A program made the translations under genes and the position numbers. A DNA stretch of 64,000 bases from a virus (taxonomy: Duplodnaviria > Caudoviricetes). Below the pieces are notes generated by a model that saw only the letters and a list, made by a program, of their open reading frames with translations, searched no databases and was not told the origin of the DNA. The stretch lies in the IMG/VR virus record IMGVR_UViG_3300017987_005501; one strand, given 5' to 3'. Of the stretch, positions 1 through 64,000 are shown one piece after another. The first letter of the stretch is position 1. The number at the start of each line of letters is the position of its first letter.

Positions 1-183
1 TGGTAACTCGCCTAAACCTTGCTCGTCGTAATAAAACTCCTTAATAAAGTCGAAAACTTGAGCTTCCGGCCCAGTCCCAAAGTCATAGCCCGAAGAATGG
101 AGGTGGAGGAAGTTCTGTCTTAGATTATCTTGAGTAGTACTTTTATCCTGGAAATCTATAATAGATTTTAACAACCTTAGCAT
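1..183 (-). CDS. Partial CDS (runs off window start), possible N-terminus of DnaB-like replicative helicase
   Basis: Not in the ORF track. Manual translation from the ATG at 183 gives MLRLLKSIIDFQDKSTTQDNLRQNFLHLHSSGYDFGTGPEAQVFDFIKEFYYDEQGLGELP, open to position 1, with TGAGG SD 7 nt upstream. The product is inferred from its position right after a DnaC-like gene; no catalytic motif is visible. Confidence 0.45.
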   Translation of the reverse strand, partial: MLRLLKSIIDFQDKSTTQDNLRQNFLHLHSSGYDFGTGPEAQVFDFIKEFYYDEQGLGELP

Positions 184-192
184 AATTTAACC

Positions 193-897
193 TCATGATC
201 CTAGAATTCTATCATTAATATTACGAAGTTTTCCGGCAGAACCTTGATCAGGTTTTTGAGGGGAATTGGAAGAAGCTTTAGTTTGCTTTTTATCTGCCCC
301 CAAGGAGACCTTAATAAATTTATTCGTGAACATAGTATCTAACTCGGAAGAGTATTCGTGGATATTCTGGCCAGAATGGAAATCTCTGTAAGTTTGAACC
401 CACGTAAATTTCCCAGTAACAGTTCGCTCGTTTAGAAGTTCGAAGATTTTCCCAGGTAATGCCTGATTTGGGTAGCCTAGATTTCCTAATTTAAGAATTA
501 CAAAAGGACAACTAACGAGCTCCTTTTGTTTTTCAACATCGTCGCTGAACCAAAGATCTATAAGATTGTTATCGAGCACAATTTGATAACGAATTCTCTT
601 AGAGTTGAGCAAGCAATACTTTAGGTGGGAATTAAAAACTTCATTTGTCCCTGTTATAAAAATATTTTTGCCAAGGTAATCAATAAGCTTAGAGGATTTA
701 AGATCCTTCGCGCCCGCCACTATTCCTAAATAGGCATCCTGTTCGTTTTTAATAAGGCAATCACATCTTTTACAAACTGTAATTTCTACATCCTTATAAA
801 GGTCAGGCCGTTTTTCTAGTTTATGGACGTAACCCGTTCCCTTGCATTTTTTGCAATTAGGGTCACCATTAACAAAGTTATAATTAGTTGATTTCAT
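193..897 (-). CDS. DnaC/IstB-like helicase-loader protein with N-terminal Zn finger, degenerate ATPase motifs
   Basis: CKKCKGTG...CKRCDC Zn finger. C-terminal pattern ILKLGNLG...IFELLNER...FTWVQT parallels DnaC/IstB LLILDDLG...IFEIINxR...TIITTN. Start at 897 preferred (TAATG overlap) over 912. Confidence 0.6.
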   Translation of the reverse strand: MKSTNYNFVNGDPNCKKCKGTGYVHKLEKRPDLYKDVEITVCKRCDCLIKNEQDAYLGIVAGAKDLKSSKLIDYLGKNIFITGTNEVFNSHLKYCLLNSKRIRYQIVLDNNLIDLWFSDDVEKQKELVSCPFVILKLGNLGYPNQALPGKIFELLNERTVTGKFTWVQTYRDFHSGQNIHEYSSELDTMFTNKFIKVSLGADKKQTKASSNSPQKPDQGSAGKLRNINDRILGS

Positions 898-1361
898 TAG
901 CTTTTCCACCAATTACGTTCATTCTGTAAAAGCTCTAGCATTGACTTATTATTACCATTTAAGTCATCTAGAATAGCTTTCAAAATTATATTATAGGCAG
1001 CAGGGATTTTCTCGTCCCCTTTTTCCCACCTCTTATATTGGCCGAAGCGACAGCCGATTAGCACACACATCTCATCGCTTGTTTTTTGAAGCTTGTTCCG
1101 AATTTCAATTAAATCCTCTTTATATAAATATTTCTTATAGCCGATAAGAGGGGCTAATTTTGTTTTAACTTGTTTTGTTCTTGCCAGCTCGTATTTTTTA
1201 GAATAATACTTATGCCCACATTCGGGGCATATGTAAACAGGGAGATCCTCTAACATTAGGGTTACCTTTATCGTTTTGTCGTAAACGTATTTCCCTGTTT
1301 CTTTTTCTTCGGCCATTTCTTGATAACCACAGTTTTTACATTTGATTGGCTTATCTGTCAT
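897..1361 (-). CDS. MqsA/YgiT-type Zn finger + Cro/C1 HTH protein (MqsA-family antitoxin-like)
   Basis: CKNCG...LPVYICPECG followed by LIEIRNKLQKTSDEMCVLIG...YKRWEKG, the same architecture as E. coli MqsA. AGGA SD. Confidence 0.8.
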   Translation of the reverse strand: MTDKPIKCKNCGYQEMAEEKETGKYVYDKTIKVTLMLEDLPVYICPECGHKYYSKKYELARTKQVKTKLAPLIGYKKYLYKEDLIEIRNKLQKTSDEMCVLIGCRFGQYKRWEKGDEKIPAAYNIILKAILDDLNGNNKSMLELLQNERNWWKS

Positions 1362-1629
1362 TTTTATTCCTATCTAAATTACTTTGGAGGTTAGTCCCGG
1401 TTTGTTTCAACTGCTTAAATATTTTCTCTGACTCTTTTGCAACCCTTAAAACCATTTCATAAGGTTTTAAGTAAACTTCCTTCAATTCCTCAAAAACTTT
1501 TGAAGCTTTTTTTTCACACTTGTCATGCCTTGGGCACTTAGTACAAAAATTTTGTTGATTCTTTAGCTTATCGTCGACAGAAGCTAAAGGACAGTAATGA
1601 GTAGCAATTACATGGACGGTCCCTTCCAT
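1351..1629 (-). CDS. Hypothetical protein, Cys-containing (C-x15-CxxC-x5-C)
   Basis: 92 aa ORF tiled between neighbours; FCTKCPRHDKC motif. Confidence 0.65.
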   Translation of the reverse strand: MEGTVHVIATHYCPLASVDDKLKNQQNFCTKCPRHDKCEKKASKVFEELKEVYLKPYEMVLRVAKESEKIFKQLKQTGTNLQSNLDRNKNDR

Positions 1630-1631
1630 TT

Positions 1632-2042
1632 TTAATCGTCATCCTCATCATCTGTGTCGTCATCCCCAAAAATTTCCTCTTCTATATTGTAATCCTCCAA
1701 TGAAAGATTTTGCTCTCCACCAATAACAGTCTTTAAAATTTGACAATTATGCCGACAAGGCCCATTATAATAAGAACAAATGACATCATAAGAGCCATCA
1801 GCTTTTATAATAATTATAGCATTCCCTTCATTTTCAAATTCTGTGTGTGGCAATGTTGGGGCAAAACCGCACCCAGTAGTAATTACTTCGAAAATAGAAT
1901 TATCAATAGATTTTCCAAGCAACGACTCTAGGCGCATAACATGCTCTTCAAGCTCATTTATTTGTTCTTTATAATCTTTTTCTTTTTTAGAAAAGCTGGG
2001 TTTCGCTTTCGACTTCTTTTTTTTCTTATTTGGATCTTCCAT
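1632..2042 (-). CDS. Hypothetical protein, basic N-terminus and acidic C-terminal tail
   Basis: 136 aa; KKKKKSKAK at N-terminus, GDDDTDDEDDD at C-terminus; TAATG coupling. Confidence 0.75.
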   Translation of the reverse strand: MEDPNKKKKKSKAKPSFSKKEKDYKEQINELEEHVMRLESLLGKSIDNSIFEVITTGCGFAPTLPHTEFENEGNAIIIIKADGSYDVICSYYNGPCRHNCQILKTVIGGEQNLSLEDYNIEEEIFGDDDTDDEDDD

Positions 2043-2428
2043 TAGGATTTAATCTCGCTAATAAATCTTTCATAAAAAGCGGTGCGAAGGATCGATAGGT
2101 GTTTAATAAACTCTTGTAAACTTATATTGAATCCCTTCTTTAGTTTTACAATTTCTAAGTAAAAGTCTTTATAAAATGTTGTTTCATCAGTTTGATAATC
2201 CTCTTTTATTGTGAATAGGGATGTGATTCTACTGGCATGAACCAATAAATCTTGATAAAACGGGTCTCCTGGAATTGAAACGTCGTTATAAGTTTGTGTC
2301 GTTTTTAGACGAAGGTTTTCAAAGAGATTCTTCGCAATCTTAGGATTTGTTCTAGATTGTGATAGAAATTTCTGAATTAACTCGTTTAGTTTAACCCTCT
2401 GTTTTTCCGATAATCTTCCCAAGTTCAT
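2042..2428 (-). CDS. Hypothetical helical protein
   Basis: The ORF track starts at 2497. The ATG at 2428 has GGAGG SD and avoids a 65-nt overlap. Confidence 0.7.
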   Translation of the reverse strand: MNLGRLSEKQRVKLNELIQKFLSQSRTNPKIAKNLFENLRLKTTQTYNDVSIPGDPFYQDLLVHASRITSLFTIKEDYQTDETTFYKDFYLEIVKLKKGFNISLQEFIKHLSILRTAFYERFISEIKS

Positions 2429-2432
2429 ATAA

Positions 2433-2756
2433 TTAACCCTCCAAAAGCCTTTTAAAATAATTTTTAAGAGTATCCATATAGGCTTGGAATACTTCAAAAC
2501 TTAGATCCAAACCTCGAGTATTAGTTAAAACCTCTTGGAAAAGTTTCCAAAAATAAGCCCTTTCTTCGACTAATTTAGAGTGGTCTAGCAGCTCTTCAAT
2601 AGAAACAGCCTGGAAGATATTTTCGAAAAATCGGTCCTCTCTAGGAGCAAGGGTATAGTTTGATTGGGCAATATGCCAACGCAATTTATCATATAATTCG
2701 TCCAAATCTTCAGCTTCTAGGTTATTTAAGAAATCCCTAAATTTTTCCCCTAACAT
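2433..2756 (-). CDS. Hypothetical helical protein
   Basis: 107 aa, AAGGA SD supplied by the 20-bp repeat. Confidence 0.7.
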   Translation of the reverse strand: MLGEKFRDFLNNLEAEDLDELYDKLRWHIAQSNYTLAPREDRFFENIFQAVSIEELLDHSKLVEERAYFWKLFQEVLTNTRGLDLSFEVFQAYMDTLKNYFKRLLEG

Positions 2757-2794
2757 AATTTATTCCTTTTCTTTATAATTTATTCCTTTTCTTT
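2755..2794. repeat. Perfect 20-bp tandem duplication (ATAATTTATTCCTTTTCTTT x2)
   Basis: Copies at 2755-2774 and 2775-2794 read directly from the sequence. Confidence 0.95.
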
Positions 2795-2968
2795 GTTTTT
2801 AAGCCCTTCTGCTAAATCCTCGGCCCATTCAAAAATAGTTTTCCCTGGCCTGTAATTACCTGATGTCCCAACCCAAACAAATCCACAATTCTTGCAAAAT
2901 TGCGCTAGACTATCTGGAATCGGGATAAATTCATTATGTTTGCATTTAGGGCATTCTGGGGTTGGCAT
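2780..2968 (-). CDS. Small Zn-ribbon protein
   Basis: CPKCKH...FCKNCG. Start at 2968 immediately after the SNF2 stop is preferred over 2995. Confidence 0.7.
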   Translation of the reverse strand: MPTPECPKCKHNEFIPIPDSLAQFCKNCGFVWVGTSGNYRPGKTIFEWAEDLAEGLKNKEKE

Positions 2969-2969
2969 A

Positions 2970-4787
2970 TTATTTCTTCCATTTTTGGGCATCATTCTTT
3001 AATTCATTATACAAGATATCAATCATATCCCCTTCGAATCTAAATTCAAATGCTTCTCCGAATAGAATATCGTTTAAGCCTTTCTTACCTCTTACAATCT
3101 TAACCATTTTTTCATCAATGCTTGTATACCTATATTTAGGGGGCAAAACAGACATCATATGAGTAACCAAAATCTTTTCATGCTTGCTATCAAGCCTTCT
3201 ACCCCGGCCCAAAAGTTGAATAAAATCCCCATACGAGATTGGAATATCCAGCAAAATCATAATTCGGGCACTCTGGAGATTAACTGCTTCTACCCCAGCT
3301 TTATTCACGATGATAACATTTGGATCTAATTTTTCTTCAACACACTTTTGAATATGCTTAGGGACCTTTTTCCATTTCTTCTTTGCTTTTAACTCGTCTG
3401 CGTAATCGTTCGCAGCCTTCCAATTTCCAAGGAAGAGTAATTTATTTAATTCTCTTTGCTCGTCGTTTTCTTTTCCAGTAATTCTAAGAGGGTAAATCTT
3501 CCGAATATCATCCTTCTTAGCATTTCTTTTAAGTATCTTCTCTTCTAGAATATCAATCCAGGACCTAAATCTCGTATATACGATGATTTTTTCCCCAACG
3601 AATTCTTCTTCGATAAGGCGCAAGAATTCTTCTTCTTTTGTAGACTTCCCATCAATCTCGAGTAGTTCCGGGTTACTTACAAGTTCTTGCAAATAAGTAA
3701 TTTGAGTTAGCTTGGTAACTTCCTTTTCTTCCCCAGCGTCGTTTTTTAATAAACCGGCAAGGATTTCTCGATACTTATCTAGTTGGCCCGCATTCATTTC
3801 AACCCGAATATCCTTAAAGGTTAATTCGGGTAGCTGTTCCCCAATATTTTCGACTTTTCTTCCAAGGTAATACGGATCTATAATCTTTCTAAATTCATCG
3901 AGGTTTTTATATCCTGTTATAACTGGAAGCTTGAATCTCTTCCCCGGAATTCGAACCAGTTTAGTTTTACAATAACGTTTCATAAAAGTGGATGGGCCGG
4001 GGAATAAATCTGGTTTAATCGCTTTATAAATATTAAAGACTTCTTCAAGACAATTCTTAATTGGGGTTGCTGTTAATGCATAACATGTTTTTGCCTCGGC
4101 TGAAACCTCTTTAACAACATTCCAAGTCTTAGACCCTCTTGTCTTAAATGCTGCTGCTTCGTCAAAAACAATAACGAAATCGTTTGATCTAAGTAAATCC
4201 TCTGGGTCGTCGCGAAGGGAGGCTAAAACCTCTTCCCAGTCGTTCATCAAGAGATGATAATTCATAACCATGACATTATAATTCTCATCTGCGAATTTTT
4301 TATATAATTCTTTCCTCTTTTTAGGGCCGCCCTTGCTGGTTACTTTTAAGGCAGTGATTCCCTTTGTAAACTTCCCGAATTCTTTAACCCATTGTTCTAA
4401 AGCACTTTTTGGGGCAACAACTAAACATTTGAGATTAGGGTCTTTTTCTAGAAGGTAGGTATATGCCGCGATAGTTTGGAGAGTTTTTCCGATACCCGTA
4501 GCATCCCCAAGCAACATTTTACGCATTAACAATAAATGCATAATCCCTTGGACCTGGTAGTATCTAATATTTAAGTCCTCTTCAGCACCAAAAATATCGA
4601 CAATCTTATTTTTCAGGAACTTGCTCGGTTTTAAGGATAGGCTTTTGTCGGATCGGATCTTTTTAAGCTTATCGTAAACCTTAGGCTTGATAAATAGGTA
4701 GGGATTAATGGCGGCCTTACAAGCTTTACATTTATAAGGTTTTTTAAGTTCTAAAGATTCTCCACAATCCGGGCATGTAACTTTCAT
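2970..4787 (-). CDS. SNF2/SWI2-family (SF2) helicase-like ATPase with N-terminal Zn ribbon
   Basis: Walker A GDATGIGKT, motif Ia VVAPKS, Walker B DEAA, motif III ALTATPIKN, motif V AGVEAVNLQ, motif VI QLLGRGRR. N-terminal CPDCG...CKAC. AAGGTGA SD. Confidence 0.92.
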   Translation of the reverse strand: MKVTCPDCGESLELKKPYKCKACKAAINPYLFIKPKVYDKLKKIRSDKSLSLKPSKFLKNKIVDIFGAEEDLNIRYYQVQGIMHLLLMRKMLLGDATGIGKTLQTIAAYTYLLEKDPNLKCLVVAPKSALEQWVKEFGKFTKGITALKVTSKGGPKKRKELYKKFADENYNVMVMNYHLLMNDWEEVLASLRDDPEDLLRSNDFVIVFDEAAAFKTRGSKTWNVVKEVSAEAKTCYALTATPIKNCLEEVFNIYKAIKPDLFPGPSTFMKRYCKTKLVRIPGKRFKLPVITGYKNLDEFRKIIDPYYLGRKVENIGEQLPELTFKDIRVEMNAGQLDKYREILAGLLKNDAGEEKEVTKLTQITYLQELVSNPELLEIDGKSTKEEEFLRLIEEEFVGEKIIVYTRFRSWIDILEEKILKRNAKKDDIRKIYPLRITGKENDEQRELNKLLFLGNWKAANDYADELKAKKKWKKVPKHIQKCVEEKLDPNVIIVNKAGVEAVNLQSARIMILLDIPISYGDFIQLLGRGRRLDSKHEKILVTHMMSVLPPKYRYTSIDEKMVKIVRGKKGLNDILFGEAFEFRFEGDMIDILYNELKNDAQKWKK

Positions 4788-4817
4788 AGTTCACCTTAGT
4801 TTTTCTATATTACTCTT

Positions 4818-5324
4818 TTATTCTGGGGACAGCTTAATATATTCGTGCGGAGAGAATCTAATAGAGGAAAGATCTCCGTAGAAAAGAGGGGAGGAAGCCT
4901 GAGAAGTAGCGTTAACAGACCCGTATTTCCTTGAAAACCGGGGGGTCTCTAAGTCGTCCCAAGCATACGCAAATAATTTAAAGGTTGTAAAATTTGTTAA
5001 ACAGTATGATTCAAAATTTTCCCGTAAATAAATTTTAGCTATATTACTATAGGGGGATCTTTCAGTGAGCAACAAATAAGGATCTAATTCTTGAAAAATA
5101 TAGTACTGCCGAAGATCCCAATGGTTGTGCCACAATTTCCAATCAACCTTGGATTTAATAACACACATTTTAGGCTTTTCTACGTCTATTATATGGGAAG
5201 CTTCTACTAAGGTTCTTCCGTCGTTAAAAAGGTAGTAGACCAGTAAAAGCGTATCTTCTATCGTTGGGTCCCGATACGCATAAATTGGATTAGCATATAC
5301 ACCGATTAGTTTTTGGGTTTGCAT
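4818..5324 (-). CDS. Hypothetical protein
   Basis: 168 aa ORF, TAATG coupled to the upstream gene. Confidence 0.7.
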   Translation of the reverse strand: MQTQKLIGVYANPIYAYRDPTIEDTLLLVYYLFNDGRTLVEASHIIDVEKPKMCVIKSKVDWKLWHNHWDLRQYYIFQELDPYLLLTERSPYSNIAKIYLRENFESYCLTNFTTFKLFAYAWDDLETPRFSRKYGSVNATSQASSPLFYGDLSSIRFSPHEYIKLSPE

Positions 5325-6295
5325 TACGATTTTAGTTTTTGCATAATCCGTTTTAATTCTTGCATTTTTTTATACGCAAGCTTTTTCAGCGCATCCTTAT
5401 TTTTCCGCTTTTCCAATGCTGTTTTAATTCTTTCCTGCCACTTTATAGCCCACTTTTTAGTCTCAGTAAACTGATTTTTGCCGAGGCTATTTCTAATTGT
5501 AGAAACTTTCTTTAATGCCTGTTGCAGTTCCTTAGAAGAAGCATGCTTCAACCACTTTGGGTCTTGTGGAATAACATCACTAGCAGAAACTTCAATAAAG
5601 TCTGCCTGCTGTTTATTAATGTTTTGTAACATTGGGGAGCCGACATATGTTCTTTCAGCTGCACTTTTAGCAATCCCAGGACCATTATACATACGAACTT
5701 CGGGTTCTGTAACCCCTATTGCTTGTGCAGAGTTATTTTCTCGAGTCCCACAACTCCACATATTCAAGACATTAGCGATATTCCCTGCATTTGAAACAAT
5801 AGATTCCCAAAGTGCTAAATTTTGTGGATTTTCAGGAACCATTTTCATTCTATTCCCATAGGGGAATAAAAAGAAAGAAAGATCGGCCCCATGTCCGTCT
5901 GTTACCTTAATTAAGGAGGCTCCGAAGTCTGTAGGTTCTACGTTTAAGATTTTGATTTTAGAAATTGAAGAATCGCCAGCATTATCATAGGCTAATTTTA
6001 AGGTTTCAATAGTTTTAGGGAGATTACTGCTTTGATCAGCTGTGCTTAATTTCATTAAGCTAGCCTCGTCGACAATATCCATCTTTCGCTCTAAAGATTT
6101 TAAGGCTTCCTTATAGCTTGCTGTTTTTCTAATTGGTTCTTCAATTGGGATCAATTTCGAATTTTCCATTTCTTGTTCAATTTGGGCAGAAAGCTGATTA
6201 AGGCGCTCTGAAATTTGTTTAACCATTGAGCTATTAACAGTATCTAGGCTTAACTTTAGTTTTAAGCGCCTTAGTAATTTAGGGATATTAGTCAT
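5324..6295 (-). CDS. Hypothetical protein (possible internal virion protein)
   Basis: 323 aa; basic helical termini, RKTAS motif; AGGA SD. Confidence 0.75.
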   Translation of the reverse strand: MTNIPKLLRRLKLKLSLDTVNSSMVKQISERLNQLSAQIEQEMENSKLIPIEEPIRKTASYKEALKSLERKMDIVDEASLMKLSTADQSSNLPKTIETLKLAYDNAGDSSISKIKILNVEPTDFGASLIKVTDGHGADLSFFLFPYGNRMKMVPENPQNLALWESIVSNAGNIANVLNMWSCGTRENNSAQAIGVTEPEVRMYNGPGIAKSAAERTYVGSPMLQNINKQQADFIEVSASDVIPQDPKWLKHASSKELQQALKKVSTIRNSLGKNQFTETKKWAIKWQERIKTALEKRKNKDALKKLAYKKMQELKRIMQKLKS

Positions 6296-6304
6296 CTCTT
6301 TTTC

Positions 6305-6670
6305 CTACGTAATATAAAATGATCCAAACTGGATAGTTGAGCTAAGTATTGTTTGGAGGCTATTTATGCATGCCGTCTTTAATCTTAAAACATCAGTGGT
6401 TCCCAGTTTTGTTACATTTCCTTTAAAACTTGAGCCAATAAGGATTTCAACCGAATAGATTTCAATATCAAATCCTAATTCTGTAACTGTTTTTGCATCT
6501 AAGCTAACCTTCCCATATAAAAGGGAATCGGGTGTAAACCTAAAATCTCCTCCGTCAAGGTCTGCCTTAAAAGCCGTTAAAAAAGCCTGGATTGCACCCT
6601 CTGACCCAAAATAAGAATTCCAAGAGGATATATTGCTGGCAGATATTTGTTTTAAAAAAGCATTTACCAT
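6305..6670 (-). CDS. Hypothetical protein
   Basis: 121 aa tiled ORF. Confidence 0.7.
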   Translation of the reverse strand: MVNAFLKQISASNISSWNSYFGSEGAIQAFLTAFKADLDGGDFRFTPDSLLYGKVSLDAKTVTELGFDIEIYSVEILIGSSFKGNVTKLGTTDVLRLKTACINSLQTILSSTIQFGSFYIT

Positions 6671-6672
6671 TA

Positions 6673-7023
6673 TTAAACTCTGGCAACATTGATAACTTGT
6701 AAAGAAGTTTCACTTGTAATCGTGGTTGTTCCAAATATTTGCTGTAAAGCTGCATCCATTGCCGACTCTATGTTAGCTAAGGCTGTAAAATCAATATAAC
6801 TCTGTTCCTGAAAAAGGGCGTCGATAATATTAAAGTGTACTCTAAAAGCAGACTCGCCTTGCCTTAATTCAAGTTCTAATGAAATTTTATTGGGGTCAAT
6901 TTGGAATCCTCTGTTATTTAAAAAATTTGCGATATAGTTTTTCAACCTACGTGCTAAAACTTCGGACGAAGGCCAAAACTGATGATAATAAGGGATATCC
7001 CAATTTTGAACATTAATTTCCAT
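6673..7023 (-). CDS. Hypothetical protein
   Basis: 116 aa tiled ORF after an AT-rich 26-nt gap. Confidence 0.7.
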   Translation of the reverse strand: MEINVQNWDIPYYHQFWPSSEVLARRLKNYIANFLNNRGFQIDPNKISLELELRQGESAFRVHFNIIDALFQEQSYIDFTALANIESAMDAALQQIFGTTTITSETSLQVINVARV

Positions 7024-7049
7024 ATTTATATTTAATGATTAAAAGTATA

Positions 7050-9770
7050 TTAAGGGTTTTTCCAGGTTAAGTTTGCGGGAGCAATGGATTTTAAGGAGAT
7101 AAAGTTCCGGGTATCGTTAAAATAGCATTGACAACCACTAATTATAGCATTTAATTGTTCTTGGGCAACAGTTATGGGCACCTCTCCTAACCAAAAGGGT
7201 CCTTGAATAGAAGCCGAAGAATGAAAACTTGATATTGGGAAAGTTACATCGTAAGTAACCCCACCAGAAGTAAAAATCTGGGTTCCAGCTATTCCGGAAG
7301 CAAGAATATTAAATTCAGTTCCGGCACAAATAATGGGATGAACTTTTTGAATAAAATTCCCCCAGGCTGCCAAAGTATCCCCTGTTCCCAATTGAACTAT
7401 GCCCCCACTATCAAGGTCTAGATTAATAATATTATTCCCATTAATTACCCACGCAGAATTATTACTATCAATATTCAAACCCGAGGCTAGCCCACCACTT
7501 ATATAATAATTTCGATCCAAAATTCCATTTAGATCATACTTATAAACATCAGAAGCTATAGCGAAACAAAGACCAGATGCGTAATGAGTTAGGTCTAACC
7601 CCTTTAAGGCCCCGGATCCTAGCTCCCAACCAGATGCGACCGTTGGGGAAAAGGAGTCAAGAGTAAAAACTAAATTATTTCCGGACCCTGCTTGGTAGGC
7701 AGCGAATAAAGTCCCAGAAATTGGGTGCTGAGTAATGCCCCTATTAATATAACTATTGCCGAAAAAGAAACTTCCAGAAAGGGTATTCTTAAATCCGGAA
7801 GTTATTGCGCCACTTAAAACTCCCCCACCACTAACTAAAGTTAAGGAGAAAGTTTGAGTAGCAGTTTTATATCTTGCAAGCAATGAATCGTAGGGAGCTT
7901 GAGTATTTCTCAAAGCTGCCCACACAGATGAATTTTTAAATAAATCTGCATATAAATAATCACATAGGTACGTTCCGGTATTAATTCTAGAAAGCAGGCT
8001 ACCGCTTCCTCTATAAATTGAAATGGCAGCAGACCCTAAAGGCGAGTTAGCATTTCGTGCAGCCCATAAGAAATTATCATTTGCAGCAAAAGCATTAATC
8101 CCACCCGAAATAAGATCTAAATCAGTAAACCCAGCAGCCAAGTCATTAAACGAAAATTTCTTGATTAGGGACGAATTTGAGGCAACAATCCACTCAGAGG
8201 CACTTGTTGTATCGTAAATACTTGGTTGGAAAGAATCCATAATGGGAATAGTATTAACAATACTTTTTGATTCAACCCCAACTAAATTATAATTTGATGG
8301 GTTTCCTAAATAAAAATCAACAGTATTAGGATAATCCACCACGGTGTGTGCGCCACTTCCAGATAAGCACCCCAAGATACAAGGCCCAGTGGAACAATCT
8401 GTAATTGCAGAAGTAAGGGCACCCGAGGTATCAAACCCCGAACCTGTAAAGCCTGGCCGATCTGAAAGATCTATATTTTCAGTATATAAAACGCTAATAG
8501 GCTGGTCTAGCCCAATATCAATATCAAAATAATCGTTATAACTAAAATCACGAGGGATAGAAACACTGAAATATGAAGCACCGCTATACCAGCTACTAGA
8601 TGGGTCAGTAGCATCATTGTACCAATAAATCTTTACGATTGATCCTGGATATGGGTCTTCGCTATTACCTCGATTTTCGTTTAACTCTATCTCGTAAAAC
8701 CCATCTTTTTGTTGTAGAGCTACTTTATTTCTATAGGGGTAGTTTGTTATATTTGTAAAGTTAGGCGCCGTCTCGTCTATATGCCAAATGAGTAACCCTT
8801 GTGCCGTGTTGCCTGGGGTAGTTGTTGTTAACCCCGGAGCTAGCCCTGCGTCGTAGCCTATCGCTTGACGATACTCTAATAAGAAATACTCATAAGATTT
8901 AGTCGGGTGAGAAATTTTTACTAAAGTCCCACTTGTAAAAGACTTAGGGTCATAGAGGCGAACATTAAAAGTAGATTCGGATATCTCCGTAATTGGATAC
9001 CATCCTCCCTGCGAGCGCGTAAAAGCACTTGGGTAAGATGGGTTTCTTCCACGGACGACGTCATTAGGGGATAACCCCAAAAATTCGCCACTTCCCATAA
9101 TCCCGAAAAACCCAACACCAAAACTTCCGGATATCACGTTTCTCGGGGAAGCTTCTAGGTAGTCAAAACCTAAAGCTTTCCCAAGTTGTTTTGTCAAGCT
9201 CCCATTTAATCTAAAAGTTTCCTGTTCCACCCCCGGAACTGTAATTGTTCCTAGGGTATAAGTTTTAGGAGGTTTTGCCCAATTTAATAGTCTCCATTTC
9301 TCATCAAAACTTGGGTCTATGTATTTGAATTGATCATAGGATAAAGCAGACGTAAAAATAACATAACCATGGTAACCACTCGGCGCCGATGTTGGATTAT
9401 ACAAGGGGTAACCTTGCGAAATAGCATATCCGGAGACTTCGGAAGATAAATCATATGTGCCCGAAGCATAAGCTTGAATATCGTGTAATGCCGTATAAAC
9501 TGTTGGAATTACGTTTGGAGAAAAGCCCGACCCTACCCCTGTAGATAAATTAAACGAATACGATCCTTTGCTTGCATCTTCCCAAAAATCCGTAGCACTC
9601 TTCATCTTCTCGTAAAGATATGTATTATATCCAGAAGATGTTGCATCCGGAAAAGTTGCCCAAGGAGTGGTTACGTAAGGATCGTGGGCTGGAAAAGGCC
9701 CTGTCCCAAACTTGATATCCTGGAATTGAACTTTTATTCCTAGAAGTTTATATGTTCCTGAGACAAACAT
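7050..9770 (-). CDS. M6 (immune inhibitor A)-like metalloprotease-fold protein lacking Zn ligands, with C-terminal beta-propeller-like region
   Basis: M6-type hallmarks GVGFFGIMGSG, EYFLLEYRQAIGYD, GLLIWHIDE, VALQQKDG, RGNSEDPYPG. The HEFGH position reads KQLGK. Confidence 0.75.
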   Translation of the reverse strand: MFVSGTYKLLGIKVQFQDIKFGTGPFPAHDPYVTTPWATFPDATSSGYNTYLYEKMKSATDFWEDASKGSYSFNLSTGVGSGFSPNVIPTVYTALHDIQAYASGTYDLSSEVSGYAISQGYPLYNPTSAPSGYHGYVIFTSALSYDQFKYIDPSFDEKWRLLNWAKPPKTYTLGTITVPGVEQETFRLNGSLTKQLGKALGFDYLEASPRNVISGSFGVGFFGIMGSGEFLGLSPNDVVRGRNPSYPSAFTRSQGGWYPITEISESTFNVRLYDPKSFTSGTLVKISHPTKSYEYFLLEYRQAIGYDAGLAPGLTTTTPGNTAQGLLIWHIDETAPNFTNITNYPYRNKVALQQKDGFYEIELNENRGNSEDPYPGSIVKIYWYNDATDPSSSWYSGASYFSVSIPRDFSYNDYFDIDIGLDQPISVLYTENIDLSDRPGFTGSGFDTSGALTSAITDCSTGPCILGCLSGSGAHTVVDYPNTVDFYLGNPSNYNLVGVESKSIVNTIPIMDSFQPSIYDTTSASEWIVASNSSLIKKFSFNDLAAGFTDLDLISGGINAFAANDNFLWAARNANSPLGSAAISIYRGSGSLLSRINTGTYLCDYLYADLFKNSSVWAALRNTQAPYDSLLARYKTATQTFSLTLVSGGGVLSGAITSGFKNTLSGSFFFGNSYINRGITQHPISGTLFAAYQAGSGNNLVFTLDSFSPTVASGWELGSGALKGLDLTHYASGLCFAIASDVYKYDLNGILDRNYYISGGLASGLNIDSNNSAWVINGNNIINLDLDSGGIVQLGTGDTLAAWGNFIQKVHPIICAGTEFNILASGIAGTQIFTSGGVTYDVTFPISSFHSSASIQGPFWLGEVPITVAQEQLNAIISGCQCYFNDTRNFISLKSIAPANLTWKNP

Positions 9771-11380
9771 TAGTATTTAGAAGCAAAGATTACTGTAAAC
9801 TTTTCTGATGACGGCCTTAAAATTTCTTGTAAGGTAATTACATCGTTAACCTTGTAAAAATATTTCACATTCTTAATAAACTGGGACTTTTCTTCATTTG
9901 GCAATTTTGCCGAAATAATTAGTGTCCCAAATCTCTTTAGGACTTTCTGTAATTGCCCTAAAAACTTACCCTTATCCTTTAATTTAGTATAGGTATTGAA
10001 TGATAAAATTATATCAAAAGGATCATTAATTGGGAAAAGTACGTTATTATTATTAAAATCGTAAATAATTCCAGAGATATCCTTTGTCGAGTATTGGGTC
10101 TTAAAAGATTGATATTGTTCTTTATCTGGACAAACAACCTCAACTGATCTTGGGTTGCTTTTCTCTAAAAGGCTTAATCCAAAAAGAGAATCTGCATCTG
10201 TTAATAAAATTCTTTTTTGCCTTGTAAATAATTTTGAAAGGTTGTATTGATCGTGGAACAGTTGGGCCTCCTCTAATTCGGTATCAACCCTTTGTTCTAT
10301 TATGGCAACCTCCGACCCAGTTTCTTGATTTAGGGTTTCGGCGGTTGGGGTTTCTTGGCGAATTTTAACTAAATTTCCACTTAAGAGCCCCTTATAAACA
10401 TTCTCCCACTGGTAAACGTAATTATGCATACCATAGTTCTGGTAACAAAAATCAAACGCAGATTTCCCGATCTTTTCCCGAATTCCTTTATGATCAATTA
10501 AATATCTTAATTTCTTTTCCCATTCCTGGGTTGTCTTCGCTAAAAGACCAGTTTCACCATCAACAATTATATCTGCATAAGCACCAAAATTTGTAGCAAG
10601 TGTTGGTATCTGCAGCGCAGCATATTCTAAGAACTTAACGTTACTTTTTGATCTATTTAAGTTATTATCTTCAACTGAGATTATCCCGATATCAAAACAT
10701 AGCTGTGAAAGCTTTAGTTGGTAAAACCCATAATGCCCAGGGTGTATATAAATAATTTTGTCCTTGAATTCAGTTAAGAATTCTGGTGGAGCATAACCGA
10801 AAAAATATAAGTGAACATTATTATATTTTTTCATCATTGCCTTCAATGCGGGAAATATCAACATTAAGTCATAATGATGAGTTGGAGAGCCCGCCCAACC
10901 AATTCGAACATCTTTGTGAATGGATTCTGTCCTACGAGGCCAAGTCTCAAAATCAATACAGTTAGGTAAAACTTCTATGTTTTTATTTAGGTTGCCGAGT
11001 CTCTTTTTTAAGAAAGGAGTTGAAACTGTTACAACGTCTGCATTCCGTAGATAAAACTCGAACCTACTTCTAACCTCAGGGTCTTGGTAATAAGTATAGT
11101 CGGGATGGTTTTTTGGGATACTGAATATATCGTCATCTAGGTCGTAAACTATTTTTATTCCCTGGGTCTTTAGAAATTTCCAATACTCGACTATATTCTC
11201 TTGAATATAGTCTCTTTGGAAAACACAAACAGCAGTGGAAGGATCTATCCTATTACGGGTTTCCAACGCAGTTACATTTACATCGTAACCCAACTTTTGC
11301 AAATATTTTGCTGGCTGGGCAACTCTTAAAACTCCGCAACCCCCTGGGTCCCCCTGATAAAAAATTATCTTATTACGCAT
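9770..11380 (-). CDS. GT-B (GT4-like) glycosyltransferase fused to degenerate class I methyltransferase-like domain
   Basis: GCGVLRVAQP, YDLDDD, IGWAGSPTHHYDL, FDIGI...NRSKSNVKFLEY. C-terminal FDIILSFN...FLGQLQKVLKRFGTLIIS. Confidence 0.85.
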   Translation of the reverse strand: MRNKIIFYQGDPGGCGVLRVAQPAKYLQKLGYDVNVTALETRNRIDPSTAVCVFQRDYIQENIVEYWKFLKTQGIKIVYDLDDDIFSIPKNHPDYTYYQDPEVRSRFEFYLRNADVVTVSTPFLKKRLGNLNKNIEVLPNCIDFETWPRRTESIHKDVRIGWAGSPTHHYDLMLIFPALKAMMKKYNNVHLYFFGYAPPEFLTEFKDKIIYIHPGHYGFYQLKLSQLCFDIGIISVEDNNLNRSKSNVKFLEYAALQIPTLATNFGAYADIIVDGETGLLAKTTQEWEKKLRYLIDHKGIREKIGKSAFDFCYQNYGMHNYVYQWENVYKGLLSGNLVKIRQETPTAETLNQETGSEVAIIEQRVDTELEEAQLFHDQYNLSKLFTRQKRILLTDADSLFGLSLLEKSNPRSVEVVCPDKEQYQSFKTQYSTKDISGIIYDFNNNNVLFPINDPFDIILSFNTYTKLKDKGKFLGQLQKVLKRFGTLIISAKLPNEEKSQFIKNVKYFYKVNDVITLQEILRPSSEKFTVIFASKY

Positions 11381-12134
11381 TTTCTTCTGTTATAAAAGGC
11401 TGGTATAAAGTTTTTCGATCTCTGACAACTTGGCTATTTAAAATTAGTCCTTGCTGTAATAATTCTAATTTCTGCGGCTCTGAGTAAACACTATTAAAAG
11501 GAATATCAGAAATATATTCTAAGCTCTCTGCAATGTCTATAATTTTTATTTTTTCTGGGGTTTGGTTATTTAAGTCGCAAGGGTAACCTAACCCGGCTAA
11601 ACTAATTCTCTCTGTCCACTCTGAATGTTCAAACCCATATTTTCCATAGTTAGCATTAAATCCCCCCACTCGCTCTAAAATCTTTTTAGTGAAAGTAAGG
11701 AAACTTCCCATCATTTGGTTATGGAAAGAAATTTTTACACCCCTGATTGTTTCAACCTTAACTAAATTAATTCCTAGCTGCCCGCCCATAAAACCAAAAT
11801 GGTGGTATGGGGATTTAAACATTGCATTCACGTATTTGCGAACCCAACCAGGCTTATTAAATTTTACATCATCGTTAATTAAAAAACCATAGTCAACATT
11901 TCTTAATAAACTTAAAGCGCGGTTTGAATTTCTTGCAACTCCAACATTTTTTCTTCCTAATATAGAAATTATATCTTTTTGTTGTTTTAACCACTCCGCA
12001 GTCCCGTCTGTGGAAGCATCGTCAGCCACAATAATTTTTGATAATAAAAAAGCATCCGTTTGACGGATGCTGTTAATACATTGTATTAGACAATCTTTTC
12101 TATTGTATGTTATGATCCCTAGCCCGATTTCCAT
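11373..12134 (-). CDS. GT-A (GT2-family) glycosyltransferase
   Basis: GIITYNR, IIVADDASTDGT, NVGVARNSN, FLINDDV, GGFNANYGKYGFEHSEW. Confidence 0.9.
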   Translation of the reverse strand: MEIGLGIITYNRKDCLIQCINSIRQTDAFLLSKIIVADDASTDGTAEWLKQQKDIISILGRKNVGVARNSNRALSLLRNVDYGFLINDDVKFNKPGWVRKYVNAMFKSPYHHFGFMGGQLGINLVKVETIRGVKISFHNQMMGSFLTFTKKILERVGGFNANYGKYGFEHSEWTERISLAGLGYPCDLNNQTPEKIKIIDIAESLEYISDIPFNSVYSEPQKLELLQQGLILNSQVVRDRKTLYQPFITEENA

Positions 12135-12139
12135 AACTA

Positions 12140-12496
12140 TTATCCAATCTTTTCATAAACATAATCCCATGTTCCTGTTTCGTAGTTATATTTATCGACC
12201 TTATATCCTAAAGTAGGGTAGATTTGTTTAGAATCTTCATCCCCAATAAGACGACTAAGAACTGGGTCGGGGTCCTGTTCTCTATAAAAATCCCAAATCT
12301 TTAACCAATCACCTTCGTGAACGAAATGCCTTACTTGGGAAGGGGCAAGAAACATCATCTTTGCTGGATCTGCTACTGGCCTTCCATCCGTGTCTGTTTC
12401 TATAGCACTAAAAAATAGAATTTCACTTACATGATCATATTTTACTGTTGAATCTATATGCAAAAACCGTAAGGAAGACTTAAGATCTATCGTCAT
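12140..12496 (-). CDS. Hypothetical protein
   Basis: 118 aa, TAATG coupled. Confidence 0.7.
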   Translation of the reverse strand: MTIDLKSSLRFLHIDSTVKYDHVSEILFFSAIETDTDGRPVADPAKMMFLAPSQVRHFVHEGDWLKIWDFYREQDPDPVLSRLIGDEDSKQIYPTLGYKVDKYNYETGTWDYVYEKIG

Positions 12497-13077
12497 TAGT
12501 TTAACCCTTTCTCCAGGTCTTGGATAAGATCTACATCTTTTATATTTAATGCACTTAAAATTTTCTTTGCCCTTGTTTCTTCTAAAGCCCAGCTCCTAAA
12601 AGCCGCCGCCTCCCTTTCTGCTTCGGGTTCGGAAGCCCCATAGGTTGCGTGGGCAGCTTCATGGATCATTGTTTCGGCTATATAAATAATAGCGAAAAAC
12701 TTCCAAATATCCCCAGAATACAGTTTCTTTGCTTCCTGCAAAATTCGATTTACATTAATACCAAAGCTGACCCCAAAGACATTATGACCTAACTCCTCTA
12801 GGTCCTTTTCTTTATACTGTAATTTACTCGCCAGTTCCTCTTTTACCTTCATTGAATGTTTAGGGTCATAAACTCCATAGGCACCGCTACCTAAATTATA
12901 TTCTGTTATAATATTTCTAAATAAACTTTTATCGTCAGAATAGTGGGTGCCATCATAATCTAGAGCAAGCTCATGACTTATTTCGGCTTCTCGGAACTTT
13001 GACTTGAGTTCGCTGATGTCGACCCTTCTTCTCGCTCCCAAGGAAGAAGGGTCGACTTGCAAAGCTTCTCTTTTCAT
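12496..13077 (-). CDS. Small zincin (gluzincin-like) metallopeptidase
   Basis: TMIHEAAH (12649-12663) on a hydrophobic helix, followed by a Glu-rich helix SEPEAEREA. Confidence 0.65.
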   Translation of the reverse strand: MKREALQVDPSSLGARRRVDISELKSKFREAEISHELALDYDGTHYSDDKSLFRNIITEYNLGSGAYGVYDPKHSMKVKEELASKLQYKEKDLEELGHNVFGVSFGINVNRILQEAKKLYSGDIWKFFAIIYIAETMIHEAAHATYGASEPEAEREAAAFRSWALEETRAKKILSALNIKDVDLIQDLEKGLN

Positions 13078-15746
13078 TACTCTTCTTCCTCTGTTTCTTC
13101 AGTTTCTCCCATTTTTCCCTCTTCTGGGATACCACCATAAGCTTTCATTAGGGCATCAAAAGCTTTCATTGCACGTTCGTCTGTGCTATGGCTCTTCCCC
13201 TTCTTATAGAGGTCTTCTAAAATCTTAGTAAGCTCTGTTGCGGCACTCATTAGAGGTGGGGCATCAACTTCCCTAATAACTTTAAGATCGTGATGATAGC
13301 CCTTTCCTAACATTTCCTCATAAATAAACCGGAAGATAAACATTGCTAAGGCACCGTGCCGACCAGAAATATTTGCTTTGTCCGATCCCGGCATATTGTA
13401 AGACCCAGTGACGTATTTTTTAATTTCATCTGGGGTTAAATTATGTGCCGCATGGGCATCTCCACCCTCTTCTTTCTTTGCATCCAAAACCTTAGAGAAT
13501 TGGAGAAGGTCTCTATCAAGATCAAACTTATATAAAGTTTTAATCTTTTTAACCGCCCCGGATTCTAATTCTTTTAACTTTGGCTCTCTCGTCTCAACAT
13601 TCATCTTCTTAGCAAGATCCCCACCACAAGAGGCACAATCTAAATCCAACAATGCCTTCATCTCAGACTTACACTCTGGGCAAATATATGTTTGGGTTTT
13701 AGCATCATATAATTTATCTGCCTTTTGTTTGCTTTCTCTAAAACCACAAGAAGAACATTGAATAATATCCCGTGGAGCTTGTCGCATCCCACAGTCTTCA
13801 CATTCCCAGGACTCTGCACTTTTCCCGGCTTCTTCTGCAAAATCACCCTTTTCAGTTTTCTTTAATTTTCTCTTTTGAAACTCGATTTCATAGGAATTGG
13901 GGCGGTCAGAATGCCAAACATTGCTTCCCTCTTTTCTCCAGACTAAATAGTCGCCTAAGTCGTCCTTAAAGATAGCATAGGAAGCAATAGGCATCTTAGT
14001 AATACCAGCCTTTGCGATATTTGGGTGCCCCGAAGTATTAGATATATTAAGATTCCTTAAATTAGGATCATCAATCCGAAGTTGGTGATCCTTTAAGCCT
14101 AGGTTATCTAACATATCTTGGTAATTCGTGACTTCTGTAACAGACTCGGGAATTCCTGTCAGGGGAGTGACCCTTGAGGGTGCCGCAGAAAGGGCATTAA
14201 TGCCACCTAACGGAATAAAGGTTGAATCTTGGGATTCTCGAGGTGCCGCTTGTGGCCCCTGCTTTCTCTTTCCAGGAAGATCTCGTGTTGTTTTTGTTAC
14301 GTGGTGAATGTTTGACAAGTTTTCTACATCATAACGTCCCCCAGTGTTATAAACCAGGCAAGACCTAATAAAGTCTTCGAGATTAACAATGTTAATTACC
14401 TCTTCCTTTTCCCCTCTTTGCATAATAACCAAACCATTAAGGAGGGTTTTAACCCAATCTAATAGAACATTATGGGAAATATTATATTTGGCATTTCCCG
14501 ACTTGGGAAGCTGGAATTGAATATTGGTAAGGGCCCTAAGCTTTTGTAAGGTTTTTGGCCCAGCAGGGGCGATCCCATGCTCTTGAATTACCCGGACAAA
14601 ATGTTGAAGGTAGTTAAATAAATGCTTGTTAATATCAACATATTCTGTTTGATGTTGTTCGTTATAATTCGTTTCTAAATTATTAATTCTTTTTTCTAAA
14701 ACCTTAAAAGCATCAGTCTCGGGTTCTTCGTCGGTCCCCGCATCTAGAAGAAGTTCCTGGTAATCCTCTATCTCTTCCGCCAGTTCGTTTAACTTATGAG
14801 CTGATAATTCCCCACCATGCTTATTTAAGAACGCAATCTCTTTATTTAAGTTTTGGATCATGGGGTCAGTTTCACTGACTCCGGCAGCATCGAATTTAAT
14901 AAGAAGATCGTTCAATTTTCCAGCAATTCTTTTAACCCGAAGATGCTCTAAAGTCTCATGTAATAGATTTTTAATATGGTCTTCTTTTTCTTCATCCTTT
15001 GGTTCTAAATTAACCCCAAGGATGTCTGCTTTTCGCTCAAGGTCCAAACCAGTTCCGTTACTCATAGTAACCTTAACTTCAACCTCACCGGAATCCGTAG
15101 GAACTTTTCCACTAATTACTTGGTGCCCCCCGCTAGAGCTTAATTGGAACATGGGCAATGCTGTAGCATCTAATATTTTAACCAAACCATTTCGGGCTTT
15201 ACTGGATAAGTCGTCTCCAATAATTCCGCTGAGTGTTTCTTTTAGATACTTAGCAAAATCTGTTTTATGTGTTCTATCCAGGAGTCTTTTGACAACTAAT
15301 TTTCTAGCAGATTCGCGTTCCTTATCTGTAACTGGTTCCGAAGGCTCCCTACCTGCTTTCTTTCTTTTGACTCGGACTAGAGCATCAACTTCCCGATTAA
15401 GGGCTTTTTCTAGGGTGGGGTATCTTCTAGCATTTTCCAATAGAGCTAACTCTTGTTGGTTAAACTTTCTAACCTTAATATTTTCCTCAGATATAGACTT
15501 AAAGGGTTCGTTGAGTTGGTGATTTGCTTTTGCGACGGCATCTTGCAAATCTGTCATGAAGGTACCAAGACGAACTGCTTTACCATTTTTCATGATATAA
15601 AGAGGAGCCGATTCAACAGTCCCAATATCGCTTTTGAGGATTTCATGCTCTTCCCCACTATGGCTGGTAAAAGCTGCAGTTTTAATATTTCTGCCAATAG
15701 CCTTTAGCTGTTTAATATATCCCCGATACTTCTTTTTATCCATCAT
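13077..15746 (-). CDS. Large hypothetical charged protein with four CxxC (double Zn ribbon)
   Basis: 889 aa; CEDC, CSSC, CPEC, CASC clustered near 13625-13805; acidic tail ETEETEEEE. Confidence 0.8.
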   Translation of the reverse strand: MMDKKKYRGYIKQLKAIGRNIKTAAFTSHSGEEHEILKSDIGTVESAPLYIMKNGKAVRLGTFMTDLQDAVAKANHQLNEPFKSISEENIKVRKFNQQELALLENARRYPTLEKALNREVDALVRVKRKKAGREPSEPVTDKERESARKLVVKRLLDRTHKTDFAKYLKETLSGIIGDDLSSKARNGLVKILDATALPMFQLSSSGGHQVISGKVPTDSGEVEVKVTMSNGTGLDLERKADILGVNLEPKDEEKEDHIKNLLHETLEHLRVKRIAGKLNDLLIKFDAAGVSETDPMIQNLNKEIAFLNKHGGELSAHKLNELAEEIEDYQELLLDAGTDEEPETDAFKVLEKRINNLETNYNEQHQTEYVDINKHLFNYLQHFVRVIQEHGIAPAGPKTLQKLRALTNIQFQLPKSGNAKYNISHNVLLDWVKTLLNGLVIMQRGEKEEVINIVNLEDFIRSCLVYNTGGRYDVENLSNIHHVTKTTRDLPGKRKQGPQAAPRESQDSTFIPLGGINALSAAPSRVTPLTGIPESVTEVTNYQDMLDNLGLKDHQLRIDDPNLRNLNISNTSGHPNIAKAGITKMPIASYAIFKDDLGDYLVWRKEGSNVWHSDRPNSYEIEFQKRKLKKTEKGDFAEEAGKSAESWECEDCGMRQAPRDIIQCSSCGFRESKQKADKLYDAKTQTYICPECKSEMKALLDLDCASCGGDLAKKMNVETREPKLKELESGAVKKIKTLYKFDLDRDLLQFSKVLDAKKEEGGDAHAAHNLTPDEIKKYVTGSYNMPGSDKANISGRHGALAMFIFRFIYEEMLGKGYHHDLKVIREVDAPPLMSAATELTKILEDLYKKGKSHSTDERAMKAFDALMKAYGGIPEEGKMGETEETEEEE

Positions 15747-16818
15747 TGATTAACTCCCGGTAAATTTTAAGTCTTTTTTCTGCTTGAGTATATGAATTAT
15801 AATTTTCCCTTGCTAAATTATAACCGTTATTTTGGATTTCTTTTCTTAAACTTGCTTTTTTAATTAAGTTTTCTAATGCTTTCTTCCAATCTTTTTTTCC
15901 CGCACAAAGGAACCCCACATTTTTACGTCTTAGGGTCTTTGAATAATTTTCAACATCTGATGCAATTACTGCAGTTTTCAGTGCCATATATTCAATAGAT
16001 TTTAAATTGCTTTTACTTCGATTAAATACATTATCCACTAATGGCGCAACACCAATATCTAAATCTAAAAAATGCAATAACGGCAGATACTTATCAACAT
16101 CCACCCCTTCTATCATGAAAAATCTATCTTTCGGGGCCTTTTTTGCTAGAAAATCTAACGTGTATCCGATATGAAAGAGTTTAGTAGTAGAATATTTCGA
16201 CAAAATCCCCAAAAGAAGATCTTGAATCAAGGCCAGATCATGATGGTGAGTGGGTGACCCTCCCCAACCAATATGAATATAACCATCAGCTTTGCTTTTG
16301 ATAATTTCTTCTCTTGTTAACGCAGACTTTCCGCGTTTTGGATCTACCTTATAAGCTACTCGAAGAGGATTTCCCCCTTGTTCAAGTTTATCAATTATAT
16401 CGAAATTAATCCCATTCTCTAAGACATAAATATTAGGATTATATTTTAAGTATTGATTTTTAAGGTATTCTGTTGAAACTATTAGAGCATCTGCGTTTTT
16501 AATAAACCAAAGCCATTTTTCCTTATTTTCTTGAAACCATTTTGCTGTTGGATTCCAGCTAGGTAAATTAAAATAATCGTCATCCGCTTCATAAATTACT
16601 GGCTTTTTTTTCTCTTTTGCTAATTTCAGCCAAGGCCGTACTTCATCCTTATATTGCTTTTGCATAATTATAAGATCTGCCCAATCTAGGGCTTCTTCGC
16701 TGTAAGCTGTTTGAATTCGGGCAACAACCCCAGGGTATTTATTTAAGGCAAGAGATGGGACAGCAGCTCGATAGTAACCACAACCATCGAACCCTGAAAT
16801 AAAAGTTAAAATATTCAT
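15736..16818 (-). CDS. GT-B (GT4-like) glycosyltransferase
   Basis: GCGYYRAAVP, YEADDDY, IGWGGSPTHHHDL, LDIGVAPLVDNVFNRSKSNLKSIEY; paralog of 9770-11380. Confidence 0.88.
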   Translation of the reverse strand: MNILTFISGFDGCGYYRAAVPSLALNKYPGVVARIQTAYSEEALDWADLIIMQKQYKDEVRPWLKLAKEKKKPVIYEADDDYFNLPSWNPTAKWFQENKEKWLWFIKNADALIVSTEYLKNQYLKYNPNIYVLENGINFDIIDKLEQGGNPLRVAYKVDPKRGKSALTREEIIKSKADGYIHIGWGGSPTHHHDLALIQDLLLGILSKYSTTKLFHIGYTLDFLAKKAPKDRFFMIEGVDVDKYLPLLHFLDLDIGVAPLVDNVFNRSKSNLKSIEYMALKTAVIASDVENYSKTLRRKNVGFLCAGKKDWKKALENLIKKASLRKEIQNNGYNLARENYNSYTQAEKRLKIYRELINDG

Positions 16819-16825
16819 TTGTTAT

Positions 16826-17413
16826 TTAGGCAAACTGGATTACAATTTTTGCTGGATCAATAGTTCCAGAAGGGTCGAAAACTGTAATAGTTGCTAAAAC
16901 AGTTTCGGGGACACTTTTAACCTTAAAGCTAGCCTTACCCTTTTTTAATTTTACCTTTAAGTTTGATAATTTACCACGGGAAGTTTCAATAATTAATTCT
17001 TCGTTATCGGAATCTTTTGCGCAGGGGTCCCCTCCAAGGAAAGATTTTTGGATATAGATGGTGGCTTCTGAAACGCCATTAGCAGGAATATCAGGATACC
17101 CATCATATGGTTGGACAGTATCCCGGGCATCGGTTGTCAAAATTAAAATGGGTTTTAGTTTTCTCTCAATCCCATTTCTAAGCTTATTAACCCTAAAATC
17201 CCCCTGTTTCTTCATTAATTCAAAGTTATCAGGAACAATCAAAAAGTCTGTTTTCTTCTTTGGGATCCCCCAATAAGCATAGCACTCTTTAGGCAAATTC
17301 GTTTTTTGCGGTTCGAGAGAATTCCCTTTTTGGTCTTGCATGCTAGAATGAAAGGCTATTATGTCGTGTCGTTTATATTTATCGTGATCCTCAGTTGCAA
17401 AAACAACTAACAT
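16826..17413 (-). CDS. Putative virion accessory protein with Big-1/invasin-like Ig domain
   Basis: C-terminal IPANGVSEATIYI...KGKASFKVKS pattern. Confidence 0.5.
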   Translation of the reverse strand: MLVVFATEDHDKYKRHDIIAFHSSMQDQKGNSLEPQKTNLPKECYAYWGIPKKKTDFLIVPDNFELMKKQGDFRVNKLRNGIERKLKPILILTTDARDTVQPYDGYPDIPANGVSEATIYIQKSFLGGDPCAKDSDNEELIIETSRGKLSNLKVKLKKGKASFKVKSVPETVLATITVFDPSGTIDPAKIVIQFA

Positions 17414-17424
17414 ATCTACATCTC

Positions 17425-18597
17425 CTATAGAGTTCCGCCGGATACTTCCGGACGGCTTATATCATATCCATCTTTCCAAATATAGGATGGATCGCTTGTT
17501 GGTATTGAATCCGGGCTAACAAAAGCTGTGGAATAATAATTTTGCCACCCAGCCTTTTTTAATAATACTTGGAAATTGAGGTAAGCTCTAAAATACGAAG
17601 GCTCTGTTTTTATATAGGAAGGAGACCTAAACCATAATATTCCTTGGTCATTTAACTCCCATACAAACCTTGAATCCAAAGTACCTGTGGCGAATGTAAA
17701 GTCAGGGATACCCCCAACTGCCCCAATAAGCCTTATATATGGTTTAGCCCCTAAAAAAGTACTTGAAAGGCCACTTAATAAAGTGCCATCGGGGAACTTA
17801 AAATTACTAACAGAAAGTCCTCTATATTCCCCGGTAACATCCGCAGAAGAAACCCCTAATGTAGTTCCTGACCATATATCAAAAGTACCGCTTACGCGGA
17901 ATAAAGTAAGGTTTGCTGGGACGCCGAGAACAACCTGAAAAATTCCAAATTCCACAGCATTATCTAATACGTACCCTTGTAGAAGAGGACCAAACCCCCC
18001 AGAGGCATCTATCTGGTTTGTTGCTTTAATGTTAGTCCCACTAATATTTCCGGAAACATTTACATTTGCTGCTGCATTTATATCGCCAGTAACATTTAAG
18101 GCTTTCGTAAGATTTAAGTTCGTAATAATATTTCCGTTAAATGAAACATCATCGTCGAAAATAGAGTGCCCTTCAAAAGTGGCCCCGTCTGAAAAAGTCG
18201 AATGGTCATTAACAGATAAGGCGCCACTAACATCTAAGTTTTGGCTAATTGTTGTCTTTCCAGTATAGTCAATCTTAAAACCAGTTGCATTGAATTGATC
18301 TGCTGCGGAATTATTAATAATTTCAACAACGGGGGCAGTAGCACTAATATTAGATCTCTCAACGACAAGAACTTTTCCGGTCCCAGTTCCTAGAAAATAA
18401 CCAGCTCTTCCGCTTCCTGCAGTTCTAACTTGAAGGCTATCTAGAGCCGAGGAGATGTTTGTTTTATCTATAATGAGGCCATTAGTATCCGGCGATCCCG
18501 TGTAATGCCCATTTGGGTTGGCATCCGTAATAGTGTCCCCACCATTATTCCGGACATAAAAGTCCCCCACTTGATCTCTTTGGACTGGTTGCACCAT
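17425..18597 (-). CDS. Putative tail fibre/spike protein (trimeric beta-helix repeats)
   Basis: Central short repeats VSGALSVND-HSTFSDG-ATFEG-HSIFDDD-VSFNGN...LNVTGDINAAANVNVSGNISG. Confidence 0.65.
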   Translation of the reverse strand: MVQPVQRDQVGDFYVRNNGGDTITDANPNGHYTGSPDTNGLIIDKTNISSALDSLQVRTAGSGRAGYFLGTGTGKVLVVERSNISATAPVVEIINNSAADQFNATGFKIDYTGKTTISQNLDVSGALSVNDHSTFSDGATFEGHSIFDDDVSFNGNIITNLNLTKALNVTGDINAAANVNVSGNISGTNIKATNQIDASGGFGPLLQGYVLDNAVEFGIFQVVLGVPANLTLFRVSGTFDIWSGTTLGVSSADVTGEYRGLSVSNFKFPDGTLLSGLSSTFLGAKPYIRLIGAVGGIPDFTFATGTLDSRFVWELNDQGILWFRSPSYIKTEPSYFRAYLNFQVLLKKAGWQNYYSTAFVSPDSIPTSDPSYIWKDGYDISRPEVSGGTL

Positions 18598-18609
18598 TTT
18601 ATATTTCCT

Positions 18610-19170
18610 TTAACCAAGCCTTTTCATGCTAAAAGTAACTGTACAAGCTACATCCAAGTCCCCCCCAGAGTCGTTAGATAGACCGAGGCTTAAAACTGTT
18701 GAAGCAGATATTTCTCTTACGAGCTTTAAGGACATAAAGAAAGGGTCAGCAGTCGGCGTAAGGACCCTTGTTAGTAGAGGGGTCCAAAGGCCGTCAGAAA
18801 TTGTATAAATTCCTATTGTATAATTTCCAGAATCTGGGGTAGATGCGTCATAAATATCAGCATAAATTTCATAAACACCTTGTCGCTGGACTTCAATATA
18901 TCCACTTTCGTCTGTTACAAGAGAGGCACCGTCGGCAGAAACATCGACTCCTTCGGCGACTACAACTTCAGAAGTACCGCCCCAGTCAGGAGCGCCGGTT
19001 GTCCCGCTGCCTGGAAAAGTTTGAAGCCCAGTATATTGGTTTGCCCAATACCCTCCCTGGGCTGTAGCAATTAAATCCCTTGTATCTTGCGCAGAAATAT
19101 TTCCTGAAGAATTATTTGCAAATAAACTTTCTAGTTCTGACCGGGTTCTTTCGTTTTCTGTCGTTCCCAT
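18610..19170 (-). CDS. Putative fibre protein with C1q/TNF/BclA-C-like trimeric head
   Basis: N-terminal LFANNSSGNISAQDTRDLI, C-terminal SGYIEVQRQGVYEIYADI beta-sandwich pattern. Confidence 0.55.
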   Translation of the reverse strand: MGTTENERTRSELESLFANNSSGNISAQDTRDLIATAQGGYWANQYTGLQTFPGSGTTGAPDWGGTSEVVVAEGVDVSADGASLVTDESGYIEVQRQGVYEIYADIYDASTPDSGNYTIGIYTISDGLWTPLLTRVLTPTADPFFMSLKLVREISASTVLSLGLSNDSGGDLDVACTVTFSMKRLG

Positions 19171-19185
19171 ATTTATTTATCCTTT

Positions 19186-22100
19186 TTAACTAAAAGCAGA
19201 ACTAAAGGAAGAGCCGAATGATCCTGTTATGGTTCCCCCTGATCCTGTTCCTGCAGAAGAATCAAATATTCTGATAGGAATTGGCAATCCTAATTCATCG
19301 TCTTCGTAATTTGCGTAAGCATAACAATATACACCGCTTACATTATACATATCCGCCCTAACGCCTAACAAAGAAGCATCCCCAATAGTATACTTAATTG
19401 GGTAAACCTGGAAATTATATGCTCCAGAAACCATGCTATAAGTGAATTCCCTTCTGAAAACTTCGTCGTGGTGTGAAGGGAATAAGGTATTGGGTTGTTC
19501 TAAGACAGGTTTTCTTAGAGCTAACGTAAACGGACTTGTCCCGGAACTAAGATAAAATGACCCTGACCCAAACCTAGTGCCAGAGAAGTAAAGGTTAGTC
19601 TTATTATTTAGCCAATCAATTTCAACATGCATTAAAGTTCTATTTAAGTTATAATCAATATCCACCGGTCTAAAGATTCCCATCCAATCAGAATGATTTG
19701 CAAGATAAGAGGAAGACCCGGGATCCCCATAGTCCGAACAATATAGCATTACCCAATTTCTATTATGAATCCCACCCCCACTTCCTAAGGATGGGTCTGC
19801 TATAATACTAGCTGTGTTTGAAATCCCTGATTTCGTCATTCTCTCGATATTTGTTGGAATTACATCGCTACCGGCACTATTAAAAGTTGCTACGAAGCCC
19901 CGAGGGATGCTTGATAAGGCTCCACCGCCATTATCCGCTACGGATAACCCAGAAGGCCCCCCTTGCCCAGCTAAGGCAGGAACATTAAATTCAAGCGTTG
20001 GAGAAGGGCTTAAAGGATTTATTGTTAAAGCAGCACTTGAGTAAAATATGGAATTACCGCTGGCAGGTATAAAAGTAGTGAGCGGTTCTTTTGTTTCGCT
20101 ATCTCTACCATCAAAGGTATGCCTAATATCTAAAATAACTGTAGTTGTTCCATTAGCAGCACCCGAAGCCGAATTTATAAAATCCTCATCAATAAAATAT
20201 TCTTGAGCTGTAATGATTGTTTTATTTTGTTTTAGGTCCCTAGTGATATTAACCTTTGAGGTGTCTAGGTTATACCGAATTTCCCCCCGATTTCTGCCAT
20301 ATAAGGTACTAAGATAATCTGCAGAATGAAGGAAATAATCTTTGGTAAAGAATCTAGCAGTTGCCTCCCTTTGCCAATCCCCATTCCAAATCCTATTGCA
20401 TGTCCAATCTTCGTCATAATAATCAAATAGATAGAAACGTGGCCAAGTTGGATTAAATGGCAAGACATTTGCAGCCCCAACCACTATTGGGTTTGCGCTT
20501 CCAAAATTTCGATCATCAAGCGACCCGCCACTGCTAGCGAAAGTGTCCGACCAACGAACTTCACTTAGTGTTGGAACAATATCCTTTCTGTCCGTATTAC
20601 TTCTAATTGCTAATTGATATCCAGAAGAAGCAAAGTTAGACCCAGAAGCATGCCTTTGGAAGTTTTTAGAGGATAAACTAAAAGAATCATTAGTTAATAA
20701 GTAGGTCTTGTTACTAACCAAGTCAACGCGAATAGCGGGATCATATAATCCTATAATTCCCGCAGAACTCCAAGGATGACGATATCCTGAATTCTGGAAA
20801 GCAAAAGCAACTGTTCTTTGAATATGAGGTAATATATGAGGAATAAATTCATACCCCATCCAATCTTCTCTATGATTCGCATACATTCGAACAATCGGGC
20901 CCTCAGCCCAAGGAGGATATGCATATCCTCGCGAATCCGTGGAGAAGGGAGAGAAGTAAGGCATAATCTGGCTTCTGTCCTCCGCAGGAACCACTCCCGA
21001 AAAACGGGTGATTGGAGAATAATATGCATGATTCGGGTCGTAAGGAAGCATAGTCCCAGACCCAATAATCATCGCTTTTTTAAGTTCAAGCGGATGATTA
21101 AACGTATCCCTCCAAACTTCTGCAGTATCTGGGGTAACCCCCGAATTTGCATCAAGTAGAAGATGCCGCAAACTTAAGTCTAGGGGATAGGCCCCTGGGT
21201 AATACCCAGAAGCACCTGATACTTTATAACGACCAAATCCACTTGCAGTCGAATGTAAATAGGTATGGTTATTCCAAAGGTCAATTGTTATGCCAGTATT
21301 TCTAACATCAATAATATCTCTAACAGTACTGGCCTTTCCAATAAAGGTAGAACCACTTACCGCGGCCCGCAATAGCGGGACAAAGGTCCCCAAACTACTT
21401 TGGGTTATATTGCAATCATAAGATGGGTTATTAATAGCTGTGATATAAACAAACCCATGAGACCGAGTGCTAAATCCGGGGTAATACCTTTGAGAAGCAG
21501 GCACGAATCTAAAAAGCTTAGCATTTCCTAGATGAAAGTCTTTTCCATTTAGGATATTTCCATTAGTAAAGGTAAAACGCTTATTTTCAACGTAGTCGTA
21601 TGTTAAGCCAGTCTTATCAGGGGAAGAGAAAACAAAGGTTTGAGGGAATGTTCCTCCCCAAGTTCCAAAGGAGCTTCTAATCCTTGATTCGTTCCCGGGA
21701 AGATCAATATCAACTGAAACAAGAGCCACGTTAGTGTTAGGTACAGTAGAGACTGAAATGAAATCTTGTGGGAACGTTGGGCCATAAGTTATATCCTTTG
21801 GAGCTGTTACATAAGCACTGCAAGGATTATACATTAAAGCCTGATAATATCTTCCTGGGGTAAATGTAAAGTCGGGAAGTCTCCATGTGGTGCAATTTAC
21901 ACTATCGGGCTCTTCACAAACTTTCGCAAATACTACTTGTTGATAACCCGTGTCTGGGGTTGTCTCAACAACATAGAAAGAAATTGGGCTTGAAATTAAA
22001 GGATGAAGCAACCTACCAATATAAATTAGGCAATCTCCATTATGCCCCCGGTAGAAAGTAATTTGATCTGTTCTTAGAGGCTCTATATTTTTTATATCCC

Positions 22101-22755
22101 CCAAGATCGATGGAATATTATTCTCAGCAAATTTTGGAGGAGAAGTTGGTAAAGTTAAGCTTGTTAGATAATTAAGTAATGCTGGTTGACCCCTTTTTTC
22201 AGAAAGTAAATGAACCAAAGGTTTATTTGACTCTAGAAAGTGATTCCCCAGAATATTTTCTGAAACAGGATAGGTAATAATTGGTTCGTTACTTGTTTGT
22301 GCCCCAATTGTTATATCTACCGGAGACTCAGGAACACAGTCACAAGGCCAATCCAATCCTTTAAGATAAACAGGATCAAAATTTCCAACGAGAGGAATAT
22401 TATCATCGCTGATGAATGGGAGATACCAGGGCCAACAAGATACTGTTTTAATAGTCCCTTCAGAGTTGCTTACCTCTACGAGGACAGGAAGATCCTTAGA
22501 ATTCCTAAAGAAATCAAGAGAAACCCCATCCCAAAATTTTGGATTGGGTAAGTAGGCAGAAGGTAATGTTGATCCCGAAGCTACTGGGAATACCTGGGCA
22601 TTCACATCATCTAAATCAGAGTAAACTGCTTGAACATACTCATTATTTAGGGTATTTGTTATTTTAACAGTAAGCGGGGTACTTCCCGTAAACGTATTAG
22701 GGGGTACGTATAGTTTAAAAAACTTGCTTAATGATAATTGTTCTTGCGTAGCCAT
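19186..22755 (-). CDS. Large putative virion structural / receptor-binding protein, Ser-Gly rich
   Basis: 1189 aa, beta-rich S/T/G/P composition, within the fibre cluster. Confidence 0.65.
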   Translation of the reverse strand: MATQEQLSLSKFFKLYVPPNTFTGSTPLTVKITNTLNNEYVQAVYSDLDDVNAQVFPVASGSTLPSAYLPNPKFWDGVSLDFFRNSKDLPVLVEVSNSEGTIKTVSCWPWYLPFISDDNIPLVGNFDPVYLKGLDWPCDCVPESPVDITIGAQTSNEPIITYPVSENILGNHFLESNKPLVHLLSEKRGQPALLNYLTSLTLPTSPPKFAENNIPSILGDIKNIEPLRTDQITFYRGHNGDCLIYIGRLLHPLISSPISFYVVETTPDTGYQQVVFAKVCEEPDSVNCTTWRLPDFTFTPGRYYQALMYNPCSAYVTAPKDITYGPTFPQDFISVSTVPNTNVALVSVDIDLPGNESRIRSSFGTWGGTFPQTFVFSSPDKTGLTYDYVENKRFTFTNGNILNGKDFHLGNAKLFRFVPASQRYYPGFSTRSHGFVYITAINNPSYDCNITQSSLGTFVPLLRAAVSGSTFIGKASTVRDIIDVRNTGITIDLWNNHTYLHSTASGFGRYKVSGASGYYPGAYPLDLSLRHLLLDANSGVTPDTAEVWRDTFNHPLELKKAMIIGSGTMLPYDPNHAYYSPITRFSGVVPAEDRSQIMPYFSPFSTDSRGYAYPPWAEGPIVRMYANHREDWMGYEFIPHILPHIQRTVAFAFQNSGYRHPWSSAGIIGLYDPAIRVDLVSNKTYLLTNDSFSLSSKNFQRHASGSNFASSGYQLAIRSNTDRKDIVPTLSEVRWSDTFASSGGSLDDRNFGSANPIVVGAANVLPFNPTWPRFYLFDYYDEDWTCNRIWNGDWQREATARFFTKDYFLHSADYLSTLYGRNRGEIRYNLDTSKVNITRDLKQNKTIITAQEYFIDEDFINSASGAANGTTTVILDIRHTFDGRDSETKEPLTTFIPASGNSIFYSSAALTINPLSPSPTLEFNVPALAGQGGPSGLSVADNGGGALSSIPRGFVATFNSAGSDVIPTNIERMTKSGISNTASIIADPSLGSGGGIHNRNWVMLYCSDYGDPGSSSYLANHSDWMGIFRPVDIDYNLNRTLMHVEIDWLNNKTNLYFSGTRFGSGSFYLSSGTSPFTLALRKPVLEQPNTLFPSHHDEVFRREFTYSMVSGAYNFQVYPIKYTIGDASLLGVRADMYNVSGVYCYAYANYEDDELGLPIPIRIFDSSAGTGSGGTITGSFGSSFSSAFS

Positions 22756-22768
22756 TTAAATAAAACTC

Positions 22769-23557
22769 CTAGGGATATATATCGTTATCTCTATACCCGG
22801 CTAACTCGACCGTTTTTAATTTTAATAATTTTTGATTAACTGTCCCCTTATCTACATATAGTCTAATAGTTGCTTCACTTCCCCAAAGAGGGAATCTTGC
22901 TCCGGAGCCTAAAAGGTAGGAATAACTTACAGACTCTGATGCGGGTAAATAAGTTCCCATTGGAATAGAAATTCCGGCGGGAATCGGCTGAATCCCAACA
23001 TATAAATATGAAAAATTTTCATTTAATGTATTTTTTAATCCACCAACACTTGCGTTATCTGGATTCTTCGCATTCCTAATAATATCATAAGTATAGAAAT
23101 ATTGCGAAGATGTTACCCGCCCTTCCTTATCTTCAGTCTTTTCGTTTGTAATTAAGACCTCTGCCGTTATATCGCTAAATGTTGTTATTTCCCCTAAAGT
23201 GATTAAACCGCAATAAGGATAATATTTATCTAGGACTACAAAGGAAGTATCGACATAGTTGTTCGTAGATTTATTAATAGGGTTTCTAATATTATCATCT
23301 AAGATTCGTGCCCCCGAGTCCCGAACAACTTTTGTAAACATAATCCCACTTGCTAGTGGAACAGCATTTCCAGTGAGGTCCCCGGGATATGGCAATACGA
23401 CTGACTGGTACCATCCAACAAAAGTCCCTGGCGGATCTTGGTGATTTAAGATTGGGGAATCAGCAGGGCCATAAAAAGAAGAGGAAAAGCCAGGCTGATC
23501 GCCCCCTGTAAATATAATTCCACCGCTAACTGGTGGGATTGCCCATTTTAGTGCCAT
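22769..23557 (-). CDS. Putative virion structural protein
   Basis: 262 aa beta-rich ORF in the fibre cluster; AAAGGA SD. Confidence 0.6.
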   Translation of the reverse strand: MALKWAIPPVSGGIIFTGGDQPGFSSSFYGPADSPILNHQDPPGTFVGWYQSVVLPYPGDLTGNAVPLASGIMFTKVVRDSGARILDDNIRNPINKSTNNYVDTSFVVLDKYYPYCGLITLGEITTFSDITAEVLITNEKTEDKEGRVTSSQYFYTYDIIRNAKNPDNASVGGLKNTLNENFSYLYVGIQPIPAGISIPMGTYLPASESVSYSYLLGSGARFPLWGSEATIRLYVDKGTVNQKLLKLKTVELAGYRDNDIYP

Positions 23558-23570
23558 TTTTATCCTTTAT

Positions 23571-26500
23571 TTATGTCCAAGAGGGCCCAGTATTATAAAC
23601 TGTTACAGCTCCCCATTTTGCTGATCTTCTCGTTCTTGAAAAAGTCTTAGAATCGCTATAAAATTTAACATCCCACATATCTCCATCAACTTCAGCGTAT
23701 GGAGGGGTTAAGCTTGCGTAGGCAGGAATATCAACTCTAACAATATTATCAGAAATATATGTTAAACCACTTAATGAAGTTTCCCCGCCAGCCCCCGCAA
23801 AAGCAATATCTGTTACTGTTGGGCCATAAACTTGGAAATGTGCATATCCTCCAGCAGAGACTTGGTCCTCCCACATCTTATACGCTCTTGGAGGAACGCT
23901 ATTCAAACTTGGTCTTAAACTATTAATTGTTTGAAGAGTTGCTGGGTCTAACGTTGCGTATTCAACTCTAATTGGGTTTCCAGAATAGACCGCCACATTA
24001 TCGGATCTTCTGCGAACAACAAGTTTATAAAGTCCTGCCGTAATATTTGTATTCAATGTTGGGGTAGACATAACCTTTGGGGCCTTTGGATTAACATTTT
24101 TAGTTGATATTAATGTCGGCGTTAAATTATAATTTACTATTGGGTCAGTATACCCATTATTGCTAGTGTTGTTATTAGGGTCCCCAAAACCAGGCGATGT
24201 CTGTGTCCCTGGCTTAAAGAAATTAGGGTCTAATAATTGCGTATTTATGGGAGCATCGGGATCATCTTCTAAAGAAATATTTGATGCTGAGGAGTCTGAG
24301 TCGAAATCAAAACCATCATTATCATAAACAATTATATTATCTGCATCATTTGTCTCATTATTTCCATCATTACTACCCAGAGAATCTGGGAGGGAGAAGA
24401 GATCATCAAGTCCTTGTTCCTCCAAAAATTCCTTAAACTCTTCTAAGGATATCCCTGTTCCACTAAATTGTAACCACAAATTTTGGGATACAATCATCGG
24501 TCCGCCATGGAAACATAAGAGACATCTCATTGCTCCATTTGCAGTTTGGTAATAATTATTCCCAAGGGAGTCGGCAATTAACCAAAGGTTTCTAGTTCTT
24601 TCGTATGATATTTCTAATTCTGAAGGTTGGAGCTCCCGAAGAGGAAATTCCCCAAAACCTACTGGAACGTTAGGCATTGGGACTACAGAACTGCCTTGTC
24701 CCTGTTGTATTGCCCAAACAGGAATATTTTCCGAGCCAGTACCACTGGTACCCGGGTAAGTTACTGTCGCGCTTTGAGGAGGGTTTCCACCCGAATCGGC
24801 TTCTATTGGTAATCTTCCACCGGCTACTCTTCCTATATTTCTTGCTGCTGGCGGCTCGGGTAAACCCAAACCAACAACGGCTTCAGTAGAATCTCTATTT
24901 GGAGTTCCTAGCGGTGGCCTAGAGTTAATATCAGAGAAGTTTGTTTCGGCAGGGCTAGGAACTTCAACATATCCTGGATCCCACATAATATCATTTCTAA
25001 ATAAATCTGGGTCAATTGGAGTCCTACTATTGCTAATATTATCATAGTTTCGATAAGGATTCCGCCCAATTGAAAGAACCCCTCCCGTTGGCTGCGGCCG
25101 ATCAAAAAGAATAGCCGTATAGATATCAGTATATCTTTCGGATAGTAGATTTGAAGTCCTGTACCCTATATCATACCTTATTCTAGTTGCGGACCCGGGT
25201 ACAGGTAATAACGAGGCTATTGGGAATCTAACGCGGCCTCCTGCATAAACAGATGAATCCGTAAATGTTATTTGCAAGTATAGATCCACTGCAGTGCCTG
25301 CCAAGATGGCAGCAATTGCCGGAGGAATATTTGCATCAAACTTAACAACCTTTTCCCCACGCTTCCCAAAAATCTTTGTAAGCAACTCGTCTTCCCCAGA
25401 AGGGACAACAGCAGCATCTATTGTATCTGTTGCATTTTGAATGTCATGATAAATTAAATCGTACTGAGAAATATTAGTTTCGTCTTCTGGGACTGGCGCT
25501 GGGAGGGTCAAAGTAACCCCAGTATAGTTATCTTTATTAACTAAAATCCCTAATTTGTTAAAGGAACTCGGCATTGGGGGTGGAAAAGTCTCAATGCTGC
25601 CGGAAGGCGTAATATTTAATCCCGGAATCCTGTATTCAGCGTGTGGCGCAACTATATTACCAGTTCTTTGTTCAACTTCGAAAGGCATTGATGGTCCAGA
25701 TTCCACCTTAAAGGGATACCATGGATAATTAACCATAATTCCTTCATCTTCCAGCCCGCGCAAAATCTCATCCACTTGTTCTGTTGGAGACGGAATCCAG
25801 TCAACAGGGGCACCGTAGGTGTCAACAATATCATAAGGAGGGATACGGCGACCTAAAGTTCCATCTGGCAAATTAGAATTTTCTCGACTAGAACTAGCTC
25901 CTTGGAAATGTGGATACGTTGGGGTAAAGTTTGTTTCAGGGCTTGCCCCTTCAATAATATTAGGATCGAATCCTTCTGGATCAATATATTCCCCTGGGTC
26001 TGCTGCTGTGGGGACAGCCGACACTGGATACATAATAGTAGGGTCTACGTTGCCAGTAGAAGTCCCATTTAGAGGAACGGTATCGAGATTACCAATAATA
26101 TTAGGGTTGTTAGAAACGGTTATTCCCTGAATAAGATCTCTAAAAGTTTCATTATCAATTTGCCCCGATCTGAAAGCTGGGCGTGCTAGCCTAAACCCAT
26201 CGTCCCCCGCGCCTCCATCAGCAGCACCGCCTCCAGCACCCCCACCTCCAGTACCCCCACCAGGAACGGGCCCACCAGGATTGCCAGGAATTCCCCTTCC
26301 AGGGACTGGACCAGGAATAATTGGGGGTTCATCGTCCCCATCAAAATCGTTCTCTGGATAGGGCTTCCCACTAAATATAGGGGTATAAGTATATGGATAG
26401 TCCACTTGTGGGTAGGGTCTTAAAACATCTGCGCAAGTAATACAGCAACAGCAGTTTACGTCATTCCTATGATATGGTAGTAACCCAAGTACCTCTCCAT

Positions 26501-27665
26501 CAATAGGACTAGTGTATAAGAATCTATTCCCCGGAGGGTAGGCACAAAAATCTTCTCTAAAGCTTGGGGGAATTAGTAAATTAGTTATCGTTCCAGGAGT
26601 AGCTTCAAGCTGGTAGTCGCTGAAAGTAACTTCATCGTTATGGAACAAGTTCGTAATAATACTTCCATTATTATTTCCTGGCTCGAGCCCATAAACAACA
26701 ATCTGAAGAAGATGTGTATCTGTATCATCTCCGGGGTTAGTAACAGTAAAAGTTAAATTAGCTTTAAGGTGTTCCAAGGATGGCCCAGCAACTTGTGCGC
26801 CGTCTAAATATACTTCAACCCAACTATTAAGCTGAGTAACTGCTACCAAATCTTGTATTGAAGCTACACCCGAAGATAAGACTCTAAAACGAGTCGAGAA
26901 AACTGCGTCATATCGATGGGATCCCGTATATAAGGAATTAATAAAAATAGACCCACCAACAGTTGGAATAGAAAATCTTCTTGCAACGCCTCCAGAAGCA
27001 TAGATTGGTTTTGTTAGGGCAGACGGAGCCAAATTTAAAGGACCCGATCTTCTTCCTACAATATTTTCGCTGTAGAACTGAACTGTCCATTGTGCAGGGG
27101 ACTCAACGTTGGATGGTTTGTCTAAAAGACTGTCCCAGCTATGAACGTGGAGGGAGTCTGCCCGTTGAGGAAGTTCCGAATAATTTGTCAAAATTGTCCC
27201 GTTTATCATATTATAAACAGGGCCACTACGAGCAGAAAGGGTTCTTCTCTCGGTCTCCGTTAATACTGTATCGTAAAAAACCTTTGCGTGGTTTATCGTC
27301 TGAACTGAATCGTAATTTTTATGTAAAATTTTACCATTATCAGTGTAAATCTCTAGCCTATAACCAGAAGCAGTCGCATACCCACCTTTAAGGTCTATTT
27401 GATCCCCAAGAGTTGGAGAAATCCCGTAAGTAAGTTGTAAAAGGGGGCCGCCTTGGTGTAAAGTAGGATCATTAGTGAGAGTCTTTTTTAACTCTAATGT
27501 TGGATGAATTTCTGGGGCGCAATCATCCATGACATCGAAAGTGTTATAAACAAAATCGTTGTTGATTTGATCCGCTTTTATAGCTCCGCTAGCTCTTTTC
27601 CGAGGATGAGCATCGGGAGGGTAGTTTTGATGGCTTCCAGATGGAATTGGGTCACATCCAGGCAT
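23571..27665 (-). CDS. Large putative virion protein (PA14-like beta-sandwich, CCCC motif, Gly/Pro linker, C-terminal IPT/TIG-like)
   Basis: 1364 aa; WVEVYLDG...THLLQIVVY, NCCCCITC, PGPVPGRGIPGNPGGPVPGGGTGGGGAGGG. Confidence 0.65.
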   Translation of the reverse strand: MPGCDPIPSGSHQNYPPDAHPRKRASGAIKADQINNDFVYNTFDVMDDCAPEIHPTLELKKTLTNDPTLHQGGPLLQLTYGISPTLGDQIDLKGGYATASGYRLEIYTDNGKILHKNYDSVQTINHAKVFYDTVLTETERRTLSARSGPVYNMINGTILTNYSELPQRADSLHVHSWDSLLDKPSNVESPAQWTVQFYSENIVGRRSGPLNLAPSALTKPIYASGGVARRFSIPTVGGSIFINSLYTGSHRYDAVFSTRFRVLSSGVASIQDLVAVTQLNSWVEVYLDGAQVAGPSLEHLKANLTFTVTNPGDDTDTHLLQIVVYGLEPGNNNGSIITNLFHNDEVTFSDYQLEATPGTITNLLIPPSFREDFCAYPPGNRFLYTSPIDGEVLGLLPYHRNDVNCCCCITCADVLRPYPQVDYPYTYTPIFSGKPYPENDFDGDDEPPIIPGPVPGRGIPGNPGGPVPGGGTGGGGAGGGAADGGAGDDGFRLARPAFRSGQIDNETFRDLIQGITVSNNPNIIGNLDTVPLNGTSTGNVDPTIMYPVSAVPTAADPGEYIDPEGFDPNIIEGASPETNFTPTYPHFQGASSSRENSNLPDGTLGRRIPPYDIVDTYGAPVDWIPSPTEQVDEILRGLEDEGIMVNYPWYPFKVESGPSMPFEVEQRTGNIVAPHAEYRIPGLNITPSGSIETFPPPMPSSFNKLGILVNKDNYTGVTLTLPAPVPEDETNISQYDLIYHDIQNATDTIDAAVVPSGEDELLTKIFGKRGEKVVKFDANIPPAIAAILAGTAVDLYLQITFTDSSVYAGGRVRFPIASLLPVPGSATRIRYDIGYRTSNLLSERYTDIYTAILFDRPQPTGGVLSIGRNPYRNYDNISNSRTPIDPDLFRNDIMWDPGYVEVPSPAETNFSDINSRPPLGTPNRDSTEAVVGLGLPEPPAARNIGRVAGGRLPIEADSGGNPPQSATVTYPGTSGTGSENIPVWAIQQGQGSSVVPMPNVPVGFGEFPLRELQPSELEISYERTRNLWLIADSLGNNYYQTANGAMRCLLCFHGGPMIVSQNLWLQFSGTGISLEEFKEFLEEQGLDDLFSLPDSLGSNDGNNETNDADNIIVYDNDGFDFDSDSSASNISLEDDPDAPINTQLLDPNFFKPGTQTSPGFGDPNNNTSNNGYTDPIVNYNLTPTLISTKNVNPKAPKVMSTPTLNTNITAGLYKLVVRRRSDNVAVYSGNPIRVEYATLDPATLQTINSLRPSLNSVPPRAYKMWEDQVSAGGYAHFQVYGPTVTDIAFAGAGGETSLSGLTYISDNIVRVDIPAYASLTPPYAEVDGDMWDVKFYSDSKTFSRTRRSAKWGAVTVYNTGPSWT

Positions 27666-27674
27666 TTACTTCTC

Positions 27675-28721
27675 CTAGTCGTTTATACCAATAGCTAAAA
27701 ATCCTGTGCGGCCGAGGAATAACCCACTTGAGCCCAAATTCGTATTCGTTGTTTTAACTCCAATATTGGTATACTTCATTTGATTCCAAGAAACAATTGG
27801 GGATTTCTTCTCGCCTCCAAAGTTTGCGTCACTAGCAATAAACGAATGATCAGAATAACCACCCACCCCAACATAATGTCGCATTAAGTTTTCGTTTAAG
27901 ACGGACCAAATAACTAGTGGAGGATTATTAAATCCAGAAAATCCAGTTGGATACCCTAGAACATCCGAGTATCCAACGAATGTTGGGTCTATTGCCGTTA
28001 AATCTGTGGTATCAATCGTTATAATCCCAGTGCTAAAATCAACCTCTGTTGCCAACCCATCCCAATACCCCATTACCGCCTTTAAGGTTGGGTAAGGGGG
28101 AGTAGATCCGGAAGAATTAGTAGATCCAGTTCCCTCTTTATAGGCAGTGACATAATAATTAGCAATCCTATTTGTTGCAATCCTTGTCCCATTCACAACT
28201 TCAAAAGTTACGATTCTATTTTCATCAATATTACAAGTTAGCTCAAATGGTTGGTTAGCTTCCACATTTCCCAGCAAATAATGGCTTGGGGAAACGATAT
28301 AGTGCATATCATTAGAAGTAAACCCCGACGGAACTTGTAATTGCATTCCATCTGATATTGTCCCATGATAATGGAAAAAAGAAGGAATAGAGTGTGAATG
28401 ATAGTCATCCGCTTTAACGTTTGGGCCTCCCGTTAAAGCAGTTTTTTGCGCCTGATTTAGCATCGTTGCGGCGCTTATGGTCTGTCCGTTAACTCTTCCT
28501 TGGCTATCGACTTGAAACGCCCCACCCGCCGCCGTAATTTGGAGGTCGCCAGTATTTATGTTATTAACTTCCAGCGCAGGGCCGCCGGGGTGAATACGGC
28601 TAATTCTAACTAAACCGCCGGTCCCTGGGGAAGTTGCCCCAGTATCCGAAACGATACCACCTGTTTTTGGGAGGGCGTATTCTGCTATTTGATTTTCTTG
28701 AATTGGGTTTTGTCCAGCCAT
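27675..28721 (-). CDS. Putative short tail fibre protein
   Basis: YALPKTGG fibre motif, LTGGP..ADDYHSH HxH motif, HGTISDG.QLQVPSGF domain. Confidence 0.65.
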   Translation of the reverse strand: MAGQNPIQENQIAEYALPKTGGIVSDTGATSPGTGGLVRISRIHPGGPALEVNNINTGDLQITAAGGAFQVDSQGRVNGQTISAATMLNQAQKTALTGGPNVKADDYHSHSIPSFFHYHGTISDGMQLQVPSGFTSNDMHYIVSPSHYLLGNVEANQPFELTCNIDENRIVTFEVVNGTRIATNRIANYYVTAYKEGTGSTNSSGSTPPYPTLKAVMGYWDGLATEVDFSTGIITIDTTDLTAIDPTFVGYSDVLGYPTGFSGFNNPPLVIWSVLNENLMRHYVGVGGYSDHSFIASDANFGGEKKSPIVSWNQMKYTNIGVKTTNTNLGSSGLFLGRTGFLAIGIND

Positions 28722-28759
28722 ATTTATTTACTTTTTCATCTAAATCAATTTAATTTCAC

Positions 28760-28769
28760 TGAATTATTA
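28760..28769 (-). promoter_or_regulatory. Candidate phage promoter motif TAATAATTCA (copy 1)
   Basis: Identical 10-mer in/at three large intergenic gaps; 39 nt upstream of the ATG at 28721. Confidence 0.5.
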
Positions 28770-28785
28770 ATAGTTTATTCGTTTC

Positions 28786-31700
28786 CTACTCGAACTTCAC
28801 ATACTTGAATGATGGGGAGCTAAAGAAGAATGCTCCAGAAACAAAATCAGGTCCTGGGGACTGCACAACCCGCTGAATTCTTCCTGTTATAAGATTTTCG
28901 GAGGATGTTAATGCTGCCGCAGGAATTTCTAAGGCAGTGCTTAAATTAAAAGCATCGCTTCCATATGAATCTGTGGTTGGGTTAATTATAATAGAATCAA
29001 TTCCCGAATTTCCTCCAGTAAAAATATTATCTCCTGGATCTAAAACCTTATAAGCTAAATTAATAAGGCAAGTTCCCACGTTAGGAAGCACCGAATTCCA
29101 ATAAAATTCTAGATTTATGCTATTATCTAAACTAATATCCCCCGGAACCCTAAAGTTAAATGTTAATTCTGTCCCAGCATTTAAAACCCAGCCACTGATT
29201 CCGGAAATAAAGGACCCCGAAGGCTGTGAATAACTACTAGAAGGGTCGAAAGTTAAATCCAAATAAGACGTTCCATACCTCGCAGTTGGGTAAATTGCTG
29301 CGATTGGCTCCATCCTAAAAATTCTAACTCTACATTGGGACGCAGCAGTATCAAAAATTTCCCTTGTTAGTTGAAGAGAATTCCTGGTACTTTGGTGCCA
29401 ATAAATTCCCTTTTTCTCCAAGCTTCCACTGGGGCGATCCGACTCAGTTCCGTAGTATTGGTTATTAACGCTTCCGGTTGAATCCTTATAGGTTAAATCA
29501 ATTATATAAGAATCAGGGTCTTCCCCAATATTGTGAGCTAGCGTTAAAGTTTGTCCGTTGCTAATCGACGTATAACCTGAATCATATTTTAGCGTTAAGG
29601 CTTCCGTAGCATCCGGGGTTGCAACTCCTTTAGACGTGTCCCAAATTCGAATTCTAACTTGGTCGTAAAGAGTCGTCCCGTCGTCCGGCTTTGAAACTAG
29701 GGTTAATGCAGAGGATGTTAAATTAGTATAATGTGCGAAATATTCAATCCCCGCTTGTGGGGTATTTCCCCCAATTCCTCTATTGTGTGTTCCAAAAGTA
29801 CTTAAGGTGTCCCTTAATTGGACGTCAACTATATAATTATCAGGAATTGATCCCAAGGTATGGTCAGGATCTAAGGTTGAAAAATTAATTGATCCATTGG
29901 TCTTGTTAAACCAACCACTATCAAAATTAGGTTTTCCCATTCCCAATTGGCCGCCCGCAGGAGATAGGGATAACGTTTCATATGTATATAGCCTAACCCT
30001 AAAATAATTCCATCTAGTATTTACTGGTGCGGTATTATCCCCACTAGCACGCTCAACTGAAATTTCAGAGGAGGTTAAACCAAACCACCGCGAACCCCAG
30101 GTAACTCCATTACTTCTTTCGTTTAATCCTAAAGCATTATTATGTGGGTCAGATCCGGTAGCGGAGGACGACCCCTCTAACACAACAACACCCTTAGTTG
30201 TAATAGTAGACCCAAGATTGTGTGATAAAGTAAGTATTGCGCTTGGGTTTATTGGGACCCAACCACTATCGTATCCAAGGACTAACGATTCCCGAGAAGC
30301 CGTGCTTACGGGCCCACGGGAATAGTCCCATACCCGAACTCTTATATAAGGATTATCTGTATCATTTGCTCCACGGGCAACGTAAAGGCTTGACGCAGTC
30401 ACAGTATGGTAAGCATAGCCATAAACACTTGCGCCCACTTGTTCTAAACCAATTTGTTTATTTGTTACTGTTGTTCCCGCGCTATCATTTGCTCCCTCTA
30501 TAACAATTATCCATTGTTGGGGATCTAGCCCTAGCTCATTTGCGGGGTCTAGGGCTGCAAAAACAAATTCTGTATTTCCAGTTGAGGTTGGGATCCAACC
30601 ACTATCAAACTGTGGCGGAGACTGGAAATTAACATTATCAGAGATTAAGCCGTCATGCGTATGATAGGAATCAGCAATACTTGCAGGGCCACCTTCTAAT
30701 GTGGCTCGAGCTGTAGGATCCAAAATACCATCTGGGTCTTTCCCATTAATTGTTGTAACGGTTGCATTTCCTACCCGGTCAATATTCCAATTATTATTTG
30801 ACCCCTCAATGTCCGGAACACCAACATTAGTGTTAAATAGTTTTATTCCTTGATTTTCCTTAGGCTGTAGGGTTGCTCCATTATTCGTCCAATTAGAAGA
30901 TGACTCAAGCTCGCTCGTTAAAGACCCTGCCGGTATTACGAACTCAACAATGTCGCCCGAGCTTAAGGCTGGACTGAAAGTTACTTGTGTTGGGCCCGCC
31001 TCTTCGTAATAGACTGTAAGAGTTTGAGTTTGTGGGTCTCCTCCAGGTGGATCTTTTCTTGTATACTTTGCTCCGTTTACGAAAACTAATAATTGTTGTT
31101 CGTAATCGTTCCCAGCTTGTCCCACGATATAACTAAAAGGTAATGTAAATGTTACTTGTGCGGGCGCTGAAATTTGAACATCCCGTTGCGGTGGGTTAAT
31201 TCCAGGAGCATATAAGCTTTGTGCGCCAGCGACAACCTGAAACTCAATATTATCCCCCTCTGGGAAATAGGTTGTTGTAGAGCCCCAAAGGAAAGTTACT
31301 TTGTTAGAACGATAAATCCCAACTGTTTCCCCCGCTGGAACAAACTCTTCATAATTAACATTATTTAATAATTTAACGCCGTTTCTATAAACTAGTAACT
31401 CGTATCCACCTGTTAAATATTCAAAAGGTAATGTAGCTGTTTTTCCAGAAACTTGATTAAGGGGAATTCCAGGGAGTCCTTGCGTTATTCCCCCAGAAAC
31501 AAAACCAACATTGTTTATATCCCCGCCACTAGCAATCGTCCAGACATACCTTTCGGGAGAAACAACTTGGGCAGTCATTAAATTATTTATAGGACGAACT
31601 CTAGTAATCGGGGTTATTCTAACTTCATCGTCTGAAGATAATAATCCAAGATTTCCAGAAATAATTAATCTGTTATTTGCTGCGTCAGTATCCGTAATAG

Positions 31701-33561
31701 TATATGTTTTTCCGTTTAAGACGCCGGTAACAATGAATAGTTTATAACCATTAAATTGGTCATCTGTAGAAATCACAGATCCTTGCAAATTCACATAAGA
31801 TAAACTACTAACAATTTGAACAGACTCAACTGAAGCATCCGTTTCCGTTAATGCGGTCATTGTGTCCCGCAAATAAATTTCTGCTAAGGGAAACTTCCCG
31901 ATATGGGAAGGGGTAACTGGCTGAGCAGAATGGGAAACTTCAATTCCAGAAGAATATTCTAAGATACCACTCTCGCCAAGGGAGATTAGGTCTACCCGAT
32001 GCTTTCCTGTCGCCGGGACGGCAAATTCGTTCGTAACTCCACCTTGCCAAAATCCAGCAAATTCCCCAAAGTTGTATGTCCCCGGTTGGGCATATAACCT
32101 TAGGCTTGGGTTTGGGTAAGAAGAGTCCTGTCCCGTTGTTGGCTCAACCCTTAAATCCCTAATTCCGTCGATTGTTACGGCATTTTCTTTAATATGCCCA
32201 TAGGGGGTTAAAGACTCGTCAAGCCTATCCCCCAAGGAATCCCTATTTCCTCGGGCATCTACAATTTCAGGACTTGCGCCCATGTTTAGGAAAGGTCTGA
32301 TATCTTCAACATCATCTTTTGTTATTGCTTTTACCGACCCGGGGATACTTCTTCCATCATCCTGAACTATTAAAATTGCAATGGGCAACTCGTCGTCCGG
32401 GGCCTCTGGGTTCGCTGTGGAAGCATCTGGGCGAGTTGCAATTTCTATACCTTGGGTTACGGTAATTAAATCAGCAGCTGGGGTTGTTCCTGTATCATCC
32501 TTCATTAAAGAGATCAGGACTTTTTGGTAATACCCAGCATTTGTGATGGCATTTAATTGGTGATTGCCCCCAAACCCTAAATCTATTATAGTTGTTGGAA
32601 ATCTTAAGATATCAGTCCCATCAACATAAACTAAACCTTGATTTATAGTAACAGTTGTTCCTAAGGGGTTAACATCCAAGTTTGTTATTGGAAATTCTAT
32701 AGGAAGACCCGCAATTGGAACAAATCTTCTCTTATCATCTACTGTCCACAAGCCTGTAGTCGGGTCGATATAAGTCTCTGCGACCTTAACATGGAAATCT
32801 GTGGGCCAAAGTTCATTATATGTTAAATTCCCAGAAGAATCTACATACCATTTTCTTGGAATATTGGGAGAAGCAAGCGTTGCAGATCCCGCTTGAATCG
32901 TAAATTTATGATCTCCAACGTAGCCCCACCCAGAATCCCAAACGACCTGGTTTGTTCCCACAGTGGCAATAGCCAAACCATCCCCAACATAATTTCTGGC
33001 TGAGAAAATTCTCAAATCCTCAATTTGGTCTGCGGAGATAGATTCGTTCAAGGCTTGCCTATTTAGCCTTGCAATAGGGACAATGAATTCGGTTTCAAAA
33101 TCTACTGTCGGGATAGAGGTTCCTTCAGCAATTCTTAATTCAATATAGATCTGCCTGCGGGTAGCTGTTTCTGTTCCAATGTCTGGGTCTATAATATTAG
33201 GATCCTCTGTCGAATCAACGGGCTCGAACTTATAATAAATATAAACTAGGTCGACTCTAGATCCACCTAAAGGCGTTGTTAAATTAGAAAGGACTCTATA
33301 GGTAGGAAGCCTTAAAAAATTTCCTGAATTATAATAAATACCAGACCTAATTCCAACCTCATTAGGCTCCCCAGTAGAAAAAACTTGATAGCTATCCCCA
33401 AAAGGCCCATCCCCAACCCCAACTTCAGAGAGGAGATTCGACATTTCTGCTTGGATATCTTGTAATTCATTTAACTCAGAATCTAAGATTGATCGTTTTT
33501 CGTTAAATACTACACGATCATAGTTCTTATCTGGATCAAATGTATTGCGTGAAACAGTCAT
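28786..33561 (-). CDS. Large tail fibre/baseplate protein with DUF4815/DUF6519-like N-terminus and four tandem DSG(W/Y) domains
   Basis: MTVSRNTFDPDKNYDRVVF...LDSELNELQ. Two LLV(Y/F)xNG modules, an HxH motif, and four ~113-aa repeats. Confidence 0.75.
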   Translation of the reverse strand: MTVSRNTFDPDKNYDRVVFNEKRSILDSELNELQDIQAEMSNLLSEVGVGDGPFGDSYQVFSTGEPNEVGIRSGIYYNSGNFLRLPTYRVLSNLTTPLGGSRVDLVYIYYKFEPVDSTEDPNIIDPDIGTETATRRQIYIELRIAEGTSIPTVDFETEFIVPIARLNRQALNESISADQIEDLRIFSARNYVGDGLAIATVGTNQVVWDSGWGYVGDHKFTIQAGSATLASPNIPRKWYVDSSGNLTYNELWPTDFHVKVAETYIDPTTGLWTVDDKRRFVPIAGLPIEFPITNLDVNPLGTTVTINQGLVYVDGTDILRFPTTIIDLGFGGNHQLNAITNAGYYQKVLISLMKDDTGTTPAADLITVTQGIEIATRPDASTANPEAPDDELPIAILIVQDDGRSIPGSVKAITKDDVEDIRPFLNMGASPEIVDARGNRDSLGDRLDESLTPYGHIKENAVTIDGIRDLRVEPTTGQDSSYPNPSLRLYAQPGTYNFGEFAGFWQGGVTNEFAVPATGKHRVDLISLGESGILEYSSGIEVSHSAQPVTPSHIGKFPLAEIYLRDTMTALTETDASVESVQIVSSLSYVNLQGSVISTDDQFNGYKLFIVTGVLNGKTYTITDTDAANNRLIISGNLGLLSSDDEVRITPITRVRPINNLMTAQVVSPERYVWTIASGGDINNVGFVSGGITQGLPGIPLNQVSGKTATLPFEYLTGGYELLVYRNGVKLLNNVNYEEFVPAGETVGIYRSNKVTFLWGSTTTYFPEGDNIEFQVVAGAQSLYAPGINPPQRDVQISAPAQVTFTLPFSYIVGQAGNDYEQQLLVFVNGAKYTRKDPPGGDPQTQTLTVYYEEAGPTQVTFSPALSSGDIVEFVIPAGSLTSELESSSNWTNNGATLQPKENQGIKLFNTNVGVPDIEGSNNNWNIDRVGNATVTTINGKDPDGILDPTARATLEGGPASIADSYHTHDGLISDNVNFQSPPQFDSGWIPTSTGNTEFVFAALDPANELGLDPQQWIIVIEGANDSAGTTVTNKQIGLEQVGASVYGYAYHTVTASSLYVARGANDTDNPYIRVRVWDYSRGPVSTASRESLVLGYDSGWVPINPSAILTLSHNLGSTITTKGVVVLEGSSSATGSDPHNNALGLNERSNGVTWGSRWFGLTSSEISVERASGDNTAPVNTRWNYFRVRLYTYETLSLSPAGGQLGMGKPNFDSGWFNKTNGSINFSTLDPDHTLGSIPDNYIVDVQLRDTLSTFGTHNRGIGGNTPQAGIEYFAHYTNLTSSALTLVSKPDDGTTLYDQVRIRIWDTSKGVATPDATEALTLKYDSGYTSISNGQTLTLAHNIGEDPDSYIIDLTYKDSTGSVNNQYYGTESDRPSGSLEKKGIYWHQSTRNSLQLTREIFDTAASQCRVRIFRMEPIAAIYPTARYGTSYLDLTFDPSSSYSQPSGSFISGISGWVLNAGTELTFNFRVPGDISLDNSINLEFYWNSVLPNVGTCLINLAYKVLDPGDNIFTGGNSGIDSIIINPTTDSYGSDAFNLSTALEIPAAALTSSENLITGRIQRVVQSPGPDFVSGAFFFSSPSFKYVKFE

Positions 33562-33585
33562 TTTTTAGTTTATCCTCATCTAAAT

Positions 33586-36500
33586 TTAGAAGTTCTGCCT
33601 TTGCGCAATTCCACCCGAAGGAACTTCGTAATCCGTTCCGCCCGAGAAACCGTCACCATATTTCTTTGTTGGTTTCACAGTAGGTCTTCCAATACACCTA
33701 TAAACGTCATATGCAATATGAAGATTTCCAAGAGAATCCGGAAGGGAATAATTAGAATCCATAATGGTTGTAGACCCTTCATTAATTGTCACGCTACCTT
33801 TTGGAAGGAGGAAAAGCAAATCATCCGTAGTGAGTAAACCACCCACGGGATCAATAAACCTAATAATGCTTCCACCTAATTCAATATATGACTTTCCTAG
33901 TATTTGTAAGACACCATTTCTGTAAACTTGTAATTGCCCTCCAGGGGTGAAATCAAAAGAAACGGTAAAGTCTGTTTGGCCATCAAATGTTGGGTTTTGG
34001 AAATCTGATTGGCTATCAACTACTGTTGTTGTTTGGCTACTAATCCCTAGATTCTTTCCTAAACTAGAAACAACAAACATTAATAGTTCGCCCGTAGTGG
34101 GATGCTCAACTAGGCCATACCAGCAGCCTTGGATATTGATAAGCTCGTTAAGAAGAGGAACGGTAACCACTTCCATTGCATTGTCTTCTGAAATAGTTCC
34201 GTTTTTATCCGCCATTACCCAGAAATAAAAGTCAATACCTCTTTTTGGTTCTTCTGGCAGTGGGGTACTTGGGCTTGTAATGAAGTCTCTAATATCCTGA
34301 ACAAAAATACGTTGTCCAGTATAAGGAAGAACCCCTGTTCCTCTTGATGGGTCGTTGTTTTGCTCCGAGAACCTATAATAGGTAGAAGGAAGACCCCCGA
34401 AAGGAGTTAGCTCTACAGTTGAAGTAAGATCTGAATCATCCCCATCTGAAGGCATTGGGAGCCTGCTTGAAACGTTAACCAATAGGTTACTTCTTAAGGA
34501 AGGCTCGTCCCCTCCGGTTCCTAGATTGTGGATTACACCAGATTTTCCTAAAGACCTGATAATTGCCTTATTAATATTTTGGTTATTACCTTGATAAGGC
34601 TCGTGGTCATAGTAGAAGTTAATTTTATCTGATGTTGTTGGGGTATACGAGTGGTTAACCACTAAGTCAATACTAGAAACAGTTGCAGGGGGTATTACGG
34701 TTGTGTATGTAACAGTAATTGCGTTTGTCCCGAATCCAGTAATTGCTGAAATTTCATATGTAGATCCCGGGGATGTTGTGGTTTGGGGAGCCCCGGCGTA
34801 AACCCCTCCAGCTAATGCTTGATAGCTGATATAATCAGTATTAAGCCCCGTCCCATCTGGGTCAAAAGCAAAAACATCATAAATTAACTCATTAGTTGGC
34901 GCCGTAAAGATTACCTGGTTAGTTCCGTCAGGGGTTCCAGTTAGTAAGGCAGTTTTTGCGAAGTCAGTAGCACCTTTAGTGACCTTCTCATAAATGCAAT
35001 GATAATTTTCTAGGGCAAGGCTATACCGAACAACATCTGCGGTAGAAAATACCTGAGTAAACGTGATAATGAAATTCCCGTCAACGCCTCTTTCAACCGA
35101 CTCTGTCGGAATTGTAATAAAGCCACTTGGTGTTAACTTCTCAAATTTAATAAAACCTAAAGCAGTTTGCCCGACGGGTGGGACTAATTGAACTGCGTTT
35201 CCATCGGCATTAAATACGCCGGAGGGGAAATCTGTTTTAGTATTATAGGAAGCAGTTCCATTTCCTTGGAAATGCCCGATATAAAGTCTTGTATATCCCG
35301 TTTTTGTAGTAGTAAAATCTTCGTAATTATAATCCACTACGCTATCCGCGTATCCCCCAATAACTGGAAGACTTTGAAGATTAGGTCTTTCAAATTTGGG
35401 GACAATTCTTGAAGAATCATTTGTTTCAACAAAACCCATATACTTAGATTCGTCTGCCTTTTCAATTAAATACATTGCTTCTGGAACGTATCTAAAGCCT
35501 CCACCCCGAGCAACGTCAATTGAATAAAGGATATCAATAATCCCAGCAGTACCGGAAGCAACAAATGTTGGGTCTGTTGCATCTAAGAAAGCATAGGAAG
35601 TTGTATCCCCTAGACCAAACCAATTATCTGTAGCACCCGTTAAACCAGTAACTAAATTAACCGGGAGTCCGCTTTCTCTCCAGGTTAGGGTAGGAACTGC
35701 GTTAGCGATTACTGACCCTTCCGGGGATAACAGGGGGTTAAGATTAATAGTGACCTGTGGGCCAGTTACAACGTTTGCGTTATATTGAATAGTAACTGAA
35801 GATAAATAACCAGAACCGGATGAAGGGCAAGCCGAGTCGTCTGTAATTCCACCATGTGCCGTTGCGTCAGACATATCCAGGCATGCAGTTCTATTTTCAA
35901 TTTTTCCCTTATCTGAAAAGAATCTTCTACTATTATCTGCCGAAGCAAAATGATAAATTCCAGGTTGTGTCACGGAGGGACCTGAAATTCCATCTGCTTC
36001 CATTAGGGTATTTCCATAAACAATTCCAGTCATATCCGTACTAAATTGTTCCTGGTGTTTTCCATATACTAATGAGTTGAAATTCTCTTCCAGAATGCTA
36101 TGATAGTCCGTATTTGCAACTTGTTTACGGACATCCATCAGATCCCTCTTAGAAACTTCATCATAATAAAGACCGTCTGGGCGATCCGAAATTGTGTTGG
36201 GGTAAAGAGAGACAGAAACTGAACTTCCGTTTGGGTTAGTTGCAATATCCCAGGCCGAGCTATTTCTTCTAGAAACGGCGATTAGTGGAATTGAGTAAAT
36301 ATAACCATCAGCAGTTCCTAAAGTTTCAGCAGCCGTATCTGATCCGTCTCCAGCAACCCAAAGACCAGGGTCTTTCCAAGAGGTATCCCCAGCCCAAAGG
36401 TAACCATAAGATGTATCTGTTGAATTTGGTCCTTGTGCCCTAATAGATGGGTCTTCTAACCCATTAGGGTACGTATTGAAATCAATGGTTTCAACAATTC

Positions 36501-37098
36501 TAATTTTATATTGTAATTGAATCCTACGGGTAGTTTCAATATTTCCTTGGGGGTCAATAATCTGATCAGGGAGATTAGTTCCAGAGTATTGGGTATTCCC
36601 GTAACGCCAAACGGTTGTTTGAGAAGGCTTATTAGTGTCGTCATTTGGAGCAATATTTGCCAACCAAACCTCTAGGAATAAGAAATTAACCTTGCTGAGA
36701 GAAGTTGGAGATGGCGGCAGTTCGATTGCGAGCCAATCCGTATCTGGATATTGCCCACCATTTACGGCAGACCCTTTTACGGGAACAGTCCAACCGTTAA
36801 CTAGAGCCACAAAATTTTGAAGCAACAGTTCGTTAGGCTCTAGCCCAGTGTATGTTGAGTCTAAAGTTGGAACGAAGATTTGCTCATAACCAGCTTCTCT
36901 AAAATCAAGAATACCACTAGGGTATTTTGATCTTAGGTATTGGGCATAGGCTTCGTTTTGGGTTTGCCAAATAAAGTTTAACTCCGAATCTAAAACGGGA
37001 GTCCCACATTCAAATGTTACCCCCCAATAGTTTCTATCTTTGGCATCTAAAACTCTTGTGATATTAGGTCCAAATCTTGTTTCGTTTGGCGTCGACAT
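33586..37098 (-). CDS. Large tail fibre/baseplate protein, N-terminal paralog of 28786-33561
   Basis: RVLD..DRNY.GVTF..GTPVLDSELN; IIDPQGNIETTRRIQ; C-terminal LQVYRNGVLQ module. Confidence 0.72.
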   Translation of the reverse strand: MSTPNETRFGPNITRVLDAKDRNYWGVTFECGTPVLDSELNFIWQTQNEAYAQYLRSKYPSGILDFREAGYEQIFVPTLDSTYTGLEPNELLLQNFVALVNGWTVPVKGSAVNGGQYPDTDWLAIELPPSPTSLSKVNFLFLEVWLANIAPNDDTNKPSQTTVWRYGNTQYSGTNLPDQIIDPQGNIETTRRIQLQYKIRIVETIDFNTYPNGLEDPSIRAQGPNSTDTSYGYLWAGDTSWKDPGLWVAGDGSDTAAETLGTADGYIYSIPLIAVSRRNSSAWDIATNPNGSSVSVSLYPNTISDRPDGLYYDEVSKRDLMDVRKQVANTDYHSILEENFNSLVYGKHQEQFSTDMTGIVYGNTLMEADGISGPSVTQPGIYHFASADNSRRFFSDKGKIENRTACLDMSDATAHGGITDDSACPSSGSGYLSSVTIQYNANVVTGPQVTINLNPLLSPEGSVIANAVPTLTWRESGLPVNLVTGLTGATDNWFGLGDTTSYAFLDATDPTFVASGTAGIIDILYSIDVARGGGFRYVPEAMYLIEKADESKYMGFVETNDSSRIVPKFERPNLQSLPVIGGYADSVVDYNYEDFTTTKTGYTRLYIGHFQGNGTASYNTKTDFPSGVFNADGNAVQLVPPVGQTALGFIKFEKLTPSGFITIPTESVERGVDGNFIITFTQVFSTADVVRYSLALENYHCIYEKVTKGATDFAKTALLTGTPDGTNQVIFTAPTNELIYDVFAFDPDGTGLNTDYISYQALAGGVYAGAPQTTTSPGSTYEISAITGFGTNAITVTYTTVIPPATVSSIDLVVNHSYTPTTSDKINFYYDHEPYQGNNQNINKAIIRSLGKSGVIHNLGTGGDEPSLRSNLLVNVSSRLPMPSDGDDSDLTSTVELTPFGGLPSTYYRFSEQNNDPSRGTGVLPYTGQRIFVQDIRDFITSPSTPLPEEPKRGIDFYFWVMADKNGTISEDNAMEVVTVPLLNELINIQGCWYGLVEHPTTGELLMFVVSSLGKNLGISSQTTTVVDSQSDFQNPTFDGQTDFTVSFDFTPGGQLQVYRNGVLQILGKSYIELGGSIIRFIDPVGGLLTTDDLLFLLPKGSVTINEGSTTIMDSNYSLPDSLGNLHIAYDVYRCIGRPTVKPTKKYGDGFSGGTDYEVPSGGIAQRQNF

Positions 37099-37108
37099 CT
37101 ACATCTCC

Positions 37109-37525
37109 TTATGATTTCTTGATCTGCTCTGCTATATTTTTTAATTGTCGTGCAACTTTTTCAACATTGGGGTCCACAAAAAATCTGATTTCTTCCCCCT
37201 CCTCTTGTTGCAATGCATTTCTACCAATAAGAAGAGGTGTATCCAAGTTAGAGCGATCTGCCAATGTTGCGTAAGTTTTTATGCTTATGTCTTCTCTATC
37301 TTTTAATATGATTTCAATCTCTATGATTGGGCGGTCATCAGAACCATTAGCATTAATGATTTCTGCCTCGCCCACAATATTTCCATCCAATTTTAATTTT
37401 TTAGCTAATGCTTCATCGATACTGCAATTATCCGCTCCGGTATCAAACTTAGCAATTGCAATATGATTCTTGCCACCAGAATCTTTTAATAAAATTTCTT
37501 GTTTATAGTTAACAAAAACATCCAT
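37109..37525 (-). CDS. Retropepsin-like aspartic protease (RimK-associated 'ATP-dependent Zn protease' PF05618-like)
   Basis: AKFDTGADNCSID (DTG at 37436-37444), ATLADRS, PLLIGRNAL. Start at 37525 (TAATG overlap, GGAG) preferred over 37543. Confidence 0.85.
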   Translation of the reverse strand: MDVFVNYKQEILLKDSGGKNHIAIAKFDTGADNCSIDEALAKKLKLDGNIVGEAEIINANGSDDRPIIEIEIILKDREDISIKTYATLADRSNLDTPLLIGRNALQQEEGEEIRFFVDPNVEKVARQLKNIAEQIKKS

Positions 37526-38115
37526 TAAGTGGTTATTCTCCATACAAACGTTAAAGTGGAGGTAGCACTTTTATTAATTACCGGAAACGTTTTATAATTA
37601 AACATGTAGCCGCTATTTGGAACGCCGGTTGCGTTCCCACCAAAAAGGCCCATTTCCACTAGAGGGCCTACGGCTTCCGACTCTGCAAAGATTGTAGTGT
37701 AATCAACAATGTTAGTTGGCGTTGAACTTTCATCACCACTTCCATCTGTCTTAATGTAGGCAGTTTTTGAAAAGGTTTTCCGGAATAATTCTGCTTCTAG
37801 CTGTGTTTGGGAACTAGTAGCCGCTGGTGGTTGCTGTAAATTCCACCCTATGGCCCCTGTTCCAACGGCTAAATATTGTAAGCCCCCTGTTAAGGTAGAT
37901 GGAGATTTTAATAAGATGCCCATTAAAACGGAGGCATCCTGGACAATTACATTTTTTCCTAGGTCAAAGTGAGTCTTTTCCCCAGTTCTTACATCCGTTA
38001 ACCAACCAAAAACATGTCCAGACACTTTCTGGAAAGCAGGCTCTGCAGGAACAACGATTTTCTGCTGCAAATTTAAAGTTTGGTTTTTAACCTTAAAGTT
38101 TTCGCGAATAGTCAT
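37525..38115 (-). CDS. Phage tail-fibre collar / baseplate-associated protein
   Basis: KNVIV...YLAVGTG...ATSSQTQLEAELFRK...EAVGPLVEMGLFGG...FPVINKS...TFVWRIT, a pattern typical of myophage fibre N-terminal/collar proteins. Confidence 0.75.
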   Translation of the reverse strand: MTIRENFKVKNQTLNLQQKIVVPAEPAFQKVSGHVFGWLTDVRTGEKTHFDLGKNVIVQDASVLMGILLKSPSTLTGGLQYLAVGTGAIGWNLQQPPAATSSQTQLEAELFRKTFSKTAYIKTDGSGDESSTPTNIVDYTTIFAESEAVGPLVEMGLFGGNATGVPNSGYMFNYKTFPVINKSATSTLTFVWRITT

Positions 38116-38132
38116 TATTAATCTCCATGTCC

Positions 38133-38303
38133 TTATAAATTTTCATTGTATGGAAGACGGTTTTTTCTCCAAACATGGGAGAATAAAACGTCTTTTAGCA
38201 TAGAAGTCTTTTTAGAAGTCCTTCTTTGTTTATTTGCTAAACTCTTATGTTTTTTTTGGATTAAGTTGTAATTAGTGCTTTTTAGGTTCGGACGCTTATT
38301 CAT
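38133..38303 (-). CDS. Small basic hypothetical protein (56 aa), uncertain
   Basis: GGAG 6 nt before the ATG at 38303. Its stop TAA is followed by GGA, as at other real junctions; K/R-rich. Confidence 0.4.
   Translation of the reverse strand: MNKRPNLKSTNYNLIQKKHKSLANKQRRTSKKTSMLKDVLFSHVWRKNRLPYNENL
38154..38194. other. 17-bp imperfect hairpin (2 mismatches, 7-nt loop)
   Basis: AAGACGgTTTtTTCTCC-aaacatg-GGAGAAtAAAaCGTCTT read directly. Confidence 0.6.
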
Positions 38304-38356
38304 ATTCTTCTCCATTTAATTTCAAGTAATTTACATTTTTATAACCAAAAAAGTAG

Positions 38357-38366
38357 TGAATTATTA
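38357..38366 (-). promoter_or_regulatory. Candidate phage promoter motif TAATAATTCA (copy 2)
   Basis: Same 10-mer in the gap 38316-38382. Confidence 0.5.
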
Positions 38367-38382
38367 CGTTTTTAAGGTCAAT

Positions 38383-40749
38383 TTACAGATAAATTATAGT
38401 TCCACCACTTGCATAGATCCCTCGGACCTGGTCTACTGGGGTGGGGAAATCTTCAAACTCGGATCCAACATTTTCTGTTAGCCAATAATTGGTGGTAGTT
38501 GAAGTAAAAGGATCACTTGAGGGGGCAGTTTTTCCATAATTCAGGCTATGCAATAATTGTTGCTCCCTATCTAACTCAAAGCTTGTTACTGGGCTCGCAG
38601 CAATAGCTTTTACCGGCCAGAAATTAGTAATTAAATAATAGGTTAAGCCCCCTGAAACCTCGTAAGTTTCTTCAAAAGATCCTACATCGACATTAAATCC
38701 TTGCTCATCACAGGCTGGGGATAAATCATAAAGTCCCGTTCCATCCACCAAAATATCAAATTTTGTTCGGGAATACTTTGGATCCATATAATCATTTCCA
38801 ATAACCTGAATTGACTCGTTTAAGAGGATTGTATCGTTAATGATAGACCCGAGGCTATTCAAAATATATGGATCTGTGAATTCAAATCGTTCTGCTATAC
38901 ATCTTTTAGCACTTTGGGTAAGAACAACCGGAGGAGTTGGCCAATTTATAAACTCAGCAGAGTCTACAGCATGTAAAGATTCTCCAATCGGGTTGTCGTT
39001 AGGGTCTGTTGGGTCATCAATTAAGCTCCAATCGTTATAATTTGGGTCTGGCCCTCCAATTTTAGTTCCTCTGGGGCCCTCGTTTGATAAAACGTGATAA
39101 CTATTTGTTCTATTTTTATTTTCTTTATAGTCCCAGAAATTAGAAACTAAGGTTGATCTGCTGTTAGTTAAAGAAGAATAATTAATATCGAAAGCTTCCC
39201 ATCCCCATTTCCATTGAACAGGGTCACATAAGCTTCTATCAATATCTGTGTCCTCGCAATCTCTTGTGAAACATCTATGCTGAATTGCATAATTGGAAGG
39301 GCCCGTTGCTTCTCCGGGAACCACATTTCCAATTATGCTAGGGCCCCACCCGTTAGTTGTTAATCCTGCCGTATTTGTTTTTAATGTTAATATGGGATTT
39401 GGGAAATATGAGTAGTTAATCGTAACAGTGGCACCTGGTGGAGGTGGAAAAATTAAAACTATCGTTCCTTCGACTGGAAGAATTTCGTCCACCCCAACTA
39501 AGATACCATTAATATAAACTTTTACATCGTCTACGGAATCTGCTAATCTTACAGGTTCCTCCGCTTTTGTGATAGGAGAAAACCTAGTTCGAAAAACTCT
39601 ATTTCCAAGAATATTTGGATTATATAGCTCTTCGCCCAAAACGGTAGTAAGTTTTCTAAGCTCGTCGCAGCATTTTCGGGCGTCATCATAATCGTAATCT
39701 GCATAATCGTTATGGGAATTATCACAAAAAGCAGTTTCATCAAGCTTTTGTTTAACCAGGAAACCATTATCTATTTGTGGGTTTACAGGGAACCCATCTA
39801 TTCTTAAACCATCCCCTTCAACCAGGTCTGCAATTGTTAAGGGAATGCCAGAAGCATCCTCAATAATCGCGTCATCCTGGATTTTAACAGGAACCCCCGC
39901 AACATTTAAGAAGTCATCCTGAATAAAATCAAGAATTCCCTCTACTCGGTTATCAATAATTCCTATAGTAGCTGTTTGTTTAATCGAATAATCCCTAATA
40001 ACTTTATAGGCAGAGAAATATCCGTCTTCTTCCAAGAGAGTTCGGCACCCAGCTTGTAGTTTAAAAATCTCAGCAAAAATAAATCTAATTAAATATAGGG
40101 TATGTGCGGGTCGAATTACTTCTGATAAGTATTCCAAGCCAGTTTGTAATTGTTGCAGCGATAACCCTTCTGCGTCCAACTGATCAGTAACAGTGATATC
40201 GTATCTCCACTTAAATTGGTCACTGATATCATAAATACCATTAGGATCACGAGGAGGAGTTTGCTCAAATAGTTCAACAACCTTAGTCGGTGCCTTTGTA
40301 AAGATTTGAACTCCACTTTCAATCGAGGAGGGCCTTGCGCCATTTAATAAGACTGCCAAGATTGAAAGAAGAAAGGATCTGTATTTCTCGTCACTAAAAG
40401 ATGCTGGAACATTATATTTAACGTCAACGTCGTGTAGAAGGTATCCTAGGTTAGTGAAAAGAAACGCAGCCCTTGTCGTTACATAATGATTGTCCGCAAG
40501 AACATCTTCAGAGGATAACCTCAAGATAGCCGACTCAATCGCGATAGCATTTAAAAATTGGGTGTAGTTAGGACCCAGGATATCGCTAATATAGTTAGAG
40601 GGCAATAAGGTTAAAAGAGTCTCAAGAAGTTCCTGAGACCTTAAAATTAGTTCTTTACGGGTTTCCTTACTATCTCTAAGAGCTAAAGATTGTAAATACC
40701 GCGATTTTGTTGAATCGTAATTTCCTAGACTAAAAGGATCTATTGCCAT
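38383..40749 (-). CDS. Baseplate wedge protein (P2 gpI / Mu gp48-like, expanded)
   Basis: Directly after BpJ; LLPSNY...GPNY, FTNLGYLL, DEKYRSFL, GARPSSIESGV, IRPAHTLY. Confidence 0.7.
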   Translation of the reverse strand: MAIDPFSLGNYDSTKSRYLQSLALRDSKETRKELILRSQELLETLLTLLPSNYISDILGPNYTQFLNAIAIESAILRLSSEDVLADNHYVTTRAAFLFTNLGYLLHDVDVKYNVPASFSDEKYRSFLLSILAVLLNGARPSSIESGVQIFTKAPTKVVELFEQTPPRDPNGIYDISDQFKWRYDITVTDQLDAEGLSLQQLQTGLEYLSEVIRPAHTLYLIRFIFAEIFKLQAGCRTLLEEDGYFSAYKVIRDYSIKQTATIGIIDNRVEGILDFIQDDFLNVAGVPVKIQDDAIIEDASGIPLTIADLVEGDGLRIDGFPVNPQIDNGFLVKQKLDETAFCDNSHNDYADYDYDDARKCCDELRKLTTVLGEELYNPNILGNRVFRTRFSPITKAEEPVRLADSVDDVKVYINGILVGVDEILPVEGTIVLIFPPPPGATVTINYSYFPNPILTLKTNTAGLTTNGWGPSIIGNVVPGEATGPSNYAIQHRCFTRDCEDTDIDRSLCDPVQWKWGWEAFDINYSSLTNSRSTLVSNFWDYKENKNRTNSYHVLSNEGPRGTKIGGPDPNYNDWSLIDDPTDPNDNPIGESLHAVDSAEFINWPTPPVVLTQSAKRCIAERFEFTDPYILNSLGSIINDTILLNESIQVIGNDYMDPKYSRTKFDILVDGTGLYDLSPACDEQGFNVDVGSFEETYEVSGGLTYYLITNFWPVKAIAASPVTSFELDREQQLLHSLNYGKTAPSSDPFTSTTTNYWLTENVGSEFEDFPTPVDQVRGIYASGGTIIYL

Positions 40750-43700
40750 TATAGTTGTGTATCGTCAGTGATAAAAGTTAAAATAAGGTCATTTAATGTT
40801 GGGTATTCCAAACTGGCCGTTATAATGTTTTTTGAACCAGATTCATTAAAGACAATATATGTTATTTTGTAAATATGGTTTTCTGGGCGATCTTCTGGGT
40901 CATCCGATACCATAGATACAACGATTCTACCATCTCCTCTAATATATCCTTGTCCCCTTCCGGTATCTACTAGTTCATCGGAAGCAACCAAAGTTAAACG
41001 ATTTTGATCTTCAAAGATAGCAGCGGGGTTAAACTTAAATCCATTTCCTCCAGGAGCCTTTGGGGTCGCATCTAAAGATTCCGAAACGACTTGAACTTGG
41101 TCTCCACCATTATCTTGGGTTGCATGGGCTAAAACAGGGTCTCTCGTAATATAAGATATAACCCTATCCCTCTCATATTCACCAAATGGTAAAGTTGTAT
41201 AAGAGACGAAAATAACATCTCCATCAGATATTGCTCCCCCTGGGATTCCAAAGACCTTAGGAGGAGTTGTTACCGTCCCGCTAATAATTCCGTAGTCGGT
41301 GTTTTCTGTGAGCGTATTTGAACCTAAAGTAACCACAATAGTTGATTCGTCCACATTTGAATTATTTAACGAAACAGGATTCGACAAGATTATTTGATGT
41401 GGTTCGTTTGAAATTATAATAGGATTATTAGATATTGGGTTTGCGCTGTAACTAACAAGGACCGTTCCCCCGTCCGGAATTGCGCCAGCAGTAATTCTAT
41501 AAATCTGTGCTGGGTTTTCTACGTCGCCGGGGATTATACCATAATCAACATTATTTGTATAAACGGTTGAAAGGTCTGAACTCCTTACAACAATTGACGA
41601 CGTTTCCACGTTTGAATTATTTAAGTCCACAAGATCCCCCGTGCTTAATACGTGCGACTCGTCCGTAACAATAATTGGGGGCAAGAAAGTCCCGAATAGG
41701 GAGGAGATATAAGTAACCCGCACCTCGCCTCCATCCGGAATATTTCCAGAAGAAATTCGCACTATTTTTGGGGGAAGTAAAGTACTTCCATAGAGGACAT
41801 CGAAATCCCGCCCTCTAACATAACTAATTGAGCCGTCAAGAGAAGCTATTTCAATTGAGTTTAATTCTACGTTTGAATTTGATAATGCCGTTGGGAGAGC
41901 TCCAGTAAGGGTAATGTCTTCAATAAATGTTGAGGTATATTCGTCCTCAATTGATTCGCGGTTAATTAAAGATTCATCTGCTCTTGCCATTTTATTGAGG
42001 CGAGATGTTGTTGTGCTCCACTCAATATAGTTAACATTTTCAACTTGCTCTATAAGACTAATAATATCTGATTCGTAAACTCTACTTGCAATTGGAAGCT
42101 GATTAATAAATTGGGAAATTGCAGTTCTAATTAATCCTTCAATTACGTTTTGATCCCCTTCAGGGTCGATTACCACAGTCACGTTAATATCGACAGGAGC
42201 TTGGATCGCACTTTTTACTAAAACGTCTGCAGTAACGTGTCGCATTTCATCAACTTCTTGTTGCGCCTGGTGAATTAGTTGGTTAGTCGAATAACGTAAA
42301 GTGATATTCTCTCCACATTTGTAGGAAACTTTAACAATAGACCCATTGGGAATATTTCCATTTGTTAAGCGTTTGATTCTTGTTGCAGTTAAGTTATCCC
42401 CAATATCAACTTGGTAGTCGAGATTTTCAATATATGTTTTGGTCTTATCAACATTCATTACAGTAATGGATTCATCGAAAACTCCAACTTTAGTCGTTTC
42501 AACATATGACTCCCCAGCTAAGGACATTTCCTCGTCTATAACTTGTTGTAAGTCCGCAACAGGTAAACCAGATCCCTTAGTATAGTATTTAACTAAAACA
42601 TCCCCGTCATCCGGAATGCTGCCATCAACAAACCTTGCAATTTGGGGTGGTATCGTAAAGTTTCCTGGAATTAGCTGATAATCAACCCCTTCCTGGTAAA
42701 TTATTGTTTCACTTGTATTTTGAACGGTAACAGTATTTATACTATATGTCGCGTTACCTGGGATTATGCTGCCATCTAAAACATTAATATTCGAAAAAGA
42801 AACACTATCCGTTCCAGGCAAACGAAGAATTTCTTGAACCTCCGTTAAGGGGACAGCATTATCAAAAAAGATCTCAATACTATCTTCTGCAAGTTCCGAG
42901 AACCCATAAAGAAGAGGGTCAGCCTGTTTATAGAAATTATAGTTTCTTCCTAGGTCCCCCGACAAATCCCCCACAACACTAATAATTTCGTCAATGGGTT
43001 GATTCTCGGGGGTATATTGTAAATTAGTTCTATATCTATAAGTAATTTTAACTGTATCAAACTTGTCCAATCCAATTTGCTGGTTAAGGGGATCCGTTTC
43101 ATCCAAATCAATAACGGAGCCCCCAATAACTTGGTAATTCGCTAAACTATAACTCAGGTTTCTAGAAACATTTTTAACTTCCAATACCTCAAAGATTGGG
43201 GTATCTGGGGATAAATCATCGTTTCTTGGTTGGAACTGCATTAAAGAAACGCTAACTATATCTGAATCCCCATCCGTAATGCGGGGGTAATTAAAGCTAA
43301 AGGTTTCTTCGTAAGAATATAAAACTTCTCCTTGCACGTAGATGTCAACTTTTCCACCAATATGTTCATCTCTTACATCATCAAAATCCCGCTCCATATA
43401 TTTATTCCCGGCAGAAATAACCTTAGCCTGACGAACCTGGGGCAAGGCATAAACAGTCTTTAAGTATCCGCCCCTAGTTCCGCTATCAACTCCAACTAAT
43501 GCTAAGGCTGCCCTATCCGCCAAGTCCGAATTGGATTCCTGGTCAGTTCCGAAAGAGGCGGAAAGTTCATTTGTTGCCCTTACATTATTTCCAGTTACCC
43601 CCGATGCCACAATCGTTATTGTGCTAGCAGCCACATTGTAATCCACGCCTGCCTGGTCAGATTGTGCAGGAACTTTAACTTCCCATCGGCGTTCGTTTCT

Positions 43701-45896
43701 ATTATAAAAACTGTTTAAGGATGCAACCCGGATTTCAGCTTGGGATAAAGATGTAAATGAAACCGATTCCCCCGACCCACCTGTTAAAAACTTGGCCCCT
43801 CTTCTAACTATTATATCTTCCGAAGGTTCCGTTGTTGTATAAATTGTAACCTCGACCTGGCTAGGTTGGGCGTCTTGTCTATAAACATTGAAGTTTGCAG
43901 CAAGTTTATCAAATTGTTCGTTAATTAAAGTTTGGGTTTCGTCGTCCGAAATACCTAAGGCATCAGCTAAAAGCTGTTTATCTGCCGAATCTTCAACAGC
44001 AATGGAATCCCCCGTTTCATTAGGGTCATCAAATTGCCTTAAAGTTAAAAAGGATTGCGAGGTCGAAACAAAATCCAAAATAACATAAAGTTTTCTAAAT
44101 TCCTCTGCGGGAGGATCTAAGAAAATATCTCTTACAACAGACCCGGGAGAAAAGTCAATTGCTTGATCTTTAGAAAAGATATTACTAATCATATTAGCTA
44201 AAATATCAGACATCGAGCGAGGCGTTAAATCTCTTACCGTCTTATCTATAACTATGGGTTCAGCACTCACCTCAACGCTATATAAACTCTCCACTTCTGT
44301 TTTATTTGCAGTGTCATAAGAAACGGCAGTTAAAACAAAATAAACGGGAACTCCGAGCTCAAAATTAGTTCCGTCTGGGTTTTTGTCTGGGGTAAAACTA
44401 AAGAAATTAATATCCTGGAACACCTCTTGGGTTACGGTTGTTCTAACATTTCCTGTTTGAGTTACGGCCGTATCAACATCGTAGTCAACCTCTTCGGAAT
44501 AAGCTGGAATTGTAACCAAGTCTGAATTTGCTTTAACATAACCATCGCTACCACCCCCAGCGTTGAGGGAATAATAGACATTATATCCAACAATATCCTG
44601 CTCTAAGTTTTGAGACCAAATAACTTCAACTGCATCCCTAAAACTTTTTGTTGAGATCCCGGTAGGAGGGGAGACAATTAAATCTATATCATCAACTGAG
44701 ACTAGCTTAATGTTGATTGTTGCTGGGTCGCTTACGTTCCCAAATTTATCAGTTGCTTGAACAACAATTGTATTAATCCCGTCAGGTGCAGTTGGGTCTC
44801 CTTGGAGCCTTAAATCCGGGTAAGACCAGATCGAATCTCCTGGAGTGTGGATTACCCCATCTTCAGTTGCGCTCAAACCTCTAATTGAAATTGTTACTTT
44901 TTCAGCGTTAGGAGAGACAGACCCCGCTAAATCCTGCAAATCTATATTAGTGGAAAAATCCTCCCCCTCTTGGGGGTAGTCGATAGTGATGAAAAGATCC
45001 GGTGGAGGGGTATATGTTATTTGAATTGTAGTAGAAGCATTTTCTGTTGTGTTAGATGCCTGAACAACAATAACATTTAAGCCTTCCTGTAATGAAATAT
45101 CTCTGATTTCCCAATCTTTGTCCCCAGGATAATACGTTACATTAAAATCAGTAAAGGGGGACCCGTTTTCTGAATACTTAATTTCTTCAGTAGAAGGATC
45201 CGTAACACCTCTTAGGGTCACGAATTCTTCCCTAGTTTCGAAATTCCCAGTAGAAGGGTAGGTTATAGTTGGGGGTGGTAAAGGTAACCCTGATGGAATG
45301 TATGTTAGTTTTTGTGTGGTTGCCTCACTTTGATCCCCAACAGCATTTTCAGCAAGGACTTCAAAATCGTTATCCCCATTAGATAGAGAAACATTTAGGA
45401 TAGACCAAGAGCTTTGCTCTGGAATAACCAAAACGCCAGGTAAACCCACCCCATTTTGCTTAAAAATAACTTCTTTTGTTTGGCTATCAATAGTTCCATG
45501 GAAATTGAAAGAATTAATATCTGTTTCAAAGTCTTCCCCATTATTTGGGTAATTAATTGTAGGAGCAGATATTGAAATGACAGTTATTCTAAAGATATTA
45601 ATAGCACTTGAAAGCCCATCAGCATTGAACGCTTGAATATTAAAAACGTTTTCGCCCTCTGATAAGGTAGCAGAGTATGACCAAGCGAGCTGATCGGCAG
45701 TAGAATCTGGGGTAAAAACAACACCTGAGTCACTACCGTTAATAGTTATTTTGGTAACGATATAAGGCTCTGTTATTATATGTAAAATAGGGTCAATTTG
45801 GCTAACTACACCTGCTAGAACAACTGAAGTTTCAGAAGTAGTATAATCTATCCCATTATTTGGATTTAATATAACTGGACGATTTGGAGTACTCAT
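40749..45896 (-). CDS. Baseplate J-like wedge protein with four Ig-like domains, FN3 and repeated insertions
   Basis: DFSPGSVVRDIF, AQSDQAGVDYNVAASTI, GTDQESNSDLADRA, GTRGGY, ASRVYESDIISLIEQVENV. N-terminal P-x-I-x-YP-xx-G Ig repeats. Confidence 0.85.
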   Translation of the reverse strand: MSTPNRPVILNPNNGIDYTTSETSVVLAGVVSQIDPILHIITEPYIVTKITINGSDSGVVFTPDSTADQLAWSYSATLSEGENVFNIQAFNADGLSSAINIFRITVISISAPTINYPNNGEDFETDINSFNFHGTIDSQTKEVIFKQNGVGLPGVLVIPEQSSWSILNVSLSNGDNDFEVLAENAVGDQSEATTQKLTYIPSGLPLPPPTITYPSTGNFETREEFVTLRGVTDPSTEEIKYSENGSPFTDFNVTYYPGDKDWEIRDISLQEGLNVIVVQASNTTENASTTIQITYTPPPDLFITIDYPQEGEDFSTNIDLQDLAGSVSPNAEKVTISIRGLSATEDGVIHTPGDSIWSYPDLRLQGDPTAPDGINTIVVQATDKFGNVSDPATINIKLVSVDDIDLIVSPPTGISTKSFRDAVEVIWSQNLEQDIVGYNVYYSLNAGGGSDGYVKANSDLVTIPAYSEEVDYDVDTAVTQTGNVRTTVTQEVFQDINFFSFTPDKNPDGTNFELGVPVYFVLTAVSYDTANKTEVESLYSVEVSAEPIVIDKTVRDLTPRSMSDILANMISNIFSKDQAIDFSPGSVVRDIFLDPPAEEFRKLYVILDFVSTSQSFLTLRQFDDPNETGDSIAVEDSADKQLLADALGISDDETQTLINEQFDKLAANFNVYRQDAQPSQVEVTIYTTTEPSEDIIVRRGAKFLTGGSGESVSFTSLSQAEIRVASLNSFYNRNERRWEVKVPAQSDQAGVDYNVAASTITIVASGVTGNNVRATNELSASFGTDQESNSDLADRAALALVGVDSGTRGGYLKTVYALPQVRQAKVISAGNKYMERDFDDVRDEHIGGKVDIYVQGEVLYSYEETFSFNYPRITDGDSDIVSVSLMQFQPRNDDLSPDTPIFEVLEVKNVSRNLSYSLANYQVIGGSVIDLDETDPLNQQIGLDKFDTVKITYRYRTNLQYTPENQPIDEIISVVGDLSGDLGRNYNFYKQADPLLYGFSELAEDSIEIFFDNAVPLTEVQEILRLPGTDSVSFSNINVLDGSIIPGNATYSINTVTVQNTSETIIYQEGVDYQLIPGNFTIPPQIARFVDGSIPDDGDVLVKYYTKGSGLPVADLQQVIDEEMSLAGESYVETTKVGVFDESITVMNVDKTKTYIENLDYQVDIGDNLTATRIKRLTNGNIPNGSIVKVSYKCGENITLRYSTNQLIHQAQQEVDEMRHVTADVLVKSAIQAPVDINVTVVIDPEGDQNVIEGLIRTAISQFINQLPIASRVYESDIISLIEQVENVNYIEWSTTTSRLNKMARADESLINRESIEDEYTSTFIEDITLTGALPTALSNSNVELNSIEIASLDGSISYVRGRDFDVLYGSTLLPPKIVRISSGNIPDGGEVRVTYISSLFGTFLPPIIVTDESHVLSTGDLVDLNNSNVETSSIVVRSSDLSTVYTNNVDYGIIPGDVENPAQIYRITAGAIPDGGTVLVSYSANPISNNPIIISNEPHQIILSNPVSLNNSNVDESTIVVTLGSNTLTENTDYGIISGTVTTPPKVFGIPGGAISDGDVIFVSYTTLPFGEYERDRVISYITRDPVLAHATQDNGGDQVQVVSESLDATPKAPGGNGFKFNPAAIFEDQNRLTLVASDELVDTGRGQGYIRGDGRIVVSMVSDDPEDRPENHIYKITYIVFNESGSKNIITASLEYPTLNDLILTFITDDTQL

Positions 45897-45906
45897 TTAC
45901 ATATCC

Positions 45907-46797
45907 TTATATATTTCTAAAATTCTGTACTGGGCTTGGTGGCAATTCCGTTATTTGAGAATTGTTTGCATCCCTAGCTGTAAGCGAACCCGGCCGTCTG
46001 TTAGATGGCAAAGATAAGGAGCTTCGGTCTATACTTGGAAGCACCTTAATAGGCTGGCTTATTTCTGCAACCCCAAAAGTTTTATTTTGAACAACGACAT
46101 TAACATTAAATAATGATGGGTCCTCTGAACTCTGAACAACATCTACGCTTAAAACGCTTGATAATAACTCAGCATCGGAGACTCTTTGAATTTGTGCCTG
46201 ATTCAATTGTTTTTGAATATACCCATTTAAAGTCGAATTTATCTCTTGGGTTATTTTTAATCGCATCATCTCTGGGTTTACAATCTTTTGCCCGATTAGT
46301 AAATAAATCGTTGTACCAATATATTCATGGAAAGTATTGGAACCCAAGATTGTATACATCCATTTTTTTAGATCTTGTAGTAGCTTTTGCTGCCCTGTTA
46401 CCGTTATAGGCTTCCCTGTAGCCGTAGTATACCGGAAATCGTTCTCAATTCTTAAATCGTGGCACCTGTTACAAAAAGCAACGTCAGTATAATAGGTTAT
46501 TTGGAAAAGGTCATCTATTGCTTTCAATTTATTTGCGAATAAGATCTTCTTCCAAACACGAGTAGATTCCCCAAAACCATCGAGTGAAGCCCTTGCCTCG
46601 TCTCTTACTAAGGTATAGCTATAAGTAGGATCCTCCGGGTTAATTTCAAACCCATTTACTTTTAAAACAATATCTTCCAATCTTGTAGCAGAAGGAGGCC
46701 GCTCAAATCTAAGGGACTGCCTATCATCATCGACTTGTTGAATTTCGTCGACAATTCTATGGGTGCAGCTATTTTCTAATTTTAAGTCGTATACCAT
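45907..46797 (-). CDS. gp25/GPW-like baseplate wedge protein with N-terminal extension
   Basis: C-terminal ITVTGQQKLLQDLKKWMYTILGSNTFHEYIGTTI...VLSVDV...PSLFNVNVVV; CNRC motif. Confidence 0.8.
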   Translation of the reverse strand: MVYDLKLENSCTHRIVDEIQQVDDDRQSLRFERPPSATRLEDIVLKVNGFEINPEDPTYSYTLVRDEARASLDGFGESTRVWKKILFANKLKAIDDLFQITYYTDVAFCNRCHDLRIENDFRYTTATGKPITVTGQQKLLQDLKKWMYTILGSNTFHEYIGTTIYLLIGQKIVNPEMMRLKITQEINSTLNGYIQKQLNQAQIQRVSDAELLSSVLSVDVVQSSEDPSLFNVNVVVQNKTFGVAEISQPIKVLPSIDRSSLSLPSNRRPGSLTARDANNSQITELPPSPVQNFRNI

Positions 46798-46805
46798 TTT
46801 TAGTC

Positions 46806-47555
46806 CTAGCTTGCTGGATCCTCTTCATCCAAGTCTTGTAAGAGTTTTGCATAAGCTTCTGCGTTTGCGGACTCTGAAGTCTGGTTTTCTTCCAAGGGCA
46901 CAGAGAAACGTCTAACAGTTCTTAGTGAATTTTCGTTCGGAGCAGTTAATTCTGATTGCGAATTCTTGATAATTGAATTCGTGGCCCTGTTTTCAATAAC
47001 TTGGTCTTCTATTTCTGCTCCTTCTTCCGAGCTTGCTGTTCTTCTATTTTTGAGATCTAGCAATTCTCGATATAACTCATCTATGAGATCTTGAATCTTG
47101 TTTATTTTAAATTCTGCCTTTTCTTTCCATCTTTGAATACTTTTAATATAAGGACTTTTCATTTTTTTAGCTAATCTTCCAGGACCCAAATCAGGATACT
47201 GAGGAGCCCGCCCGAATCTTTTAGGCAATGGAGTTTCGTAATAGGCCCAAGTAAAATCACCTTCATAACTTTTTGTTGCTAAATCCTCTGAAGACCCCAC
47301 TGCGGAAGGCTTAACTCGGCGGGCTAGATCAGAAGTTGAAGCAGTCCCTGTCATTTCAGTTGCTTTACCTGAAGCTGTTCTCAGTTTTTGGAGAAGCCCA
47401 TTTTGTTTATTTCTTAGGCGCTCTATTTCCATTTCTAAATGGGAGATTCTTTTATCTAACCAGACAAACTCTTCACCCCTAACAAAAGGGAGGAAACGAA
47501 GAGTAAAATCTTTTAGAATATTTTGTCTCCAAACTGATTTTCCATCATATGCCAT
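46806..47555 (-). CDS. Hypothetical coiled-coil (probable virion) protein
   Basis: 249 aa with two heptad-like helices; within the baseplate module. Confidence 0.7.
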   Translation of the reverse strand: MAYDGKSVWRQNILKDFTLRFLPFVRGEEFVWLDKRISHLEMEIERLRNKQNGLLQKLRTASGKATEMTGTASTSDLARRVKPSAVGSSEDLATKSYEGDFTWAYYETPLPKRFGRAPQYPDLGPGRLAKKMKSPYIKSIQRWKEKAEFKINKIQDLIDELYRELLDLKNRRTASSEEGAEIEDQVIENRATNSIIKNSQSELTAPNENSLRTVRRFSVPLEENQTSESANAEAYAKLLQDLDEEDPAS

Positions 47556-47567
47556 AATTATTATGCC

Positions 47568-48161
47568 TTATAGATCTACTATTTGTTGATCTGCTCCGTT
47601 ATCACATATACCTAAATTAGCAAAAATTTGTAAATAACCATCCGCAAGAATAGCTTGCTGAACAATTTTATTAAGATATTCTTTCCAATCAAATATTTGA
47701 GCCTCTAAACCTACTATGGCTTCGTCTGTAAAACTAGCTAATTCCTTGCATTCCTCGATATTAGAGTCTGCCCCAGCAATTAGTAGGGCTAAATCATTTA
47801 AAGGCGCACAACTAAAAACGGAATCTGCTAAATTATTATAAATATTTACAGCTACCTGTTGGGTCCTATCCATCGCATTTGCAATAGTTACGACCCTATC
47901 CAAAGCATCTGTACTTGATTTAAGTTGGGCAATAATGTCTACTTGACACCCTGGCGCGATTACGCTAGTTTGTTGGGATCTATCACTACTAATTCTTCCA
48001 TCTGCCTCAGCATTGGCGCGCTCTAAATCCCCTTGAGTCATAACTGGTTCAGCTATTTCTCTAAGGAAATCGCATATTGCGGCTGCAGTTGGTGCGTTAA
48101 TTGCGTCTATAATACATGGTGCAAGCATGTAAAGGCAAGAAACTGCTGGTGGTAAGGCCAT
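47568..48161 (-). CDS. Hypothetical helical Cys-containing protein
   Basis: 197 aa; GAGGA SD. Confidence 0.7.
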   Translation of the reverse strand: MALPPAVSCLYMLAPCIIDAINAPTAAAICDFLREIAEPVMTQGDLERANAEADGRISSDRSQQTSVIAPGCQVDIIAQLKSSTDALDRVVTIANAMDRTQQVAVNIYNNLADSVFSCAPLNDLALLIAGADSNIEECKELASFTDEAIVGLEAQIFDWKEYLNKIVQQAILADGYLQIFANLGICDNGADQQIVDL

Positions 48162-48164
48162 ATC

Positions 48165-48554
48165 TTAGTTATCCTCATCTTTTTCGTTGATCTCATTTAT
48201 ATTTTGTATAGTATGAAATTTATTTAAGTGTATCTGGGGTCCTTGTTTAAATGCCATGTAAGCAACATGCATCCAAGTTGATAATCGGTGAACCCCTAAA
48301 CCAATAAAAAAAGGTTCAGCCCAGAAAATAATAGGGTTAGCCCCAAATCCCAATCTCAACGAAAATAAATAACACAACCCAATTGCGACCCAAACCGAAA
48401 AGCAGGCGCCACAACTTAAAAGCCCTTTAAGGAAGGAAGACCACCCCATTAGTTTTTCTCTAATCTTTTCAAAAATAATTCTGCTTACAATAATTTCGGT
48501 AAAAGCCTCAGTAATGAAGGCTAGTAAGAAAAATTTAAATAAAAAATCTAACAT
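48165..48554 (-). CDS. DUF1360-like small membrane protein
   Basis: About three hydrophobic segments and LLSCGACFSVWVAIG (CxxC-x-SVW) motif. Confidence 0.7.
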   Translation of the reverse strand: MLDFLFKFFLLAFITEAFTEIIVSRIIFEKIREKLMGWSSFLKGLLSCGACFSVWVAIGLCYLFSLRLGFGANPIIFWAEPFFIGLGVHRLSTWMHVAYMAFKQGPQIHLNKFHTIQNINEINEKDEDN

Positions 48555-48775
48555 TATCTTTGGATCCTATACATTTGTTTTCCACATTTTTTACACTTAC
48601 ATTTAACTACCATTTGTGCCCCTAACTTAATAGGGCTCGGATTCGCTTTTAATTCGCCCCCACAATGAACACATCGATTAACCCCCACTCTAACTGTTGG
48701 CTTTGTTGCTGGGGTCTTTGCTATGGGGGTAGGTCGCGGATTATTTCTCCTTCTTCCTCTTCCACAACATGCCAT
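48554..48775 (-). CDS. Small basic Zn-ribbon protein with N-terminal MACCG
   Basis: CVHCGG...CKCKKCG; strong AAGGAG SD. Confidence 0.8.
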   Translation of the reverse strand: MACCGRGRRRNNPRPTPIAKTPATKPTVRVGVNRCVHCGGELKANPSPIKLGAQMVVKCKCKKCGKQMYRIQR

Positions 48776-48803
48776 AATTCTCTCCTTTTTAAAGTATATC
48801 CTT

Positions 48804-48822
48804 ATTTCTATTGTATAGAAAT
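48804..48822. promoter_or_regulatory. Perfect 8-bp inverted repeat (ATTTCTAT-tgt-ATAGAAAT), candidate operator
   Basis: Read directly; shares base 48822 with the end of motif copy 3. Confidence 0.4.
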
Positions 48823-48831
48823 GAATTATTA
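48822..48831 (-). promoter_or_regulatory. Candidate phage promoter motif TAATAATTCA (copy 3)
   Basis: Same 10-mer; overlaps the TAA stop of 48829-53145; 47 nt upstream of the ATG at 48775. Confidence 0.5.
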
Positions 48832-51800
48832 GGTTATTTGGTAGTTTTCTTCTCCTAAAATTTCTTCTCCTATACTATTTCTTCCCTCAACAAATATCTG
48901 GAGAAGAGGATTAAGAAGTTGATTTCTTATTTGAGCCGTTACTATCCAATTTTGGTCGTCAATATACCCTATATTCATATCAGACGAAGCATATAATTGG
49001 TTGTAATCAAAAGCATTTATTCCTGGGATATTAAAAGTATCCTGTGGTCGTGTTGGGTAGGTTGGGTTAATCCTTAATGCTTCGGAAGTTAGATAAACTG
49101 GGATTAAGTTATCGTTTAGGGAATAAGAAATAACAGAGGAGGGGGCAGTATTTGTACTTGTCGTAACAACGTATCCCCGAGAAGGATTAAATAAATCAGT
49201 TATTGGTAAATCAAAATTATCAGCGGAAGCCTTTATTCTTATTGTGTCCCCAGGAGAAATTCCGAGACCCCCGGCATTAGTTATATCTACTACGACAATA
49301 TTTGTGGCTAAATGAGTTTCATAAATTTCAAATTCTAAAACCGAAGGTACCCTGCTTAAAGTATAAGTCCATGAATCCTTGTAATCTAGGGGATTTGTAG
49401 GATCAAATTGGCCATCTCTTAAAATTGTTCCCGAATCCAGAGTAATCTCCAGAAGATCTCTGTTTCCAAAATACCCAGGAACAGGAACGCTCCCCAAGGG
49501 GTTCACGGCAATAATGGTAGAATAGAGATAAACATCCCTAGGTCTAAAAGAAACTGTTTGAATAGCTTCATAAACGCCTAATTGATTAGGGCCTGTGTCC
49601 CCTCTAAGTAGAGTAAAAGATTGTGTTACAGGGAAGAAATAAGTATTTCTAACAGCTCTTGGTAAAAGGCTAATAGAACTAACCCCTTCCTCTGAAGTTG
49701 CCTGGAAGGATGCTCTCAAAGTAAAAGTTTTCAACTCTGTGTTTCCAATTATTTCGGAGGAATCGAAATTCTGAACTTCGGCAGTTATATCTGCTAATTT
49801 AACGTATGGGTCTGTCCCATAAAAAGATTGTGATTCTGATGAAGTTATTAATTCAGACCCAGCCGATATTGAAATTTCAGGTGTTGGTTGAGCCGCAGGC
49901 AAAGGAATTCGAAGGATTAACCCAGCACCACTACTATAGGAATAGGAATCATCCGTTTGAACCCCAATAATGCTAACAGCTGTCATTCCAATTAATTGGT
50001 TTAAGGTAATGTTTTCATCTAAATCGATTATGGTTCTTCCCTCTGAAGAAATTGATATACTAGCATTAGTTAAATCGTATTGACTATAAGCTCCGGTTAT
50101 TGTATCAATTCTCCCTACAGTTAGGATATCATTAAAATCGGTAAGGGCAACCGGAATTGAAACTTCGTAACTTGTTGCGTCGTCCACGCTGGCTTTTATT
50201 GCCTCGTCAAAAGCGATTAATTCCCGATTTGGACTTTGCAAATCAAATCTAAGAGCCCATGCGTATTCTGGGGAATCATAACAAACAATATTTTTAGGGT
50301 CCCCACAAGCTGAATTATAGATAAACCCAGGCTGGTATGAAATAGTTGAGGTATTATAAATATTAAATATAGGGGCAGAGGGAGTGAGTGTTGTTATATT
50401 AGGACCAGATAATGTAAGGGGAGTTCTCTTCCCGTCGTTATCAACTGCCAAAATTGCTATACTTAGCGGAATTCCATTTTCAAAGGATATTCCGGTAGAA
50501 ACAGTATCCGGGGTAAAACCAAAGTAAGTAACAGCATTGCCGTCTATAATTTCTAGTTGGTCATTAATTAGACAGGTACCTGCTTGTACACAAGGATCAA
50601 CACCACTTACAGTAGGTAACCCCGTACCGCTTCCCAACGGATTCCGTGGGATCAAATTTTTACAGGTAAGAACAAGGTAGCCACTGGAAACTGTTGCTCC
50701 TAACTCGTTTGTTTTACCTATAATATCAGCTGATATATCTAAAGCTGATAAATCTGTTCCGTGTTCTAATGTGACAGTTTCGCTGATTCCGTTACAAAAT
50801 ACATTAAAGGTGTCGTTTGTAGAGTCAACCTTAAATAATTCTTGGGTGTTTCCCTGAATTGATGCCCTGCTACCAATTTCAAGGTTATTATTAACTAAAC
50901 CCACTCTATTATAGTATTGTAATGGCAAACCAGACTCATTTAACCATATTTCGTATCCGACGATATTAAAAAACCTTCGCCATTTATATTCTGCTTTTAA
51001 CCTATCTCTAGGATCAATTCCAATTTCAGAGTTTAAACCATCTGATTGGTTTAGGATAATATAGTTATCAGTCCATGTTGCATTTGTTAAGTTGTATGTT
51101 TGACCTCCGCGATCAATATTCTGAATAGAATATAACTCTTCAATAAAACCTGTTGTTCCTAATTCGTAGTTCTTAATATCTAATCGCCAATCGAAGTCAT
51201 TAGATTCTGTTGCGTCGAGATTAAAAGTTGCTTGTGTTACGTCATCTGATTTAACCCGAATTAAGTCATCATCCCGCATCCCAATAATTTGGTTTTTAGG
51301 AGTTGTGGGGTCTATTTTAATTAAGGTTGACCCTTTAATGAAACTCGCTCCCGATAAGGAATAATAAGCGTCTTTTGTTGCATTATAAATACCACTCACA
51401 GTAGAGAAAGTAGTATTTAAGGTCGTTAAAGTCCAAGTTAAGGGGTTAATATGGTCCACCTTTCTTCGAACCTTACAATTACAAAGTAGCGTATCTGAAA
51501 GGTTTGCCCCAATATTTGCATTTTGGTTTGTTTGGGAAACCATTCCATTTAAGTTATAAATATTTGATCTTGTAAGATTTTTAATTTCCGTGATATTTGG
51601 GACTTCTGTAACTTGAAAATTCGCAACCCCAAGAATTAATTGTTGGGAATTAATTAGAGTTGCTACCTGCGCCCCTAAGCCATCAAAGGTTACTTCAACA
51701 TTATCCCCAGGAAAAGAAGAAAAAGTTTGTATCTGAGGGTTAAGTTTAATTTGAACATCGTAACCTGCAAACCCCGAAGCGGCTTCTATTTGGAAAGAAT

Positions 51801-53145
51801 TATAATCTAAAACGTTATAGCCCGTTACGCTATAAGTATCATAGGCCCCATCCGTTGGTCGGACCCGATATAAATCATCGACCCTTTGAATTGAGGATAT
51901 ATCAGGGGATAACTCAGGAACATCTAATCGAACAATCCAATTTACTCCACTTACAAAAGTAAAAGAAGCTGGTACCTGTCTATAATAATCCACGGAAACA
52001 GAATCCGTTTTTTGCAAACCAATAGTTATATTTAAAGGATTCGTGTCATCCAAAGTCGCTCTATAAGTTGACCCAATTGTTATATCTGCTCCAGATAAAT
52101 CATAAAAAGTATTATATGGGGGTGGGACAGAGACTGAATCGTTTCTTATGGCAGTTATATTATCAAAATCATTGTTTACAGCAATAAAGTAGTCATCGGC
52201 ATCTATTACGACTGCCGTATAGTCGATATCAGAATATTCTGTTGTATCAACTAGAATCTCGGGCATTTCCCAACCAAGGTAGAATCCACCATAATAGGGG
52301 ATAGCAGAAGTGATAACTGGGGCTGGCACATCCAAAGGGTTATCGGTTGAAACATTTATAACGTCCTGATATTCGCTATAAAGGGGATTTGGGTCAGTGT
52401 TGAATGTTCTTACGGAATAAATAAACGGAGAATCCGCCGGAACAGGGTTAACGAAGTAGTTAAAGGTAAAATAAGGGACAGCGGCTACGACGGCATTATT
52501 AATTGCAATCTCGTATCCCAAAATTCTTTCTGTCGGTGTGTTTGATGGTGGATCCCAGCGCAGCAAAACCCCACGCATAAAAGAAGAGGCCGTAAGATTT
52601 TCGGGAGGCTCTGGTGGCACAGGGTCGTCGTTTCTTGTCGTATCCGGGGTTAATTCTTGTTTGGGACATTCAACCCCAACAAAGTTTAGAACTGGCCATT
52701 GAAAAGTTTCATTTAATAATTTCTTTCCTATCGCTACTGCTTGTTTAATAAGCCCGGAAGGGTTTAAAACTTGTAAGTCTAGAGTTATTTGGTCTAACAA
52801 ATTCTTAATATTTTTAGCAGCTTCCGCTATGCTGCCACAAGACTCTTCATCCCCATTACACTTAAAAACCGTATCTAATTGGTTTAAAGCTTCTGAGAAG
52901 TTATTAAAGTCCAATGCTTTGTCCTTGTAATCCCTAAAACTATCTTTTAATGCGTTGAGATCCCCATCTAGTTCTGCAGATAAGTCCGCCCAGGATTGCT
53001 TAAAAACGTCGGAAGTTTCTCCTAATTTAATAGGAGATAATTTCATTAAAAACTCTGATACACAATCTGGGAGGCCTAAATCGACATCGCAAATACTTTT
53101 GCCGTCGATAGTTATTGCATCGCCTGGAATTGCTAGGTTTGCCAT
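48829..53145 (-). CDS. Large FN3-containing baseplate/virion protein
   Basis: PEPPENLTASS...LLRWDPP...GYEIAIN...YSVRTFN FN3; second interrupted FN3; repeated YxLxxA modules. Confidence 0.7.
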   Translation of the reverse strand: MANLAIPGDAITIDGKSICDVDLGLPDCVSEFLMKLSPIKLGETSDVFKQSWADLSAELDGDLNALKDSFRDYKDKALDFNNFSEALNQLDTVFKCNGDEESCGSIAEAAKNIKNLLDQITLDLQVLNPSGLIKQAVAIGKKLLNETFQWPVLNFVGVECPKQELTPDTTRNDDPVPPEPPENLTASSFMRGVLLRWDPPSNTPTERILGYEIAINNAVVAAVPYFTFNYFVNPVPADSPFIYSVRTFNTDPNPLYSEYQDVINVSTDNPLDVPAPVITSAIPYYGGFYLGWEMPEILVDTTEYSDIDYTAVVIDADDYFIAVNNDFDNITAIRNDSVSVPPPYNTFYDLSGADITIGSTYRATLDDTNPLNITIGLQKTDSVSVDYYRQVPASFTFVSGVNWIVRLDVPELSPDISSIQRVDDLYRVRPTDGAYDTYSVTGYNVLDYNSFQIEAASGFAGYDVQIKLNPQIQTFSSFPGDNVEVTFDGLGAQVATLINSQQLILGVANFQVTEVPNITEIKNLTRSNIYNLNGMVSQTNQNANIGANLSDTLLCNCKVRRKVDHINPLTWTLTTLNTTFSTVSGIYNATKDAYYSLSGASFIKGSTLIKIDPTTPKNQIIGMRDDDLIRVKSDDVTQATFNLDATESNDFDWRLDIKNYELGTTGFIEELYSIQNIDRGGQTYNLTNATWTDNYIILNQSDGLNSEIGIDPRDRLKAEYKWRRFFNIVGYEIWLNESGLPLQYYNRVGLVNNNLEIGSRASIQGNTQELFKVDSTNDTFNVFCNGISETVTLEHGTDLSALDISADIIGKTNELGATVSSGYLVLTCKNLIPRNPLGSGTGLPTVSGVDPCVQAGTCLINDQLEIIDGNAVTYFGFTPDTVSTGISFENGIPLSIAILAVDNDGKRTPLTLSGPNITTLTPSAPIFNIYNTSTISYQPGFIYNSACGDPKNIVCYDSPEYAWALRFDLQSPNRELIAFDEAIKASVDDATSYEVSIPVALTDFNDILTVGRIDTITGAYSQYDLTNASISISSEGRTIIDLDENITLNQLIGMTAVSIIGVQTDDSYSYSSGAGLILRIPLPAAQPTPEISISAGSELITSSESQSFYGTDPYVKLADITAEVQNFDSSEIIGNTELKTFTLRASFQATSEEGVSSISLLPRAVRNTYFFPVTQSFTLLRGDTGPNQLGVYEAIQTVSFRPRDVYLYSTIIAVNPLGSVPVPGYFGNRDLLEITLDSGTILRDGQFDPTNPLDYKDSWTYTLSRVPSVLEFEIYETHLATNIVVVDITNAGGLGISPGDTIRIKASADNFDLPITDLFNPSRGYVVTTSTNTAPSSVISYSLNDNLIPVYLTSEALRINPTYPTRPQDTFNIPGINAFDYNQLYASSDMNIGYIDDQNWIVTAQIRNQLLNPLLQIFVEGRNSIGEEILGEENYQIT

Positions 53146-53168
53146 ATCTTCATCCTAATCTAAATTTT

Positions 53169-56069
53169 TTATCCTAGAATAACCCGCCCACCATCAACTG
53201 TTGCCTTGGCAGACCCACCAGTTACTTCTGCAGTAGTGCTATTTACTGTTAACCCGGCATCGTTATTCAACACAAGTTTTATATCTCCTGAAGCTCCCAA
53301 TTCAAGTTTCGATCTATTAAATCTTCGACTGCTATCCGCATCGTCGAAAGCATCTTCAAAAGAAGAAGAATCGCTCCCTGTTTTAATTAAGATATCATCT
53401 GTTGTCGCAACTATCCTTTTTCCTAAAACAACTAATGTATCCTTACCATTTTGCCCAATAAAAACTCTACGTTGTGGGGTCGAGCCATTAGGTCCAACTT
53501 TAGTTGAAGCCGTAGTTGAAGCCGTAACAGTTTCATCTTCATAATTTTTAACGTGCTGGGTGAAAACCCCGTCAACCTCCCAATAAACGTTTCCTATATT
53601 TCTTCTATATTCATCTCCATGCACCACAATATTAACATTTCCAAATATCTCTAGGTCTAGGGCTGCTTCGTCGAATGGATTTCCAGCAACATCCATTTGG
53701 GCCAAGCGTTCGTACTCTTGAACTCTATCGTTGTTATCCTTATATTTCCCCGTACTTGCTAAGCTTGTATTTGCTAAAGCATCTGGTTGGCCAAGGCGCA
53801 TCTTTGCACCTTTTTTAGTGTAAACGCAAAGAGAATTTCCAAAGGTTCTGTCAACGTCTCCCGCCCCTTGGGAATTATCAGGATTATTTTCTCCAATAGG
53901 TTCAAGCTCGTTTCCTAATTCAAAAGACCCTTCTGTGAAAATAGTAACTGACCTGTGGGAAATATTATCTTTGCCAATAAAAGGCATAATAATAGCGCCA
54001 TCGGTAGCAAATTCTAAGGATGTATTGCCCCCTCTGTAGACTAAGCCGCCGGGCTGATTGAACATCCGGTTTGTAATCGAGCCATTTGGGTCATTATAAA
54101 GTATTTCCTCCCCTGCCTCGACAATAATTTCATTTCCTTCCGAGTCTTCTCCTTTTTCCACCTTAACCCGATAGGTATCTTCACCATCTCCAGCACTTCC
54201 TAAGTGAATAAAATGTCTCCCATCACTTCTATATTCCATAGATAAATGATCTTTAACATTTTTTCCTTGAATAATCCTTCCCTTTCCTTCAATTTTAAGG
54301 TTAAAGCTATTGTTTGTTCCAATAGCTTGAGGATTATTGCTCTCACCTGCGGGGAAATCGCTGCCAATCGTACCATAGATCATTCCATATGTTTGAAGGA
54401 GCAGAGAAATCCTTCGAGAGAAATCTCTTCCTAAAATTAATTTAGACCCACCTTCTACATTTCCTTCTATAGACCACCCCTGGAGCTTCTCGGGACCGTT
54501 ATCTGTTGTATCTGCAAACGAAACCCCAGCCCCGTAAAGTGGCCCTGCCCCTTGATACCCAGGAGATTTCCTAGCTGTTATTCCCTCAGAATCGGATGCT
54601 TTTAACTCTCCGTATTTCGAATCAGAGGCAGCTATATTAAATAGGATATTTCCGGTTTTAAGTATATCAAAACGCGTATAAGAAGGTTCTTGTTCGGGGT
54701 TATAAATTAAATTGGTTGTTTTAATTTGCCCACCCCAATAATAGGAGTCAATATTCCAGGATAAAGCTTCTTCAATTCCTTCGCTATCAATATCGAATAC
54801 AGGTGGATTAATCCCACCCTTTACTTCATCAGCTGCTCGGTCAACAATTGTCCCATTTAAAGGAAAGCTTAAGTGTAACGTAGAAGCATATCGTTCTTCA
54901 ACTATTTGTTTTGCTGCGAGCTTTGCTTCTAAATTAGTCAATTCTGCATAGGATTCTTCTGCATATAAATCTGAGGTAGTATAAGGGTCCGATCGCCTAT
55001 GGGAGGAATATGGGGTTAAGAAGAGATCGTCAATTAAGACTCTTCCATATAAAATGCTGCTAGGATCATTGCTGATTAGTGTTCCATAGTTCCTCACGAA
55101 GAAAGTTGGGCTTTCTTCTTCGTTCTCCACGTCAAAATCTAAAAGATCTTCATCGACATCAATTATTCCGTTATGTAACTCAACCATTTCTAAACGGTTT
55201 TCTGTAAACGCTAGAGGGGGTACTTCTTTCGCACTTGTTGCTGGAGAAGTAACGGGCGCCTCCCAAAATCCTGGGGGAGTATCCTGAGCTGTTAATGTTC
55301 CAATATAATCTCTTTGTTGCTTATCTAGGGTAGCTTCATTCTCCAGGGAAGCTTCATCTTCATTTGCCTTATTTAAGGTGACTATATATTGGAATTTTCC
55401 ATCAGGCAAAACCATTGCATGGTTTTTTCTTAAGGTGTTTAATTCTGTTGTTATCTGTGCGGGATCTATTTCTTCGTCGCTCTTTTTTAACGATTTAAGC
55501 CATGCTTCTTCATCATTCCTAACAACCAAACCTTTTATTGCTTTATATCCCGCAGCACGTGTAGTATTAATTAAACTATTTGTTCTAATAGATTGATCGG
55601 CTGCTCTGAGTTCAATTTCGTTTAGCCGTTGGTTACTTAAGGAAATATCGTCGCTAACATAAATACTTCCTCCCTGAGATGCCTCGACAAGGGCATCTCC
55701 TGGATATAGTTTTCTTCCTCGTTTTGTTCTAATAAGAGGCTGGTTTCCAATATATAAATCTTCCTCTTGTGCAAAAGTATCGAACCCGTCAGTCGTTGCT
55801 ATTGGTTGAAAATGGTTATATTTATCTAGGGATTGCGCAATATAAGTTATAATTCTTGGGCTACTATCAACTTCATCATCGACCCACCCCAATAAGGCTT
55901 GAGACCCTTCTTCTGGCATTACGCCAACCATTGCTCGGCTACCAACATAACCAAAAGATAGTGGAACTTTAGTAAAGGTCTGGGCCTCCGACTCCGCGTA
56001 GATATCGCAAAGGTATTGTTCTTCGTCTACGAATACGATTCTACCGATTGCTAGTTTTTTAAATGTCAT
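53169..56069 (-). CDS. Baseplate central spike protein (gp5/gpV/VgrG-like OB-fold N-terminus, beta-helix C-terminus)
   Basis: IGRIVFVDEEQYLCDI...VPLSFGY...GVMPEEGSQALLGW; C-terminal TVNSTTAEVTGGSAKATVDGGRVILG; follows the hub. Confidence 0.7.
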   Translation of the reverse strand: MTFKKLAIGRIVFVDEEQYLCDIYAESEAQTFTKVPLSFGYVGSRAMVGVMPEEGSQALLGWVDDEVDSSPRIITYIAQSLDKYNHFQPIATTDGFDTFAQEEDLYIGNQPLIRTKRGRKLYPGDALVEASQGGSIYVSDDISLSNQRLNEIELRAADQSIRTNSLINTTRAAGYKAIKGLVVRNDEEAWLKSLKKSDEEIDPAQITTELNTLRKNHAMVLPDGKFQYIVTLNKANEDEASLENEATLDKQQRDYIGTLTAQDTPPGFWEAPVTSPATSAKEVPPLAFTENRLEMVELHNGIIDVDEDLLDFDVENEEESPTFFVRNYGTLISNDPSSILYGRVLIDDLFLTPYSSHRRSDPYTTSDLYAEESYAELTNLEAKLAAKQIVEERYASTLHLSFPLNGTIVDRAADEVKGGINPPVFDIDSEGIEEALSWNIDSYYWGGQIKTTNLIYNPEQEPSYTRFDILKTGNILFNIAASDSKYGELKASDSEGITARKSPGYQGAGPLYGAGVSFADTTDNGPEKLQGWSIEGNVEGGSKLILGRDFSRRISLLLQTYGMIYGTIGSDFPAGESNNPQAIGTNNSFNLKIEGKGRIIQGKNVKDHLSMEYRSDGRHFIHLGSAGDGEDTYRVKVEKGEDSEGNEIIVEAGEEILYNDPNGSITNRMFNQPGGLVYRGGNTSLEFATDGAIIMPFIGKDNISHRSVTIFTEGSFELGNELEPIGENNPDNSQGAGDVDRTFGNSLCVYTKKGAKMRLGQPDALANTSLASTGKYKDNNDRVQEYERLAQMDVAGNPFDEAALDLEIFGNVNIVVHGDEYRRNIGNVYWEVDGVFTQHVKNYEDETVTASTTASTKVGPNGSTPQRRVFIGQNGKDTLVVLGKRIVATTDDILIKTGSDSSSFEDAFDDADSSRRFNRSKLELGASGDIKLVLNNDAGLTVNSTTAEVTGGSAKATVDGGRVILG

Positions 56070-56077
56070 TTCAAACC

Positions 56078-58624
56078 TTAAATATCATTTACAAAGGCAG
56101 AAGATCCTAGGTTACAAGAGCAACTGCTTGATTGTTTTGTACTAAGCATTTCAGATAACGGAATTTCAATCCCCTGTTTAGCTGCTTCGATCCAACCACT
56201 AAGCCTTCCGGCTGGGTACTTATCATCCCCCAACGTAGCTACTCGCTGATCTAAGTTAAGGTCAACATTATAAACTCCGGCCCCCATTCCACCATGTAAG
56301 CCTTTAGATGCTGTTGCTAGCAAAAACCTTCCAAGGTTTTGGACACTAACTTGTTTTAATTGTTCTTTAATAAAGGCGATAATATCCTCTAGAGATTCAA
56401 ATTCAGGAGGAACAGAAACGGTCCCATCCTCTTCCAAGGATAAGCCTCTTCCATACCCGAAAAAGCCAAATACCTCATATCCATTACTGTCCGAAACAGG
56501 AATAAGCCAAGCATTTTCACCTGGGTTTACTTCTTGGGGGTTTCCATCAGAATCCCTGGTATAACCGTAAGAACTTAATTGGTTAATTCCTACTGTTGGA
56601 AACGAAGCATGAAAGTCTGACTCCGCGGAGGGCCGGGCAGGTACCCCGTCATTTCCAGCTTGTACTAAATCCCAATATCCAAAGTCCATTGGCCATCCTG
56701 CCGTATTTCCGGCAAGCGACTGAATAAATCTTTTAAGAGGATTAACCCCTACATCATTATTCGAGCTTGCAGAATCCAATAATTCAGCGAAAGTTGTAGT
56801 TAATCTTTCTCTAGGGGATTCTCCAACATCTGCCGCACGGCCACTTAATCTTGGGGTAGGCTCATCTTGGTTAGGCTTAAATATATAAAATAAATTTGGA
56901 ATTCCTTCTGCAGGGTTAGTATCTGTCCCGGCACCCCTTCCCTGACTAGTTCTTGCGAACCGCTCAATAATTTTTCTTCTGCCTGCCTCTAATTCCAAAG
57001 TTGTTTTAAACGTTCCCCCATAATTATACGAATGGCTTACCTTCCGTACATAATAAAATGCGTCGTGAGGCTCATAATAAATTGGATAGCCTAATTGAAT
57101 TTCAGACCTTCCAATAATTGTAATGCTACCCCCTACATAATTTCTATTATGCCTCTCTAAGTTGAAAGCTGCCTGGTACCTACACATCTCGGGGCTATTA
57201 ATATCCGAGCGGGTATTATTAAAACTTGGCTTAAACCCATATTGTTTTAATAATTTAACATCAAAAACATAGCCTTGTGGGCGGGCATCAGTTGAATCCT
57301 TAGTTGCGCCGTTAACGCCGTAAGCCGTTAAAACAGAAGATTCTTGAACTCTAATATTTTCTGAGAAAACTTCCTCCGCCTTAATGACTTGAACCCTATT
57401 TCTTGATACATCAAGATTCCAGAAGGGAGGCTTAAGAACTAGCGTTCCATCCATGTCCTGGTAGAATTCGTAATTAACAAGTTTTTGAAAATAATGAATT
57501 GTTTCTAAAAGGTTTTTGTTAAGATGAAGTTTAGTAGATTCATATTCTGTTGGGAATTCTGGTCCATTTCCCCTCTTAGGGTTTAGTTTAGTTAATACAT
57601 TTTCAATAAAGTCTTGATTAAAAAAGTATTTGAAAGAAGGAATATTTGTAGGGACTCCAAAAGGGTATGAACTGAGTCTTGTGGGGAATTGGAATGCTTG
57701 GTTTCTTGCTGCCTGCCCTTGTCTTGCGGAGTTAAAAAATTCGCGAGCTTCCGCCCATTCATTTTCAACGTTTTGCGCATCCCCTGCTTCCCCCTCACCT
57801 AAAACCCTAAACGAAGCTCCTTTTCTTCCAAATATTTGTAATTTTGATACTACGTCGTCGAAACTAATTCGCCATTTCCAAAGATTCTCCGAAACTTGCA
57901 TATTTCGATTATAGCTTTCAATCATATCTGGAAATGTTATTTTTGCGTCTTCCTTGAAAGCTACGTTACCAATAAAAAACCTATAAATTAAATATTGAAT
58001 CACTTGGATTGGGTTAGGAGCCCCGTTTGCCGTATCTAGGACTTCTTCACTAATAATATTGCTAAAAATAGGTTCATACCCTTTATCCCCTCCGGGGAGA
58101 ACCAAACCAGTTATTGTTCCTCTTGCAAGCTTTAGCCACCTTAAATTGTCTTCTGCATGGATTACGATTCTTCTATCCCTTGGGTCGTCCGAGGGATCAA
58201 TTTTAGTGACACAACCAAAAAATACGGGGTAGTATCTAAAAGCAATATTTCCAGTTAAAAAGGAAGGGGCGCGGCTTAAAAGTTTTCCGATAAAACCAAC
58301 TCCACCCTCCCTTGGGAAATATCCTTTCATCCAAATTTGTATTTTTTGCATTGGAGAAAATACGCATACCCCGTTTTTGTAGAAAGGATGGGGACTATGA
58401 ATAGGGTTTCGCAAAGTAACCGTAGCAGTTGCTGGGGTTGGCATTAATCCGTCATCACCAGCTCCAACTTCATTGTTTACTTGAACATCATAAATATATT
58501 CATTAAAATTAGCCCGAGCTTCGCAATTGTTACAATATTGAACAGTAGGTTCTCCGTCAATATAGACCAATACGTCGGGTGCTACTGTTATAACTCGTTT
58601 TTGCGTTTGATCAAAAAGAGACAT
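56078..58624 (-). CDS. Baseplate hub protein (gp27/gpD/Mu gp44-like, expanded)
   Basis: KIQIWMKG...PVFFG.VT, YEFYQDMDGTLVLKPP, GSITIIGRSEIQLGYPIY...YYVRKVSHSY...FKTTLELEAGR. Confidence 0.8.
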   Translation of the reverse strand: MSLFDQTQKRVITVAPDVLVYIDGEPTVQYCNNCEARANFNEYIYDVQVNNEVGAGDDGLMPTPATATVTLRNPIHSPHPFYKNGVCVFSPMQKIQIWMKGYFPREGGVGFIGKLLSRAPSFLTGNIAFRYYPVFFGCVTKIDPSDDPRDRRIVIHAEDNLRWLKLARGTITGLVLPGGDKGYEPIFSNIISEEVLDTANGAPNPIQVIQYLIYRFFIGNVAFKEDAKITFPDMIESYNRNMQVSENLWKWRISFDDVVSKLQIFGRKGASFRVLGEGEAGDAQNVENEWAEAREFFNSARQGQAARNQAFQFPTRLSSYPFGVPTNIPSFKYFFNQDFIENVLTKLNPKRGNGPEFPTEYESTKLHLNKNLLETIHYFQKLVNYEFYQDMDGTLVLKPPFWNLDVSRNRVQVIKAEEVFSENIRVQESSVLTAYGVNGATKDSTDARPQGYVFDVKLLKQYGFKPSFNNTRSDINSPEMCRYQAAFNLERHNRNYVGGSITIIGRSEIQLGYPIYYEPHDAFYYVRKVSHSYNYGGTFKTTLELEAGRRKIIERFARTSQGRGAGTDTNPAEGIPNLFYIFKPNQDEPTPRLSGRAADVGESPRERLTTTFAELLDSASSNNDVGVNPLKRFIQSLAGNTAGWPMDFGYWDLVQAGNDGVPARPSAESDFHASFPTVGINQLSSYGYTRDSDGNPQEVNPGENAWLIPVSDSNGYEVFGFFGYGRGLSLEEDGTVSVPPEFESLEDIIAFIKEQLKQVSVQNLGRFLLATASKGLHGGMGAGVYNVDLNLDQRVATLGDDKYPAGRLSGWIEAAKQGIEIPLSEMLSTKQSSSCSCNLGSSAFVNDI

Positions 58625-58625
58625 A

Positions 58626-59549
58626 TTAAACTGTTCCCAAAGTTGCTGTTAAGTTAGTTAGGAGAGGGAATGGAATATTAGCAGCATCAGCAGCATAACT
58701 TCTAAGCCTAGACCTAACTGTAAATTGGAAGTTATATCTTAATCTAAAAGGATTGCTTGCGTCCTCCCCAAGGCTAAAGTTTCTGAAACTTCCAATATAA
58801 AATACCCCGTCATAAAAAATTGTAACTGCACCCACAACAGATATCGTATTTTTTGCGTATTGTAAATAGTCACAACCGTTATTTCTATATATAAGATAAA
58901 GAGACATAAGATTCTGGAACCCAAGAGATTGAGTTCTCTTCATTCGGGTAATTCCAGCTTCCTTAGTATAAAGCCCTGTTGAAGTTCCAGTCGCAGTAAT
59001 ATCGGCTAAGTTATTTCCTAAATATTCAGTAACAACCCCACCCTTTGCTTGATATTGTTCAAAATCCTTTGGATAGTTAAACCTGATTTCTCTAGGATTT
59101 ACTAATAAGGTAAGAGGAGGAACGAATACTTGCCGCAAAGCAGCTTGCTGCAGCCCAGATAAGCCTGTTGGGATGTAAGAAATCTTACCTGAATCTTGAA
59201 GTTGCTCAACACTTCTTCCGCCACCCTGAGTTACATTCTGGATCCCCCTAATATTTGTAACCCCTGCAGCAGCCGCAACCCCATAGGAAAGGGGATTCAA
59301 ATTTCTATGTATATTTAGATAAAAGGACATCGGGGTGAATTGATTTAACTCAGCCGCAGACCAGCCAGGGTCTGGATCTGTTACAGTTCCTGCTAAGGGG
59401 ATAATAAGTGGGGTTACATTATTAGGCAAAGGTATCCCAATAGCTAGGCGGCTCATTAAGCCTCCTGTATTTAATGCAGCCTCGAAGCCTCTACTTAAAA
59501 AGTTAGCCGAGGATTGAAAAGCACTATTTGCTGCTTGGAAAAGTCCCAT
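58626..59549 (-). CDS. Tail tube initiator / tube-fold baseplate protein (paralog B)
   Basis: LLVNPREIRFNY...ITATGTS...YIGSFRNFSLGEDASNPFRLRYNFQFTV. Confidence 0.65.
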   Translation of the reverse strand: MGLFQAANSAFQSSANFLSRGFEAALNTGGLMSRLAIGIPLPNNVTPLIIPLAGTVTDPDPGWSAAELNQFTPMSFYLNIHRNLNPLSYGVAAAAGVTNIRGIQNVTQGGGRSVEQLQDSGKISYIPTGLSGLQQAALRQVFVPPLTLLVNPREIRFNYPKDFEQYQAKGGVVTEYLGNNLADITATGTSTGLYTKEAGITRMKRTQSLGFQNLMSLYLIYRNNGCDYLQYAKNTISVVGAVTIFYDGVFYIGSFRNFSLGEDASNPFRLRYNFQFTVRSRLRSYAADAANIPFPLLTNLTATLGTV

Positions 59550-59556
59550 TGTTCTC

Positions 59557-60225
59557 CTAAAACGTTATGAATAAATGTAATGTCTTTTCAACTGTAAAAG
59601 ACCAGTCAATTTGAAACCTGTAGGGTCTTTCTGCCGATTCTGTTACATTAAAGGAATTAAAGTATCCAGTAAAAATTCCAAAATCATTAATTAAACGTAG
59701 CCCGGAAAAAGCAGAAACCCGTCCGTTAGCATCGCTATAAATAGCTCCATTGTTTTTATATAGGCTAAGAAGTCTTTCGTAAAGGATATAGGAGAAAGTT
59801 ACCCTCCTATCAATTCCTTCAGACATTCCCGCTTCTAAATTAATAAAACCCCCAGTACTTCCTCTAGCCGAAATAATATCTAACTCATCCCCCCAATGAT
59901 ATTCAACCCACCCCGCTAATGTTTGAACAGTTTGAATCTTTTTTCTATAAGTATAGTCAATACTCTCAGGGGGAACTTCTAAAACGAGAGGAAGTTTATC
60001 CAAAACACTAAGCAAGGTATTAAATGCTTGAGGAATATTTGAAGGTAGCTCGTTATAAGGAGGAACTGTCACATTAACCGGGATAAACATGAAAGGCCAC
60101 CTAAACGGTGGAAAATCCGACTCGTTAGAAGGCAATAAAGTTAATCCTCTTTTCAAAGATTTAACTTTTATTTCATTCTGTATTTTTTGGTCTGCGTTAA
60201 CGTCTGTTCTATCATTATAAGCCAT
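59557..60225 (-). CDS. Tail tube initiator / tube-fold baseplate protein (paralog A)
   Basis: LEVPPESIDYTY...WVEYHWGDELDIISARGSTG...FTGYFNSFNVTESAERPYRFQIDWSFTV; directly after the TMP. Confidence 0.65.
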   Translation of the reverse strand: MAYNDRTDVNADQKIQNEIKVKSLKRGLTLLPSNESDFPPFRWPFMFIPVNVTVPPYNELPSNIPQAFNTLLSVLDKLPLVLEVPPESIDYTYRKKIQTVQTLAGWVEYHWGDELDIISARGSTGGFINLEAGMSEGIDRRVTFSYILYERLLSLYKNNGAIYSDANGRVSAFSGLRLINDFGIFTGYFNSFNVTESAERPYRFQIDWSFTVEKTLHLFITF

Positions 60226-63200
60226 TAGCTATTTTCCCTAGGTGTTCTTGATTTATGTGGGGATTCTTGAAGTTTAATACCTCGCTGGTTCATTTCAGCG
60301 ATGCCCTCCCTAATCCCTCCTAATTCTTCAAGCATTTCATCCGATCTATCTAATGCTTGAGTAGTGTTGGCTGAGATCATGTCTAAAAGCTCCTCCTGTT
60401 CCCCGATTCCGGTCACGGGGTCTCCTGCAGCCTCTTCTGCGGATCTTAGCTGTTCATTCGTCATTTCTCCTAATCTTTCAGCATTTGCCTGAAGCGCAGC
60501 TACATTTGCTTGAAGAGCAGTTTCTGCCGCACCTTCCATTCCTTCCCGATCACTAATTGCAGTTACAACGGGGTCTAAATCCAATGTTGCCCTTTCCGCT
60601 TCTGCCCTTTGGGGCCCCCTTTCTGCCCTCCCCTCAACTTCTCCTCGTGTCGCCACCATTTGAGGTATTTGGGTTTCTTCCCTTTCGCCTGCTGGTGCAG
60701 CGCGCTCTTCCAAAGCGGGGGCTTCTGCCTTCCGCGCTTCTGCCCTTTGCCTTCTTACTTCTTCCCCAGCCTCTACGCCCGCCCTTTCTTCAACGATTTC
60801 CGGTATCGGAGGAGGTTCTGGCAATGCTTCACCGACCTCTGCCGACCTGCTTATTGCTTCAATAATTCCTTTCGGGTCCGAAGTTGCCTCAATTGTTTCC
60901 CTTAGTTGGTCTAATTGTTCAAACCGAGCTGCCTCTCCAACAACGATCGAATCTTTCAAGGCGTCAATATCTTCCCCAGTGTCTAGTTGAACTAAACTTT
61001 GTGTCTGTGCTGTTAGTTGATTAAGTAAGGCTTGTAACTTTTCGCTTTGGTCTTTTCCTGATTCGTCTTCCCTTAATGCAGTTTCTATTTCATCGAGAGT
61101 ACTTAATGCATCCGCAGGGGTGCTAATTTTATCTACCTCTCCGAAAATCTTTTCTTGGGTTGTGGAAAAATTATCTGCTAATTTATCAAAATTCTTTTCT
61201 TCGTTATCTGAGGTTCTTCTTAGTAAACCTCCAACTTCCCCCGCAATAGCCATTGATACGTATTGCTGAGCTTGTCTTTTCGCTTCTGCCTCTGATGCCC
61301 CAGCTTGAAGGAAAGCTTCAGTAAGTTCCCCAGCAAGACTTTCTTCTATGGCTTTTCTATTTTCCCCACCTGTCTCAACAACATCCTCCCTAAGTCTTGT
61401 TAATCCATTAGCAAGTTTTGCCGACATTCTTCTCATAGTCGCATGGGTAGCCTCATCAATTTTTCCTTGTTCTTTTAATAGGTCAACCGACTCCTTTAAG
61501 GAACTTAAGTCCAAGTCAGCTCCTGATTCTATACTTTCAAAAACATTTCCTAGAGCCTCTTCGAAAACATCTTTTGTAATATCTGCTCGGGTAGGGCCAT
61601 CTCCGGTATCCTCCAGACGAATGCTTGCTTTTTGAAGGCCACTTTCGACATTAGAAACAACTTTTAATAAGGCACTTTTAGTATTTTCAGGAATAGATTC
61701 AAGGGCACCAATAGAAGCTCTCAGTGCCACCCTAACTTCCTCGGGGGCATTTTTAATAAACTTTCCTAAAGAATTTAACACTTTTTGTTGCTCAACGGCA
61801 ACAGAAGTCCCATTTCTTTCTGATCTTTCTTGCGCACTTTCTAAAGCGGATAGGACATCACTAATCTTTGTTGCCCCCTCTATTAAACTTTCCTGCATAT
61901 TTCTACCAGCATATTTTAGTACATCAGACGCTTTTTCTAGGTCTTCTCCTCCGAATGCTGCGGATATATTTTCGAAATAAGTCCCAAAAGCACTTAGTAA
62001 GTCTGCGCGCATTGTATCCGTCGAATCTCTTAACTTTTTAAAATAACCTCCCATATCCCCAAGCGATTCCAATTTTCCTGAAATTTCTCCGAAGATTTCT
62101 TCTGTTGCCTCTATTTTTCTAAGCCTGCCTTGCTCTGTCGTTAAAACGGCGTCTGAAACGTTATTCATAGAATTTAATAAATCCTGCATTCCCTCAACTG
62201 TTTCTCTATTTCCAGCCCCGGATCTAATAGCAGAAGCAACGTCCCTCAATCCTTTTAATTGTTCCTGTTCTACCCCTTCCCCGGGTGTTTTAGCCTTTAA
62301 GCTATCCAAAGAAGTTTGCATATCTTTGAGATACTCTCCAAGGGATTCTTCTGCACCGGGGATTTCCTTAATTTCATCCCTAAACAGATTTAAGGCGGCC
62401 TCAACTGCATTAATGCTTCCACTCGATTCTGAAACTTCCCTTATAAGGCTTCTTGCACTGTTTTCTACCAAAGGCCCGAGATCTTGTCTTTCAATTGCAG
62501 AACGAAGATTAATTAGATTTTCTCCAAGTGCTTGTTCTGTTGAATCTAATTGTTTAACAATTCTTCTAGCTTGCCGGTCACTAGAGGATCGGAAATCCCT
62601 TCCCAAGCCCCCACTTTCTCCAAGGTCGATGGGGCCCGCAAGATCTATTTCTTGGGGAGCAGCAGGGCCTCGTGTTTTAGCAGGTCTTTTCGCGGTTGTG
62701 GTGGTAGGGCTTTCAAAATCTGAAAATATTTTTCTTAAACTTTCAATTTGCTGAGATAAGGAATTTCCAGTTTCAGAAAAGGAAGCAGCATGGTCTTCTA
62801 TCATCCTTGTTAAGTTACCCACTCCCGATTCCAGAGAGGATAGGTCCGGGGCGACCCCGCTACCCCTTGCCACCCCGCCGCCGGTTGGCTCTGGTAATGC
62901 CTTCGCTGCTTCTGATACAACTGCCGATAATTGCGAAGAGAAAGCATCTACTGATTTCCCAAGGGAAGATTCTAGTTTTTTAACAATATCTGTCCCCAAA
63001 GAAACATTTGCTAATGACGCATTTAATCCTTGCATTTGGGTATTTATGTCCCCTATATATTTAGCGGTACTTGAGAACTCTTTATTAATCGCAGAAATTT
63101 GGGAAGAAGTATTTTTTGCTTCGTCCTGTAAGCCATTAAGACCTTTTTGCATTTCAGAAAATAGCTTTGTAGTATCCCCAATCATACTAGCAGAAGTATT

Positions 63201-63251
63201 TACCGCTTTTGTAACCTCCGTAACTTTTTTGGATATGCTTTCTTCAGCCAT
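60225..63251 (-). CDS. Tape measure protein
   Basis: 1008 aa, mostly helical A/E/S/L-rich; lies between a chaperone-like gene and the tube initiator/hub genes. Confidence 0.65.
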   Translation of the reverse strand: MAEESISKKVTEVTKAVNTSASMIGDTTKLFSEMQKGLNGLQDEAKNTSSQISAINKEFSSTAKYIGDINTQMQGLNASLANVSLGTDIVKKLESSLGKSVDAFSSQLSAVVSEAAKALPEPTGGGVARGSGVAPDLSSLESGVGNLTRMIEDHAASFSETGNSLSQQIESLRKIFSDFESPTTTTAKRPAKTRGPAAPQEIDLAGPIDLGESGGLGRDFRSSSDRQARRIVKQLDSTEQALGENLINLRSAIERQDLGPLVENSARSLIREVSESSGSINAVEAALNLFRDEIKEIPGAEESLGEYLKDMQTSLDSLKAKTPGEGVEQEQLKGLRDVASAIRSGAGNRETVEGMQDLLNSMNNVSDAVLTTEQGRLRKIEATEEIFGEISGKLESLGDMGGYFKKLRDSTDTMRADLLSAFGTYFENISAAFGGEDLEKASDVLKYAGRNMQESLIEGATKISDVLSALESAQERSERNGTSVAVEQQKVLNSLGKFIKNAPEEVRVALRASIGALESIPENTKSALLKVVSNVESGLQKASIRLEDTGDGPTRADITKDVFEEALGNVFESIESGADLDLSSLKESVDLLKEQGKIDEATHATMRRMSAKLANGLTRLREDVVETGGENRKAIEESLAGELTEAFLQAGASEAEAKRQAQQYVSMAIAGEVGGLLRRTSDNEEKNFDKLADNFSTTQEKIFGEVDKISTPADALSTLDEIETALREDESGKDQSEKLQALLNQLTAQTQSLVQLDTGEDIDALKDSIVVGEAARFEQLDQLRETIEATSDPKGIIEAISRSAEVGEALPEPPPIPEIVEERAGVEAGEEVRRQRAEARKAEAPALEERAAPAGEREETQIPQMVATRGEVEGRAERGPQRAEAERATLDLDPVVTAISDREGMEGAAETALQANVAALQANAERLGEMTNEQLRSAEEAAGDPVTGIGEQEELLDMISANTTQALDRSDEMLEELGGIREGIAEMNQRGIKLQESPHKSRTPRENS

Positions 63252-63261
63252 AGTTTATTTC

Positions 63262-64000
63262 CTATCTTTTCCGCCGCATTTTATTGATAAATACTTCGGG
63301 GTTCATGGGAGGAGGGGTCTCATCTTCTTTATTAGGATTAAACTTCTCAGCTATATGGTCAATTATTCCCTCGTTCTCAAAAGATTCCATGTCCTCCGAC
63401 GTAAGCTGTTGAGACATATAGTGAGCTTGGCCTCCTTCAGAAGTTTTAATCTTCTCTTGGTGTTTTAATTCCTCTGTTCTTTGTCTTGCAATTTCTTCAG
63501 ATAATTCTTGTTCAAATAGTCTTTTATGTTTGAATTGATCTCGGACAGCTTCGGGGTCATAATCGACCAGGAGATTCTTCCCTCCTTTAGTTTTGGTGTA
63601 ACTTTGTAACTTTTCTTCAATCATTTTTTGTTCCTTAACCTTTTCATATTTGCCCTTCTTTAGGTACCTTTCAATAATTTCATCATGCCTATCCTTAACT
63701 CCGGACATTTGCTTTTCTAATTCGTCAACTAGGTCTTCCTTGGATTGGACCTTAAAACGTGGTTTATAGTCCTTTCCATATATAATGCTTTCTCTATATG
63801 CTTTTTCTTCTTTCTTTCTGTTTTCATCGGCTTGATTTAGCTTTTTAATTCCCTTAGGATTAATAGCCGCAGCAATCATTTTTGCAGATGCCCACATCTT
63901 ATCAAAATCATTCTTTTCATCCTCAACCCTATTATAATAGGACCAAAGTAATTGACAAATATTATAACCAAGATTTACGGTTCCAGGAATTCCCGAAACT
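63262..64000 (-). CDS. Partial CDS (5' end outside window), probable tail assembly chaperone-like protein
   Basis: The frame stays open upstream of the track's ATG at 63897 (VSGIPGTVNLGYNICQLLWSYYNRVEDEKNDFDK-MWAS...). Lies immediately upstream of the TMP. Confidence 0.55.
   Translation of the reverse strand, partial: VSGIPGTVNLGYNICQLLWSYYNRVEDEKNDFDKMWASAKMIAAAINPKGIKKLNQADENRKKEEKAYRESIIYGKDYKPRFKVQSKEDLVDELEKQMSGVKDRHDEIIERYLKKGKYEKVKEQKMIEEKLQSYTKTKGGKNLLVDYDPEAVRDQFKHKRLFEQELSEEIARQRTEELKHQEKIKTSEGGQAHYMSQQLTSEDMESFENEGIIDHIAEKFNPNKEDETPPPMNPEVFINKMRRKR

Follow-up and report, generated by a model that had tools for sequence, protein, structure and literature searches.

What do three glycosyltransferases (GTs) encoded beside the tail fiber genes of a lytic-type jumbo phage modify: the phage's own virion proteins, the envelope of its host, or DNA? 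The question is raised by a 64,000-nucleotide stretch (here called the window) of the 283-kb genome of an uncultured phage, for which an earlier note had proposed that O-glycans are built on Ser-Gly-rich tail or capsid proteins. Glycosylation of virion proteins is our leading reading, which we hold tentatively, at somewhat under an even chance.

The glycosyltransferase cassette

The tail fiber gene run is closed by a six-gene cassette, three genes of which encode sugar-adding enzymes. All six lie on the minus strand, in the order GT4-type GT, 889-aa protein, small zincin, 118-aa protein, GT2-type GT, and a GT4-type GT fused to a methyltransferase-like domain (GT4-MT). Packing is tight from the fiber genes through the cassette, with overlaps of 1 to 11 bases or gaps of at most 30 bases. 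The three co-oriented GT genes described earlier, two GT4-like and one GT2, are borne out by Pfam and PHROG matches. The TAATG described at 9770 is also present; in it, the GT4-MT stop codon overlaps the ATG of the gene for a 906-aa protein. They are not, as had been stated, interleaved with virion proteins: the GTs form one cassette, and the 889-, 193-, and 118-aa proteins inside it are Lys/Glu-rich or acidic and not fiber-like. The placement of the GTs among fiber- and virion-like genes stands in part, in that the cassette adjoins fiber-like genes, but a virion role for the flanking proteins is suggested only by composition, position, and a single shared N-terminal domain.

The first cassette gene (15736..16818, minus strand) encodes a 360-aa GT4-type protein of the GT-B class (phrog_7162, 7.6e-45). 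The 536-aa GT4-MT protein (9770..11380, minus strand; phrog_7162, 2.2e-45) has a GT4-type GT in residues 1 to 335 and a Rossmann methyltransferase-like domain at about residues 390 to 536. Both exceed the PF00534 cut-off of 26.4 bits, with 29.0 and 33.5 bits, respectively, and the two are paralogs (29% identity; E value of 9e-43). The 253-aa GT2 protein (11373..12134, minus strand), of the GT-A fold, scores 56.8 bits against PF00535 (cut-off, 23.3 bits) and 23.5 bits against PF02709, matches phrog_2456 (1e-32), and carries DDAS at residues 38 to 41 and NDD at residues 87 to 89 of its translation. Its homologs include GTs in 560 mycobacteriophage records, among them Myrna gp234 (27.5% identity over 95%). 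All three enzymes are soluble, mildly basic proteins that lack transmembrane segments (the 360-aa GT4 has a pI of 9.2), and they adjoin strongly acidic fiber-like proteins.

For the 360-aa GT4, 97 homologs were found. Its AF2 model (pLDDT of 92.1, pTM of 0.90) has the two Rossmann domains of a GT-B fold, with Foldseek matches to MshA, GlgM, BshA, PglA, and WaaG (E values of 1e-14 to 1e-10; TM scores of ~0.65 to 0.70), the best being MshA, GlgM, and BshA (1e-14 to 1e-12). The modeled fold is generic, being common to small-molecule, lipid, polysaccharide, and protein GTs. When the C-terminal EX7E nucleotide-sugar motif was sought across 22 orthologs, a single Glu, E276, was nearly invariant and the position eight residues on was not Glu; the conserved block FNRSKSN..K..E resembles that of PF13524-type members.

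The C-terminal part of the 536-aa protein was considered as a class I SAM-dependent methyltransferase and was not assigned to that class. Its scores fall below the Pfam cut-offs (20.8 versus 27 bits for PF13847; 18.8 versus 21.2 bits for PF08241), and in place of the Gly-rich GxGxG loop it has a degenerate DADSLFG (NVRNPFG in the related phage L001). The methyltransferase fold is probably kept, and the predicted activity is uncertain. Other members of the family have a methyltransferase at the N terminus.

Of the remaining cassette members, the 889-aa protein (13077..15746, minus strand), whose gene start overlaps the GT4 stop, is Lys/Glu-rich, with two Cys4 zinc-ribbon motifs and a weak DUF7129 match; its Atlas model was poor, and the fold search returned no usable matches. 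The conserved 193-aa zincin-like protein (12496..13077, minus strand) has an intact HEAAH motif and weak fold and feature matches to zincin families. The 118-aa acidic protein (12140..12496, minus strand) had no family match in Pfam, PHROG, or fold searches.

Ser-Gly excess in the flanking proteins

Downstream of the cassette lies the gene for the 906-aa acidic protein (7050..9770, minus strand). Homologs and Atlas matches to Peptidase_M6 point to an N-terminal M6/InhA-like domain, predicted to be catalytically dead, followed by a C-terminal half with no assigned fold; all 764 homologs match residues ~190 to 400 only. Thirteen homologs carry HE[LMFTI]GH where the 906-aa protein aligns KQLGK, and their downstream PDLYD is F-DYLE in the 906-aa protein. 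Because KQLGK replaces HEXXH, we rejected active Peptidase M6 membership, although the fold is M6-like.

On the other side, just upstream of the cassette, are genes for a basic 195-aa protein (16826..17413, minus strand; pI of 8.9), which has no family match and no homolog in L001; a 390-aa fiber protein (17425..18597, minus strand); an acidic 186-aa fiber-like protein (18610..19170, minus strand; pI of 4.05), which has no family match; and an acidic, Ser/Gly/Thr-rich 1,189-aa fiber-like protein (19186..22755, minus strand; pI of 5.4), for which searches of Pfam, PHROG, and PDB sequences gave no match and L001 has no homolog. The 390-aa protein has a conserved anchor-like N-terminal domain, residues 3 to 199 of which match the N termini of three different L001 proteins (533, 878, and 846 aa), and a variable C terminus, with weak beta-solenoid matches (Bactofilin and FapA).

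Tested against 1,000 shuffles, the Ser-Gly richness that the earlier note reported proved to be a true excess of the dipeptide in distal fiber-like proteins. It is strongest in the 906-aa protein (31 observed versus 10.7 expected; z = 6.8), followed by the 1,189-aa protein (23 versus 9.3; z = 5.1), and weaker in the 390-aa (9 versus 4.3), 186-aa (5 versus 2.3), 889-aa (9 versus 3.3), 1,364-aa, and 1,591-aa proteins; the Baseplate_J protein shows no excess, and a 966-aa protein is depleted. Pooling nine fiber-like proteins gave 127 observed versus 63.4 expected, an observed/expected (O/E) ratio of 2.0. In the same pooled set, the ratios of all remaining X-Gly and Ser-X dipeptides fell between 0.27 and 1.47 (TG, 1.11; GS, 1.13). 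Since Ser and Gly codons are mixed at these sites, the excess is not a DNA motif; it is protein-level and Ser-specific.

There is about an even chance that the excess is structural or compositional and independent of the GTs, Ser-Gly being, for example, a preferred tight-turn dipeptide of the beta-rich folds in this lineage's distal fibers, whose genes the cassette would simply adjoin. The surroundings of the sites fit such an origin, in that there is no strong extended motif and only Ala at -1 and Trp/Phe/Ile at +2/+3 are prominent, as does the enrichment of the 889-aa protein, which is not a fiber. Against it, the other turn-forming dipeptides (NG, DG, PG, and TG) are not enriched, no internal repeats were found, and neither the fibers of T4 and phi92 nor 126 bacterial M6 homologs showed a comparable excess or SG-over-GS asymmetry (the 906-aa protein has an O/E ratio of 3.0, against 1.28 for the homolog median and 2.0 for the highest homolog). 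The sites turn over between orthologs (6 of 18 shared) and are conserved no better than overall identity predicts, which also counts against a structural origin, yet the excess persists.

The expectation that GT presence would track Ser-Gly enrichment fared unevenly. The O/E ratio is 2.0 here and 1.5 in L001, which has the same cassette (a single protein there reaching a z of 3.3), and 1.3 and 1.0 in relatives with the GT4 ortholog only; T4 stands at 1.0, but phi92, despite its GT homologs, stands at 0.9, and the genomes are too few and too related to decide. Both the modest value in L001 and the lack of excess in phi92 speak for a structural origin. The analogy with Ser-Gly xylosylation of eukaryotic proteins found no support, and the idea that Ser-Gly is the glycan acceptor site is speculative and, in our judgment, improbable.

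Candidate targets of the enzymes

In L001, the cassette order and five of the six genes are kept (35 to 57% identity), again between fiber genes and an SNF2 helicase gene, with the flanking fibers swapped. Identities are 57% for GT4, 49% for GT2, and 47% for GT4-MT, the last over the full length; the zincin homolog (215 aa; 35% identity; E value of 2e-29) conserves HEXXH, and a homolog of the 118-aa protein (36% identity) occupies the same position. The 889-aa protein has marginal similarity to its 1,136-aa positional counterpart. Although coupled to GT4-MT in our phage, the 906-aa protein has no homolog in L001.

The cassette lies at the boundary between the fiber and replication modules, and its placement with the fibers may be a boundary effect, since the SNF2-family helicase gene that starts the replication module (2970..4787, minus strand; phrog_62, 1e-68) is only ~5 kb away. 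DnaB, primase, and topoisomerase genes follow beyond the window start. Helicase orthologs also lie near the GT4 ortholog in relatives L003, L005, and L006. Among jumbo phages related more distantly, the GT4 ortholog (35 to 38% identity) comes after DnaB and primase and adjoins NDP-sugar epimerase, nucleotidyltransferase, and aminotransferase genes. Among 86 GT loci, 26 are in replication modules, often with sugar-nucleotide genes, and in ~20 T4-like loci the GT sits between SbcC-like and PolB genes. At least 12 of the 86 are in head modules. In small phages, the GT4 family adjoins capsid and connector genes, and GT neighbors in the closest IMG/VR relatives comprise GT2, methyltransferases, major capsid proteins, SU10 head-tail adaptor, prohead protease, and head-closure protein.

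The replication-module loci raise the possibility, which we rate as quite unlikely, that the GTs place a mono- to trisaccharide on a hydroxylated base as an antirestriction hypermodification. Several clustered GTs would fit a di- or trisaccharide, one relative has a thymidylate synthase family gene ~10 kb off, and phage DNA GTs have been recruited from LPS- and teichoic acid-type GT-A and GT-B enzymes and can adjoin structural genes (bioRxiv 10.1101/2023.12.21.572611). However, intact hypermodification pathways are usually clustered (bioRxiv 10.1101/2023.12.21.572611), and no linked pathway, whether through ThyS or dCMP hydroxymethylase or through a cytosine methyltransferase with a 5-methylpyrimidine dioxygenase (5mYOX), was found among open reading frames from 2970 to 59549 or in 10 kb past the start of the window. 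In agreement with the earlier note, the frames of at least 80 aa in that span included no hydroxymethylase, kinase, thymidylate synthase homolog, dioxygenase, or sugar-nucleotide enzyme, and precomputed Pfam families for those further 10 kb gave none of these either. T4 alpha- and beta-GT are absent from the best 50 fold matches of the 360-aa GT4. The phi92-like phages also count against DNA as the substrate of the enzyme set, for they have a homolog of each GT and are nonetheless "exceptionally susceptible" to restriction (PMC8594841).

The relatives' GT partners, which include epimerase, DegT aminotransferase, acetyltransferase, and GT9 genes, recall surface polysaccharide loci and bear on the host envelope as a target, a reading we consider unlikely. 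Soluble GTs at the inner membrane face would act on lipid-linked or other glycan intermediates (LPS, capsule, or cell wall polymers) and alter the infected-cell surface, for example for superinfection exclusion or to avoid progeny re-adsorption. In PHROGs, the two GT families are assigned to the category of moron, auxiliary metabolic gene, and host takeover; the GT4 structural neighbors WaaG, PimA, PglA, and TarM act on lipid-linked or wall polymers; and the authors of one cyanophage genome paper favor such a role for similar gene sets (PMC12801897). Yet the cassette and its surroundings lack a flippase, a polymerase, an undecaprenyl-phosphate transferase, and any membrane segment; the carrier is a jumbo phage of the lytic type; and placement in a head or fiber module is a poor fit to an early host takeover role.

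Virion glycosylation leads because all three GTs have homologs in the restriction-sensitive phi92 group and Myrna encodes a homolog of the GT2; the virion proteins of Myrna, like those of Che8 and Corndog, are glycosylated according to the account in PMC12363180 (citing Freeman 2023). In its favor are also the presence of the cassette in the fiber modules of two related phages, its tight packing with the fiber genes, the proximity of mildly basic soluble GTs to strongly acidic fiber-like proteins, the Ser-Gly excess of the distal fiber-like proteins, and the occurrence of small-phage GT4 relatives beside capsid genes; the 26 replication-module loci and the failure of the 906-aa partner to be conserved with the cassette speak against it. 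The enzymes, their solubility, the conservation and fiber-module-end position of the cassette, and the Ser-Gly excess are observed, whereas the acceptor, the glycan, the timing, and any attachment role for Ser-Gly are inferred. The cassette would be a cytoplasmic glycosylation module, expressed late, that draws nucleotide sugars from the host (or from phage enzymes encoded elsewhere). Its product would be a short O-linked glycan, perhaps capped by methylation, and would be placed on outward-facing proteins of the phage's own virion ahead of assembly or while it proceeds.

Comparison with known systems

Phage DNA GT pathways (T4 alpha/beta-GT; clusters linked to MT, 5mYOX, and ThyS [bioRxiv 10.1101/2023.12.21.572611]; arabinosyl-5hoC [PMC13326640]) likewise cluster several GT-A and GT-B enzymes, and the relatives' GT4 orthologs lie within replication modules; they differ in the hydroxylated-base pathway, which was not found nearby here. 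A homologous enzyme set is the gp163-gp166 cluster of Escherichia phage phi92 and other Stephanstirmvirinae, in which gp163, gp164, and gp165 are homologs of the three window GTs (gp165 of the GT2), again two paralogous GT-B enzymes and one GT-A. This "putative dTDP glycosylation machinery" gives no restriction protection (PMC8594841). In location, too, it resembles the cassette, lying near a DNA polymerase gene with the tail fiber module ending ~10 kb away. Identity is only 27 to 29%, and the methyltransferase fusion, zincin, and 889-aa gene are all absent.

The staphylococcal enzymes SdgA and SdgB, which O-GlcNAcylate Ser-Asp repeats, share the GT4 fold and offer a precedent in which a Ser-X dipeptide of a surface adhesin is recognized by a GT4 enzyme. 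SdgB (PDB 7ec1 and 7vfn) is among the structural neighbors of the window GT4, but it ranks 35th or lower, has an extra domain, and acts on a long low-complexity repeat rather than dispersed Ser-Gly.

The A064R protein of chlorovirus PBCV-1 has a GT-GT-methyltransferase architecture. As would hold for GT4-MT, capping of the glycan would fall to a GT joined to a sugar methyltransferase. In PBCV-1, cytoplasmic GTs encoded by the virus itself assemble a glycan on a virion protein without reliance on the host; capsid glycosylation of this virus is mentioned in PMC5852040. PBCV-1 differs in being a virus of eukaryotes whose major capsid protein carries N-linked glycans. Among jumbo phages, XacN1 combines two GTs with at least two virion glycoproteins (PMC5852040), in line with virion glycosylation.

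For the proposed route, the precedent is glycosylation of capsid and tail tube subunits by actinobacteriophages. Glycosylation is experimental there and predicted from genes here; the known acceptors are C termini of capsid and tail tube subunits, not fibers; our host would not be an actinobacterium; and the zincin, 889-aa, and 118-aa proteins have no counterpart. Che8 gp108-110, the experimentally required enzymes, lack detectable similarity to the window GTs: BLASTP gave no significant match when the window GT2 was compared with Che8 gp109 and gp110, or the window GT4 with gp108, so the GT2 was not placed by homology with the capsid glycosylation GTs (Che8 gp110/Corndog gp38). What is shared, as Freeman et al. 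2023 is related in PMC12363180, PMC12619734, and PMC13313380, is the plan of Che8, Corndog, and Myrna: soluble GTs that the phage itself encodes, in many cases accompanied by a methyltransferase, act in the cytoplasm on structural proteins of that phage, and with Myrna the likeness would extend to the homologous GT2, gp234.

Gene order around the glycosyltransferase cassette

Every gene of the window is encoded on the minus strand, with little space between neighbors. A baseplate/fiber module that includes a Baseplate_J protein (40749-45896, minus), a BW3TFN-like protein (37525-38115, minus), and a DUF4815 protein (28786-33561, minus) is followed by big acidic Ser/Gly/Thr-rich proteins of 1364, 262, 1189 (19186-22755), 186, and 390 (17425-18597) aa without known families. 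A gene for a 195-aa protein separates the 390-aa fiber gene from a six-gene cassette, which encodes, in the direction of transcription, a 360-aa GT4 glycosyltransferase (GT; 15736-16818), an 889-aa protein (13077-15746), a 193-aa protein (12496-13077), a 118-aa protein (12140-12496), a 253-aa GT2 (11373-12134), and GT4-MT (9770-11380), a 536-aa GT4 fused to a weak methyltransferase-like domain. Downstream of the cassette lie the gene for a 906-aa protein (7050-9770), four small genes, and a SNF2 helicase gene (2970-4787, minus), which starts the replication side; DnaB, a primase-like protein, and a topoisomerase are encoded past the window start. With fiber genes on one side and helicase, DnaB, primase, and topoisomerase on the other, the cassette thus occupies the exact point where the fiber and replication modules meet.

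A promoter and terminator scan was uninformative, as its counts did not exceed shuffle expectation. Three apparent intergenic gaps (2756-2970, 38115-38383, and 48554-48829, minus) share one ribosome-binding block (AAATGGAGAA..ATATG) at their start and code for short zinc-ribbon-like peptides, rich in Cys, that are too small for the 80-aa ORF cutoff. Since these gaps hold small ORFs behind a common ribosome-binding site, they cannot be used to delimit operons. Within the fiber module, a 144-aa retropepsin-like aspartyl protease (37109-37543, minus; weak PF13975 and PF05618 matches) is flanked by the BW3TFN-like gene and a 1170-aa fiber-like gene, and downstream of the helicase a 154-aa protein (897-1361, minus) has a precomputed MqsA-antitoxin-family match.

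The three GT genes proposed in the earlier note are real, with Pfam gathering scores and strong PHROG matches, and the TAATG overlap that it had placed at 9770, between the GT4-MT and 906-aa genes, is present. The two GT4 genes are paralogues; the three enzymes have pI values of 8.4 to 9.2, and none contains a hydrophobic segment. The model of the 360-aa GT4 has a confident GT-B fold (pLDDT 92), for which the nearest solved structures are MshA, GlgM, BshA, PglA, and WaaG, with SdgB and TarM lower in the list. This fold is generic and therefore does not tell apart protein, lipid, small-molecule, and polysaccharide acceptors. The methyltransferase part of GT4-MT scores under Pfam cutoffs and has a degenerate glycine loop; in other members of the GT family, the methyltransferase is N-terminal instead, so such fusions arose on more than one occasion.

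Among the remaining cassette products, the 889-aa protein is Lys/Glu-rich with two zinc ribbons, and Atlas, Pfam, and PHROGs searches returned no usable match for it. The 193-aa protein (minus strand) is a minimal zincin with an intact HEAAH, and a word-indexed homologue search returned only the protein itself. It is a cassette member also in L001, a related phage locus, where its counterpart (14492-15139) keeps the HEXXH motif. The substrate of the zincin might be another product of the cassette or a fiber protein.

Ser-Gly excess in the distal fiber proteins

The excess of Ser-Gly (SG) dipeptides is real and unusual. Relative to expected counts obtained from shuffles of each protein, the 906-aa protein contains 31 SG sites where 10.7 are expected (z = 6.8) and the 1189-aa protein 23 where 9.3 are expected (z = 5.1); lesser excesses are seen in the 390-, 186-, 1364-, 1591-, and 889-aa proteins, and none in the Baseplate_J protein. 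When nine fiber-like proteins were pooled, SG occurred 127 times versus 63.4 expected, while in the same pool the observed/expected ratios (O/E) of the remaining X-Gly and Ser-X dipeptides were 0.27 to 1.47 (Thr-Gly, 1.11; Gly-Ser, 1.13). A 966-aa protein of the structural module (53169-56069, minus) is SG depleted (1 versus 6.8 expected) with Gly-Ser at 11, a pattern opposite to that of the distal fiber proteins.

A DNA-level cause of the excess was rejected: a mixture of codons is used for both Ser and Gly at these sites, and the codon-boundary-equivalent dipeptides TG, AG, and PG are at ~1.0 to 1.1. Internal repeats were rejected as well, since the 906-, 1189-, 1364-, and 1591-aa proteins gave no off-diagonal self-matches. 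Nor is the excess a general trait of fibers or of the M6 peptidase fold found in the 906-aa protein. In the controls, pooled SG O/E was 0.99 for T4 baseplate and fiber proteins and 0.90 for the fibers and spikes of the E. coli phage phi92; among 126 bacterial homologues of the 906-aa protein, the median was 1.28 and the maximum 2.0, with SG equal to GS, compared to 3.0 for the window protein.

No strong longer motif surrounds the SG sites; just Ala at -1 and an aromatic residue or Ile at +2/+3 stand out, and a search for the extended sequons T-x-S-G and [ST]-G-x-T showed that Thr is not enriched at -2 or +2. In orthologous fiber proteins of the window and L001 (42 to 48% identity), 6 of 18 SG sites are common and 10 are new in L001. 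The number of sites is maintained, but not their positions.

Residues 1 to 430 of the 906-aa protein form an M6 (InhA-like) metallopeptidase domain, as indicated by Atlas feature and structure matches to Peptidase_M6, and its 764 homologues all align within residues 190 to 400 only. KQLGK replaces the expected catalytic HEXXH and the next Asp-containing block is altered too, which marks the protein as a dead protease; its M6 domain has plausibly been reused as a fiber or binding module. The protein lacks a signal peptide. Its C-terminal half is without relatives and carries most of the SG sites (21 versus 6.2 expected).

It is conceivable, if doubtful, that Ser-Gly is an acceptor tag, with GT4, GT2, and GT4-MT O-glycosylating Ser at dispersed x-Ser-Gly sites of the distal fiber proteins. 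One of the acceptors would be the 906-aa protein, as a receptor-binding protein derived from a dead M6 protease, and selection would hold the number of SG sites high while their positions drift. Such a dipeptide sequon would belong to a virion glycosylation system encoded by a phage that is not an actinobacteriophage. If an enzyme reads it, the SG excess would offer an easy way to predict from sequence which phage proteins in metagenomes are modified. For the tie between GT presence and SG enrichment, which the earlier note had proposed to test across related genomes, the picture is mixed: six genomes bear on it, of which two are closely related, and phi92 runs counter to it.

Relatives of the cassette and candidate targets

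Eight contigs of the phage are on record, with a maximum length of 283.5 kb. No close DNA relative of the region was detected by megablast among 50,697 phage records, and a PDB sequence search with the 1189-aa protein yielded no relative. In L001, whose GT4 is 57% identical to that of the window, the block consists of GT4, a large Lys-rich protein, the zincin, a 119-aa protein, an extra 103-aa gene, GT2, and GT4-MT, and is likewise flanked by fiber genes and a SNF2 helicase. The L001 fibers are unlike those of the window, and a collagen-like gene on the opposite strand occupies the position of the 906-aa gene; the pooled SG O/E of L001 fiber-like proteins is ~1.5, with one protein at z = 3.3. 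The first 200 residues of the 390-aa protein (minus strand) recur at the N termini of three different L001 fiber proteins (3113-5749, 5760-8300, and 8348-9949) and constitute a common anchor-like domain with swapped distal parts.

More distant jumbo relatives (35 to 38% identity, with the helicase similarly diverged) have the GT4 orthologue only, located after DnaB and primase genes and followed by an NDP-sugar epimerase, a nucleotidyltransferase, or bigger sugar clusters. Their fiber-like proteins have no specific SG excess (1.27 and 1.03). In three such loci (L003, L005, and L006), the GT (10001-11200) comes after the primase gene, on the downstream side of the SNF2 helicase, whereas the window GT4 lies upstream of the helicase; relative to these loci, it has been relocated to the end of the fiber genes, in the company of GT2, GT4-MT, and the zincin. 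In the L006 helicase orthologue (18156-21077), the coding sequence is split by an intein that carries a LAGLIDADG endonuclease domain. Remodeling of the host envelope by the GTs would fit the sugar-gene neighbors and the enzyme types, but there are no membrane or export parts nearby, and we consider it unlikely.

A single-protein scan of IMG/VR gave no match; 80 loci were obtained by a profile scan. About 20 are T4-like, with the GT between SbcC-like and PolB genes. In the closest small-phage relatives, the GT adjoins major capsid, SU10 adaptor, prohead protease, and head-closure genes, and the same loci also carry GT2 and methyltransferase genes. Of 86 related loci, placement by marker clusters assigned 12 to head modules and 26 to replication modules and left 48 unassigned.

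Our tentative reading, held at somewhat short of an even chance, is that the cassette glycosylates virion proteins. It draws on structural-module placement in part of the family, the actinobacteriophage precedent, the GT-methyltransferase association, and the sensitivity of phi92-like phages to restriction; placement in replication modules in other phages and the lack of conservation of the 906-aa partner were counted against it. The replication-module contexts would suit glycosylation of DNA, which we judge quite unlikely: such pathways usually cluster, but no route to a hydroxylated base is nearby, and the absence of base-modification partners claimed in the earlier note extends to ~74 kb, within which no base-hydroxylating enzymes were found. 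The phi92 proteins gp163 and gp164 (GT-B) and gp165 (GT-A) are homologues of the three window GTs, and their genes are clustered near the DNA polymerase gene, ~10 kb beyond the end of the fiber module. In the BASEL study, phi92-like phages were exceptionally susceptible to restriction-modification despite a "putative dTDP glycosylation machinery" (PMC8594841), which counts against a DNA-protective role of this GT set. The remaining probability falls to targets other than virion protein, host envelope, and DNA.

Comparison with known virion glycosylation systems

To our knowledge, phage-encoded virion glycosylation has so far been demonstrated solely in a few mycobacteriophages, in which it shields particles from antibodies. 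If the cassette coats the tail fibers of a marine jumbo phage, virion glycosylation would be extended to another lineage and to receptor-binding organelles, and glycosylated fibers would have a bearing on host recognition, particle stability, and grazing or immune evasion. The GT set is widespread, and homologues of all three enzymes occur together in phi92-like E. coli phages; because these phages are cultured, genetically accessible, and restriction-sensitive, they offer a tractable proxy in which the target of the set is directly testable.

The window GT2 matches GTs in 560 mycobacteriophage records, the best being Myrna gp234 (27.5% identity over 95%). Virion proteins are reported to be glycosylated in Myrna and in two other mycobacteriophages, Che8 and Corndog (PMC12363180). 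The actinobacteriophage system as found in Che8 differs in that its gp108-110 have no detectable similarity to the window enzymes. Among jumbo phages, XacN1 encodes two GTs, and its virion includes at least two glycoproteins (PMC5852040).
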